Positions 1 through 64,000 of a stretch of 64,000 bases of DNA are shown in pieces. The DNA is from Malacoraja senta. Its lineage: Eukaryota. The stretch is taken from positions 24,306,001 to 24,370,000 of the forward strand of contig CM075987.1 of NCBI GenBank assembly GCA_038087875.1. Direction: 5' to 3'. The position numbers and the translations under genes were made by a program. The notes beneath the pieces were generated by a model. That model did no database searches, was not told the origin of the DNA, and saw only the letters and a list, made by a program, of their open reading frames with translations. Each line of letters begins with the position of its first letter. Position 1 is the first letter of the stretch.

Positions 1-447
1 TAGATACATGTTCATATATCTTTCCTAGAGTCTCTTAAACTCCCTGCTTGTTCATGCATGGCCATGCAAGAATGTGATCTTTGATCCGACTTTGCTGGCC
101 TTACCTTGCACTAAAGGTCATTCCCTTATCATGTATCTGTACACTGCGAATGACTCGATTGTAATCATGTATTGTCTTTCCGCTGGCTGGTTAGCACGCG
201 ACAAAAGCTTTTCACTGTACCTCGGTACACGTGACAATAAACTAAACTGATGTGCATGCAATGGAGGAATATGGACCAGATGAAGGCAGAGGAGAATAAT
301 ATAACTTGGCATCATATTTGGCATGGACATTGTCGGCCGAATGGCCTGTTCCTGTGTCGGGATTATCTATGTTCTATATTCCATAAATTGCCAGGACATT
401 AAGAGAACAGTATGTGAGAAAAGGCTCAATCAAACATTATTCCAAAG

Positions 448-660
448 AGAGACACAAAAAGCTGGAGTAACTCAGCGGGATAGGCAGCATCTCTGGAGAG
501 ATGGAATGGGTGACGTTTCGGGTCGAGACCCTTCTTCAGACCAGTCAGGGAAAAGGGAAACGAGAGATATAGACGGTGATGTAGAGAGATAAAGAGCAAT
601 GAATGAAAGCTATGCAGAAAAGTAACTGATAAAGGAAACAGGCCATTGCAGTTTGTTTTG
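448..660 (-). mobile_element. Penelope-like terminal repeat with intact hammerhead core (512-539)
   Basis: Minus strand CTGAAGA-A-GGGT-CTCG-ACCC-GAAACGTC. Confidence 0.75.
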
Positions 661-1414
661 ATATGACAGCACAGTTTGAGATCAACTTTCACCAGTGCTT
701 CACCAGTGCTTCACCAGTGCCTCACGCACACCCCCAGATTCAGGGACAGTTTCTTCCCAGCTGTTATCAGGCAACTGAACTATTCCACCAACAACTAGAT
801 AGCAGTCCCAAACTTCTATCTACCTCATTGGACTATCCTTGACCGGACTTTGTTGTGCTTTACCTTGCACTAAAAGTTATTCCCTTTATCATGCATCTGT
901 GCAGTGCGAATGGCTCGCTTGTAATCATGTATTGCCATTCCGTTGGCTGGTTGGCACGCAACAAAAGGCTTTTCACTCTACCTCGGGACACGGGACAATA
1001 AACTAAACTGAGAACTGGGAACACCAGCGTGGCTCATGGCAGTGAGCTGACTTGCTGGGTAGACACTTTGGAAAGAGTTGCCGCAACTTTATAAGGCTGG
1101 ATTGTTTTAATGGGGGAAGGGGCCAGTAACCTCATGGAAAGCTGAGAGAGAGAGCGGAATGCTCCTGGGATGTATGAAGTTAGCATTGCAGGCGGCAATT
1201 TGCAAAGAGTCACAGAATGCCATGTGGCAAAGCAACAGATACACCATCCAAAACTTCCAAGTACAGTCAGAGCAGCGAAACAAACGGGAGCCTGGCCGCT
1301 TCCCATCAGCTGATATCCTCCCTGCTGATCTGCCCAATTATTCACAACTTCCTTGCGTTTCTTCACGAGCTGAGATTGAATAAAAAATGGTGACATAAAA
1401 CCGCTAACAGAACA

Positions 1415-1740
1415 GGGCGGCACGGTGGCGCGCCGGTAGAGTTTTTCCCTTACAGCGCCAGAGACCCGGGTTCGATTCTGACTACGGGTGCTGTCTGTAT
1501 GGAGTTTTGTACGTTCTCCCCGTGATCTGCGTGGGTTTTCTCTGGGAGCTCGGGTTTTCTCCGGGAGCTCCGTCTTCCTCCCACAGTACAAAGACGTACA
1601 GGTTTGTAGGTTGCAGGCAATTGGGTTTGGAAAAATTGTGTGTGTAGGATAGTGTTAGTGTGTGGGGATGGCTGGTCGGCGCGGACCCGGTGGGTCGAAG
1701 GGCCTGTTTCCGCGCTGTATCTCTAAACTAAACTAAACTA
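1415..1740 (+). mobile_element. HE1-type tRNA-derived V-SINE
   Basis: A box TGGCGCGCCGG, B box GGTTCGATTC, conserved body, CR1-like 3' end, (TAAAC)n. More than 25 full or partial copies in the window. Confidence 0.9.
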
Positions 1741-1792
1741 TACTTTCTGATTGTGCAATCAAGGTGGCATCGTCCTGAATCCTTCGTTCTAC

Positions 1793-1992
1793 NNNNNNNN
1801 NNNNNNNNNNNNNNNNNNNNNNNNNNNNNNNNNNNNNNNNNNNNNNNNNNNNNNNNNNNNNNNNNNNNNNNNNNNNNNNNNNNNNNNNNNNNNNNNNNNN
1901 NNNNNNNNNNNNNNNNNNNNNNNNNNNNNNNNNNNNNNNNNNNNNNNNNNNNNNNNNNNNNNNNNNNNNNNNNNNNNNNNNNNNNNNNNNNN
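1793..1992. other. Assembly gap (200 N)
   Basis: Run of N; true size unknown. Confidence 0.99.
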
Positions 1993-3539
1993 GCTCCAGT
2001 CTTTCCGTTGGCTGGTTAGCACACCAATGCTTGTCACTGCACCTTGGTTCACGTACACATTCCTACAGGAAGGAGATGAGGAGGAATTTCTTTCGTCAGA
2101 GGGTGGTGAATCTGTGGAGTTCATTGCCACTGGAGACTGTGGAGGCCAAGTCAATGTATATCTTTAAGGCGTAGATAGATAGATTCTTGATTAGTGCGGG
2201 TGTCAGGGGTTATGGGGAGAAGGCAGGAGAATGGGGCTCGGAGGGAGAGATAGATCAGCCATGATCTATGGAATTCAGCCTGTGGAATTCTCTGCCTCAG
2301 AGGGCGGTGGAGGCAGGTTCTCTGGATGTTTTCAAGAGAGAGCTAGATAAGGCTCTTAGAAATAGCGGAGTCAGGGGATATGGGGAGGAGGCAGGAACGG
2401 GGTACTGATTGGTGATGATCAGCCATGATCACATTGAATGGCGGTGTTGGCTCGAAGGGCCGAATGGCCTACTCCTGCACCTATTGTCTATTGTCTATTG
2501 TCTATTGATCCACATGGTCACCGAGGGAATGTACAAACTCCTTACGGACAGCACCCGTAGTCAGAATCGAACGCGGGTCTCTGGCGCTGTAAGGCGGCAT
2601 CTCTACTGCCCTTATGTTCAGGCCTATGTTCTGGGACTTCATACCATTTTTTTCACTGAGAGAGTTAGGCATTATCAATGAACCCAACCAGGGCGCCCAC
2701 TTCACCTCACCTCCATTGCTGCGTGTAAAATGAGAAATAATATAGTTCTAACCACCATTTTTAGCTTACTCTGAAAAGCATTGAGAAGAAACCTTAAGGG
2801 CAATGTGCATGTTTGTAATTCCAGCAGAAATGCTACAAAAAGTCATTTTTCCAGATGTTAGGAGAGTAAACATGAAGTTTTTGAATGTCACAAAAAGTTT
2901 TTAGGGCTTGGCAGTGGCTCCGTGCTCCCTTAAGATCCATTTGCATTCTACAAAGTTTCATACAAGGGATTTGATAACAAAGATTGCCAAACCACTAATG
3001 ATTGGGTTAAAAAATGAAGCTATTCAAATACTGAGTAAATAAGTATAATTGACCTCCGAGTTCTCTTCCTTTTTAATATTCTGGCTGGAGTTGGAAAGGT
3101 TTAGTACAATGATAAAAGCAGATCGTCGGATAGTTGGCTTGGTGGTAGGAATTGTCTGATGTTTCTGATTTATCCTGGATGACCACTTCACCCTCTCAGG
3201 GGGAATGTGTAATGGGTGATTGGGTTTTGAAATATGTGTGTGTGTGTGTGCGTTTGAAGATCTACACATCCTTCCCGCCAGAGGAGCGCCCCCTGTCTAC
3301 TGCATGATATAATGCAAAGAGGATTGACCTCAGATCCACCCATGAGTTGTCCATGAGTTGGCATTGGGTCCATGAATGAGAGAGCCTTTAGCAAGGCGAT
3401 GTGGATACAAGATAAGGGGTGGTCATTTAAAATTGTGGTCCATGGGAATTTCTTCTCACAGAGGGTAATGTATCTCTAGAATTTTCACCCCCAGAGGCCA
3501 AGTGGCCTTCTCTTTTTTTAGCTTAATTTTCAATGTGGT

Positions 3540-3843
3540 TTAGAGATACGGCACAGAAACAGGCCCTTCAGCCCACCGAGTCCACACCGACAATCGATCC
3601 CCGCACATTAACACTTCCATACACACACTAGGGACAATTTTACATTTATACCGGGCCAATTAAGCTACTAACCTGTAGGCCTTTGGAGTGTGGGAGGAAA
3701 CTGGAGATCTCGGCGAAAACCCACTCAGTTCACAGGGAGAACGTACAAACTCCGTACAGAATTACCGCACCAGTAGTCAGGATCGAACCCGGATCTCTGG
3801 CGCTGAGAGGCAGCAACTCAACCGCTCTGCCACCGTGCCGCCC
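3540..3843 (-). mobile_element. HE1-type SINE
   Basis: Reverse complement of the family consensus. Confidence 0.85.
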
Positions 3844-4484
3844 ATTCTTGCATGCTTGTGAGAATGTGGTTCTTAAGGTATTTACATGAAGGCCCATTGA
3901 TGGGGCAAATAGTAAAATTAATCGGAGTAGAACTTGTTCTTATATTGCGTGTCGTAAACATGTGGCACAAGAACATGTTTAAGAAGGAACTGCAGATGCT
4001 GGGAAATCGAAGGTAGACAAAAATGCTGGAGAAACTCAAGAGAGTGCGGCAGCATCTATGGAGCGAAGGAGATAGGCAACGTTTCGTTCGCTCCATAGAT
4101 GCTGCCGCACCCGCTGAGTTTCTCCAGCACTTTTGTCTACCTGGCAAAAGAACATACTGTGTTTTGAATTTGGCTTTTGCATTTCACTTCCACTGATTTC
4201 AATGGAAACAGTTCCTTCCTTCGTTTCCCATTTCTATTCAATATATTAATTGAACTTGGTTTCTCCAGCCTCACCATTACAATGTGACTTTTGAAGGTCC
4301 TTTGCAAGTTTTTTTTTTTTTTCAATGTTAACACATTTCTCAAAGGAATTCAGACTCTTCCTTCAAACATTATGGATAAACGGCAGCAAAAAGCATCTTA
4401 GTTGTAAAATGCAAAGTGCTGCAGCCACTCAGCAGGTCGGGCAGCATCTCTGGAGGACATGGATAGTCACCATTTTGGGTTCAG

Positions 4485-4985
4485 TTTTAGTTTAGTTTAT
4501 TGTCTGAGGTACAGTGAAAAACTTTTGTTGCGCGCTAACCAGTCAGCGGAAATACAGTACATGATTACAATCGATCCATTTACAGCGTATAGTTACATGA
4601 TAAGGGAATAACGTTTACTGCAAGGTCATGCCAGCAAGATCTGATCAAAGATAGTACAAGGTTTACCAATGAGTAGTTCCAGCACTGTTCTCTGGTTGTG
4701 GTAGGATGATTCAGTTGCCTGAAGGCAGCTGGGAAGAAACTGTCCCTGAATCTGGAAGTGTGCGTTTTCACACATTCTATACCTTTCGCCTAATGGGAGA
4801 AGAGGGAGTGGCCAGGGTGCGACTTGTCCTCGATTATGCTGCTGGCCTTGCCGAGGCAGCGTGAGGTATAAATGGAATCAATGGTTTGTGTGATGGTCTG
4901 GGCTGCGCCCACAATTTGTTGCAATTTCTTGCGGTCTTGGATGGAGCTGTTTCCAAAACCAAGCTGTGATACATCCTGATAAATG
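4485..4985 (-). mobile_element. Rex1/Babar-like LINE 3' fragment
   Basis: KTHTSRFRDSFFPAAFRQLN and the family 3' UTR. Confidence 0.7.
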
Positions 4986-5255
4986 CCGGGTTGGCTTAGT
5001 AATCTTTAAGAAAAGAAACATATTTGGCAGAGAAAAAGCTTAACGGTTTCCTGCTCGGCCTTCAACTTGGGATAAGTGGCAATGGAAGGAAAGCGAGGTA
5101 TTGCGATTCCAATGAAAGATTCAACAGTGGCTATCGAATGTTTTGTTCGACCTCAGTATGAGGCTATGCTAGTTCCACAGCACCAGATCTAAAAACACAG
5201 ATGAGACAAACAATGAGGGTATAAAGCACAGATCAGATTGAATTGCTTGGACAAA

Positions 5256-5579
5256 GGGCGGCACGGTGGCGCAGCGGCAGAGTTGCTGCCTTACAGTATT
5301 TACAGCGGCAGAGATCCAGATTCGATCCCGACTACGGGCGCTGTCTGTACGGAGTTTCTACATTCTCACCGTGACCTGCGTGGGTTTCTCCCAGATCTTC
5401 GGTTTCCTCCCACACTCCAAAGACGTGCAGGTTTGTAGGTGAATTGGCTTGGTATAAATGTAAATTGTCCCTAGTGTGTGTAGGATAGTGTTAGTGTGCG
5501 GGGATCGCTGGTCGGCGCGGACCCGGCAGGGCCAAAGAGCCGGTTTCCAGCGCTGTATCTAAACTAAACTAAAACTAAA
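5256..5579 (+). mobile_element. HE1-type SINE
   Basis: Full-length family match. Confidence 0.9.
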
Positions 5580-6164
5580 TGCCACAAGTTACAAACGATG
5601 GCGATTGCAGAAATTTTTATTATTTTTCTATAAATATCACAGACAAAGCCAAAATAATAACCTCTGTTGGAAGCACTCACAGGGGTGGTCATGAAGGCAG
5701 ATACGACAGTGGCATTTAAGAGGCTTTTGGACAGGTAGACATGCAGGCAATGATGGGAAATGTATTGGAAGGAACTGCAGATGCCGGTCTACACAAAGGT
5801 AGACACAAAATGTTGGAGTACCAGGCAGCATCTCTGGATTGAAGGAATAGGTGACGATTTGGATCAACACCCAAGAAAACAAGAGTTCAAAAGGGATGAA
5901 GTACAAGGATAATGTAGAATTATTTGTTAGCTCATGTGCAGACAGAAGTGATTAGTTAATCTGGATTTTGTTATTTGGCACAAACATTGTAGGCTGAAGG
6001 TCCTTTTCCTGTGCTGTAGTGTTCGATCTTCTGACCTGACTGTATTGAAAATCCATTTTGCTTAAGCATTCCCCCCAAAATAATTCACCTTTGACTTCAA
6101 CAACATTCCGAGTTTGTTAATAGGCTCAGAGGGGAAATGCAATATACTGACACAGATTGAAGGA

Positions 6165-6530
6165 TGTTGGGCACTTTACAACCGAGTGGTATGAATGTCG
6201 AACTTCAAGTCACCCTTGCATCCTCTCTCTTTCCGTCCCTCCCCCGCCTAAGTTGTTGTACTAGTTTCAAAGTCGTCTTGTTGAGTCTCATTGTCTGTAA
6301 CTTGTTTTCACCTCGCCCACAGCTAACAATGGCCTGTTTCCTTTATCATCGTTACTTTTTTGCATATCTTTCATTCATTTTGTTCTATATCTCGCTATAT
6401 CACCATCTCTATCTCTCGTTTCCCATTCCTTTGACTCTTGGTCAGAAGAAGGGTCTCGACCCGAAACATCACCCTTTCTTTTTCTTCAGGGATGCTGTCT
6501 GACCCACTCCAGCTTTTTGTGTCTATCTTG
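6165..6530 (+). mobile_element. Penelope-like 3' fragment
   Basis: LGTLQPSGMNVE remnant, 3' UTR and degenerate hammerhead core near 6441-6470. Confidence 0.7.
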
Positions 6531-6589
6531 AAGTATATTGATTAGGGCAATCTTATATTCCTTATGCTCAAAGTGAAACAAGAGTATTA

Positions 6590-7107
6590 AGGGGCTGTCC
6601 CACTTGGGCGACCTAATTGGCGAGTTTAGAAGAGTTTAAAAAAATGACATGTTGAAGACCTCCTTCGACTATGTTGAAGACCAGCTACGACTAGCTACGA
6701 CTAACTTCGGGAAAATTGGACACCGAATAGTGGAGAGTGAAGACGACCTCCTTCAATCTCCTTCGACCTCCTTCGATCTCTCTTCGACTATGATGAAGAC
6801 TATCTACGACTACCTTCGACTACCCTCGATTACCTACGACTAACATGCCGACCTACTACGACCTACTACGAGTAAAAAAAGTATTGATTTTTACCGCGGC
6901 GACCTTTTTTCACTCGTGGGCATTTTTTAACACATTGAATAAAACGCCGCGACCTAGCTGAGGCCTCGAGTACGCGGAGACCACTCTCGAGCATGAAGGA
7001 GAGTTACGAAGACCTCCTACGACCTCGTGTCGACCATGCTGCGAGTACGAGTCGAGGGCAAACTCGCCAGAACTCGCGGATTAGGTCGCCCAAGTGGGAC
7101 AGCCGCT
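6590..7107. mobile_element. PIF/Harbinger-type MITE, subfamily A
   Basis: Terminal inverted repeat (TIR) AG(G/C)GGCTGTCCCACTTGGGCGACCTAAT; TTA on both flanks; internal TACGAC repeats. Confidence 0.8.
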
Positions 7108-7682
7108 TTAGAAGGGTCTGAAGAAGGGTCTTGAGCCGAAACGTCACCTATTCCTTCTCTCTAGAGATGCTGCCTGTCCCGCTGAGTTACTCCAGCTTTT
7201 TGTGTCTATCTTCGGTTTAAACCTGCATCCGCAGTTGCTTCCTGCACAAGAGTATTAGACAATGGTTAAGTTCATCATTTTTTAATTTCCACTCCTCCAT
7301 GTAATTTGCAGGCTAGGGACAGATTAAATGATGTTATTTTAATGTGGCCGACAGTACTGTTGACGATTTAATTATAAACATGCAAATCGACTGATATCTG
7401 CTTCAGGAATTCGAAGGGTGCAAACATGAGGTCGGTGGCTTCCTGGAAATATCCCACAAGTGACCTCGAACAATTAGACACAGACATGCACGCACGCATG
7501 CACACACTAACACAAAGCATTTTCTCAGCACAAAACATCCCCTTCAGTCTCCCATTCTATCTCTACCATATGTGTCAAGCTGATCAGGCTGCAAGAGCTA
7601 TTTTCTATTTGGAACAACAAAAAACTTAAATTTAAAAAAAATTCCAGCTGCTCTTCCTTTAAAGCCAAAATTCCTACTGGCA

Positions 7683-8100
7683 AGAAGATCGACACAAAAT
7701 GCTGGAGCAACTCAGCGGGACAGGCGGCGTCCCTGGAGAGAAGGAATGGGTGACGTTTCGGGTCGAGACCCTTCTTCAGACTGAGAGTCAGAGGAGGGAA
7801 AAACTAGAGATATGGAAGGGTAAGGTGTGGAAACGACAGGTGATAAGGAAATGTAGAATGATTCATTGTTGGCTGAGGGGAAGCTGATCGACAGCATCTG
7901 CTTTGATCTGTCGTTTTCACATCTTACCCTTCCATATCTCTAGACTCCCTCTCCCCCGACTCTCTGTCTGAGAAGAAGGGTCTCGACACGAAACGTCTCC
8001 CCGTTCCTTTGCTCCAGAGATGCTGCCTGTCCCGCTGAGATAGTCTAGCATTTTGTGTCTATCTTCGGTTTAAACCAGCATCTGCAGTTCCTTCCTACAC
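7683..8100. mobile_element. Penelope-like fold-back insertion (inverted plus direct terminal repeat)
   Basis: Long imperfect inverted arms; intact hammerhead core on - at 7752-7779. Confidence 0.75.
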
Positions 8101-9664
8101 CCCCTACCTGAGCTCATCTGTTGCCGGCCCACATTTGTCCTGGTCTTTTTTTGTCTCCAGTTCTCTCTCCCCCCCCCCCCCCCCCCACCTCCAACCTTTA
8201 AGTCCGAAGAAAGGTTCTGATCCAAAGTGTCACCTATCCATTTTTTCTAGAGATGCTGCCTGACCCCACTGAATTACTCCAGTACTTTATGTCTATCTTT
8301 GGTATGAACCAGCACCTGCAGTTCTTTGTTTCCACATCAGTGAACTGATGGGTTTTTAGAACAACTATTTCCCCCTGAGTAACTCAGCGAGTCAAGCAGC
8401 ATCTCTGATGAAAAGGAATAGGCAACGTTTTGGGTCGAGACCCTTCTTCAGGGGAGGGTGGTTACCTGGTAGGACAATTGTTGGCTGGGGAAGGTGATCT
8501 CAAGGGGGATACATTGTTGGGAACTGTGGAACCGGTTAAATGACTAGAGTGGAAGGGAGCATGGAAACAGGCCCTTCGGCCCATCTGGTCCATCAATCAC
8601 TCGTTCAACTTAGTTCTATGTTATCGCAATTTCACAACCACTGCCTACCCATTTTTACAGAGGGCCAATTAACCTGCAACCCTGCACGTCTTTGGGACTT
8701 GGGAGGAAACCGGAGCCTTGAGCTATCCTACCAAATCTATCTGAAATTCATTATCTAGTTCTTAATTTAGGTTTCGTTTAAAGATACAGCACGGAAACAG
8801 GCCCTTCCGCCCACCGAATCCGCACCGATCACCTGTACACTACTTCTATCGTACACACTGGGGACAATTTTCACAGCAGCCAATTAACCCTGCAAGTCTT
8901 CGGGACAAACCAGGAAACTGGAGCACCCAGGGGAAACCCACGCGGTCACAGGGAGAACGTGCAAACTCCACACAGGCAGCACCGAAGGCCAGGAGCGATC
9001 CCAGGCCTCTGGGCTGTGAGGCAGCATCTCTACTAGGTTAGAAAAGGTGTTATAAAAAAATTGTCAAAGAAGTGAAAACATTTATTTACATGGAAGGTTA
9101 TTAGCAACTGTTTCTAGGAAAGGTAGTTGAGGTCAGAGCGCTTTCCTCATTTAAAAAAAGAGCCAGATGCCGTCATGAGATGATAAAAAAAAAAGTCTGG
9201 GTATTTTGAAAGGAAAAGATCAAACAAACTAAACCTTTTCATCCAAACTTATCCTGTGATCTTAGAAGGCCAAAAGACCTTCCCTTGTTCTTGTAAAAAA
9301 TAACATACTTATGATTTTTCTTACACCAAATAAAATACAACCTATTAGTCCCATCATTAAACAACTGAGTTTTGCAGTTTGCTGAGAGATTCCGTTCATG
9401 TTGACCAAATATTTCGCCGTATTGTGTTAAATCAACAAATTATTCCGTAGAAACAAGAAAACTAGTAACTCAGGCAGGGAGAAAGAAAGCGGTTGGCTTC
9501 TCTTGAGTATCAAAACAGCTTGAAACCCCTTCTCAGAGGCCCGAACAAGACCCTCACAAATTCCAGAAATACTATCCAAGCTTTTCAACTTAAAATCACC
9601 ACATTTCTGCTAAACGCTCGAGCAAATAGCCAGTCTGTTTAACATCTCCCAAAAGAGTTGGTGC

Positions 9665-10338
<674 letters not shown>

Positions 10339-11004
10339 TTTTAAAGGCTTGTTTTCATGTACATTTTTTTGCGGAGTTATAAATCGGAAAATCCTCAGAA
10401 GGTTTTCGTTTGCGGGAAGACACATCTGTTAACAAAATGTAAGAAAGGTCCAATTACGACTAACTTTAGCTCGACGTAATCAGTACGTTAGCAGGCAAAT
10501 AACTACAAAACCAAAAATGTTTCCTTCCAAAAATGCACAGACACATCAGCAGAGGTATTTGCTTGCAAGGTAATGCTTTATCTTCGATTTAAACCAGCAT
10601 CTGCAGTTCTTTCCTGCACATTTTGCTTGCAAGGTAATGCTTTAGGTGCCCAGAGTCTGGAAGGTCAGACTGTTAATCTCTGCCGACTGGGTTTCTGCGG
10701 TACTTAAGGCTGTGATTTAGGTGTTTTTCTTGATGTTTAAGGATTCACATGAACCCTGAAATGGCTGGGGTCACAGTGGTGCAGTGACCAAGTTTGCAGT
10801 GCGAGCAGTTGGCCAATTGAGCCTCGCCGCACTCCATCAGAGTCCGCGCACATTAAGAGGCCGACTTCTACCCGACACAATATTCACGTCCGTCTGCTTT
10901 CTGTTTGGATACAAGTCAGCAACTTAAGAAGGTCCCACCCATTAAAGTACCTGACACTTGGACCCTTCCACCGGCCCAGATTTTGAACATTACAATGGAC
11001 GAGT

Positions 11005-11032
11005 CTGAAGAAGGGTCTCCACCCGAAACGTC
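11005..11032 (+). ncRNA. Minimal hammerhead ribozyme core in a PLE repeat
   Basis: CTGAAGA-A-GGGT-CTCC-ACCC-GAAA-CG-TC; stem I only about 2 bp. Confidence 0.55.
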
Positions 11033-11327
11033 ACCCATTCCTTCTCTCCAGAGATGCTGCCTGTCCCGCTGAGTTGCTCCAGCATTTTGTGTCTACCTTC
11101 GTTATAATGAATGAATTGAGAGGGAGATGGGTGACAGAGATGTTGCCTGTCGTGCCTGGAGCCAGAAAAGTCGTGCAGACCCATTATTGCCAGCATCCTC
11201 TGTTACTGAAAGCCCTACATCTTTCAAAGCAGATTAGAAATAATAAACAGTGCTATATCGAACGGCGGCAAAAGAGAGCTCGACTGAGCACAAACTATAA
11301 TCTTTTTCTGGGATTGCCAACTTCTTA

Positions 11328-11646
11328 AGCGGCTGTCCCACTCTACGAGCTAATTCAAGAGCTCTCCCGAGTAAAAAAAAATAATCAAACTCGTGGTAAG
11401 CACGTAGAATGTACGTAGCGGGTACGTCGGAGCTCGGGGACGTCTCTTAGCGGCTCGTAACGCTAACGGCAAGTACTCAGGAAACGCGGTAAGCTCGTGA
11501 AGACTCATGAAGATTTTTCAACATGTTGTAAAATGTCCACGAGAGCCCCGAGTACCTACGGGCGGCTATTACCGTAATTCTCCGAGTTCGAATCAGGGGA
11601 AGCTCGGGAGAACTCTTGAATTAGCTCGTACAGTGGGACAGCCGCT
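11328..11646. mobile_element. PIF/Harbinger-type MITE, subfamily B
   Basis: TIR AGCGGCTGTCCCACT(C/G)TACGAGCTAATTCAAGAG; flanks TTA/TCA. Confidence 0.8.
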
Positions 11647-12052
11647 TCAGCTTGTAGTTGAAATATTTTGACTCAGTGGTAACAGGATTCCTTTCTCTCT
11701 CACCCTCTCACCAGACTATCTCACCCTCACTCTCTCTCCTGACTATCTCATCCTCACTCTCTCACCCACTCTCTCCTTCTCTCCCGCTCTCTCCCTCCCT
11801 CTCTATCTCTCCCTCTCCTTCCAAATAGACCAGCCATGATCGAATGGTGGAGTAGATTCAATGGGCCAAATGGCCTAATTGTGCTCCTATGGCTCATGGT
11901 CTTAAAGTCACAGGCACAGGCTACAGGTTGTAGGCTATACCTCAGTTCAGTTTAGTTTATTGTCACGTGTACCGAGGTACAGTGAAAAGCTTTTGTTGCG
12001 TGCTCTAAAGTTAGCAGAAAGACCTGCCCAGACACATTTCTAACTATTGACT

Positions 12053-12218
12053 GTACACAAAAATGCTGGAGAAACTCAGGATTCTTCTGAAGAAGGGTTT
12101 CGGCCCGAAACGTTGCCTATCTCCTTCGCTCCATAGATGCTGCTGCACCCGCTGAGTTTCTCCAGCATTTTTTGTGTACCTTCGATTTTCCAGCATCTGC
12201 AGTTCCGTCTTAAAACAC
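12053..12218 (+). mobile_element. Short PLE insertion with inverted 5' piece and hammerhead core (12087-12114)
   Basis: 14-bp TSD TCTAACTATTGACT (12039-12052, 12219-12232). Confidence 0.8.
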
Positions 12219-12754
12219 TCTAACTATTGACTACCATCTTACTCAGCGGTGGCAGGGAGTTCTGTCTGTACAGTCTGTGTCCGTGGTCTGTGTCCCTATT
12301 GTCTGTATGGTTCAGTGCCCTTCCCGGCACGACGGATCCTCGCGCTAGTCAAAGACATGCAAGCATCTCAATACCAATAACATGTTGAACTCACCGACTA
12401 CTGATTTCATTCCAAACAGATTGTTGCATCAGCTCGACGCCCATGTCCCAGTGCACACTGTACTTACGCACCAAACCATTATTTTTAATGACTTCTTCGT
12501 GAAAATCAACTGCCGTTCAAAACAAAACATTGACTTAGGGCTGACTCAAAGTCTGGCACTGGGAATGGAGATGGGGGTTTCAGATTTGCAACTGAACTCT
12601 GTAGTTGAGCCATTAACAATAGTGACATCTGTCTGCCACTATCGACAGTGACAAGCAGTCCTCTCAACACCAATGTCGGCACTGCAGGGAAATGAGTGCT
12701 TGATGAACCATTTCACAGAACAATTAGGAGCAATATTTACTTTTTTCTAGTTTT

Positions 12755-13065
12755 AAGTTTTAGAGATGCAGCGCGGAAACAGGCCCTTCGGCCCACCGAG
12801 TCTGCACCGACCTGCGATCCCCACACATTAATGCTATCTTACACACTCTGGGGACAATTTATATATTTTTTAAATATCGAGCAAATTAAACTACAAACCC
12901 GTACGTCTTTGGAGTGTGGGAGGGAACTGAAGATCCTGGAGAAAACCCACGCAGGTTATGGGAAGAATGTACAAATTCCGTACCGACAGCACCCATAGTC
13001 AGAATCGAACCTGGGTCTCTGGCGCTGTGAGGAAGCAACTCTACTGCTGTGCCACCATGCTGCCC
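12755..13065 (-). mobile_element. HE1-type SINE
   Basis: Full-length family match. Confidence 0.85.
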
Positions 13066-13215
13066 TTCTGGTGTAACTCCGGGTTGCTTTTGGAGTAACT
13101 ATTTGCTTAGAAAGCTGTTGTGACATGTGTAATACTTGTTCAAAATAATCCAGATTAGAAACTAATCGCATGTTAATGCATTTACTGGAATACTTTTAAA
13201 GGCAAATGAAGATTA

Positions 13216-13442
13216 ATGGCTCTGTCCCACGGGCAGGCGGTTACTGGCGGTGAAGCGCGGCGTCCCCGGAAGCGGGGACCGTGTGGCTACCGCAGGAGCG
13301 CCGCGTGGATACGTCCCACGAGCATGCGGTAATTTCAACCTTACCGGAAGCTGTTGCCGCGCGTATGCCGGGTGGTCACCGCACGGCCTGTCCCACGGGC
13401 TGAATGGAATGGACGTCGCGCGGCGTCGGGTGATGACGTCCA
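13216..13442. mobile_element. Truncated GC-rich relative of the CTGTCCCAC MITE family
   Basis: TTA followed by ATGGCTCTGTCCCAC; second CTGTCCCACGGGC internally; no right TIR. Confidence 0.45.
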
Positions 13443-13811
13443 TTCCTGAGCTACTATCTACCACATTGGACACCCACAGACTATCTTTACCCAACCTTAC
13501 CTTGCACTAAATGTTATTCCTCAACGTTATTAGGAAAGCGTGACTTTTCTGGTCTGAAAAAGGGACTCGACCTGAAACATCAACTATTCCTTTTTTCGAG
13601 AGATGCTGAGTTATTCCAACATTTTGTGTCTATCTACGACGTAAACCAGCATCTGCTGTTCCTTCCTCACTGTTCCATGTTCTATGTTAGGTTGGGGTTC
13701 TGCATCAATTTAGTGGTTGCATTAGTCAGCATTATAGTAAATATCTGAATTCAAAGTGGCTCCATATTACTGGATGACTCTTGAAATCAAGAGCCCTATC
13801 CAAATGAAGGG

Positions 13812-14645
13812 TTCAGTTTAGTTTATTGTCACGTGTACCGAGGTACAGTGAAAAGCTTTTTGTTGCGTGCTAACCAGTCAGTGGAAAGTCAATACATGAT
13901 TACAATCGAGCCATTTACAGTGTATAGATGCGTTTAGTGCAAGGTAAAGCCATTAAAGTCCGATCAAATATAGTCCAAGGGTCAACAATGAGGTAGATTT
14001 GCCTGATAACACCTGGGAAGAAACTGTCCCTGAACCTGGAAGGTGTGCATTCTTGTACACTTCTATACATTTTTCCCGATGGGAGAGGGGGAGAAGAGGG
14101 AGTGGCCGGGTTGCGGCTCGTCCTTGATTATGCTGCTGGCCTTGCCGAGGCAGCTTGAGATATAAATGGACTCAATGGAAGGGAGGTGGACAAAAGTGCT
14201 GGAGAAACTCAGCAGGTGCAGCAGCATCTATGGAGCGAAGGAAATAGGCAACATAGAAACATAGAAACATAGAAAATAGGTGCAGGAGTAGGCCATTCGG
14301 CCCTTCGAGCCTGCACCGCCATTCAATATGATCATGGCTGATCATCCAACTCAGTATCCCGTGCCTGCCTTCTCTCAATACCCACTGATCCCTTTAGCCA
14401 CAAGGGCCACATCTAACTCCCTCTTAAATATAGCCAATGAACTGGCATCAACTACCTTCTGTGGCAGAGAGTTCCAGAGATTCACCACTCTCTGTGTGAA
14501 AAATGTTTCGGGCCGAAACCCTTCTTCAGACTTCTCTTCAGAATCTCCTCAATGGAAGGGAGGTTAGTTTGTGTGACAGTCTGGGCCACGTCTACAATTG
14601 GCTGCGATTTCACGCTGTCTTGGATGGAGCTGTTCCCAGACCAAA
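13812..14645 (-). mobile_element. Rex1/Babar-like fragment with nested PLE and CR1 pieces
   Basis: 17-bp TSD CTCAATGGAAGGGAGGT (14171-14187, 14548-14564) around the nested insert. Confidence 0.75.
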
Positions 14646-15525
14646 CTGGGGGATGGATCCCGATAAACTCCGGGTTTAGATACTGACCATTGTCCCTGAA
14701 ACCCTGTGGCCTGGAGTTTGTAGCGCTCCCCACTCGCCTGATTGGGTCGCTGTCTTATTGAAGAGGAAGATGTGACATTTATTGCGCTTTTGGTTTGTAG
14801 ATAGAAAGCTGCAAAATCTGGGAGGCGTAAAATGGACCAAAGTTACTGTAATATTTACCAGTGTAACACCAGACTGCCTTTGGAGTAACTGTTTGTTTTG
14901 AAGGGTGTTGTTATAAGTGTAATACTTGTTGAAAAAGATCCAGATTGAAAACTAAGTGCATTTTAATAGTTTAAGAAAGAACTGCAGATGGTGAAAAAAA
15001 ATCGAAGGTAGACAAAAATGCTGGAGAAACTCAGCGGGTGAGGCAGCATCTACGGAACGAAGGAATAGGTGACCCAAGGGTCTCGACCCGAAACGTCACC
15101 TATTCCTTCGCTCCATAGATGCTGCCTCACCCGCAGAGTTTCTCCAGCATTTTAACAGTTTACTGGGTTACTTTGAAGGATTCTGTGCTGAATATTTAGT
15201 ATTCTGAAATGCCACAACATCCTCCTGCATTCTTAACTCCAAATTGCACCACTGGCAAACTGCCCACAATGGAGTTTAGTCCCAGCTTGTGTAACAAACA
15301 TTTAATACAGATGACAAAATGCCACATACATACTTTCGACTGATTTTAGTTCTTGGAAGTCCTTGATTGTTTGAGCCCATCACACAAAGTCATCCTTTCG
15401 AAGTGGGAGGTCCAATTTCAGTCAGAAGAGCCATTGAGGGGTGGGGGGGGTTAAAGGTGTGGTGTCAATGAAGTGCTGTCACTTCATTCACATCAATGCT
15501 TACATGGTCAATCGGCCCGTTCTTA

Positions 15526-16054
15526 AGGGTCTGTCCCACTTGGGCGACCTAATCCGCGAGTTCTGGCGAGTTTGCCCTCGCCTCATACTCGCAGCGTGGT
15601 CGACACAAGGTCCTAGGAGGTCTTTGTATCTCTCCTTCATGCTCGAGATTGGTCCCCGCGTACCCGAGGCCTCAGCTAGGTCGCGGCGTATTTTTCAACA
15701 TGCTGAAAAATGCCCGCGAGTAAATAAAGGTCGCCATGGAAAAAAATCGATACTTTTTTTTACTCGTCGGTTTAGTCGTAGTAGGTCGTAGTTGGTCGGC
15801 ATGTTAGTCGTAGGTAATCGAAGGTAGTCGAAGGTAGTCGAAGGTAGTCGTAGATAGTCTTCATCATAGTCGAAGGGTTGAAGGAGATCAAAGGAGGTTG
15901 TCTTCACTCTCCACTATTCAGTGTCCAAATTTCCTGAAGTTAGTCGTAGCTAGTCAAAGCTAGTCTTCCACATAGTCGAAGGAGGTCTTCAACATTACAT
16001 TTTTTCAAACTCTTCTAAACTCGCCAATTAGGTCACCGCAGTGGGACAGCCCCT
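15526..16054. mobile_element. PIF/Harbinger-type MITE, subfamily A (opposite orientation to 6590)
   Basis: Same TIR and internal sequence reversed; TTA TSD. Confidence 0.8.
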
Positions 16055-16314
16055 TTAGAGTCTTAGTCACGTGTGTGACCGAAATGATGAAAAATTGTGG
16101 AATACACTTCTAATTCTGAAAGCATTACAGGTATATTGTTTTGCACTGCATATATGATTCATATTTTTTTCCATTTTATTGTGAAATTTTTATACGTTAA
16201 GCTGACAATGCTTGTTTAGGGTAAGAGGTCAAATATGACTGGTCACGTGTGTGACGTTTTGGTCTCACTTTCCAAAGAATGGGCTGGTACAGGTCATAAT
16301 CGGGAGTGTCTCGT

Positions 16315-16790
16315 TACTGAGTCGTGCAGCATGCCAACAGGCCCTTCAGCCCAACTTGCCCATGCCAACCGAGCTGCCCCATCTAAACTCGTCCCATCTG
16401 CTCGCATTTGGCCCATGCCCCTCCACACCTTTCGTATCCACGTATCTACCCAAAGGTCTTTTAAATGTTGTTATAGCATCTGCCTCAACTACCTCCTCTG
16501 GCAGCTCGTTCCATATGCACACCACCCGCCTTGTGAAAAAGTTGTCCCTCAGCTTCCAATTCAAACTCTCCCCTCTCACCTTAAACCTCTGGTTCTTGAT
16601 TCCTCTATCTGTATACAAGACTGTGCATTTACCCGATCTGTTCCCCTCACGATCTTATACACCTCTATAAGATCACCTCTCATCCTCCAGCGCTCCAAGA
16701 AATAAAGTCCTAACCTCTCCAACCTCTCCTTATAGCTCAGGCCCTCAAGTCCTAGATACATTCCCTTATATCTCTGCACTCCTTCCAGCT
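16315..16790 (-). mobile_element. CR1 LINE 3' fragment
   Basis: LSYKERLERLGLY..RMRGDLIEVYKI..FFTRRVVCIWNELP. Confidence 0.8.
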
Positions 16791-16809
16791 TAAAAACATT
16801 AAAGACAGA

Positions 16810-17181
16810 TACGAAATGCTGAGAAACTCAGCAGTCCAGGCAGTATCTCCAGAGAAAAGGTATGGGTGACATTTTGGATTGAGACCCTTCTTCAGACTCA
16901 GAGGGAGGGGGAGACTAGAGATATGGAAGGGTAAGGCGTGAAAAGGACAGATCAAAGCAGACGATGATCGAGGAAATGTAGAATGGTTCATTGTTAGCTG
17001 AGGGGAGGGTGACAACGAGGTATACAACCTGTAAAATATCAGTACAATTAATCAGTGAAACTTGTGGGGGAGGGACAGAGAGAGAGGGAAAGCAAGAAGT
17101 TAGAGAAATCAATATTCATACCGCTGGGTTGTAAGCTGACCAAATATGAGGTGCCGTTCCTCCAATTTGCGTTGGGCCTCA
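16810..17181 (-). mobile_element. Penelope-like 3' fragment
   Basis: Degenerate EAQRKLEERHLIF..SLQPSGMNIDFSNF, then the same 3' UTR and terminal repeat. Confidence 0.8.
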
Positions 17182-19594
17182 ACGACATCAAATCAGTGCA
17201 ATTTCATGCAAGTGTTGAATTTCGTTAGCCGGAGGGTGGTGAATCAGTGGAATTCATTGCCACAGATGGTAGTGGAGGCCAAGTCAAGGGGTATTTTTAA
17301 AGCAGAGTTTAACGGGTTCTTGATTAGTAAGGGCGTCAAAGGTTACAGAGATAAGGCAGGAGAATGGGGTTGAGAGGGAAAATTATATCAGACATGATCG
17401 AACGGTGGAGCAGACCCGATGGGCCGAATGGCCTAATTCTGCTCCGATGTCTCATGGTCTTAAAGTCACAGGCACAGGTCAATTTTTGGCCATCATTTCT
17501 GGGGGAAATGTTTCCGTTAACTGTCCTTCCGCTGACTGGATAGCACGCAACAAAAGCTTTTCACTGTACCTCGGTCCACGTGACAATAAACTGAAGTTTA
17601 GTTTACCGAGGTACAGTGAAGAGCTTTTGTTGCCTGCTAACCAGTCAGCGGAAAGGACAGTTAACGGAAAACATTTCCCCCAGAAATGATGGCCCAAACA
17701 TTTATTCTGAATCGCACAACTCTGAAAACCAAGTGCTGTTAATTCAAATTTCGAGGCTCATTCTTGTGAGTGGCCCTGCAGCCCGTTACTAAAATAGAAC
17801 TAACCCAGACAACATTTGTTTGGGGACTAAATTCGATCCAGAATTTGCGAGAGAGTGGGGAGGCCTTTTGATCTTTCTGTTTGACCATTTACCACTTTCA
17901 AAGTTTGAAAACATAGGCAAAAAAAACACACACACACACATAGATGAACTTTGGCACCACTCCTAACTGCAGAGAACACTTACCTGACAGCTAGCATGAA
18001 GGGGACTGATTAGATGGATGAACGTTTGTGTGTCAGTGGCCCTGATAAAGAACATCGATGCTGAACAGAAGTAGAAAGAATTTATTTTGGGTCAGAACAT
18101 GAGATCTTAGGCTTTTAAACTTGAGGTCCAAGGTTATCTATACAGGCATGAGAACAAGAAAAATTGATGGCCCCTCGAACAGACAGATCTTTGAAAATGT
18201 GGTAAACAAGCCAGAAAGCTTTCAGTACAGGCCAATGCGATATTATGTGTTATTGTTATTTTAACACATACTTAAATATGTCGGCTACTTATTACATGGA
18301 GTGATGATACAGCTCTGTGTAAACCGCGGCTCATATCTGTAAGTTCAGTGCTGTTGTTTATAAACAGCAGTGAGCAGAGTTCCAGCGTTGGGTTCGGGCA
18401 TGACCTGGCACACAGTCACTTCATTCAACAAGATGTTTAAGAAAGAACTGCAGATGCTGGTAAAATCGAAGGTAGACAAAAATTGCTGGAGAAACTCAGC
18501 GGGTGAGGCAGCATCTGTGGAGCGAAGGAATAGGTGACGTTTTTCGGGTCGAGTCCCTTCTTCAGACTGATGAACAAGATCCTCGATCCAGTCTCGGATT
18601 CGGGGCCACGTTAGCTGCTTGCAGCCAGGGGAGCAGGTTTGGGATAGATGATCAGAATGAAACCCTTCCTGGCAATGGTGGGCTTCCCCGACCATCAGAG
18701 GGATTTACAGGAGTCGCTGCCTCAACAAGGCAGCCAGCATCATCAGAGACCCACACCACCCTGGCCACACACTCATTTCACTCCTGACATATATAGGAGC
18801 TTGAAAACTAACATCCAGGCTCAGGAACTGCTTCTTCCCTACAGTCACCAGGCTATTAAACACTACAACCTCCAAATAAGCTCTGAACTACATTGACTTG
18901 AGGGGCTTTGGTTTTGTCTTTTTGCACTATTATTGTGGGTTTGTTGTTTTTATTGGCAGATTCTTGCTTAGGGTAGGTGTCAGGGGTTATGAGGAGAAGG
19001 CAGGAGAATGGGGTTGAGAGGGAGAGATAGATCAGCCATGATTGAATGGCAGAGTAGACTTGATGGGCCAAATGGCCTAATTCTGCTCCTAGACCTTATG
19101 AACATTAACTAACTGTGGAAACCAATTGCGTTGGTTAATTGTGGGTCTTTACATACAAAGGGTTCAGTTCAGTTCAGTTTAGTTTATTGTCACGTGTGCC
19201 GAGGTACAGTGAAAAGCTTTTGTTGCGTGCTAACCAGCCAGAGGAAAGACAATACATGATTACAATCGCGCCGTTCACAGTATGCAGATACACAGGGGAA
19301 ATGTGAATATCTAAGATACTGCAAAACCAGCCATTTCAAATTGCTTATTCCACTTGAATAAGTTGTCTTCATTCCAAACTCAAATGAGAACAAGGATTAA
19401 ATTCTCACTGCCTGCTGCCAACACTCTTGAGTTTGCTTGTGTTTAGAACGTCCACCAGTAAACCAATTGTTGCCATAGTCATCTCCAAGGTCCCAAGTAC
19501 AAACTTGGAAACAACACATTACATGAAGCAGGGGGCTCCTGAGACTGCAAAGGCTCCCAAACTTTCTCTGAGAGTGAGGAATATTGATAATGAA

Positions 19595-19955
19595 TAGTGA
19601 AAGGCCTGGATAGAATGGATGTGGAGAGGATATTTCCACTGGTGGTGGGAGAGTCTAGGACCGGAGGTCATAGCCTCAGAATTAAAGGACGTTCCGTTAG
19701 GAAGGAGCTGAGGAGGAATTTCTTTTGTCAAAGGTTGGTGAATCCGTGGAATTCATTGCCACGGAAGGCTGTGGAGGCCACGTTAATGGATATTTTATGG
19801 TTGAGAAAGATAGATTATTGATTAGTCCGGATGTCAGAGGCTATGGGGAGAAGGCAGGTGAATGGGGTTAGGAAGGAGAGATAGATCAGCCATGATTAAA
19901 CGGCGGAGTAGACCTGATGGGCCAAATGGCGTAATTCTGCTCCTCGACCTTATGA
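19595..19955 (+). mobile_element. CR1 LINE 3' fragment
   Basis: KGLDRMDVERIFP..GHSLRIKG..WNSLP. Confidence 0.8.
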
Positions 19956-21025
19956 AGATGAATATAATTTCAGCAGGCCGGGCCACTTTCAGTGCATTTT
20001 TGTGTTGTCAGAAAGGTCGCATTGCCATCAGGCCCCGTGAAAATGATGACCACATCCATAAGTACTACAGTACCACAATGAAGCTTTGACAGTAAACATG
20101 ACTGACAATTTGCCACATACCCGCGTCCTCCTTCAGCTCGCTTGTAGACAGATGCCTCGTGAACACTTCCTTTAGACTGAATCAATCAATATCTGGCTCT
20201 ATCATTCACATCTTTCAGACTGAATCAATCAATCTGAGGCCCTACTGCTTGAACCAACAGATGGGCAACATGAAAGTGTGGTTACTGATGGAACTCATCA
20301 GTAAACAGACATGGATAAATGTCACACACTGCACGACAATTGGTGTTTTAGGTACATTTCGAACAATTTTGATCTCATTTAGTTTTAAAGCCTTAAAGTG
20401 CCAGAGACCCGGGTTTGATCCTGACTACGGGTGCTGTCTGTACGGAGTTTGTACGTTCTCCCCGTGACCTGCGTGGGTTTGCCCCAGGTGCTCCGGTTTC
20501 CTCCCACACTCCAAAGACGTACAGGATTGTAGGTTAATTGGCCGGGCATTAATGTAACGTGTCCCAAGTGTGTGTAGGATAGTGTTAATGTGCGGGGATC
20601 GATGTGGACTCGATGGGCCAAAGGGACTGTTTCTGCGCTGTATCTCTAAACTAAACTAAACTAAACTAAACTAAACTAAACTAAACTACTCTAAAAGTGT
20701 AACAGGAATGATGGGTTAAACATAAAGTCATTGGATGACGGTGTCCTTGGATGGCAGTGATAATTCCAGACAATTAATTGGTAGCTGGGTTTTCTGTGAA
20801 TCTGTCTTATTTTCAATCCTTACCCAAATTGCTTTAGGACAGAAATCATAATTGACTGTCCATTAAATCGAGGTAATGAAAAATTTATAAAAATTACTTT
20901 AGATATCCGAAATCTAAAATGAAACAGAAAATGCTAGGAATTCTCAGCTGGCGAGGCTGCATCTGCGGGAAGAGAAACAGAGTGGACCAAAAAAGGGTCT
21001 CAACTCAACACATCTTCCAGAGATG

Positions 21026-21151
21026 TCTGAAGAAGGGTTTCGGCCCGAAACGTTGCCTATTTCCTTCGCTCCATAGATGCTGCTGCACCCGCTGAGTTTC
21101 TCCAGCATTTTTGTGTACCTTCGATTTTCCAGCATCTGCAGTTCCTTCTTT
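21026..21151 (+). mobile_element. Short PLE insertion beginning at the hammerhead core (21027-21054)
   Basis: 19-bp TSD AACACATCTTCCAGAGATG (21007-21025, 21152-21170); inserted into an older PLE copy. Confidence 0.85.
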
Positions 21152-22693
21152 AACACATCTTCCAGAGATGCTGCCTGGTGTGGTGGAGCCACCAGAGGGG
21201 AGGGGGAGGGTGGGAGAGCAAAGGGGACCTGGTACGGGATACTTTGTAACTTTGTCCGTGCCCTTTATGTGGCCACTCTTTGCATACCTTATGTGTGAAT
21301 AAATGAATGAATGATACTTTACTGTCACGTCACGTCACAGTTTAATTCTTTGTTTTGCATGCGGCAAGGTATTCAAAACAAAGAATTAAACTGTGACTTG
21401 CCACATGTGACAATAAAATATCATTAATCCATTCATTCATACTTACCTGCTGAGTTCCTCCATCACTTTGTATTTTACTCAAGGTTCCTGCATCTGCCAT
21501 TCCTCGTCTCTCTCGTGCTTCCAGCCTGACCCGCTGAATATTTCCAGCGTTTTCTGTTTTTGTTTTAAATTGAAACGATATTTAAATGAAAGTGGTATCA
21601 GGTCTCAGAAGAGATATGTGACCAAGACTTTGGCACACAAATTGCTCAAGACCATTTGTTTAGGCAATGTGAGTCACCACAACATTGTTGGGAAAGTTAC
21701 ATTGTCTGTTAACTCAAGATCCCGCTGCAGTTTTTCGAAGATAGGGGGATTATCCTGATACGCTTGCCTGATACCCAAAGCAGGCTCTCTTTTCTGAGCT
21801 CTGTTGTGAGGCGAGATAGGGCAAGATTCAAAGACATGCTCAAAGTTGAATTAGTTTATGTGTAGGAAAGAACTGCAGATGCTGGTTTAAATCAAAGATA
21901 GACACAAAATGCCGGAGCAACTCAGCGGGACAGGCAGCAATGGGTGACGTTTCGGGTTGAGATCCTAGTTAGTTTAGTTTGGTTCAGAGATACACTGCGG
22001 AAACACCGAGTCCACACCGACCAGCGATCCCCATACGCTTGCACTATGCTACACACACTAGGGACAATTTACAGTTATACCAAGCCAATTAGCCTACAAA
22101 CCTGTGCATCTTTGGAGTGGGGGGGGGGGGGGAACAGGAGATCCCGGTGAAAACCCACGCAGATCACGGGATGTAGGACAGCAATTATACCGCTGCGCCA
22201 ACGTGTCACACTAAAAGCTTCCTTGAAGAAATGCAGCACCCCCCCACCCCCATTAACACCTGGGATCCCTGGCTAGAACCACTCAGAGTGGACTCGGGGT
22301 TTGTCTAGTACCTTATGGCTGTACATTATATACACACAGAAGCCCTGTGTAATGGTAGCCATGTGTAATCAATGGGGAGAACGTACCACTTCACAAACCA
22401 TCCTCTAGTCCACCCCATCAACCACAACTCGTCCCAAGTGTAGAAGGGTCCGTGGCTCCTATATTGAATTTATTAGAAGAAGATCTTCAAATGCGCTATT
22501 ATAATCATTTACCTAGATTTAAGCAAGAAGGTGGAACAATGAGCTATGTTTTTTCGTAGAAAATGTAATCTTTGCAAACAGTACAAAAATCAACACTATA
22601 TTAGCGAATATCCTGGCATTTATTTCTGAACATTCAATATTTCTATTAGACATTATTTGGTTTCTATCAGTATAGTTTGTGTGAACTTACACA

Positions 22694-22980
22694 GCGGCAC
22701 AGCGGTAGAGCTGTTGCCTTACAGCCCCAGAGACCCAGGATCGATCCTGACTACGGGTGTTGTCCGTGCAGAGTTTGTATGTTCTCCCCGTGACCTCATG
22801 GGTATTTTCCGGGTGCTTCGGTTTCCTCCCACACTCCAAAGACGTACAGGTTTGTAGATTAATTGGCCTCTGTAAATTGTCCCCAGTGTGCAGGTTAGAA
22901 CTAGCGTACGGGTGATTGTGGTCTGCATGGTCTCGGTGGGCTGAAGGGCCTGTTTCCATGGAGTATCTCTAAACTAAACG
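22694..22980 (+). mobile_element. HE1-type SINE
   Basis: Full-length family match. Confidence 0.85.
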
Positions 22981-23079
22981 AAACTATCGGACTTTACTGG
23001 TTTTACTTTGCACTAAACGTTATTCTCATATCATGTATCATATCATGGCTCAATGTATTATCGCTCCGCTGACTGGTTA

Positions 23080-23387
23080 AGCCCCTGTCCCACTGTACGA
23101 GGTAATTCAAGAGTTCTCCCGAGTTTCCCCAGATTCGAACTCGGAGAATTACGGGTAATGGCCGCTCGTAGGTACTCGGGGCTCTCGTGGACATTTTTCA
23201 ACATGTTGAAAAATCTTCACGAGTTACCGCATTTCCCGAGTACCTGCCGTTGGCGTTACGAGCCGCTAAGAGACGTCCCCGAGCTCCGACGTACCCGCTA
23301 CGTACATTCTACGTGCTTACCACAAGTTTGATTTTTGTTTAAACTCAGGAGAGCTCTTGAATTACCTCGTACAGTGGGACAGGCCCT
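23080..23387. mobile_element. PIF/Harbinger-type MITE, subfamily B, inside a Rex1/Babar tail
   Basis: The empty site GACTGGTTAGCACGCAAC is known from other copies in the window, which confirms the 3-bp TTA duplication. Confidence 0.85.
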
Positions 23388-25884
23388 TTAGCACGCAACA
23401 AAAGCTTTTCACTGTACCTCGGTACATGTGACAATATACTAAACGGAACTGAACTAAACTAATCTGAATTTACAATGGGAATAAAAGCTGCAGCATTTCC
23501 GATATTGCAACAGTCCAACCATGCTTGAAAAAAGGCGTTGCTGATTTCCGAGGGCTTTGGGATAAAGTGAATTGCAAATCTTTCTTTAAAAAAATATAAG
23601 CTTATGGGTTGTGGAAGGAAACAAGGCAGGGACCTCCACTGGGGTCGGAGTTGCTGAGATAAACTGAGTTCGAGGTGGAGACTTTCAATCAATCTTCATG
23701 TCGAGGTTGTGAAGAGGGAGAGGGGAAGAGGCTTGTGTGAAACAATGCATTTGATGCATGGGAGGTCCAGGCGAGGAATGTTGCAGGCATCTTTAATCAC
23801 TTAAACAGTTAACCTTTGTTATCTTAGCTGAGGTACAAAAATAAAGATTCATCCTCCTTGTGTTCCAGTGGCTCAAGACTATGAGAAAAGCTCTTGGCTG
23901 AATTGTTTGTTAAAGATTAGACATGTTAGTGGGCATTACAGAATAACTCACTCTCTTCAAAGGAAGAAAAAGAGAAACTTGCTTTTTTCCTTGGCTCCAT
24001 AGATGCTGCTGCATCCGCTGAGTTTCTCCAGCACTTTTGTCTACCTCCTTTTTTTTTAATATGTTGGTTGATTTAAACTCATACCTCAGAGCAGTGGTAA
24101 GTTCTGAACACATTATCTACTGGGATAATATAGGTTTAATAATAATAATAATAATAATATCTTTTATTGTCATTGCACGTCAGTGCAACGAGATTTAGTA
24201 TGCAGCTCCACCGATGTACAGGAAAAGTAAAATAAATAAATAAGCAAGCTGAGTGACGTGCCCATCCGAGGGCCAGTTCAGAGCCGCAATAGCTCTTGGA
24301 ATAAAGCTGTTTCTGAGTCTGGAGGTTAACATAGGTTAACATAGTGAGGTTAAACCTCAAACATAGGTTAAACCTCAAACATAGGTTTAAGGTGAAGCCA
24401 TAGGTTTAAAGTGAAGGGGAAAAGATTTAATAGGAATTTGAGGGGTAACTTTTTCACACAAAGGGTGGTGGGTGCATGGAACAAGCTGCCAGAGGAGGTA
24501 GTTGAGGCTGGGACTGTCCCAACGTTTAATAAACAGATAGACAGGTACATGGTTTGGAGAGATAGAGTATGAGCCAAATGCGGGCAGGTGGGACTAGCGT
24601 AGTTGGGATAGGTTGGCCGGTGTGGGCTAGTTGGGCCGAAGGGCCTGTTTCCACACTGTGTCATTCTATGACTTTACTGATAGGCTTCCGATTCTCGTTA
24701 GGGATAATCTCTCCCAACGGTGCATACTCTCCCACTTTATCCTGGTACAGAGGGGTGGTTAAAGTAAGCACTTCAAGGAAAATCCTCATGGACTGAACCT
24801 ACTAGTCAGCGTAATATTTTTCGACAATAGGTATTATTGAGAGACCTACCTTGACAATTGTAGACACAAGGAACTGCAGATGCTGGTTCACCAATAAAAA
24901 AGGCCTGAAGTTCTGGAGTAACTCAACGGGTCAGATAGCATCTCTGGAGAACAGGGATAGGTGACGTTTCACATTGGGACCCTTCTCAAACATCACCTAT
25001 CCATGTTCTCCAGAGATGCTGCCTGACCCACTGAATTACTCCAGCACTTTGTGCCTTTACTATAGTATGTGTAGTTCTTTATCTGCCAATTATAAACCGT
25101 GTCAATGCAAAAATGGCCCTGTTTTATTATACAAAGTTATCAGGCAAAAAATAATAAATAATCTATCGTGTTCTCTGGCATACTAGTGAATCCATATGAA
25201 TTTATCCTCCTTTATTATACATAGAAGATGCATCTCTGGGAATAAGCTCTGAGAGTCGCAATGTAAGAGGATTTTAATTTGGTGGTTTTGACAAGGGAAC
25301 TGTCTCTATTTGATCACATCCTTGGATTGGTGTAATGGGTAGTCTTTAGGAATGTGCTGAGACTTTATGTGTAGGAAGGAACTGCCGACGCTGGTTTAAC
25401 TGGAGATAGACACAAAATGCTGCTGTAACTCAGCAGGTCAGGCAACATTACTGGAGAAAAAGGATGGGTGACGTTTCAGGTCGGGACCCCGAAACATCAC
25501 CCATCCTTTTTCTCCAGAGATGCTGCCTGACCCGCTGAGTTGCTCCAGCACTTTGTGTCCAACACAGTGAGAGTGGTACAACATAACTGGGATTAATGTG
25601 GTTCCATAGGAAAGCTCACCATAGACATTTGGACAATAAATATGGTCTTCATGGTCTCCACCCGAAACATCACCCATTCCTTCTCTCCAGAGATGCTGCC
25701 TGTCCTGCTGAGTTACTCCAGCATTTTGAGTCTATCTGTTGGGACTTTATTACAGTACAGTTTAGTTTACTGTCACGTGTACCGAGGTACAGTGAAAAAA
25801 GCTTATCTTGCGTGCTATCAAGTCAAGGAAAGAAAATACATGTTTACAGTGTATAGATACACGATAAGGGGATATTTGGTGAGT

Positions 25885-26258
25885 ATTCTCGGGCAGATGG
25901 GGCTCGTCAGCCTGGGAAGGCAGTCCATCTAGGAGAGGGAAAACTCTGATTTACAACCTCCACTGCCTTGTGGCCATATCCCGTCATGGAAAAGGCTCCA
26001 GGAGTAAACCTCGAGAAAATCCGGAGTCGGAGCCCCTAAGGCAGTTTGTCGTTGTCTACAACCTCGCTCTGGCAGCTCCTGCGACGGCGCTGGTGCCAAA
26101 CTGTAACGGCCCTGCTGTTCCTTTGGATCGATCAGCGACGTGGAGAGGGGGGACGTGCTGCATGGGCAACAGCCTGTCCTCCATACGACATCGCCCAGGC
26201 TTGCATCCGACCAGGATGCATCACCCATGGTCAGTCATGACCGAGGGGGGCCTACTAC
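25885..26258 (+). mobile_element. Putative RTE-related non-autonomous element
   Basis: GGCAGTCCATCTAGGAGAGGGAAAACTCTGATT resembles RTE-type 5' heads as I recall them; CpG-rich; short CTACTAC tail. Confidence 0.4.
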
Positions 26259-26454
26259 AATTGACAGGAAAGCATATAATGCAACTTCATAAACTACCAG
26301 CCCTGCCATCCACCGAACTCCCTATTGAGTCCAGGCCGTTAGAAGGCAACTTTCCGTAATTTGCTGTCTCTTGTTTATAATGTATGAGGGCTGATTTCAA
26401 TATGGGTCGGTATAAAAAACCAACACAATTTAATGCGCCTTGGTATAAAAAAAT

Positions 26455-27115
26455 CGACACACCAACACCTCTACTTCCTTGGAAGGCTTAGGAAGTTCGG
26501 CATGTCCCCAACAACCCTCACCAACTTCTACAGATGTGCATTTTATCAGGATGCCATCACAGCATGGTTTGGGAACAGCTGCAATCAAGGCTGCAAGAAA
26601 TTGCAGAGAATTGCGGACGCAGCTCAGACCTTCACAAACAAACAACCTCCCTACCTTTGACTGCGTCTACACTTCATGCTGCCTCGGCAAGGCTACCAGC
26701 ATAATAAAGGACCAGTCTCACCCTGGTCACTCCATCTTCTCCCCTCTCCCATCGGGCAAGAGGTACAGACAAGTGAAAGCGCGCACACATCCAGATTCAG
26801 GGGCAGTTTCTTCCCAGCTATTATCAGGCAACTGAACCAAACAACCAAGAACTGTGTAAGAAGGAACTGCAGATGCTGGAAAATCAAAGGTAGACAAAAG
26901 TGCTGGAGAAACTCGGCGGGTGCAGCAGCATCTAAGGAGCGAAGGAAATAGGCAATGTTTCGGCCCAAAACGTTGCCTATTTCCTTCGCTCCTTAGATGC
27001 TGCTGCACCCGCTGAGTTTCCCCAGCACTTTTGTCTACCAAGAACTGTAACTCGGTACACGTGACAAGAAACTAAATTAAACTAAGCTCAGCTAAACTAA
27101 ACTAAACTAAACTGA
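26455..27115 (+). mobile_element. Rex1/Babar-like LINE 3' fragment
   Basis: HQHLYFLGRLRKFGMSPTTLTNFYRC..TSRFRGSFFPAIIRQLN and (TAAAC)n tail. Confidence 0.75.
26856..27036 (-). mobile_element. PLE fold-back insertion inside a Rex1/Babar fragment
   Basis: 12-bp TSD ACCAAGAACTGT (26844-26855, 27037-27048); arms of about 75 bp. Confidence 0.85.
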
Positions 27116-29322
27116 AGAGACACCTCAGCTGTATTCTATTAATTTAACATGGAGAAGAGACCTTGTATATTTTCCTGCCCGTGTTCTGTGGTTGGTTGTG
27201 TATAGAGATGGGCTTAAGAAAGAAAGAAAGAAAGAAGGGAGGTTTTCTTGGTTGTGAGAACTGTATTTTAAATCAGTGAACATTGATGCATAGAGAGCGG
27301 AGTAGTTGCTTTAATGGAGCCAAGGCTGTCACAGTGTGGTGACATAGAGAGATCATAATTTCAGAAGTTGGGAGTGTAGAAGTTCTATGAACAATCCTGT
27401 CGCACTCAGTCAACACATGTGGTGAGGAAAAGATAACCATCTCCTTAAGTGTCAGTCATTTTGTTTATAGATCTATTTAGACGCTCTCCCGCTGCTGCCT
27501 ACATTCCCCACTGCTGCTTTCTTTTACATTTCCCCTTGACGTTTTGATTGATGTTTCGGAGTTTTCCAGGGCAGTTTACACTTTTCCAAGAAATCGGGCT
27601 TTGATCAATCCTCTGCGAAACGGTTTGCGTATTTATGTAAGAGATGCAACCCGTTTAAAGCAGTCGGTGAATTGCTCCCAGACTGACGAAGGACAATTGC
27701 TATTGCAGGTAGGGTGTAACGTGATCATCCCACAATAATTATGTACTTTGCACCTTCTGTAGCGTTAGCACATTTGAAGAAACCTCATGCCCAAAGTCTG
27801 AATCATAGTAAGAAGCGCGATAAAAAATTCCCATCTGTTTTTCCCAAATGTTTTTATTCCATTTACGTCCTCTTCTTTTGGCACCGTATTCCATTCAGTG
27901 CCAGAGTCTGGGAAGGGCCACCATCACAGACTCTTTCCTTGATTGCAAGGAAGCGTATTTTCCCTCCTGGGATAAATAAAGTTCTATCGTATCGTATGGC
28001 CAACACTCCAGACTGACTTGCAGAATCTTCTCCACCTTTTTCTTCCCGTGCTGAAATATTTCATCCTCACCAACTCGCTCCACTAAGAAGGGCAGTGCAG
28101 CGGGTAGAGCTGCTACCTCGCAGCGCTGGGGACCCAGGTTCGATCCTGACCTCGGGAGCTGTTTGTTGTAGCGTTTGCATTTTCTCCCTGTGACCTGCGT
28201 GGGTTTACTCCAGGCTCTCCGGTTTCCTCCCACGTCCCAAAGACGTGTGGGTTAGTGGGTTAAATGTGTAGGAAGGAACTGCAGTGCCGTTTTATACCAA
28301 AGACACAGGTCAGGCAGCATCTCCGGAGAAAACGAACAGGTGATAGTTAGGGTCCAAACAAGGGTCTTGATCCAAAACGACACCTATTCCTTTTACCCAG
28401 GGATGCTGCCTGACCCGCTGGGTTACTTCAGCAATCTGTATCTATCTTGAGTTTGTAGGCTAATTGGCTCCTGTAAAATTGACCCTGCTGTGTAGGCAGT
28501 GGTGTGTGAGTGGGATAGCATTGACCAAGTATGGACTCGGTGGGCTGAAGGGCCTGTTCCCATGCTGTATCTCTAAAACTGAATTCATATATCAAATCAT
28601 CGTGCCTCTACGATGTTCCAAATCATCCCACTAAAACAATGGGACTAGAGTTAATATTATTGTCACAGTTTGTAACATCTGATTTGGGCACCTTGAAGTG
28701 AGAACATCAATCTGACAAGCTGATACTGTAAAGTAATTGATAGACTCTGGTTATAAGAGAGCTCTTATAACTAGAAATCTTTCTTAATACAATTATAACA
28801 TGTTAGGATGTAGATAGTTACATTAAATAATGATTGTAAGGAAATCTTTTCATCACATGACAGTTGTCAAATGATTAATTGATTGAAAGATACAGCAAGG
28901 AAACAGGCTATTCAGCCCATCAGATCCATGCTGACCATTGATCACCCATTCATACTAGTTCTACATTTTCTCACTTTCACAGCCATTCCCTACACACAAG
29001 GGGCACTTTACAAAGGCCAATTACCCTACAAACCCGCACGAATATGGGATGTGGGAGGAAACCAGTACAACACGAGGTCACAGGGAGAACGTGCAAACTC
29101 GACACGTACAGCACCTGAGGCCAGAATCAAGCCCGGGTCTGTGGGGCAGCAATTGTGGGATACTGAAGAAGTTACTTCAGGTCAATTCCGGCAGCTTTCT
29201 GTACAAGATATGCTAATGGGGCAATCATAAATATGACAATGACAACAAAACATTTGCGTTTCCTGCCAACTTTAACGAGTGATAATCAAGAAAAATCCGG
29301 GAAATTTGGAAAATCGGGAAAA

Positions 29323-29550
29323 AAGGATGATACAGTGGCTAAGGATGATACAGTGGCTAAGGATGATACAGTGGCTAAGGATGATACAGTGGCTAAGGAT
29401 GATACAGTGGCTAGGATGATACAGTGGCTGATACAGTGACTAAGGATGATACAGTGGCTAGGATGATACAGTGGCTAAGGATGGTACAGTGGCTAAGGAT
29501 GATACAGTGGCTAAGGATGATACAGTGGCTAAGGATGATACAGTGGCTAA
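29323..29550 (+). repeat. 18-bp minisatellite (AAGGATGATACAGTGGCT), about 13 units
   Basis: Direct tandem copies without spacers; runs into the HE1 SINE head. Confidence 0.95.
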
Positions 29551-29567
29551 GCGGTAGAGTTGCTGCC

Positions 29568-29710
29568 TTCTTCTTCTTCTTGCGTATGGTGTACACAGCC
29601 TAAAGTTGTAGGACAACTTGTTCTATTTGATCTAATTGGATTGTGCACGCCAGGTTGACTGCATTAGTTGAAACAGGGCGGACCACGTGAAGGTTGCAAT
29701 CTCCCACCCC
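29568..29710 (-). mobile_element. 143-bp non-autonomous retroposon with 5' HDV-like ribozyme and (GAA)n tail
   Basis: 10-bp TSD AGTTGCTGCC (29558-29567, 29711-29720) inside an HE1 SINE head; (GAA)4 tail; 3' stem-loops. Confidence 0.85.
29657..29710 (-). ncRNA. Minimal HDV-like (CPEB3-like) self-cleaving ribozyme
   Basis: GGGGUGG-GA-GAUUGCA-ACC-UUCACGU-GGU-CCGCCCU-GU-UUCA-ACUAA-UGCAGUC. P1 is 7 bp with a G1.U wobble, P2 7 bp, P3 3 bp, 7-nt L3, J4/2 with the candidate catalytic C at 29667, P4 nearly absent. Confidence 0.8.
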
Positions 29711-30008
29711 AGTTGCTGCCTGACAGAGCCAGAGACCCGGGTTCGATCCTGACTAGGGGTACTTGTCTGATAGAGTTTGTACCTTCTCCCCGCGATCTGC
29801 ATGGGTATTCTCCGGGTGCTCCGGTTTCCTCCCACATCCCAAAGTTGTGTAGGTTTGTAGGTTAATTGGCCTCTGTAAATGATCCATAGTGTGTAGGATA
29901 AGAACCGGTGTGCGGGTGATAGCTGGCCGGCGTGGACTCGGTGGGTCGAAGGTCCTGTTTCCATGCTGTATCTCCATACTAAACTAAACTAGATCGAATT
30001 GGGAAATA

Positions 30009-31629
30009 CAGTGGCTTGCAAAAGTTTTCATACCCCTTGAACTTTTCCACATTTTGTCACGTTACAACCACAAACGTAAATGTATTTTATTGGGATTTTA
30101 TGTGATAGACCAACACAAAGTGGCGCATAATTGTGAAGTGGAAGGAAAATGATACATGGTTTTCAAATTTTTTTACAAATAAAAAACTGAAAAGTGTGGC
30201 GTGCAAAAATATTCAGCCCCCCTGAGTCAATACTTTGTAGAACCACCTTTCGCTGCAATTACAGCTGCAAGTCTTTTGGGGTATGTCTGTCTCTACCAGC
30301 TTTGCACATCTAGAGACTGACATTTTTGCCCATTCTTCTTTGCAAAATAGCTCAAGCTCAGTCAGATTGCATGGAGAGCGTCTGTGAACAGCAATTTTCA
30401 AGTCTTGCCAAAGATTCTCAATAGGATTTAGGTCTGGACTTTGACTGGGCCATTCTAACACATGAATATGCTTTGATCTAAACCATTCCATTGTAGCTCT
30501 GGCTGTATGTTTAGGGTCATTGTCCTGCTGGAAGGTGAACCTCCGCCCCAGTCTCAAGTCTTTTGCAGACTCTAACAGGTTTTCTTCCAAGATTGCCCTG
30601 TATTTGGCTCCATCCATCTTCCCATCAACTCTGACCAGCTTCCCTGTCCCTGCTGAAGAAAAGCATCCCCACAGCATGATGCTGGCACCACCATGTTTCA
30701 CAGTGGGGATGGTGTGTTCAGGGTGATGTGCAGTGTTAGGTTTCCGCCACACATAGCGTTTTGCATTTAGGCCAAAAACTTCAATTTTGGTCTCATCTGA
30801 CCAGAGCACCTTCCTCCACATGTTTGCTGTGTCCCCCACATGGCTTGTGGCAAACTGCAAACGGGACTTCTTATTGCTTTTTTTCAACAGTGGCTTTCTT
30901 CTTGCCACTCTTCCATAAAGGCCCGATTTGTGGAGTGCACGACTAATAGTTGTCCTGTGGACAGATTCTCCCACCTGAGCTGTGGATCTCTGCAGCTCCT
31001 CCAGAGTTACCATGGGCCTCTTGGCTGCTTCTCTGATCAATGCTCTCCTTGCCCGGCCTGTCAGTTTAGGTGGATGGCCATGTCTTGGTAGGTTTGCAGT
31101 TGTGCCATACTCTTTCCATTTTCGGATGATGGATTGAACAGTGCTCCGTGAGATGTTCAAAGCTTGGGATATTTTTTTATAACCTAACCCTGCTTTAAAC
31201 TTCTCCACAACTTTATCCCTGACCTGTCTGGTGTGTTCCTTGGGCTTCATGATGCTGTTTGTTCACTAATGTTCTCTAACAAACCTCTGAGGCCTTCACA
31301 GAACAGCTGTATTTATACTGAGATTAGATTACACACAAGTGGACTCTATTTACTAATTAGGTGACTTCTGAAGGCAATTGGTTGCACTGCATTTTATTTT
31401 GGGGTATCAGAGTAAAGGGGGCTGAATACTTTTGCACGCCTCACTTTTCAGTTTTTTATTTGTAAAAAAATTTGAAAACCATGTATCATTTTCCTTCCAC
31501 TTCACAATTATGCGCCACTTTGTGTTGGTCTATCACATAAAATCCCAATAAAATACATTTACGTTTGTGGTTGTAACGTGACAAAATGTGGAAAAGTTCA
31601 AGGGGTATGAATACTTTTGCAAGCCACTG
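30009..31629 (-). mobile_element. Full-length Tc1-family (DD34E, IR/DR type) DNA transposon, Passport-like
   Basis: TA duplication at 30007-30008 and 31630-31631; CAGTG termini; 213-bp inverted repeats (30009-30221, 31417-31629) with about 3 mismatches and inner/outer direct repeats; internal transposase ORF. Confidence 0.97.
30213..31250 (-). CDS. Tc1 transposase, frameshifted near the C-terminus
   Basis: Paired-like N-terminus; WSDETK, FQQDNDPKH and SPDLNPIENLW motifs with 34 residues between the second D and E. A 4-bp duplication (TGTC TGTC, 30284-30291) replaces the normal YPKRLAAVIAAKGGSTKY* end, which remains in the shifted frame (stop 30227-30229). Confidence 0.93.
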   Translation of the reverse strand: MKPKEHTRQVRDKVVEKFKAGLGYKKISQALNISRSTVQSIIRKWKEYGTTANLPRHGHPPKLTGRARRALIREAAKRPMVTLEELQRSTAQVGESVHRTTISRALHKSGLYGRVARRKPLLKKSNKKSRLQFATSHVGDTANMWRKVLWSDETKIEVFGLNAKRYVWRKPNTAHHPEHTIPTVKHGGASIMLWGCFSSAGTGKLVRVDGKMDGAKYRAILEENLLESAKDLRLGRRFTFQQDNDPKHTARATMEWFRSKHIHVLEWPSQSPDLNPIENLWQDLKIAVHRRSPCNLTELELFCKEEWAKMSVSRCAKLVETDIPQKTCSCNCSERWFYKVLTQGG

Positions 31630-32515
31630 TATATGCTGTAAGATGGTAATACACAAATGCTAAAGGCATCTGGAAATTCTCTCTGCACTTTAGTGGAGGT
31701 ATGAACTAATTTATTTTCAACATGTCTCTGCGGCTGCTAAGTGAGTGAAGAGAGGGAGTTCGGTTAAAAGGATCAAGTGTCTTTTCCCAATATATCATGT
31801 TATAAGTGATAGGAGCAGAATTAGGCCATTCTGCCCATCAAGTCTACTCCACCATTCAATCATGGCTGATCTATCTCTCCCTCCTAACCCCATTCTCCTG
31901 CCTTCACCACATAACCCCTGACACCCGTACTAATCAAGAATCTATCTCTACCGTAAAAATATCCATTGACGGCCTCCACAGCCTTCTGTGGCAATGAATT
32001 CCACAAATTCACCACCCTCTGACTAAAGAAAATCCTCCTCATCACCTTCCTAAAGGAACGTCCTTAAACTCTGATACTCGGACCTCTGGTCCCAGACTCT
32101 CCCACTAGTGGAAACGTCATTATATGGTTTCACGGCCATATTCACACATCTCAACTGCAAAGATCGCGAGGAGCTTGTTTCTCTTTTCTCTGGAGCATAG
32201 TGTTTGTACGTATGTACGAGAGCGTATGATGCAGCTTCTTAAAGATGCACAACATAGAAAGAGGGGTGCTGACTGAAAGCAGGCAAGGTGGGTGAAGCCA
32301 AGATTTAGAAGGCGTGATGTAATGCTCCTGTTTTTTGTCTCTCCCTTTGTTTTTGTTTCAACGCTTCACGTCTTAATTTGTAATGAGGAGGGGTGGGAGG
32401 AGGAGAACATTTGCATGACTTGCTAAAAGATTGATTTCCATTGCCTTAATTACTCATTGGATCTCTGTGTGTGACGTCTCCGCACACATTACACAGCGCT
32501 TGCCTGGAACTCTTA

Positions 32516-32931
32516 AGGGCCTGTCCCACTTCCACGAGTTATTCACGAATTCTCCCGAGTTTTCCCCTTGATACAAACTCGCAGGATGTTCGTAACGAGT
32601 CCATAGGAGGCCGTAGGAGTTCGTCGATATATCGTAGCGGCCCGTTACGCCAGCCGTAGGTACTCGTGTCATCAGGTAAGTCAGGACGTTTTTTCCTGCC
32701 CGATATAAAATGTCCACGAGTGAAAAAATGGTCGGGATGAAAGAAATTTGTATTCGTAAGGGGGGCATCGAAATAGTTGTGGGAATTCGTAGACATACTC
32801 GTAGGAGTTCGTAAACATAGTCGTGGAAGGTCGTAGGAGTTCTTAGATTACCACGATCTTGATTTTTTTTTTTTCGGTCCTTTAAACTCAGCAGAGGTTT
32901 TGAATTAAGTCGTGAAAGTGGGACAGGCCCT
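32516..32931. mobile_element. PIF/Harbinger-type MITE, subfamily C
   Basis: TIR AGGGCCTGTCCCACTT; TTA TSD; TCGTA-rich interior. Confidence 0.8.
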
Positions 32932-33223
32932 TTAGCTCCGGCTGTAAGCAGGGCGCTCATTGTTCTGCCACTGTACCTTCTACCCCTACACATCCTGCGA
33001 TCCAATGTGTCTGTTCAGTTTGGATTTCAGTTTAATTTATTGTCACATGTGCCGAGGTACAGTGAAAAGCTTTTGTTGCGTGCTAACCAGTCAGAAGAAA
33101 GACAATGCATGATTACAATCAAGCCATTCACAGTGTACAGATACATGATAAGTTACGTTTAGTGCAAGGTAAGGCCAGGAAAGTCCGGTCAAGGATAGTC
33201 CGAGGTTCTCCAATGAGGTAGAT

Positions 33224-33354
33224 TGTAGTAGCCATTTAGCTTAACTCAGTATGTTATAATTATAACCAGTTACTTTTAATTTTATCTGCCTGTAATTATT
33301 AAAGATAACTGGTTATAATTATAACATACTGAGTTGAGCTAAATGGCTTCTACA
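33224..33354. mobile_element. 131-bp fold-back MITE with TGT..ACA ends and 5-bp TSD (Ginger-like?)
   Basis: 49-bp TIRs (47/49 identical); TAGAT duplicated at 33219-33223 and 33355-33359 within a Rex1/Babar 3' UTR. Confidence 0.8.
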
Positions 33355-33647
33355 TAGATATTAGTTCTGGACTGTAGTTGTGGTAGGATGATTCAGTTGC
33401 CTGATAACAGCTGGGAAGAAACTGTCCCTGAATGTTACGCTTCTGTATCTTTTGCCTGATGGGAGAGGGGGACGAGGGAGTGGCCAGGGTGCGACTCATC
33501 CTTGATTATGCTGCTGGTCTTGCCGAGGCAGCGTGAAGTGTAAATTGAGTCAATGGAAGGGAGGTTGGTTTGTGTGATGGTTTGGGGTGCGTCCACAATT
33601 TGTTGCAATTTCTTGCGGTCTTGGATGGAGCTATTCTCAAGCTGTGA

Positions 33648-34402
33648 TAGAATAGAATAGAATAGAATAGAATAGCCTTTTATTGTCATTCAGACCGAAG
33701 TCTGAACGAAATTGAAGCAGTCGTACATAAAACAACAATAAACACACATTAACATCCACCACAGTGAGTCCACCCAACATCTCCTCACTGTGATGGAGGC
33801 AAAAGTCTTAGGTCTCCAGTCTCTTCCCTCCTCTTCTCCCTCTGCGCTGAAGCGATACCCCAGGGCGATGTTTCCCGGCTCAAACACCGCGGCCCGGGGT
33901 GGTCGAAGCTGCCGCCCACCAGTCCTGCAAACGCAGCCGCTGGCCCGCGGCCGAACCCCGGACTCAGGGCACCACCGCCAGAACACCGTCCCAGCCACCC
34001 TCACGTGAGTACCATCTTCAGCCTCGGTCTGGGCCGCCCCGACATGAGCATCGCTTCTCCCTCGGGCCGGGCCGCCCCGACATGGGCGCCGTACCTCCCT
34101 CGGGCTGCGAGCGCCGCACCTCCCCGAGCTCGGCCGCTCCAACGGGAGCCTCGTTCCACCCTTGGGCTGGCCGCCCTCACGAGAGCCCTGTCCACAACCT
34201 CTCACGGGAGCACTGTTCCAGCCCTGAGCCGGACCACCCTCACGGGAGCGAGCTCAGGGCGAGTCCTGACGGGCTCTGCCTCCGGAGCCTCGAGGTCATC
34301 AGCTCCATTTAGGCCTCAGCGCAGACGGAGGCAGAGAAGGGGAATACGACAAAAAAAGTCGCATTCCCCCGCAGGGAGAGACTGCAAATCCCGTTTCATC
34401 CC
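33648..34402 (-). mobile_element. GC/CpG-rich non-coding retroposon with (TTCTA)n tail
   Basis: Minus-strand 3' end AATGACAATAAAAGG-(CTATT)n; interrupts a Rex1/Babar fragment at a GTGAT site. Confidence 0.65.
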
Positions 34403-35214
34403 GTGATGAAATGTTAAAATGCTTTCTACGGCACATCTGTAGAAGTTGGTGAGAGTTGTTGAGGACATGCTGAACTTCCTAAGCCTTCTCAGGAAGTAGA
34501 GGTGTTGGTGTACTGTCTTGGTCGTTGCTTCAATATGGGTGTCCCAGGAGAAGTTGTTGGTGCTATTGACTCCTAGGAATTTGACGTTTTCGACCATTTC
34601 TACTTCGGCACCACCAATGCAAACTGGGCTATGTGTACCCCTTGTCCCCACAAATACCACAGTGTACAAGATGACCGCTGGTTGGTGCGGACTTTGTAGG
34701 TCCCTCTCACCTACAAGAGAGAGCTAGATAGGGCTCTTAGAGATAGCGGAGTCAGGGGATTATGGGGAGAAGGCAGGAACGGGGTACTGATTGGGGATGA
34801 TCAGCCATGATCACATTGAATGGCGGTGCTGGCTCGAAGGGCCGAATGGCCTACTCCTGCACCTATTGTCTATTGTCTATTGTCTAGACTTTTGACATTT
34901 CCACCCTGGGGAAAACCTTCTGACTGTCTATCCTACCCTATGGCCTTCATAATTGTATATTTAAGAGGGAGTTTGATGTGGCCCTTGTGGCTAAAGGGAT
35001 CAGGGGGTATGGAGAGAAGGCAGGTACGGGATACTGAGTTGGATGATCAGCCATGATCATATTGAATGGCGGTGCAGGCTGGAAGGGCCGAATGGCCTAC
35101 TCCTGCACCTATTTTCTATGTATCTATGTATCTATATACTTCCTTCAGATATAATAATTTATTTCGGGTAGTTTGACTTGGATTGCGGATGGTGTTGCAA
35201 ATGGACCTTTAGAC

Positions 35215-35512
35215 TTTAAAGATACAGCATGGAAACAGGCCCTTCGGCCCACCGAGTCCGCACCGACCAGCGATCCCCGCACATTATCCGACACACACAC
35301 TAGGGACAATTTACATTTACATTTGTACCAAGCTAATTAAGCTACCGACCTGTACGTCTTTGGGGTGTGGGAGGAAACCGAAGATCTCGGAGAAAACCAA
35401 TGCGGTCACGGGGAGAACATACGAACTCTGTACAGACTAGCACCTGTAGTCAGGATTGAACCCGGGTCTCTGGCGATGTAAGGCAGTAGCTCTACCGCTA
35501 CGCCACCGTGCC
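35215..35512 (-). mobile_element. HE1-type SINE
   Basis: Full-length family match. Confidence 0.85.
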
Positions 35513-36414
35513 TGCCAGAGCTAACAGGTCCCAATGGTCTGCTCTTGCCTTTGACCCCCATGCTCTTTGTTCATGCAGCTGCAGTCTGTTGTATACCTGT
35601 GTTCCTGCTCTAAGGTGAATGTCTCCGTTGCATGCCCATCACACTCAATGCAGGGAGACAGCAACCTCTCTCCGATGAGAGTACAGCAATGCCCTCTCTC
35701 GCTGCTCCCCCTCTGTGGTTCCTCCTGCTCTCCGGCTCTCCGCCACTTTTTACATACTGTACCTCTCATTCCTTTGTTCCTTTTCATACCTGTAGTTTCC
35801 CCCCCTCCCCTGACTGGGAAAATATCACTGGAGGGTTGTGAGTGATCCCAGTCAACAAGGGGTTCGACCCGCAGTGGTCACTCACAGACCTCAGTTTGGT
35901 ACAAAACACCATCCGGACTTGGGTGGTGGGTGTATGGAATGAGCTGCCAGAGGAGGTAGTCGAGGCTGGGCGCTGCATAGGAAGGAACTGCTGATGCTGG
36001 TTTATAACGGCGATAGACACACAGTGTTGGGAGTAACTCAGCGGGGCAGGCAGCATCTGTGGAGAACATGGATAGTTGACGTTTCACACAGTGTTGGAGT
36101 AACTCAGCGGGGCAGGCAGCACCTCTGGAGAAAAGGAGTAGGTGACGTATCGGGTCGGAACCTTCTTCGGACCCTTTTTCTCTGGAGATGCTGCCTGACC
36201 CGCTGAGTTACTCCAGCTTTTTGTGCCCATTTTAGGAGCTTGTGAGCCAGTTTTCTGTTGTACCCAATTACAGGAGCGATTATAGCATTTCAAATTTCTG
36301 CTTCAACTTAATCTTCTACTTCATAAAAAATGTACGATACCAGTGGATTTTTAAGCAATGACATCATGCAGTTTCTGCATTTATTCTTGTGAATTAATAT
36401 ATTATATATGTATT

Positions 36415-36740
36415 AGTTTAGTTTAGAGATACAGCGCGGAAACAAGCCCTTCAGCCCACCGAGTCCGCACAAACCAGCAATCCTTGCACGTTAACACTAT
36501 CCTACACACACAGCATACTAGGGACAATTTACAATTTACACTTCTACCAAGCCAATTAGCCTACAAACCTGTACATCTTTGGAATGTGAGAGGAAACTGA
36601 AGATCTCGGAGAAAACCCACGCAGGTCACTGAGAGAAGGTACAAACTCCGTACAGACAGCACCTGTAGTCAGGATCAAACCCAGGTCTCAGGAGCTGCTA
36701 GCGCTGTAAGGCAGCAACTCTACCGCTGCGCCACCGTGGC
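36415..36740 (-). mobile_element. HE1-type SINE
   Basis: Full-length family match. Confidence 0.85.
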
Positions 36741-38149
36741 CACCAGTTCACATGATATCACATTATATCACTTACATCAAGTGGGAAACTTAAGACATGG
36801 CAATAGGATTAACAAATATTAAGTGTACACCTTTCATCTTTAAACACTAGCTAATGACCCTAGGTATTGTTCTTAACTAGTCTGAGATCTGAAGAATGTG
36901 TGAATTGATAGGGTCTTAACAGCTGGTCTTAAGGCCAATGCATTACACAGCAAACATGTTGATGACAGAAGGAAAGGATATTTACATTAAATTTAGGAAT
37001 ATCACCCGTTGTCTTTTGAAGGGGTGAAATTGTCCAGTTGATCTGTTAAGGACTTGCATCTTTCTGCATCTGTCAAAAATATCAGACAGGGTTTTGCAGA
37101 AACAGATCTATTATCAAGATAGCAATCTTCAATGGTACGCTTGCAAAAACAGGCAGTGAAATTAATGACCAGCTAAAGAATGCTCATGCTGTTTAAAATG
37201 AGAGTGGAGTGTTACCTCAAAGTCTTTTGACTGAATAATGGGTTCTCAAACATCTGGAACCAGCCTTTGTACAGCTGTTCCACATCGCAACAAGAGGGTA
37301 GAGTTGCTGCCTTAACGCGACAGCGACCCGGGTTCGATCTAACTGGGGGTGCTGTCTGTACGGAAGTAGCACCTTCTCCCCGTGACTGCGTGGGTTTCCT
37401 CGGGGTGTTCCGGCCTCCCCCCCACACTCCAAAGACGTACAGGTTTGTAAGTTGACATAAAAAGCTGGAGTAACTCAGCGAGTCAGGCAGCATCTCTGGA
37501 GAAAAGGAATAGGTGACGTTTCGGGTCTGGACCCTTCTTCAGAATGAGAATCAGGGGAAAGGGAAAGGTTAGATCTAGATGAACAGATGAATGAAAGATA
37601 TGCAAAAAGGTAGCGAGTCTGGGTCAAAACGGGGTTGGAGAGTCGGCAAGCAGGAGGAATCACATTTGGGGATCTATCTCTCCCTCCTAACCTAATGCAT
37701 ACTTCCTTCTAAGTCTCGCTTGAAGAGCTCACAGCTGCTGCTCTCCATTTCTAATCCTCACGTGGATTCATGACCCCGGCTCTTTGCAGCTTGTAATAAA
37801 GATGAATCTGCTATCGTATCTGACACCTGCCCACACACACAGGTAGGAACATGCCAGCTTGAACCTTTAACCAAACCCTTTCCCCCTAGTATTTAAAATA
37901 ATATAAATCACTCTTACTCTTCATTTGAACAGTGGTATCAAGTGAGTTTGGAGCAAAGAAAAAAAAATGCCAGACCTTAAGTTTAGTACAGGTAGACAAA
38001 AATGCTGGAGAAACTCAGCGGGTGAGGCAGCATCTATGGAGCGAAGGAATAGGTGATGTTTCGGGTCTCGACCTGAGTTTCTCCAGCATTTTTGTTCACC
38101 TTAGATTTTTCCAGCATCTGCAGTTCCTTCTTAAGCATTAAGTTTAGTA

Positions 38150-38725
38150 CAGTATAGTTTAGAGATACAGCACGGAAACAGGCCCTTCGGCCCACCGAGT
38201 CCGCGCCGACCAGCGATCCCCGCACACTAACCTACACGCACCAGGGAACAATTTACCATTTTACCGAAGCCAATTAACCTACAAACCTGTACGTCTTTGG
38301 AGTGTGGGAGGAAACCGGAGCACCCGGAGGAAACCCGTGCAGAGAGACAATAGACAATGGACAATAGGTGCAGGAGTAGGTCATTCGGCCCTTCGAGCCA
38401 GCACCGCCATTCAATGTGATCATGGCTGATCATCCCCAAGCAGTACCCCGTTCCTGCCTTCTCCCCATATCCCCTGACTCCGCTATTTTTAAGAGCCCTA
38501 TCTAGCTCTCTCTTGAAAGCATCCAGAGAACCTGCCTCCAGAGAATTCCACAGACTCACCGCTCTCTGTGAGAAAAGGTGTTTCCTCGTCTCCGTTCTAA
38601 ATGGGGAGATAAACGGGAGAACAGGGAGAACGTACCAACTCCGCACAGGCAAGCACCCCCCGTGGTCAGGATCCAACCCAGGCACCGCAAAAGCAGCAAC
38701 TCTACCGCTGCGCCACCGTGCTGCC
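38150..38725 (-). mobile_element. HE1-type SINE interrupted by a CR1 3' fragment
   Basis: SINE halves flank a CR1 tail at about 38346-38605. Confidence 0.8.
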
Positions 38726-40313
38726 CTTTAGGTTAACATCAACCCAAATGTGGAAGACCTCGAGGCAAAGCCTTCATTAAATGGACTTGTTCTTCCCCAG
38801 TGTTATGTTTACAACAAGATTCATGAAGTTTGACTGGGGGTAGCCGAGCCACAGTCCCTCTCTGGCCTCACTGAAAAATACTGATTTTATTATATTCTTG
38901 GCCGTGCCGTGCAGACTGCCATTTCAACGTTGTATGCTCAGGACCAGAGGAGCACTTGTAACATTACGCGTTACTTCAGAAGAACCCAAGTAAATAACTT
39001 GCTTGTGCAAGCAACCTGGAGACGTTACAAAAAAAAAAAAACCCTTGGTGTGGGGGTGAGAGGAAGGAATAAAACTCGACCGGCCCTCACAACCCACAAG
39101 TTCATTTGTACGCTCGCTGTAGGTAAGAAAAGACAGACCCAGACTCCAGCCACAACTGATTAGATACCACCTTCATCTTAGTTTAATTCCCTTCCTGTTC
39201 CACTGTTTCACTGACTGTAATCTCCCAGTCATTTCTTTCTTTTTTTGGGGGGGTTGAAATTTTAATGCTAGCCAGAAGTAAAAGCAGAACAATCTGAGAC
39301 AAGGTCCCCTGTGAGTTGGGGCCACAGTGAAAGGTTAGTGGGCCTAACCAACATCAGAGCCTTTTGAACTCTTTGGACTGAAGCAGAGCTTATGAGCTCA
39401 GAGTATTGGATTCCTTACAGAAGGAAAGCAGTCTTTAAGGGGCCATACTTTAAAATATGCCAGAAAAATATGGAACATACCAATTCTCAATGGGGGTCAG
39501 ACCATGCAGGCTAAAGAAAGATCACGAGTACCGCAACGCAGTGAAAAAAAAACACTTAATTATTCATTTCGAAAAGAAAATCGTCCAGCTACTCTGTAAA
39601 TCTTTGTTTGATAGTACGAGGTTTTTTCTTTTCACAGCTCTCGGTCTTTTTGGGTTGGCAATCTTGGCCGACATTTCACACCAGTTTTACGAAACTGAGC
39701 AAAAAGAGAAAAATGCAAGAGTTAACCTGCTCCCACCCTCGACTCAGGACATAAGCTTTGCCAGAGATCAGAATGGAGGCCCAGTCAGATTTTAAAGGTA
39801 GACTATACATCTTCCGAAGGCTCCAAGCAAATGCCCCCCAGGGAAGAAATTTTGTTACGAACTGGCAATGAAATTATTTTCCTTTAAGTCAGGGTTGCCA
39901 TCTGCAGATTTGCAGCCACTACCTGGTCCTTGCCGCAATAAATAACATGCCACGCGTTTAGTGTTGATCAATTTTTAAATGAATCTTCTTTTCTCTAATT
40001 GCACAAAGGGCAAAAATGATGAAATTCCAGTCAGTTGTGAGGGTCAGATATGAAATGAAATTTGAGGTGAATGCATTCAGTTGACAGGAAAGATAACCAC
40101 GCTGAACATGGTCATTTATCATTGGTCTCTGAAGCTCTGCCTAAATTTTAACATCGGCCAGCATTTTCTGTAACTATTTCTGAATCGCAACCTTTAAAAA
40201 AAAATAACATCACCTCCAACTTATATGGGAAGATGTTTAAATTTCACTATTTATAAGCAGATAGTTCAAACGCCATTGAGATAATTTTTCATTCTTATGT
40301 GCCTTAACCTGTC

Positions 40314-40627
40314 GGGCGGCATGGTGGTGCAGCGGTAGAGTTGTTGCCTTACAGCGCCAGAGACCTGGGTTCGATCCTGACTGCGGGTGCTGCCTGTATG
40401 GAGTTTGCATGTTCTCCCCTTGAACTGCTTGGATTTTCCCCGGGTGCTCTGCTCTCCTCCCACACTCCAAAGACGTAAAGGTTTGTAGGTTAATTGGCTT
40501 GGTAAAATTGTAAACTGTCCATAGTGTGTGTAGAGTCGTGTTAGTGTGCGGGGATCGCTGGTCGGCACGGTCTCGGTGGGCCGAAGGGCCTGTTTCCGCG
40601 CTGTATCTCTAAACTAAATTAAAACTA
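40314..40627 (+). mobile_element. HE1-type SINE
   Basis: Full-length family match. Confidence 0.9.
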
Positions 40628-42344
40628 ATCTGATTAGACCCTTGAAGGAAATACTATTCGGGCCGTTTTTCTTTCTTGTTTACCATTTCATCTGTGGAAT
40701 TCCTTCAGCCTGCAGCCTGGCCAAATGTGCCACCAGTTGACTGGTGTTTAAATTCTAACATAAAGCACCATGTCACGACTGCTAAGTTGATCACTTGAGA
40801 TTTGTGCACATTAATGAGAAAGTTGACTCAAAAATCGCATGTGGTTCATGTGAGCTCAAGCGGTCAACTCCGATAAAATGTGCGGAGTGCCCTGGTCTAG
40901 TGAAGTAATGAGGATTCCTTCAGTCAACCTGCACAGGATCAAATACTACAAATGAACTTTCACACCTTTCACTTCACTGGATTCCTATTCATACTTTCAT
41001 GCAGTTCATACGAGGAGAAATGAGGTGAATTAAGGGGAAATGGCTCCGCAAAGTTATGAAAGCTGGCACTGTGAGCAATCCAACCTAACATTGTGAAACT
41101 CCTGTTCAACAGCTTCACTGACTTTTCACGTAAAACAAAACTTATCAGTCTGAAGAAGGGTCTCGACCCGAAATATCACCCCATTCCTTCTCTCCAGAGA
41201 TGCTGCCTGTCCCGCTGAGTTACTCCAACATTTTGTGTCTATCTTCGGTTTAAACCAGAATCTGCAGTTCCTTCCTACAAGTATTACCTGTTGGGAGGTT
41301 CAATCATTGACAGACTTTGAAGTGATGTCTGTGTACCAAGTGAACTGATTAGTTTAGTTTAGATTTGCAGCGTGGAAACAGGCCCTTCGGCCCACCGTGT
41401 CCGCACCGACCAGCGATCCCCGCACATTAACACTACCCTGCACACACTAGGATAATTCTACATGCATACCAAGCCTAATCGAAGATCTCGGAGAAAGCCC
41501 ACGCAGGTCACGGGGAGAACGTACAAACTCCGTACAGACAGCACTCGTAGTCAGGATCGACCCTGGGTGCCTGGCGCAGTAAGGCCACAACTCTACCGCT
41601 ACGCCACCATGCCGCCCATTAACGTATAGAAAAATGTGCAGTGCTGTTAAAACGAATCCCAAGAGATGCTGTGTGAAAAACAGCTATTCACTGTTATTCA
41701 GCACTAACTGCAATGGCGGTACAATGTCCCTTTAATCCATTAACTTTAATTCTGCTGTTGCGTAATACACTGTTAAACATTGCTTCAGAGCCAATGCTTA
41801 AAACATCAACCACACTATCCTGTGTGGGAAGGAATTACAGATGAGCAAACTCAGCAGACCCAGCTGCCCCAGGTTTAATACATACCTCCTTCTAATACTC
41901 ACTTTTACAGCTCACTTCTTTAAGAGCTCACCCCGCACACAAAACACTATCCTGCACACTGGGGACAATTTACAATTTTACCGAAGTCAATCAACCTACA
42001 AATCTTCACATCTTTGGAGTGTGGGAGGAAAGCGGAGTACCTGGAGGAAACCCACGCAGTCACGGGGAAAACATATAAACTCAGCGATTCAATGATTCAA
42101 CGATACTTTATTATCACAACGGAGAGATATTTCTTATTTCCCTTTCCCCTGACTCTCCAGTCTGAAATAGGGTCTCGGCCCATAACCTCACCTGTGCCTT
42201 TTCTCCAGAGATGCTGTCTGACCCGCTGAATTACCCCAGCTTTTTGTGTCTAATGGTTTAAACAAGCATCTGCAGTTCCTTCCTACATACTTTATTCTCA
42301 CCTGTACCCAGGTACAGTGCAATGCCTTGTTTTGCATACAAACG

Positions 42345-42665
42345 GGTAGTCACGGTGGCACAGCGGTAGAGTTGCTGCCGTACAGCGAATGAAGCGCCGG
42401 AGACCCGGGTTCGATGCCGACCACGGGTGCCGTCCGTCCGAAGTTTGTACGTTCTCCCCGTGACCTGCCTGAGTTTTCTCCGAGATCTTCGGTTTCCCCC
42501 CACTTTCCAAAGACGTACAGGATTGTAGGTTAATTGGCTTGGTGTAAATGTAAATTGTCCCTAGTGTGTGTAGGATAGTGTTAATGTGCGGGGATCGCTG
42601 GTCGGTGCGGACTTGGTGGGCTGAAGGGCCTGTTTCCGCGCAGTATCTCTAAACCAAACTAAACT
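42345..42665 (+). mobile_element. HE1-type SINE
   Basis: Full-length family match. Confidence 0.85.
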
Positions 42666-43357
42666 ATAGCACGGTATAAATCAGAGAAACAAGTTAAAAT
42701 GGCAATATAATAATTATTGGACCCTACAATCTGCATTATCTGCCAAATAAAATACTCAGAAATGAGGATAGAGTTCCTTACAAAAACACTGCAAAACACC
42801 TGACATGTTTATCCAGAAAGCCATCTTTTACACACTCAATAAAATTATCTTTCACACTATGAGGTACTTTTCTTGGCAGTCGGCAACACAACTAACTGGA
42901 GAGCTGGCTCTTTTTATTTGAATGTTGCACGGTTTTCATGAGGTTGAGGACCTTTCGGGAAACGTGGTTGCAATGTGATATATTTTAGTTTAGTTTAGAG
43001 ATACAGCGCGGAAGCAGGCCCTTCAGCCCACCGACCTCGCACCGACCAGCGACCCCCGCACATTAACACCACCCTACACACACTAGGGACAATTGTTGCA
43101 TTTAACGCCAAGCCAATTAACCTACAAACCTGTACGCCTTGTGGGAGGAAACAAACTCCGTACAGACAGCACCCGTAGTCAGGATCGAACCCGGTCTCTG
43201 GCGCTGTCAGGCGGCAGCGTTGCTCCTAAGCCACCGTGCCACACGTTTCCTTGTATAAAAATTTAAGGTTATTTACTTCAATTTGAATTCAATATTATCT
43301 CTTTATCCTTATCTGTGCACCATGGTCAGCTTGATGGTGTTCATGTATGGCCTTTAC

Positions 43358-44015
43358 TTTAGTTTAGTTTATTGTCACGTGAACCGAGGTTCAGTGAAAA
43401 GCTTTTGTTGCGTGCTAACCAGTCAGCGGAAAGACAATACATGATTACAATCGAACTCTTTACAGTACAAATGCATGATAAGGGAATAACGTTCAGTGCG
43501 AGGTAAAGCCAGTAAAGTCAATAGACAATAGACGGTAGACAAAATTGCTGGAGAAACTCAGCGGGTGCGGCAGCATCTATGGAGCGAAGGAAATAGGCAA
43601 CGTTTCGGCCCGAAACGTTGCCTATTTCCTTCGCTCCATAGATGCTGCCGCACCTGCTGAGTTTCTCCAGCAATTTTGTCTACCTTCGATTTTCCAGCGT
43701 CTGCAGTTCCTTCTTGAACATGGACAATGGACAATAGGTGCAGGAGTAGGCCATTCGCCCCTTCGAGCCAGCATCGCCATTCAATGTGATCATGGCTGAT
43801 CATCCCCAATCAGTCCGATCAAAGATAGTCCCAGGGTCAGCAATGAGGTAGATAGAAGTTCAGGACCGTTCTCTAGTCGTGGTAGGATGATTCAGTTGCC
43901 CGATAACAACCGGGAAGAAACAGTTCCTGAATCTGGAGGTGTGCGCTTTCACATCATACTTCTATTGTCGTGCCTTATGAGAGAGTGGAGAAGAGGGAGT
44001 GGCTAGGGTGCGAAT
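43358..44015 (-). mobile_element. Rex1/Babar-like 3' fragment with nested CR1 tail and PLE fold-back
   Basis: Family 3' UTR split at about 43520-43812. Confidence 0.7.
43534..43720 (+). mobile_element. PLE fold-back insertion
   Basis: Near-perfect hairpin of about 75 bp centred near 43608, plus a 3' tail. Confidence 0.85.
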
Positions 44016-45140
44016 CTATAGGACGAACAAAAGCTCTTCACTGCACCTTGGTACTGGTGACCATAATAAACTTAACCAAGCTTCATGTCCATCGAAATTA
44101 ATATGGATAAAAAAGCCAACAAGCCAGTTTAAGGTGTAAGTTTTTATGGTGGATTGGGAAACTATATTAAGCTTTGGTCGACAGACAAAGGCATTCGGGT
44201 AAATTAATTGGCCTTTCCATGTTGCCCCCTGATGAAGATCAGTGGCAGGACAATCTGAAACGTTTTTAATTGTAGGTTAGAGATACAGCATGGTAACAGG
44301 CCCTTCGGCCCACTGAGTCCACGCCAACCATCGATCACCCGTTCACCAATGAGGTAGATAGTAGTTCAGGACTGCTCTCTAATTGCGGTAGGATGATTCA
44401 GTTGCCTGATAAACCTTTTTCCTCCATTCCCCAGTTTAGTTTAGTTTAGTTTATTGTCACGTGTACCGAGGTACATTGAAAAAGCTTTTGTTGTGTGTTA
44501 TCCAGTCAGCCCTGCACACTGAGGGCAATTTACAGAGGCCAATTAACCTACAAACCCGAACGTTTTGGGGATGTGGGAGGAAACCCTCGGGGTCACAGGG
44601 AGAACGTGCAAACTCCACAGAATCAGCACCTGAGGCCGGAATCGAACTCGGGTCTCTGGCGCTGTGAGGCAGCAGCTCCACTAGCTATGCAGCTGGCAAA
44701 GCAGCTGCCTCACAGCGCCAGGGAATTATTACCTGGTTTACAGCAAATAGGCAAATACATATTTCTCTTTGAAGCATAAAACTCAGAAGGAGAAACAGTC
44801 CATCAATGGTTGAGACTGTATTAATTCATTGGAAAAGTCTTACAACATTGCCAAAAAAAGCATTAAGTTTGTGGAATGAGAGAAAAGAAAATTGGAGTTC
44901 ATCAAAGCCGGAGCAAGAAATCGATAAGAAAAGGGAAAATGGAATGTAATAATCTATCAAGAAACATTTTTTAAAAAGCCTGTGGAAGCATCGATACATA
45001 TGTAAAAAGGAAAGGGTTAGCGAAAGTCAATCTGGATTCATCTTAAATTTAAGTTTGCACTTTGATGTTTCATGAAGAGAATACCCCCCTTCCCTTCCAA
45101 TGGGTGACAAAATATCTCTACCGACAACCAGATGCTCTTT

Positions 45141-45560
45141 CATAGAAACGTAAAAAAACAGGTGCAGGAGTAGGCCATTCTGCCTTTCGAGCCATTCAAT
45201 ATGATCATGGCTGATCATCCAAAATCAGTACCCCGTTCCTGCTTTTTCCCCATATCCCTTGATTCCTTTAGCCCTAAGAGCTATATCTAACTCTCTCTTG
45301 AAAACATCCAGTGAATTGGCCTCCACTGCCTTCTGTGACAGAGAATTCCACAGATTCACAACTCTCTGGGTGAAAAGGTTTTTCCTCATCTCAGTCCTAA
45401 ATGGCCTGCCCCTTATTCTTAAACTGTGACCCCTGGTTCTGGACTCCCCCAACATCGGGAACATTTTCCCTGCATCTAGCCTGTCTAATCCTTTAAGAAT
45501 TGTATATGTTTCCGTAAGATTCCCTCTCATCCTTCTAAATTCCAGTGAATACAAGCCCAG
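45141..45560 (-). mobile_element. CR1 LINE 3' fragment
   Basis: YSLEFRRMRGNL..TRGHSLRIRG..FTQRVVNLWNSL. Confidence 0.85.
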
Positions 45561-45874
45561 TCAGTCGACCCATTCTTTCATTCTCCTATTCCAAACAGTT
45601 AATAAATCTATACCTTTTTTAAAACAACCTTTACCCCTTTAATTGTGAACACTTTGGCTGGCAAATGTTACATTGCCAACTGTGTGAAAAAAAAGTGCAG
45701 GAAGGAACTGCAGATGCGGGTTTATACCGAAGATAGACACAGAATGCTGGAGTAACTCAGCGGGTCAGGCGGCATCTCTGGAGAAAAAGGATGGGTGACG
45801 TTTTCGGGTCTGGGCCTTTCTTCAGAATCCCGAACCCAAACCCGAACTGTCATCAATTCTTCTTGAGTCTTTTT

Positions 45875-46191
45875 GGCGGCACAGTGGCCCAGCGGTAGAG
45901 CTACCACCTTACAGTGCCAGAGACCCGGGTTGGACACTGACTACGGGTGCTGTCTGTATGGATTTCAGTACGTTCTCCCCATGACCTGCGCGGGTTTCCT
46001 TTGAGATCTTTGGTTTCCTCCCACACACCAAAGACACACAGGTTTCTAGGTTAATTGGCTTGGTATAAATGTAAATTGTCTCTAGTGTGTGTAGGATAGT
46101 GTTAATATGCGGGGTTCGCTGGTCGGAGTGGACTCGGTGAGCCAACGGGCCTGCATCCGCGCTGTATCTCTAAACTAAACTAAAATAAACT
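45875..46191 (+). mobile_element. HE1-type SINE
   Basis: Full-length family match. Confidence 0.85.
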
Positions 46192-46641
46192 ACAAAGATG
46201 ACTAATTGAACATTGTGTGCATCCCAGACCTTTCATATCGAGATCCCCATGACTTAAGCACCTTTATTCCAAGGGCTAGACAAATAATTAAATAAACTCT
46301 AGGGGACTGGGAGGAGAAAATTGAGATTCACTGATCTCTGGGACATATATATCCATTTTCTAACCTATGTTTTTGCTCGTGAGGCACTGTTGCATTCTAT
46401 TGATCTTGGAAAAACATAGGGTGGAACGCAGGCTAGAGGTCAATGTGGGCCAAACTAATTGAGATCTCTGCCGTTAAACATAACTTAATGGATAAGTGCA
46501 GTAGAAAGATCTGTTGAATGTAAATAGCTCTAAGATCCAATTATATGAAGAAGTATTTTAGTGCATGATCCTGCTGATGCCAGTTTTTGAGAACATAACG
46601 TTTGTTGTTCTGAGCCACCCTTTTAGTTGACCCACTTGAAA

Positions 46642-47174
46642 TGTGTAGGAAGGAACCGCAGATGCTGGTTTTACACCGAAGATAAACACGAAATGCCGGG
46701 GTAACTCAGCGGGTCAGGCAGCATCTCTGGAGAGAAGGAAAGGGTGACGTTTTGGGTGGAGACCCTTCTTCAGACTGAGAGTCAGGGGAGAGAGACACAG
46801 AGATAGGGAAGGGTAAGGGGTGAAAATGAGATGTCAAAGGGATGGAGATGAAGGAAGATGTAAAATAGATGATTGTTAGCTCGGGGAAGGTGATGATGCA
46901 TGCGGAGATAAAACCCAATCAGGAGGACAGTCAGACTGGTTGGAGAATTAGGAAGGGAGAGAGATGGAGAGAGGGGGGAAAGCAAGGGTTACTTGAAGTT
47001 AGAGAAGTCAATGTTCATACCACTGGGGTGTAAGCAGCCCAAGCGAAATATGGGATGCTGTTCCTCCAATGTGTGTGTGGCCACACTCTGACAATGGAGG
47101 AGGCCCAGGGCAGAAAGGCCAGTGTGGGAATGGGAGGGGGAGTTAAAGTGTTTAGCAACCGGAAGATCGGGTAG
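46642..47174 (-). mobile_element. Penelope-like retroelement 3' fragment (GIY-YIG C-terminus, 3' UTR, hammerhead-bearing terminal repeat)
   Basis: 46989-47174 (-) reads LPDLPVAKHFNSPSHS...EEQHPIFRLGCLHPSGMNIDFSNFK*, typical of the PLE endonuclease end. It continues into a degenerate hammerhead core (46746-46773) and the common tail. Confidence 0.85.
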
Positions 47175-47604
47175 GTTTAGAGCGGAGGATATGGATCAGC
47201 ATCCGCTTCAAGATACTGAACGCTAAACTGCAGCGAGAGCACACACACACACACAGTAAGTGCTCGTTCGTGAACTTAATGGTTGAAAACTCTTCGCTCT
47301 GACGTCTTGTTTTTCCAATCCACATCGGTAAATACGAACATCCTTTCCAAGCTAAACAGCTAACTGCAGAGGATTTGGATGGTGTATGCATAAAGGGGAA
47401 ATGTCTGGCACTGTGTTCCTGGCAGAAAGCCCATCCCACTGGCAGGACACATCAGAATTCATGCGCCCATGGCCCATGGTTTTCCGACCACTCATTTTAA
47501 ACAGGAGCAGCAAATTACTCTTAGAACTTATTGATACCCATCAGTATTTAAAATTCACACGAAAAGTCCAACTGATCTTAGAATTCTTAGAATAAAGGGG
47601 GGGG

Positions 47605-47885
47605 GGGGGGCCATTTTAAGACTGAGGTGAGAAAAAACGTTTTCACCCAGAGAGTTGTGAATTTGTGGAATTCCCGGCCACAGAGGGCAGTGGAGGCCAA
47701 ATCACTGGATGGATTTAAGAGAGAGTTAGATAGAGCTCTAGGGGCTGGTGGAATCAAGGGATATGGGGAGAAGGCAGGCACGGGTTATTGATTGGGGACG
47801 ATCAGCCATGATCGCAATGAATGGCGGTGCTGGCTCGAAAGGCCGAATGGCCTCCTTCTGCACCTATTTTCTATGTTTCTATGAT
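47605..47885 (+). mobile_element. CR1 LINE 3' fragment
   Basis: Nearly identical to 53068-53345 in reverse orientation. Confidence 0.8.
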
Positions 47886-48018
47886 CAGAAAAGTGCACAA
47901 TATGTATCCATTGAAGGCATTTCCTAGAGATCGTACTCGCAGATAAATACTGGAACCAAAATATTACTGATTTTCCTGAACAAATAGATATCGGTAGAAA
48001 ATATATTGCAAGCTAAAT

Positions 48019-48310
48019 GGACGGCACGGTGACGCAGAGGTTGCGTTGCTGTCTTACAGCGCCAGAGGCCCGGGTTCGATCCTGACTACACGTGTTTGTC
48101 TCCCCGTGACCGCATGGGATTTCTTCAGGTGCTCCTGCTTCCTCCAACACTCCAAAGACGTACAGGTTCGCAGGTTAATTGGCTTGGTTTCAATGTAAAT
48201 TGCCCCTAGTGTGTGTAGGATAGTGTTAGTGTGCGGGGATCGGTGGTCGGTGCGGACTCGGTGGGCCGAAGGGCCTGTTTCCGTGCTGTATCTCTAAACT
48301 AAACTAAACT
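48019..48310 (+). mobile_element. HE1-type SINE
   Basis: Family match with a small internal deletion. Confidence 0.85.
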
Positions 48311-48321
48311 ATACTGAAGAA

Positions 48322-48560
48322 GTCTGAAGAAGGGTTTCGGCCCGAAACGTTACCTATTTCCTTCGCTCCATAGATGCTGCTGCACCCGCTGAGTTTCTCC
48401 AGCATTTTTGTGTACCTTAAACTAAACTATTAGCTGTTTAAGAAGGAACTGCAGATGCTGGAAAATCGAAGGTAGACAAAAATGCTGGAGAAACTCAGCG
48501 GGTGAGGCAGCATCTAGATGCTGCCTCACCCGCTGAGTTTCTCCAGCATTTTTGTCTACC
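48322..48560. mobile_element. Two adjacent short PLE insertions; intact hammerhead core at 48324-48351
   Basis: CTGAAGA-A-GGGT-TTCG-GCCC-GAAA-CG-TT, followed by a fold-back copy. Confidence 0.75.
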
Positions 48561-49451
48561 CTAAACTATTTGCTGCAAGCGTTACTGACCCTAAAGCCAT
48601 CTGTTTTGGGTGGAATCTACCCTCACCGTTCCAAAAATGGGAAAGGAGTTCATGAGCATAGAACATAGTTCAACTCATCAACAGGCCCTTCAGTCTACAA
48701 TATCTGTGCCAAAATGATGCCAACTTCAGCTAATCTCATCTGCCTGCAGATGATCCATGTTCCTCAATAAGTATCCACGTGCCTATCTAAAAGCCTCTTA
48801 AACACCACTATCGTATTTACCTCCACCACCACCACCACCCCTGGCAGCGCGTTCCAGGCATCCATCACCTGCCCACGCATCGCTTTTAGTCACTTGGGTC
48901 AGAAAAAGTTTGATTCGATTTTTCAATTTTTTTTCTCCAGATCAGGATGTTGCACTTAATATGTTATGCTGATTAGTTTAATTTAGTTTAAATTAGTTCA
49001 GAGATACAGGAAACAGGCCCTTTGGCCCAGACACTAGTTCTATCCTGCTCATTAGCGACAATTTACCCTACAAACCTGCACAGCTTTGTGGGAGGAAGCC
49101 AGAGCACCCGGAGGAAACCCACGCGGTCATGGGGAAAACGTACAAACTCCCGTACGGACAGCACATCGTAGTCAGGATCGAACCTGGGTCTCTGGCGCTG
49201 TAAGGCAGCAACCCTACCGCTGCGCCAGCGTGACGCCTGCTCAATTGCATCACAAACCAAAGGACTTTGTACTCTTCCAAAATCTGCACTGAGCCTTTTT
49301 CATTGCTTCTCCCGTTTCTGTAACCAGGTCCGTTGATTGCCCTTCTGGGTGCTTTAGTTTGAAGACGTCGTGAAGGCTTTGAACAGGAAAGGCACGAACT
49401 TGCACTCAAGAGTGGATCTGTCTCACCAAACGAAACAAAAGCTCTTAGTTT

Positions 49452-49532
49452 AATGCCTTTCACGACCCGGTGACATCCCAAAGCACTTCCCAGACAAGGA
49501 GTTCCTCTGGAAGTGCAGTCACGCCATATAAC
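49452..49532 (-). mobile_element. Possible ancient Deu-domain (AmnSINE/SacSINE-like) remnant
   Basis: GCCTTTCACGACC..GACATCCCAAAGCACTT..GAAGTGCAGTCAC resembles my recollection of that consensus. Confidence 0.35.
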
Positions 49533-49897
49533 AGTCTTGTGCACCGTGTAGTAGACACTCCGTCAGTAATGAAGGGAAACACAGCGTACCATTGGGACCT
49601 GCCCACCATATCATCCATGACAATCCTCCCCAGTTTTATGTTTTGATTGAGTGAAGGTGGAGGCGAACGCAACCAGGCAGTGCCTGATAATGGGGTAAAG
49701 ATGTGTTACCGAGGCCAACCTGCCATCAGATTTACCATTCACGGGCAAAAACGCCCCCGCACCTGAATAAATGATGAGGCAAAGTGACACGGTGTTGGCA
49801 GGTGGACGTGTCATTTGGTCATTGTGTGATCTAACCTGCTCCTCCAGCGCCTCTCAGTTCGACAGGCATCTAATGCACTCTCTTTGCCTTTTTGCAG

Positions 49898-50011
49898 GTC
49901 GTACCTTTCCCCATGTCTTGCGAACTTCACGGAGAGTGCGCCTGCCGGGACCCGGCCGCCCAGGAGCACAGCAAAGCGAGGCAGCAACGCTACTTCCACG
50001 GGCACCATTAG
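49898..50011 (+). CDS. PAPPA: Pappalysin-1 (PAPP-A), last coding exon (VVPFPMSCELHGECACRDPAAQEHSKARQQRYFHGHH*)
   Basis: Branch-like CTAAT (49870), polypyrimidine tract and TTTGCAG acceptor ending at 49897; phase-0 frame ends at TAG 50009-50011. The peptide matches my recollection of the human PAPP-A C-terminus (VTPFPMSCDLQGDCACRDPQAQEHSRKDLRGYSHG) much better than PAPP-A2. Confidence 0.92.
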   Translation, partial: VVPFPMSCELHGECACRDPAAQEHSKARQQRYFHGHH

Positions 50012-50112
50012 TCGGGAGGAGCCGGGGAGAACTACGCACAGCGGAAGGCGGACTGGGAGAGCGACACACATTTCTTGCTGCTTAACGGAGGAACACCTCT
50101 GAACAGATGATA

Positions 50113-50162
<50 letters not shown>
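50113..50162. repeat. (CT)n(CA)n microsatellite just after the PAPPA stop
   Basis: Direct reading. Confidence 0.95.
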
Positions 50163-50164
<2 letters not shown>

Positions 50165-51469
50165 TCGACTGGTCTGCCTTCTGTCTGAAGACTGGAGTGA
50201 GAAAAAACAAAGGAATAAAGACACAAACGACACATTGAATGAACAAACCCCACAAAAAAATAGCATGATTTATGCCTGTTTCGGCCGGCCGGCCACTGGC
50301 CAAAACCCCTTCAACACCCACCCGCACCCCATACATCACCCTCTCTCTCTCCCCCATATATATTTAAAGATTTCTTTTTAAAAAAAGGGTTACAAACACA
50401 ATCCCGCCAAATCCAAAAAAAGTTTAGGCAAAGTGGAAAACAATAAGTTCAGACGCAACACAAAGATGAATCGTCCATCGAAAGATTACCGAACAATTTA
50501 GAGATGGAGCAATGATTACAGAAAGGAAACAGCGGTCACCATGGCTGCTGCTGCTGCTGCCCGTAAACTAACCTACTCAAGAGTGTGAGAGTAGGTTAAC
50601 ACCAAACTCAAACTTCAGTCTATCTGCCTTAAGCAAAACTTCAGCTCTGTTTTAAAACCCTTTGATTTCATCTCTGAATCTTTTCATCGAAAACAGATCC
50701 AGCCAAAAGAATGGGCCACAATACCAGGGAAACAAAACCTGCTGGCACTCATTGCAATTGCTCTTCCCATGGAACCAATATCGAGTCAGGGGGGGGGAAC
50801 TTCAGACCAGTATAAAGGTACACTTAGTGGATTGGTGTGAATGTGGGGAAATCACTGCAAGGGTGATCATTGAGCGGAATAAACCTCGGGGGGGAGGAGG
50901 AGAGGCAAAAAGGCCTTGAAACGCTTGCAACGGTGACAAACGAGTTATTTTGTTATGAGCAGCTACTAAACATTGGCCTTGCCAACCCCAAGGACTACCT
51001 GGCAAACCGAGGTCTGCAACAGGAAGGAACTGCGGATGCCGGGTTTACACCAAAGATAGACACAAAACGCTGGAGTAACTCGGCAGGTCAGGCTGCATCT
51101 CTGGAGAACAGGAATCGGTGACGTTTTTCGGTGACGGCTTGATCCGAAACATCACCTATTCCTCTTCTCCAAAGATGCTGCCTGACCCGCTGAGTTACTC
51201 CAGCATTTTGAGTCTATTTACAGGGAGGCTTAGTTTAAGTTGAGGTTCAACATTGTCACATGCATGGAAGTACCGCGAGAAACCTTGTTTTTTGCATTCC
51301 ATCCATACAGGTCAGATATACCATATATAGTTTAGTTCCATTTTATTATTGTCACGTGTAGCGAGGTGCACTGGAAAAAAAAATTTGCCTGCTATCCAGT
51401 CAAGGAAAGACTAAACATGAAAAAATACAGAGATACAATCAAGTCCAAACTCAAGTCCTATCTGGGACA

Positions 51470-51648
51470 AAAATGCTGGAGAAACTCAGCGGGTGAGGCA
51501 GCATCTATGGAGCGAAGGAAATAGGCAACGTTTCGACCCGAAAGGTTGCCTATTTCCTTCGCTCCATAGATGCTGCCTCACCCACTAAGTTTCTCCAGCA
51601 TTTTTGTCTACCTTCGATTTTCCAGCATCTGCAGTTCCTTCTTAAACA
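51470..51648 (+). mobile_element. PLE fold-back insertion in the putative 3' UTR
   Basis: 14-bp TSD TCCTATCTGGGACA (51456-51469, 51649-51662). Confidence 0.85.
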
Positions 51649-53067
51649 TCCTATCTGGGACACGTGACAATAAAACCCTCTTGACTCTTGACTCTTAACA
51701 TCCAACTAACAGGACGGCTAGACGCTTGTTTTGACCATGTGGCAGTTCCAGTGGTTCTTAAATGCCACTGTGTTGGTTAAATTTAAGGGGAGTAAAATGT
51801 TAGTCTCATGGTAGCCACCTGGGTAAAACTTGAAAGGAACACCTATGAACCATAAAAGCCATCAAAGCAAATGCTGGGAATTGTTTCGAAGGTACAGATG
51901 GAGAGATAGAGTAATCAGTGACATAGACTGCCCAGCGAATGGTCACAAAGACTCGGTTGTAGAATACACCCAGGTCAGTGGCATTAAAACCTCAAGCCCT
52001 TTACCGACCAGAATAGAGTCAAAGAGTTTTACAGCATGGAAACAGGGCCTTCCTCCCAACTTGCCCACGCCGGCCAACATGTCCCATCTACACTAGTCCC
52101 ACCTGCCTACATTTGGCCTCTATCCCTCTAAACCTGTCCTATCCATGTACCTGTCTAAATGTTTCTTAAACGTTGCGATAGTCCCTGCCTCAACTACCTC
52201 CTCTGGCACCTCGTTCCACACACCCACCACCCTTTGCGTGAAAAAGTTGCCCCCTCAGATTCCTATTAAATCTTCCCCCCCCCCCCCTTCACCTTAAACC
52301 TATGTATAAACCCGAGGACCTCACCTTAAAACGTTGAGCATCTTTCACTGGAGGTGTAGCCCAGCCCATCAACACTTGTACCCAGGTGTAGACCAAATGC
52401 AAGACAATATCTTCCATTCTAGGGGAAGAAAAGAAGCAAAGTCCTGAATGCATGCTATGCTGTGGTCATCGCTTAGGGTCAAATATAATTACTGCCACGC
52501 ACACCTTACATAGCAAGTTGGACATTTAAGGAATAGAATCCAAAATAAATGTAGAAAAATAACACTGCTGTCTTACGGACAGAGTTTACTAAATTTTGTG
52601 CCACTACCTTCTGCAAATTCTTAAAGGTATAAACGATTGCTGAATTGTCTCAGTGACCCATAACCAGTCTGTCTCTTAATCTAATCAATATAATTGAGGC
52701 TTGCTACTTCTGAACCAGTGATAGCTTCTCGATTGCATTCCTTGTGATGTAAATGTAATGTAGACTCCCACTCATTTGGCTTGGGGTGCCCTGCATTAGA
52801 AATAAACTGTTCATTGAACCAGTTGGGAAAGGAACGCAAATGTATTAATTATAGAGGTAGATTTTCACGTGCTCATTGGAATTTGTTGAATTTTCTACTT
52901 CCACGGGAGGCGCAGCGGTAGAGTTGCTGCCTTACAGCGCCAGAGACCCGTGTTCGACCCTGGCCACAGGTGCTTGTCTGTACGGAGTTTGTGAGTTCTC
53001 CCCGTGACCTGCGTGGGTTTTCTCCGAGATCTTCGCTTACCCCCCACTTTCCAAAGACGTACAGGTT

Positions 53068-53575
53068 AGAAACATAGAAACATAGAAAACATAGAAAATA
53101 GGTGCAGGAGGAGGCCATTCGGCCCTTCGAGCCAGCACCGCCATTCATTGTGATCATGGCTGATCGTCCCCAATCAATAACCCGTGCCTGCCTTCTCCCC
53201 ATATCCCTTGATTCCACTAGCCCCTAGAGCTCTATCTAACTCTCTCTTAAATCCATCCAGTGATTTGGCCTCCACTGCCCTCTGTGGCAGGGAATTCCAC
53301 AAATTCACAACTCCCTGGGTGAAAAAGTTTTTTCTCACCTCAGTCCTAAATGACCTCCCCTTTATTCTAAGACTGTGACCCCTGGTTCTGGACTCGCAAA
53401 ACATTGGGAACATTTTTCCTGCATCTAGCCTTTTATAATTTTATATGTTTCCATAAGATGCCCCTTCATCCTTCTAAACTCCGGTGAATACAAGCCTAGT
53501 CTTTTCAATCTATCCTCATATGACAGTCCGGCCATCCCAGGGATCAATCTCGTGAACCTTCCCTGCACTGCCTCA
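53068..53575 (-). mobile_element. CR1 LINE 3' fragment inserted in an HE1 SINE (52905-53720)
   Basis: TRGHSLRIKG..FFTQGVVNLWNSLP and (TTTCTATG)n tail. Confidence 0.85.
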
Positions 53576-54857
53576 AACAAGGTTTGTAGGCTAATTGGCT
53601 TGGTACAAAATGCACAAATGTAAAATTGTCCCTAGTGTGTGTGGGGTAGTGTTAATGTGCGGGGATCGCTGGTCAGTGTTGAAGGGACCCGTTTCGCACT
53701 TTATCTCGAAACTAAACTAAAGTGAAGTATCACAAAAAGATTCAAGGGGCAGAGGTCAGAATTTCACTGCTTATTTCTGTCATATTATTTCCAATCTACA
53801 ATTGCTTGTAGTGTCACCCTCCCCGGGGTCATTGACTGAATGATTTCATCCAGGTATCTCTGGAAGTTTTGTTCAGTACGAGGCTTCCTGCTAGAAATGG
53901 TTAAGCATGACTCAACGTGCCAATAGGTAGCATCATAATGAAATATTGTCTTGCATTTGGGCTACTCTAGATATTTGTCTGGTATGTATTTACTTGTTTT
54001 AACAGAGACATTAATCTGCGATGGTCTAACACACAAGTACGGCAAATGTTCCCTGTTATCAATAACAGTTATTTGTAGCCTTTCAACACCAACAGTCACA
54101 ACACTTTGTTCTAGATTCACACAAGAAAGTTAAAGCATTCTGCAATTGAATTTAATAGTTCTGAGGAATACTGAACACACTATGTTGCGTACACACAGAG
54201 AATTGCCAGCACCTCAAAGGGTTTCGGCCCGAAACGTTGCCTATTTCCTTCGCTCCATAGATGCTGCTGCACCCGCTGAGTTTCTCCAGCACTTTTGTCT
54301 ACCTTTGAGCACCTCAAAGGAATCTGCCAATGTTCCTGGGTCTCGACCCGAAACGTCACCCATTCCTTCTCTGCAGAGATGCTGCCTGTCCCGCTGAGGT
54401 ACTCCAGCATTTTGTGTCTACCTTTGATTTAAACCAGCATCTGCAGTTCTTTCCTACACAGATTTCCCCAGTAGCAATTTCCTAATGCAAAGAGCACCGT
54501 TCAATATTTTACATGGTGACAACAATATCCATGTAACAGAACTTAAAATATCATGATTAGTGGAGTCAAAATATCTGGTTAACAACAATCAGGAAGCATA
54601 TACAAATCAATATCCCTACAATATGAATCAAACAATATTACATTTCAAGTGACTATTAATTTACAAATTCTTCACAAGTTTAGTCAAAATTAGTTTGCCC
54701 TTCCTGTGGCAAAGTTATTAACGTCTTTAAATTAGTTGGTTAAAAGAATGAACAGCAATCTGATACAAATGTGTTGTGACATTTGTGCGGTTCCTTCATG
54801 GCCTGAATCTACTAATATCATGTAATGTGAGGCGTGTGTACACGACACTGAGGAATG

Positions 54858-55169
54858 GGCCGGCATAGTGGCGCAGCGGTAGAGTTGCTGCCTTACAGTG
54901 CCAGAGACCCGGGTTCGCTCCCGGCTATGGGTGCTTGCCTGTACGGACTGTGCACGTTCTCCCCTTGACCTGCGTGGGTTTTCTCCGAGAGCTTCGGTAT
55001 CCTCCCACACTCCAAAGACGTGCAGGTTTGCAGCTTAATTGGCTTGGTATAAATGTGAAAATTGTCCCTAGAGTAGAATAGTGTTAATGTGCGGGGGATG
55101 TCTGGTCGGAGGGCCGAAGGGCCTGTTTCCGCGCTGTATCTCTAAACTAAACTAAACTAAACTAAACTA
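54858..55169 (+). mobile_element. HE1-type SINE
   Basis: Full-length family match. Confidence 0.85.
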
Positions 55170-57919
55170 GAAGGAGGGAACCTCAAGAGAAGGATGCACA
55201 TTTTGTTCAGTTCAGTTAAGTTCAGTTTATTATCACGTGTACCGAGGTACGGTGAAAAGCGTTTGTTGATTTTCATATCCATGGCATTAGCGAGAAGGCA
55301 AATCCTGGCGTTGGTTTAATAATTTTTTAACAAAGAGTGCAAAATGCAACATTTCCAGCAGAATCCCAGCAGAACGCAATCGTCCAATCTTTATCGTGGT
55401 GGCGATGCGACTCAAAGCTTTCCCACAGACAGTATTTCCCCGTCAACCTGTTGGTTAGGACCTCAGTTGACTCATACTTTTGGCTGGTTGAGGTGTGTCA
55501 AAACAGAAAAAGTAGAACATGCCAATTTCAAAGGGAATTTGAAGCAAGACAAGCTACCTCCCATCTCTCTTCCATTTTGCCTGGTTGTAACTGTCGGTCC
55601 TTATTGGTTTTACCTGTGTTGTTTTAAAGAAAAAAATATTTCATGCTGCAGATTCCTGACAGGCGAGGTTGTGCAAACTACATGGTCTGAGATTAAAAAG
55701 AGAGAAAAAAAAAAATCTTACCACAGCATTAGGGTTTAGACATTAAAAAAAACATAGTTCTCCATAGGATTTTGGTGTGCAGTTGCGTCTTAATGTCTTG
55801 TCGATTTTCGTGCATAGTATTAACTCCAGCTAGAGGGAAAAAAAAGAACAACTTTTTGACATTTAATTGTTTAAGTGTTTAAAGTGTTTATTTGTATTTT
55901 TGTTATAAACTTTTGCTTAATTGTATTTAATCAGTATTTTTATTGTGCTCGGTAACTGCATTTGGAACTCCTGTACAGTCATTTGCAAAAGTCTACATCA
56001 ATGTTTGTTTCTTGAAAAGCTGCTAAAGTCAGACAGGTATTTTTTTTGTATCCAAATCTATTTTTAAATTTTAAGTTTTGTTTCCTAAGGCTTTGCATAC
56101 ATAATATCTCGTGCATTTAAAAATTTCTTTTTTTTTGTTAAAAAGAGGTGATTAGTTTAGCTACAATAGCAGCCATTATATAAGGGACAGTCAGATGCAG
56201 AGAGCGTGGACGGGAAACAAAAACTCGATCAAATGTTGCCGTTGAAAGAGTTAATACTCACACTTCCGTTCAAACCTTTCATACGACGGTAAGATTTGTT
56301 GGGAAGACCCTTGGCTCTTGCTAATTAATCACAAATATTTTGTTTTATATAATCAACGAAAATTGTATTAAGATGATAGTTATTCAATATTTGCTTTTTT
56401 TTTCTTTTGTTGTTATTTAACAGCATACAAGAATATTGCTGCTTTTAACAATGAAATATTTCAATCATGGGAGGCAGATAAATTCAGTCAAAATACCGAA
56501 TTCTGACCATCGATTTAAGTACCAAGTCACATCTGCTGGTGCGATGCTGGTCACTGGTAAACTGGTCACGATAATATGTTTTAAAAACACTCTCTCTCCC
56601 CCCACGACCAATCCTTGTGAACAGAAGGTAATCTTACTCGCAAAGTTCCCACATTATCTGTAGAGGCATTTTTATTTTCCAGAAGAGTACAAGAAGTCTT
56701 GGTTTCTAATTGATCATTTACCTGTCTGCATAATACATTTCAAGCTGTGATTTCTTTGAGGGAGGAAATATTTTCATGTGGTAACCGCCATTGTGAAAAA
56801 CCTGGTATTTATTAGTCATTCTAGTTACTTGTTGGGCACCTTATGGAAGTCATAAAAACAATAATCAAATTAAGTGCTGAAAAAAAAAGTTATAAATGTA
56901 ACAGTCTACTGTAATATCATATCTTTTGCTGTACCTCATGCTTGTAAGCTAGCTGCTTTTTAATGTTTAGTTTAATTTAAATTTCCTAGCAATATATAAA
57001 GATGTAAATAGTAGAGTTATTTATTAAGAATGTCATCCATTTTTAATTTATATTTACACTTTTATCATCTAAATTATTTTTACAACCTTATACATTTCCG
57101 TTGTTACAGCCATTTTATTACCATAATGGTATGATAGGCTATGAGAGATCTCCAAGAGACATACACTGTGTTCCTCCTGTAGGTCTCTCATGTTGAAGTA
57201 CAGACCATCTAACCACATGCAATTTAGTGTAACACATATATCTGTGGACTGATTACCCTTTGCCATTGCTGTGACTCCCTTTGAAAACAAAACCTCGATA
57301 TACCTCCTGAAGTGGTTTTGGGTCGGTCAATGACCAAGTATCAATGGCGTCTAATGAACAAGTGTATAAGATAGTGCCGCTGTTAAAATGACCCGAAGTA
57401 GAGTCCTACGGATGGGATGAGTTAGAAAGCAAACCTTAGATTTCAAATAGGTAAAATTGATCGGATGAAGCAGTTCCAATTTTCCTCATGACATCTACCA
57501 GACGTGCCCGGCCATGTTTATATTTGTTCTGCTTTGTCCGGCCTCTTTTCTCTACCATCTTTCTTTCCTGCCCATTCCACCCCCCCCCCCCCCCCCCCAC
57601 TCGACAATCAGTCTGAAGAGGAGTCTCGCCCCAAAATGTCACCTATCCCTGTTCTCCAGACTCCAGCACCCTGTGTCTTTCCTGGTTTATCCTTAATTCG
57701 ATAAATCTTCCATCACTGCATTAGTAAAATTAAAAATCTTCCTTCGTTCAAAAATAATCAATATGAAATCAATACTTTGTCACTGTGAGCAAATCAAGCA
57801 CCGTGACGAATAATTGATTTAATATTGATTACTTTTGAACGATGGAAGGTTTAAAGTTGGACTAATGCCTGATTTGCACACAGTGGATTCAACAACTAAA
57901 CTGTACATATCATCACAAC

Positions 57920-58056
57920 ATCTCAGTCTGAAGAAGGGTCTCGACTCAGAATGTCACCCATTCCTTCTCTCCAGAGATGCTGCCTGTCCCACTGAGTTAC
58001 TCCAGCATTTTGTGTCTATCTTCAGTTTAAACCAGCATCTGCAGTTCCTTCCTACA
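57920..58056 (+). mobile_element. Short PLE insertion, hammerhead core mutated
   Basis: 15-bp TSD ACATATCA(T/C)CACAAC (57905-57919, 58057-58071). Confidence 0.8.
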
Positions 58057-58631
58057 ACATATCACCACAACCGTTCCGCACTGACAAACTGACAAACTAT
58101 CACCCAGCCCCTGAATTCACATAACATAGATCCTCCTGACCTCTATACAAAATGTCCAACACTCTATCCTGAGTGCAGAGATGAAGAATGAAGCACCCCT
58201 GGTTGGTAGCACTCTATAATAGCCACTGCATGTCTTACACTGCCTTACAATTCAGTTCCACTTGAAAGTGCATTGAACATCACCAAGCCACAGTTGAATT
58301 TCAAGCCAATAGATATTTTTTTAGTCGGCGTTCATTTCAATGAAGAAAATTTGTTTTGAGAAGTTAAAGAACTTTAAATCAAACTGAAAATTGCTTCTCT
58401 TGCATGAAGAACTCAGGAGAAACTATTCTTTGAGCATATTTATGTCCGTTGTGGATAACGTAACCGCTCACAATGAGTAGCCTGTCCTCGGTTTCCACGA
58501 GAACATAAAGCAAGAATGAGAGAAGATGATCTTAGTTTCTTAGTTTCAGGTTCCGACCCGAAAAGTCACCTATTCCATTTCTCCTGCTGCCTGACCCGCT
58601 CCTGCTGAGTTACTCCGGCATTTTGTGTCTG

Positions 58632-58957
58632 TGGCACGGTGGCGCAGCGGTAGAGTTGCTTCCTTACAGCGCTTGCAGCACCAGAGACCCGGGTATCGAT
58701 CCCGACTATGGGAGCTGTCTGTACGGAGTTTGTACGTTCTCCCCGTGACCGCGTGGGTTTTCGGTCAATTGGTTTCCGGTTTCCTCCCACACTCCAAAGA
58801 CGTACAGGTTTGTAGGTTAATTGGCCTGGTACAAGTGTAAATTGTGCTTAGTCTGTGTAGGATAGTATTAATGTGCGGGGATCGCTGGTCGGCGCGGACT
58901 CTGTGGGCCGAAGGGCCTGTTGCCGCGCTGTATCTCTAAACTAAAGTAAACTAAACT
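58632..58957 (+). mobile_element. HE1-type SINE
   Basis: Full-length family match. Confidence 0.85.
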
Positions 58958-59282
58958 ATGAGAGAATATGACATGAGCCTGTGAACCTGACCCAAATTTA
59001 AGATTACTGACCTTCAATTTCCCAGCTGATCCCCAGATCTCTTGAGCTCCTATGAATCCAAACAATTATATTAACCTCAGCTTCAAACATATTGACTGAC
59101 TGAGCGTTCATGCCTTCTGGGAGTGAAAATTCCAAGACTCACAACTCTTTGCAAAGCTGATTTTCTCCTGGTCAACATCCACTGTGTCGAACACTTTCTG
59201 CTGAGATATTGTTCGAGACTTTGCAGTCAATGTAAGCAAACAAAGAATATCACTGTGACTTGTCACATATGACAATGAAGTA

Positions 59283-59395
59283 TCATTCATTCTTTCATTC
59301 ATTCATTCCTTCATTCATTCATTCCTTCATTCATTCATTCCTTCATTCATTCATTCATTCATTTATTCATTCATTTATTCATTCATTCTTTCATC
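59283..59395. repeat. (TCAT)n expansion of a LINE tail
   Basis: Follows GACAATGAAGTA, the tail type also seen at 21300-21440. Confidence 0.9.
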
Positions 59396-60178
59396 TCCCA
59401 TCGCTCACTGTTAACATTCTTCTTTTATGAATTCCAATAAGATCACCTCTTACGCTTCCAAATTCCAGATAGAAAAACCGTCACCCATTCCTTCTCTCCA
59501 GAGATGCTGCCTGTCCCGCTGAGTTACTCCAGCATTTTGTTGTCCAACTTAAAAAATAAAACACCTTCCACTCAATTGCTGTAGAATCTCTCTCTCTCTC
59601 TCTCTCTCGCTCTCTCCATATTTTATAATTATCTACTTCCACTTCACGCCTGCACAGCAATGGCAAAGCGAATCGAGAGGGCTTCGCAGTGAATGGTTCT
59701 ATAGTATTTGTTTTCCTTCATCCATTGCATGTTGTCACTGGCCCTGACAAACCAAAATTTAGCTGCTCTACTCCAGCATCGATCCAGGTGCACAAAACCA
59801 TTGTCAGGGCAAGTGATCAACAGCTGGCATTGAAGCACAAAGGAACTGTTTTAGTGCAACTGGTGGTTAGAAGAAGCGTCATTGGTTTTTACAATGGACC
59901 AACGCTGACCATTGGTGCTGTACTTTAATACCATTATGGTGTTCAGAAAGCACTGGTAATTTAGTGGAGTCCATTCCACTAACCATACTCACAATGCACT
60001 GTGTTAGGCACTTATCACAGACATTTTATTTTGTTCTTTTTGTACCGCTGCATATATTATGTTGGTGCTCTGACTTTACACAACAAACATCTGTCTGGTG
60101 TACTGTATATTTGTTTCTCTGGAAATAACTATTTCTTATGGATAAATAATGTCTCCTCCCTGTTATGTATTGGTTAGA

Positions 60179-60184
60179 AATAAA
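60179..60184 (+). terminator. Candidate polyadenylation signal
   Basis: AATAAA preceded by TGTA motifs and followed about 25-65 nt later by GTGTTT / TTTTATTTTTTGTTG. Confidence 0.4.
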
Positions 60185-62675
60185 CACTGGCTAAATGAAG
60201 GAAAGTGAAGGTGTTTCCATACCTCTTTTCTGCATCGTTTTATTTTTTGTTGCAACGTGGTCTCGCATCTGTCATTACCGGTTTCGGGATAATCGGCCCA
60301 CGACTGGAAACGAGCTGTTTTCCTCGAAGTAGACGTGCCAATTTGGAGGTGAACAAGTGCCACGGTCTCCACTTGGTTTCATCAAAGTCGGTCACACCCA
60401 ACGCGTTTGCAGCCAAAGACTAATAAAGAGCAAAGTCGTTTTTCCAAATTAGGTTGAAGAGAAAGCTGCGGTAATATGTAGTCTGCTCCTCTATGTAATT
60501 AGAAGTCTCCTGTCACATGCAGGTTAGTTGACTGCCTTGTGCATTCCTGCACAGTGGTGTACATTAGTTTAGTTCACCGAGGTACAGTGAAAAGTTTTTT
60601 GGTTGCGGGCGAACCAGTCAGTGGAAAGACAGTACATGATTACAATCGATCCGTCCACAGTGGATACATGATATATACAATACAATACGATAGAACTTTA
60701 TTTATCCCAGGAGGGAAATTGGTCTGCCAACAAACACAAGACACAACAAGACACATGAAACATGAAATTAAAGTGACGAGTGGAAAGTCCAGGATTGGGG
60801 TTGTGCAAAGATTGGGGAAGGAGGGGGGTGGGGGGGAGGTGAAGGGGGAAGGGGAGGCAGTCTTCCCCACGACAGAAGGGGGAGGAGACGCATAGAGTCT
60901 CTTGCCCAGAGTAGGTAAATCGAGGACCAGAGGACATAGGTTTAAGGTGAAGGGGAAATATTTAATAGAAATCTGAGGGATAACTTTTTCACACAAAGGT
61001 TGGCGGGTGTATGGAACGAGCTGCCAGAGGAGGTAGTTGAGGCTGGGACTATCCCAAGCAGTGAGACAGGTACATGGATAGGACAGATTTGGACCAAACG
61101 TGGGCAGATGGGACTAGTGTAGATGGGATATTTTGGCCAGTGTGGGCAAGTCGGCTGTATCACCCGATGACTATGAGTCCAATTGTCTAACGGATGCACA
61201 AAATCTACCAGAAATGTTCACAATATTTCTCCGCTCCAACGTAAGCTGATTCTCATCAACCAGGCAATGTTATGTTTGGAGTTGTGCAAAAGGGAGACCT
61301 TAGCCAAGTCCACAACTTACCACCTGAAAACACATCGCGTCAGCGGCAAGATTTCTCAGTTAATAAATGCAGGAGCATTGCAAATAACATCCATCAATGA
61401 ATCTTCATTTGTGAATTTCTCCATTTTGATTAAGATTATCAGTTTTTCGTGCACTAAAAACAAAAATCAAATCAATGTGTTTCAAAGCTATTCGAAAGGA
61501 AACATAAATGATGGGAGTATATCAAAGGAAGCTATTTTAAACTACAGTTGTGCATTTTACCTCAGGGACCGTTCAAGCAGTCGTTATGTATTTCTTGATT
61601 TATGATTTTTATCAAGGGATTGGGTGTGCGATACATTCTTGGATCTGAAGTTAATTCCCATCCCGGCATGAATGGATGATGGTCGCAGATGAAGAGTTTT
61701 ATTCCTTGATAACTGTCTTTAGCGTGGATATATATATCTGCAGCATGGAAGTACTAGTAATTCAGCACCATTTGTGTATCTTCATCATTGTCTTCGTATG
61801 ATTCCTGACGATGATGCCAGCATGGTGGCACAGCGGTAGAGTTGCTGCCTTACGGCCCCAGAGACCCGGGTTTGATCCTGCCTACGGGTGCTGCCTGTAC
61901 GGAGTCTATACGTTCTCCCCATGACCTACGTGGTTTTTTTTCCGGGTGCTCCGGTTTCCTCCCACATTCCAAAGACGTACAGGTTTGTAGGTCTGGCTCT
62001 GCAGTGGGAGGATAAGGGGGGGGGGGAGATAGGATGTGCATGCTAACACGAACCATCTGCAACCTGTAAATCAGAAGAGACTGTGGGCCGAGGCAGAACG
62101 CAGTTTTGAAGTTTTGAGGAGAAAGTTTATATGTGACGAGCCCACAATCAGGATTTTCACCATCCCTGCGATTGACCAAAGTCTCGCCAAAGCATGGTCC
62201 TTTTTTTAAAAACCACCATAGGGTTTTGAACATGCCAGCATCTTCACAGTTGTTTACCGTTAGCTCTGGACTGAAGTCCATCTTCTCAGGTGAGTGAGGG
62301 AAATACGGCAGTCATGTGGTATTTAGACCGATGTACATGCAAGCTTGCAGCAGGCCGGAGGGTGAGAGGGTGGGGCCAGCTTGATCGAAGTTGTTAGCAG
62401 GTGAACGTGGAGAGTGAGACACAATTGGAGGAGTTCAGGCTGGTGTAGTTGATGGGATACAGCATCAGAAGGGTGACCATGGCCACTATTGAACACTTTG
62501 CAGTCTGCTCTGGCCCCCTGGTCTTTGATCCCTAACATTGGCCTCCCATTGACGTTAGGAGGTGTGCGTTTAACATCTTCCTGTCTTTACTCCAGTGTGC
62601 GCTTTCCTGAAGCAAATCCAACTCTCTCCCTTTTTTCCGTTGTCTCGTTGTACATCAATTGGCATACCACTGCCA

Positions 62676-63880
62676 TAGAGTCATAGACAGTCATAGAGAC
62701 TCATAGAGTGATACAGTATGGAAACGGCCCTTCGGCCCAACTCGCCCACACCGACCCACAATGTTGCAGCTATACTGGTCCCACTTGCCTGCATTTGATC
62801 CATATCGCTCCAAACCTGTCCTATCCATGTACCTGTCTGTTTCCTAAACAATGGGATAGTCCCAGACTCAACTACCTCCTCTGACAGCTTGTTCCATACA
62901 CCCACCACTCTTTGTGTGAAGAAGTTACCCCTCAGATTTCTATTAAATCTTTTCCGCTTCACCTTGAACCTATGTCCTCTGGTCCTCGATACTGTGCATC
63001 TACCCGATCTATTCCTCCCATGATTTTGTACACCTCTATAAGATCTCCCCTCATCCTCCTGCGCTCCATGGAATAGAGACCCAGCCTACTCAACCTCTCC
63101 CTGTAGCTCACACCCTCTAGTCCTGGCAACATCCTCTGAACCCTTTCAAGCTTGACAATATCCTTCTTATAACATGGTGCCCAGAACTGAACACAATATT
63201 CTAAATACGGTCTCACCAACGTCTTATACAACTGCAACATGACCTCCCAACTTCTATACTCAATACTCTGTCTGATGAAGGCCAAAGTGCCAAAAGCCTT
63301 TTTGACCCCCTTATCTATCTGCAACTCGACCTTCAAGGAACTATGCACCTGCACTCCTAGATCACTCTGCTCTGCAACACTACCCAGAGGCCTACCATTC
63401 ACTGTGTAGGTCCTGCCCTTGTTCGACGTCCCAAAATGGAACACCTCACACTTCTCTGTATTAAATTCCATCAACCATTCCTCTGCCCACCTGGCCAATC
63501 GATCCAGATCCTGCTGCAATCTTTCACAACCATCTTCACTATCTGCAAAACCACTCACTTATGTATCATCAGCAAACTTGCTAATCTTGCCCTGTACGTT
63601 CTCATCCAAATCATTGATATAGATGACAAACAGTAACGGGCCCAGCACCGAACCCTGAGGCACACCACTAGTCACAGGCCTCCAGTCTGAGAAGCAACCT
63701 TCCACCATTACCCTCTGCTTCCTTCCATGGAGCCAATTTGCTATCCATTCTGCTATCTCTCCTTGGATCCCATGCGATCTAACCTTCCAGAGCAGCCGAC
63801 CATGCGGAACCTTGTCGAACGCCTTATTGAAGTCCATGTACACAACATCTACAGCTCTGCCCTCATCAGCCATCTTGGGA
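62676..63880 (-). mobile_element. CR1-clade LINE, 5'-truncated, degenerate reverse transcriptase
   Basis: [34 protein letters not shown] and KFADDT motifs; in-frame stop at 63559-63561; small deletions; CR1 3' end with tandem tail. Confidence 0.92.
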
Positions 63881-64000
63881 ACGGTCTCCACCACTTGCTG
63901 CACACACAAAGCACCCTCACTTTAATAGGATTAAACCCATTCAAATGAGAGCTAACCTCTCATCTATTTAGTCCCCCATTGATGGTTTAGAACCTGCAAC

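What the first reader, a model, noticed from the sequence alone, without database searches (positions are those of the whole stretch)
448..58056. Abundant short repeat is a hammerhead-bearing Penelope-like terminal repeat
Seen: many copies contain CTGAAGA-A-[stem II]-GAAA-CG-TY. Cores are intact at 512-539(-), 7752-7779(-), 11005, 12087, 21027 and 48324(+). Two subfamilies keep stem II in different forms (GGGT-CTCG-ACCC with a GUC site; GGGT-TTCG-GCCC with a GUU site). At 46642-47174, 16810-17181 and 6165-6530 the repeat is contiguous with a GIY-YIG C-terminus. Established: Penelope-like elements carry minimal type I hammerheads with a palindromic stem III region that work as dimers, and an extra A after A9 occurs in natural hammerheads. 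Caveat: stem I is only 2-4 bp in these copies.
Basis: partly seen in the sequence, partly recalled or inferred. Interest (0 to 1): 0.7.

Follow-up and report, generated by a model that had tools for sequence, protein, structure and literature searches.

The report
Skate Penelope retroelement ends with hammerhead
This stretch of probably skate or ray DNA holds dozens of short leftover ends of a known type of jumping gene with a weak-looking self-cutting RNA motif, and the regular shape of those leftovers hints at how such elements insert.

Summary
Observation confirmed. The window holds 43 loci (58 arms, about 6.8 kb) that are 5'-truncated 3' ends of a Neptune-type Penelope-like element (PLE), probably in a skate or ray. 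Three run back into a GIY-YIG C-terminus whose relatives are full RT+GIY-YIG ORFs. The same minimal hammerhead lies just after the ORF in 20 of 29 related loci. Hammerheads in PLE ends are published, and this scan has noted them in at least 29 other genomes, though not this repeat.

Activity is doubtful. Stem I is mostly 2 bp (3-5 in relatives), a rival hairpin is favoured, and no RNA ends pile up at the cut site. The 'second stem II form' is better explained as palindrome perfection than as selection.

The anatomy is the more useful result. 3' ends fall in two classes about 36 nt apart. All 14 head-to-head pairs join one long end to one short end. 42 of 58 5' ends lie in or beside the hammerhead, but not at its cut. 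This fits the two reverse-transcription start sites shown in vitro for an anole PLE, used in a coupled way on uncleaved RNA. New member of a known kind.

The parts
46992..47195 (-). C-terminal 68 codons of a Neptune-type GIY-YIG endonuclease (stop at 46989-46991)
46774..46988 (-). pyrimidine-rich 3' UTR / upstream part of the pLTR
46746..46773 (-). hammerhead core of the longest copy (G12 changed to A); predicted cut 46746/46745
46642..46745 (-). region 3' of the cut site; the last ~36 nt (46642-46678) are the optional tail
16802..17181 (-). GUC-type copy from the GIY-YIG end to the short 3' end; damaged core
6167..6529 (+). GUC-type copy from the last GIY-YIG codons to the short 3' end; damaged core
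442..618 (-). GUC-type copy with part of the UTR; intact core 512-539; stem I 3 bp
7684..8100 (.). head-to-head pair: short arm (-) with intact core 7752-7779, long arm (+)
7116..7248 (+). single long arm, GUC type
11002..11107 (+). single short arm, GUC type, core at 11005
12053..12215 (.). head-to-head pair, GUU type, 14-bp TSD; core at 12087
14184..14532 (-). GUU-type short arm split by another insertion; 17-bp TSD
14969..15153 (.). head-to-head pair, 16-bp TSD
18434..18570 (-). single long arm (A2 type), 8-bp TSD
21025..21155 (+). single long arm, GUU type, 19-bp TSD; core at 21027
3976..4142 (.). head-to-head pair, 14-bp TSD
24868..25056 (.). head-to-head pair (older C type)
25368..25559 (.). 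head-to-head pair joined in the stem II palindrome
26853..27039 (.). head-to-head pair joined in the 15-nt palindrome, 12-bp TSD
28265..28448 (.). head-to-head pair (older C type)
35978..36236 (.). partial tandem (long then short arm) plus inverted short arm
37990..38137 (.). head-to-head pair, 15-bp TSD
43528..43720 (.). head-to-head pair joined in the 15-nt palindrome, 13-bp TSD
48321..48418 (+). single short arm, GUU type, 13-bp TSD; core at 48324
48435..48560 (.). head-to-head pair joined at +46, 15-bp TSD
51021..51217 (.). head-to-head pair (older C type)
51466..51648 (.). head-to-head pair, 14-bp TSD
54217..54308 (+). single short arm, GUU type, 13-bp TSD
57921..58056 (+). single long arm, GUC type, 15-bp TSD
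10579..10620 (+). tail-only insertion (+89 to end), 23-bp TSD
41145..41279 (+). single long arm, GUC type (representative of the remaining single arms listed)

Best explanation
The repeat is a set of dead, 5'-truncated insertions of the 3' terminal repeat (pLTR) of a Neptune-type Penelope-like retrotransposon. The pLTR carries the clade's minimal type I hammerhead motif about 215 nt after the GIY-YIG stop. Shown here: identity, position of the motif, TSDs, two 3' end classes, long+short head-to-head pairs, and 5' ends crowded into the hammerhead. Inferred mechanism: the element's protein cuts both strands of the target with a stagger (TSD 8-23 bp). It primes reverse transcription on uncleaved RNA at two internal sites ~36 nt apart, 3' of the hammerhead. 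Synthesis mostly stops in or beside the hammerhead. The two cDNAs are joined there, often through its palindromes; or one arm is lost, leaving a single copy. The ribozyme is at best weak, needing a dimer and protein help, and it is not needed to make these copies.
For: IDENTITY. The best long hits of the 68-aa piece are proteins named from skates, 64-68% identical, with GIY-YIG and a CX2-5CxxC linker. A close relative joins PLE RT motifs, the linker and GIY-YIG (P0028). The piece matches the C-terminal endonuclease region of 34 of 53 RT-bearing proteins of 734-1126 aa. MOTIF POSITION. The motif lies 86-211 nt after the ORF in 20 of 29 related loci (15 by a strict pattern), against 1 of 156 control windows (0 strict). 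One full-length locus (L004) has it in both pLTRs. An alignment with relatives folds stem II with a two-sided change. ANATOMY. 28 arms end 0-8 nt from the full end, 28 end 28-46 nt short, none end between, and 2 are shorter. 14 of 14 head-to-head pairs are long+short (p=6e-5 against 50:50; single arms are 14 long, 13 short, 2 other); 8 of the 14 pairs lie inside one TSD. An independent Neptune family shows the same two end classes, and 2 of 2 clearly informative inverted loci are long+short. UNCLEAVED TEMPLATE. 42 of 58 5' ends lie at -13..+28, but only 1 at +26..+30. In reads and contigs of related organisms, loose ends pile at -3, and no place has many RNA molecules beginning or ending. Published in vitro for an anole PLE: both strands extended, two internal start sites, uncleaved RNA as the main template, protein-assisted ribozyme (PMC11167929).
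Against: No full-length parent from this organism was recovered: no genome was held and DNA pattern scans were empty. The link from the RT to this particular repeat therefore runs through protein homology. Arm ends come from alignments and may be off by several bases. At least 3 of the 42 clustered 5' ends (loci at 5761, 8201, 57608) probably continue into diverged upstream sequence, and very short arms are under-detected. The read depth upstream of the core cannot be used, because the UTR is diverged. PolyA RNA-seq is a weak test for cut ends, and the run is from another organism. The two-primer reading is not separated from fold-back synthesis by these data: arms are no more alike within a pair than between copies.
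Confidence: 0.8

Rival explanations
1. Same element, but the head-to-head copies come from one cDNA that folds back at a hammerhead palindrome and copies itself (self-priming), then joins the far DNA end before reaching the tail.
For: Junctions sit in palindromes in several pairs. Self-priming was proposed for PLE inversions with palindromic junctions (PMC3846280 Discussion). Fold-back gives long+short pairs naturally. Short ends overlap the TSD slightly more than chance (17 nt over 10 junctions against 8.6 expected, p=0.02, post hoc and rough).
Against: In 5 of 14 pairs the short arm reaches further 5' than the long arm; later central deletions in a palindrome could also cause this. Single short arms with their own TSD (14184, 48321, 54217) need priming at the short site anyway.
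Confidence: 0.3
2. The young A-type copies (GUU and A2) come from a short non-autonomous RNA of ~135 nt, a retrozyme- or SINE-like derivative mobilised by the PLE protein, rather than from truncation of long transcripts.
For: 0 of 14 A-type loci extend beyond -5, against 7 of 29 B/C loci beyond -13. A-type copies are 94-100% identical to their consensus, and 13 of 14 have TSDs. Head-to-tail joints of a 135-nt unit occur in two DNA runs (8 and 7 contigs). PLE-derived tandem retrozymes are reported in one chondrichthyan (bioRxiv 10.64898/2026.07.22.740005).
Against: The difference is not significant (Fisher p=0.076). 5' ends vary from -5 to +64 rather than sitting at one start. No window copy reads into a preceding unit. 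A 2-nt CA microhomology can explain the tandem joint as a template jump.
Confidence: 0.25
3. The hammerhead is an active processing ribozyme kept by selection in this lineage, and cleaved or circular RNA is the template.
For: 14 of 15 constrained core positions are unchanged across four subfamily consensuses, against 21 of 101 variable columns downstream. D. virilis Penelope also has a 2-bp helix I (PMC4209133).
Against: That contrast is weak (1 of 15 against 21 of 101). Predicted pairing of stem II in the monomer is 0.00-0.15 in 8 window copies, against at least 0.56 in 12 of 14 relatives. The active dimer lies 17.5-37.3 kcal/mol above the best fold, against 10.7-19.1 in relatives. No cDNA or RNA ends pile up at the cut site.
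Confidence: 0.3

Closest known systems
Minimal hammerheads in the pLTRs of metazoan PLEs (Cervera and de la Pena 2014, PMC4209133)
   Same: Type I core, extra nucleotide between 9 and 10.1, G10.1-C11.1, palindromic 15.2-16.2 with no helix III, mostly dispersed single truncated copies; reported in Neptune, Poseidon and Xena elements of fishes.
   Different: Helix I is mostly 2 bp here (4-5 bp in the Schistosoma families; 2 bp in D. virilis). Cartilaginous fish are not named in the parts I read.
Neptune (or Nematis) clade EN+ PLEs (features from Craig et al. 2021, PMC8557442)
   Same: C-terminal GIY-YIG with a CX2-5CxxC linker in relatives; 5' truncation; inverted 5'-adjacent copy; 30-40-bp tail often at one end only.
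   Different: No RT from this organism, so no tree. The strict long+short rule and the crowding of 5' ends in the hammerhead are not stated in the passages I read.
PAc, Poseidon of Anolis carolinensis (Frangieh et al. 2024, PMC11167929)
   Same: Two internal start sites 3' of the hammerhead bracketing the tail; both strands extended; uncleaved RNA as template; no RNA-seq ends at the cut.
   Different: Different clade. There the ORF starts in stem II; no conserved frame was seen here. In vitro the start site did not differ between strands, which by itself does not predict 14 of 14 mixed pairs.
Adineta vaga Penelopes (Arkhipova et al. 2013, PMC3846280)
   Same: Head-to-head pLTRs with palindromes at the junction, 8-10-bp TSDs, tail on one of the inverted pLTRs.
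   Different: Here the junction palindromes are parts of the hammerhead, and the copies are very numerous and short.
Non-LTR retrozymes derived from PLEs (bioRxiv 10.64898/2026.07.22.740005)
   Same: Short hammerhead-bearing units related to pLTRs; found in one chondrichthyan genome.
   Different: Defined by tandem units with intact hammerheads; the window has dispersed and inverted copies and only one decayed partial tandem.

Membership tests
EN+ Penelope-like element | C-terminal GIY-YIG endonuclease directly before the pLTR | tested here: met
   (C-terminal piece only; the GIY-YIG motif itself is seen in the relatives)
EN+ Penelope-like element | Telomerase-like RT in the same ORF | tested here: inconclusive
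   Absent from the window; present in relatives that share the C-terminus. No parent from this genome.
EN+ Penelope-like element | Partial tandem or inverted pLTRs, optional 30-40-bp tail, TSDs | tested here: met
   14 inverted pairs, 1 partial tandem, tail mode 35-37 nt, TSDs at 16 of 43 loci against 3% in random flanks
Neptune clade | CX2-5CxxC linker before a C-terminal EN (absent in Penelope/Poseidon) | tested here: inconclusive
   Met in the nearest relatives P0002, P0003, P0021, P0028 and most full ORFs; that region is not in the window
Neptune clade | Placement in an RT tree | not tested
   No RT from this element and no labelled reference set; Nematis is not excluded
Minimal type I hammerhead | Conserved core, extra nucleotide after A9, G10.1-C11.1, palindromic 15.2-16.2, NUH site | tested here: met
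   8 of 21 cores intact, the rest decayed; same layout at 19 sites in 14 related loci
Minimal type I hammerhead | Helix I of about 3-5 bp | tested here: inconclusive
   2 bp in 12 of 21 cores, 3-4 bp in 4 of 21; a 2-bp case is published for D. virilis
Minimal type I hammerhead | Self-cleavage as a dimer | not testable with these tools
   Folding is unfavourable; no pile of RNA ends
Non-LTR retrozyme | Two or more consecutive tandem units with complete hammerheads | tested here: not met
   Not in the window; head-to-tail joints seen only in contigs of related organisms

The most novel reading that the evidence does not exclude
One RNA, two start sites, two DNA ends. A dimeric PLE enzyme assigns the tail-distal start site to one end of the cut target and the tail-proximal site of the same RNA to the other end. 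Every double-ended insertion is therefore long+short. The hammerhead region, mostly misfolded and perhaps no longer catalytic in this lineage, acts as the stop-and-join point where the two cDNAs halt and anneal through its palindromes. This would give PLE hammerhead sequence a role other than cleavage and explain inverted pLTRs and the one-sided tail together.
Probability: 0.3. Interest if true: 0.62.

Novelty: new member of a known kind. Interest (0 to 1): 0.3.

Why it matters
The identification itself is ordinary: PLE ends with minimal hammerheads are published for many animals. Its practical use is that roughly a tenth of this window is PLE debris that looks like a SINE or a microRNA hairpin. 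What could interest a specialist is the regularity. The integration mechanism of PLEs is still open. A strict long+short rule and 5' ends crowded into the hammerhead give a concrete prediction. It can be counted on many copies in any skate or anole assembly and tested in the published in vitro system.

Tried and rejected
Rfam: no hammerhead family matched at E up to 1. The microRNA-family hits are all below gathering score, and several lie on the inverted pairs. No genome was held.

Exact DNA pattern scans of viral and metagenome contigs found 0 matches. No RNA holder was listed by the run search; this is no evidence on expression.

Intron idea: the sequence before the core resembles a 3' splice site, as in D. 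virilis Penelope. Rejected as unsupported. Most relatives have no AG there, and no GT..AG skip appeared among the 15 joints shown; 585 joints were hidden.

Shared tail motif between this repeat and a metagenome Neptune family: it looked striking by eye. Only 2 of 20 pairwise comparisons were clearly above shuffles, and profile searches in both directions were negative. Rejected.

Conserved reading frame starting in the hammerhead: judged by eye from the subfamily sequences; no frame stays open in all of them. Tail hairpin (AGATGCTG/CAGCATCT): present in all four subfamilies but invariant, so no covariation evidence. Microhomology at the long end: not above chance. Private variants shared within pairs: not informative.

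Literature: searches for hammerhead + Penelope + shark, Penelope + skate or Chondrichthyes, Penelope-like + twin priming and solo/non-autonomous pLTR listed no paper on this family or on the long+short rule. The library lacks most subscription papers, and Repbase/Dfam could not be consulted, so the family may already be catalogued. Lunse et al. (dimer cleavage) is not held; one guessed id was a different paper. The scan's own notes hold 225 Penelope-hammerhead findings in at least 29 genomes (8 seen, none on this repeat), and nothing by sequence, by place or by narrower words.
Full report
OBSERVATION. Positions are given relative to C3 of the core (0); the predicted cut is between +27 and +28. 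The 28-nt pattern has 14 matches with at most 3 mismatches and 0 in 100 shuffles. A profile from nine window copies found 62 fragments. I grouped them into 43 loci with 58 arms, about 6.8 kb, leaving out two weak regions. The copies fall into four types: A1 (GUU), A2, B (GUC) and an older, looser C. Of 21 measurable cores, 8 are intact. Stem I is 2 bp in 12, 3-4 bp in 4, and 0-1 bp in 5. Many breaks hit the CG of the stem III palindrome, as expected from decay of methylated CpG (inference).

IDENTITY. 46992-47195(-) encodes 68 residues ending at a stop 215 nt before the core. It has no Pfam hit alone. Its two long hits are proteins named from Leucoraja and Rhinoraja, 64-68% identical, with a GIY-YIG domain and a CX2-5CxxC linker. 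So the host is probably a skate or ray (inference). A full scan gave 123 relatives. One of them (P0028) carries PLE RT motifs, the linker and GIY-YIG. Searching with it gave 53 proteins of 734-1126 aa with RT and thumb families, and the window piece matches the C-terminal endonuclease region of 34 of them. The linker is present in Neptune, reduced in Nematis and absent in Penelope/Poseidon (PMC8557442, passages). I made no tree. The other two linked copies hold only the last 12-30 codons. All three linked copies are B type with damaged cores.

THE MOTIF IS A CLADE FEATURE. I fetched 80 related loci from metagenome contigs, host unidentified. A descriptor allowed zero or one extra base and any palindromic spacer. 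It found 19 sites in 14 loci, all with the extra A and CG, and with stem I of 3-5 bp in differing sequences. The motif follows the ORF by 86-211 nt in 20 of 29 loci with enough flank (15 by the strict pattern), against 1 of 156 control windows. L004 has it in both pLTRs around a long ORF. With relatives included, the consensus fold is stem II with a two-sided change. This matches the published minimal PLE hammerhead (PMC4209133, parts 1-2 of 4).

IS IT ACTIVE? Not shown, and predicted to be poor. In window copies the purine-rich core pairs with the strand after the cut site. Stem II probability is 0.00-0.15 in 8 copies, against at least 0.56 in 12 of 14 relatives. The double hammerhead lies 17.5-37.3 kcal/mol above the best fold (A1: 27.9-37.3), against 10.7-19.1 in relatives. 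The rival hairpin survives in all four subfamily consensuses. These energies ignore tertiary contacts and protein, and the anole PLE ribozyme cleaved only with protein (PMC11167929, parts 1-3 of 4). The A1 'second form' needs two changes (+12, +16), and both perfect a 15-nt palindrome, +10..+24. Templated palindrome correction explains them without selection (inference). Core columns vary in 1 of 15 positions across subfamilies, against 21 of 101 downstream, which is weak support for constraint. In 17,434 polyA RNA reads of another organism, no place had many molecules beginning or ending; this is a weak test.

INSERTION ANATOMY. TSDs of 8-23 bp bracket 16 of 43 loci: 13 of 14 A-type and 3 of 29 B/C; random flanks score so in 3%. 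3' ends are bimodal: 28 arms end within 8 nt of the full end, 28 end 28-46 nt short (mode 35-37), none end between, and 2 are shorter. All 14 head-to-head loci have one long and one short outer arm (p=6e-5), while single arms split 14 long, 13 short, 2 other; 8 of the 14 lie inside one TSD. A 19-member related family has the same two classes (about +81..+101 and +145..+163). Its two clearly informative inverted loci, L013 and L056, are long+short; L041 is complex, and L017 and L019 have no defined long end. By alignment, 42 of 58 5' ends lie at -13..+28, 8 further upstream and 8 further downstream, and only 1 lies at +26..+30. At least 3 of the 42 probably continue into a diverged UTR. Junctions often fall in palindromes of the hammerhead region. 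In reads and contigs of related organisms, loose ends with unrelated flanks pile at -3 (753 reads; 552 contigs). Strand-switch joints recur between +33..+43 and -1..-10, and head-to-tail joints of a 135-nt unit occur in two DNA runs. RNA depth is about 5,800 over the core's 5' part and 540-970 over the GIY-YIG end; depth in the UTR cannot be used.

MECHANISM. The published in vitro work shows two internal start sites bracketing the tail, extension of both strands, and uncleaved RNA as the main template. I infer the same here, with synthesis stopping in the hammerhead and the arms joining there. The 14 of 14 rule needs coupling: either both ends are primed on one RNA at its two sites, or one cDNA folds back, as proposed for rotifer Penelopes (PMC3846280, passages and Discussion). 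In 5 of 14 pairs the short arm reaches further 5', which favours two primers, but later deletions could mimic this. The likeness to L1 twin priming is recalled, not read. Whether A-type copies come from a short non-autonomous RNA is open (0 of 14 against 7 of 29 extending, p=0.076).

KNOWN AND NEW. Inverted pLTRs, junction palindromes, a one-sided 30-40-bp tail, TSDs and weak dimer-dependent hammerheads are all published (and PMC6765202 passages). Tandem PLE-derived retrozymes are reported in one chondrichthyan (bioRxiv 10.64898/2026.07.22.740005, parts 1-2 of 5 and passages). The PAc supplements held as text had no matching terms, and its figures were not seen. PMC6155905 was seen as passages only. 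Lunse et al. was seen only as a reference title. My searches did not list the family or the strict pairing rule, but coverage is limited and repeat libraries were not available. Verdict: new member of a known kind, interest 0.3.

Noticed in passing
window 30006-31632: Young Tc1/mariner transposon of the Sleeping Beauty type: 223-nt terminal inverted repeats 97% alike with inner direct repeats, and a 349-codon stop-to-stop frame (30213-31262, -) with HTH and DDE domains. The C-terminal residues look frame-shifted (judged from recall of the family).
   Followed up: partly
window 21859, 37990-38137, 43528-43720, 48321-48560, 4412: Several PLE ends sit in or beside the short tandem-repeat tails of other retroelements, two of them side by side at 48321 and 48435; possible target bias for microsatellite tails.
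   Followed up: no
window 14184-14532: A GUU-type copy with a 17-bp TSD is split at +25..+27 by a ~250-bp insertion, which therefore is younger.
   Followed up: partly
window 48314, 14541, 12080, 7110: Short duplications of core sequence at 5' junctions, like reverse-transcriptase stutter at the stopping point.
   Followed up: no
window-wide, e.g. 48251-48318, 55100, 58894: A second very abundant short repeat family whose 3' end matches dozens of places; by recall it is the tRNA-derived V-SINE/HE1 type of cartilaginous fish. Not tested.
   Followed up: no
window 62681-63948: LINE fragment on the minus strand with an RVT_1 hit at 63559-63921; CR1-like by recall.
   Followed up: no
proteins P0002, P0003, P0004, P0006, P0043: Database gene models fuse this GIY-YIG piece to unrelated host domains (DUF4518, 3CxxC zinc ribbon, GPCR, NYAP); probably annotation artefacts, exonisation not excluded.
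   Followed up: no
L004 910-1110 and 3976-4176: Apparently full-length Neptune-type element with a long open ORF and a hammerhead in both pLTRs; an in-frame ATG lies at the cut site (1057).
   Followed up: partly
window 17517-17664: Long inverted-repeat hairpin not belonging to this repeat (best Rfam microRNA-family hit, below gathering score).
   Followed up: no
window about 9650-10340 and about 1790-1990: A ~700-bp (TG)n-type microsatellite, and a 200-base assembly gap of N.
   Followed up: no
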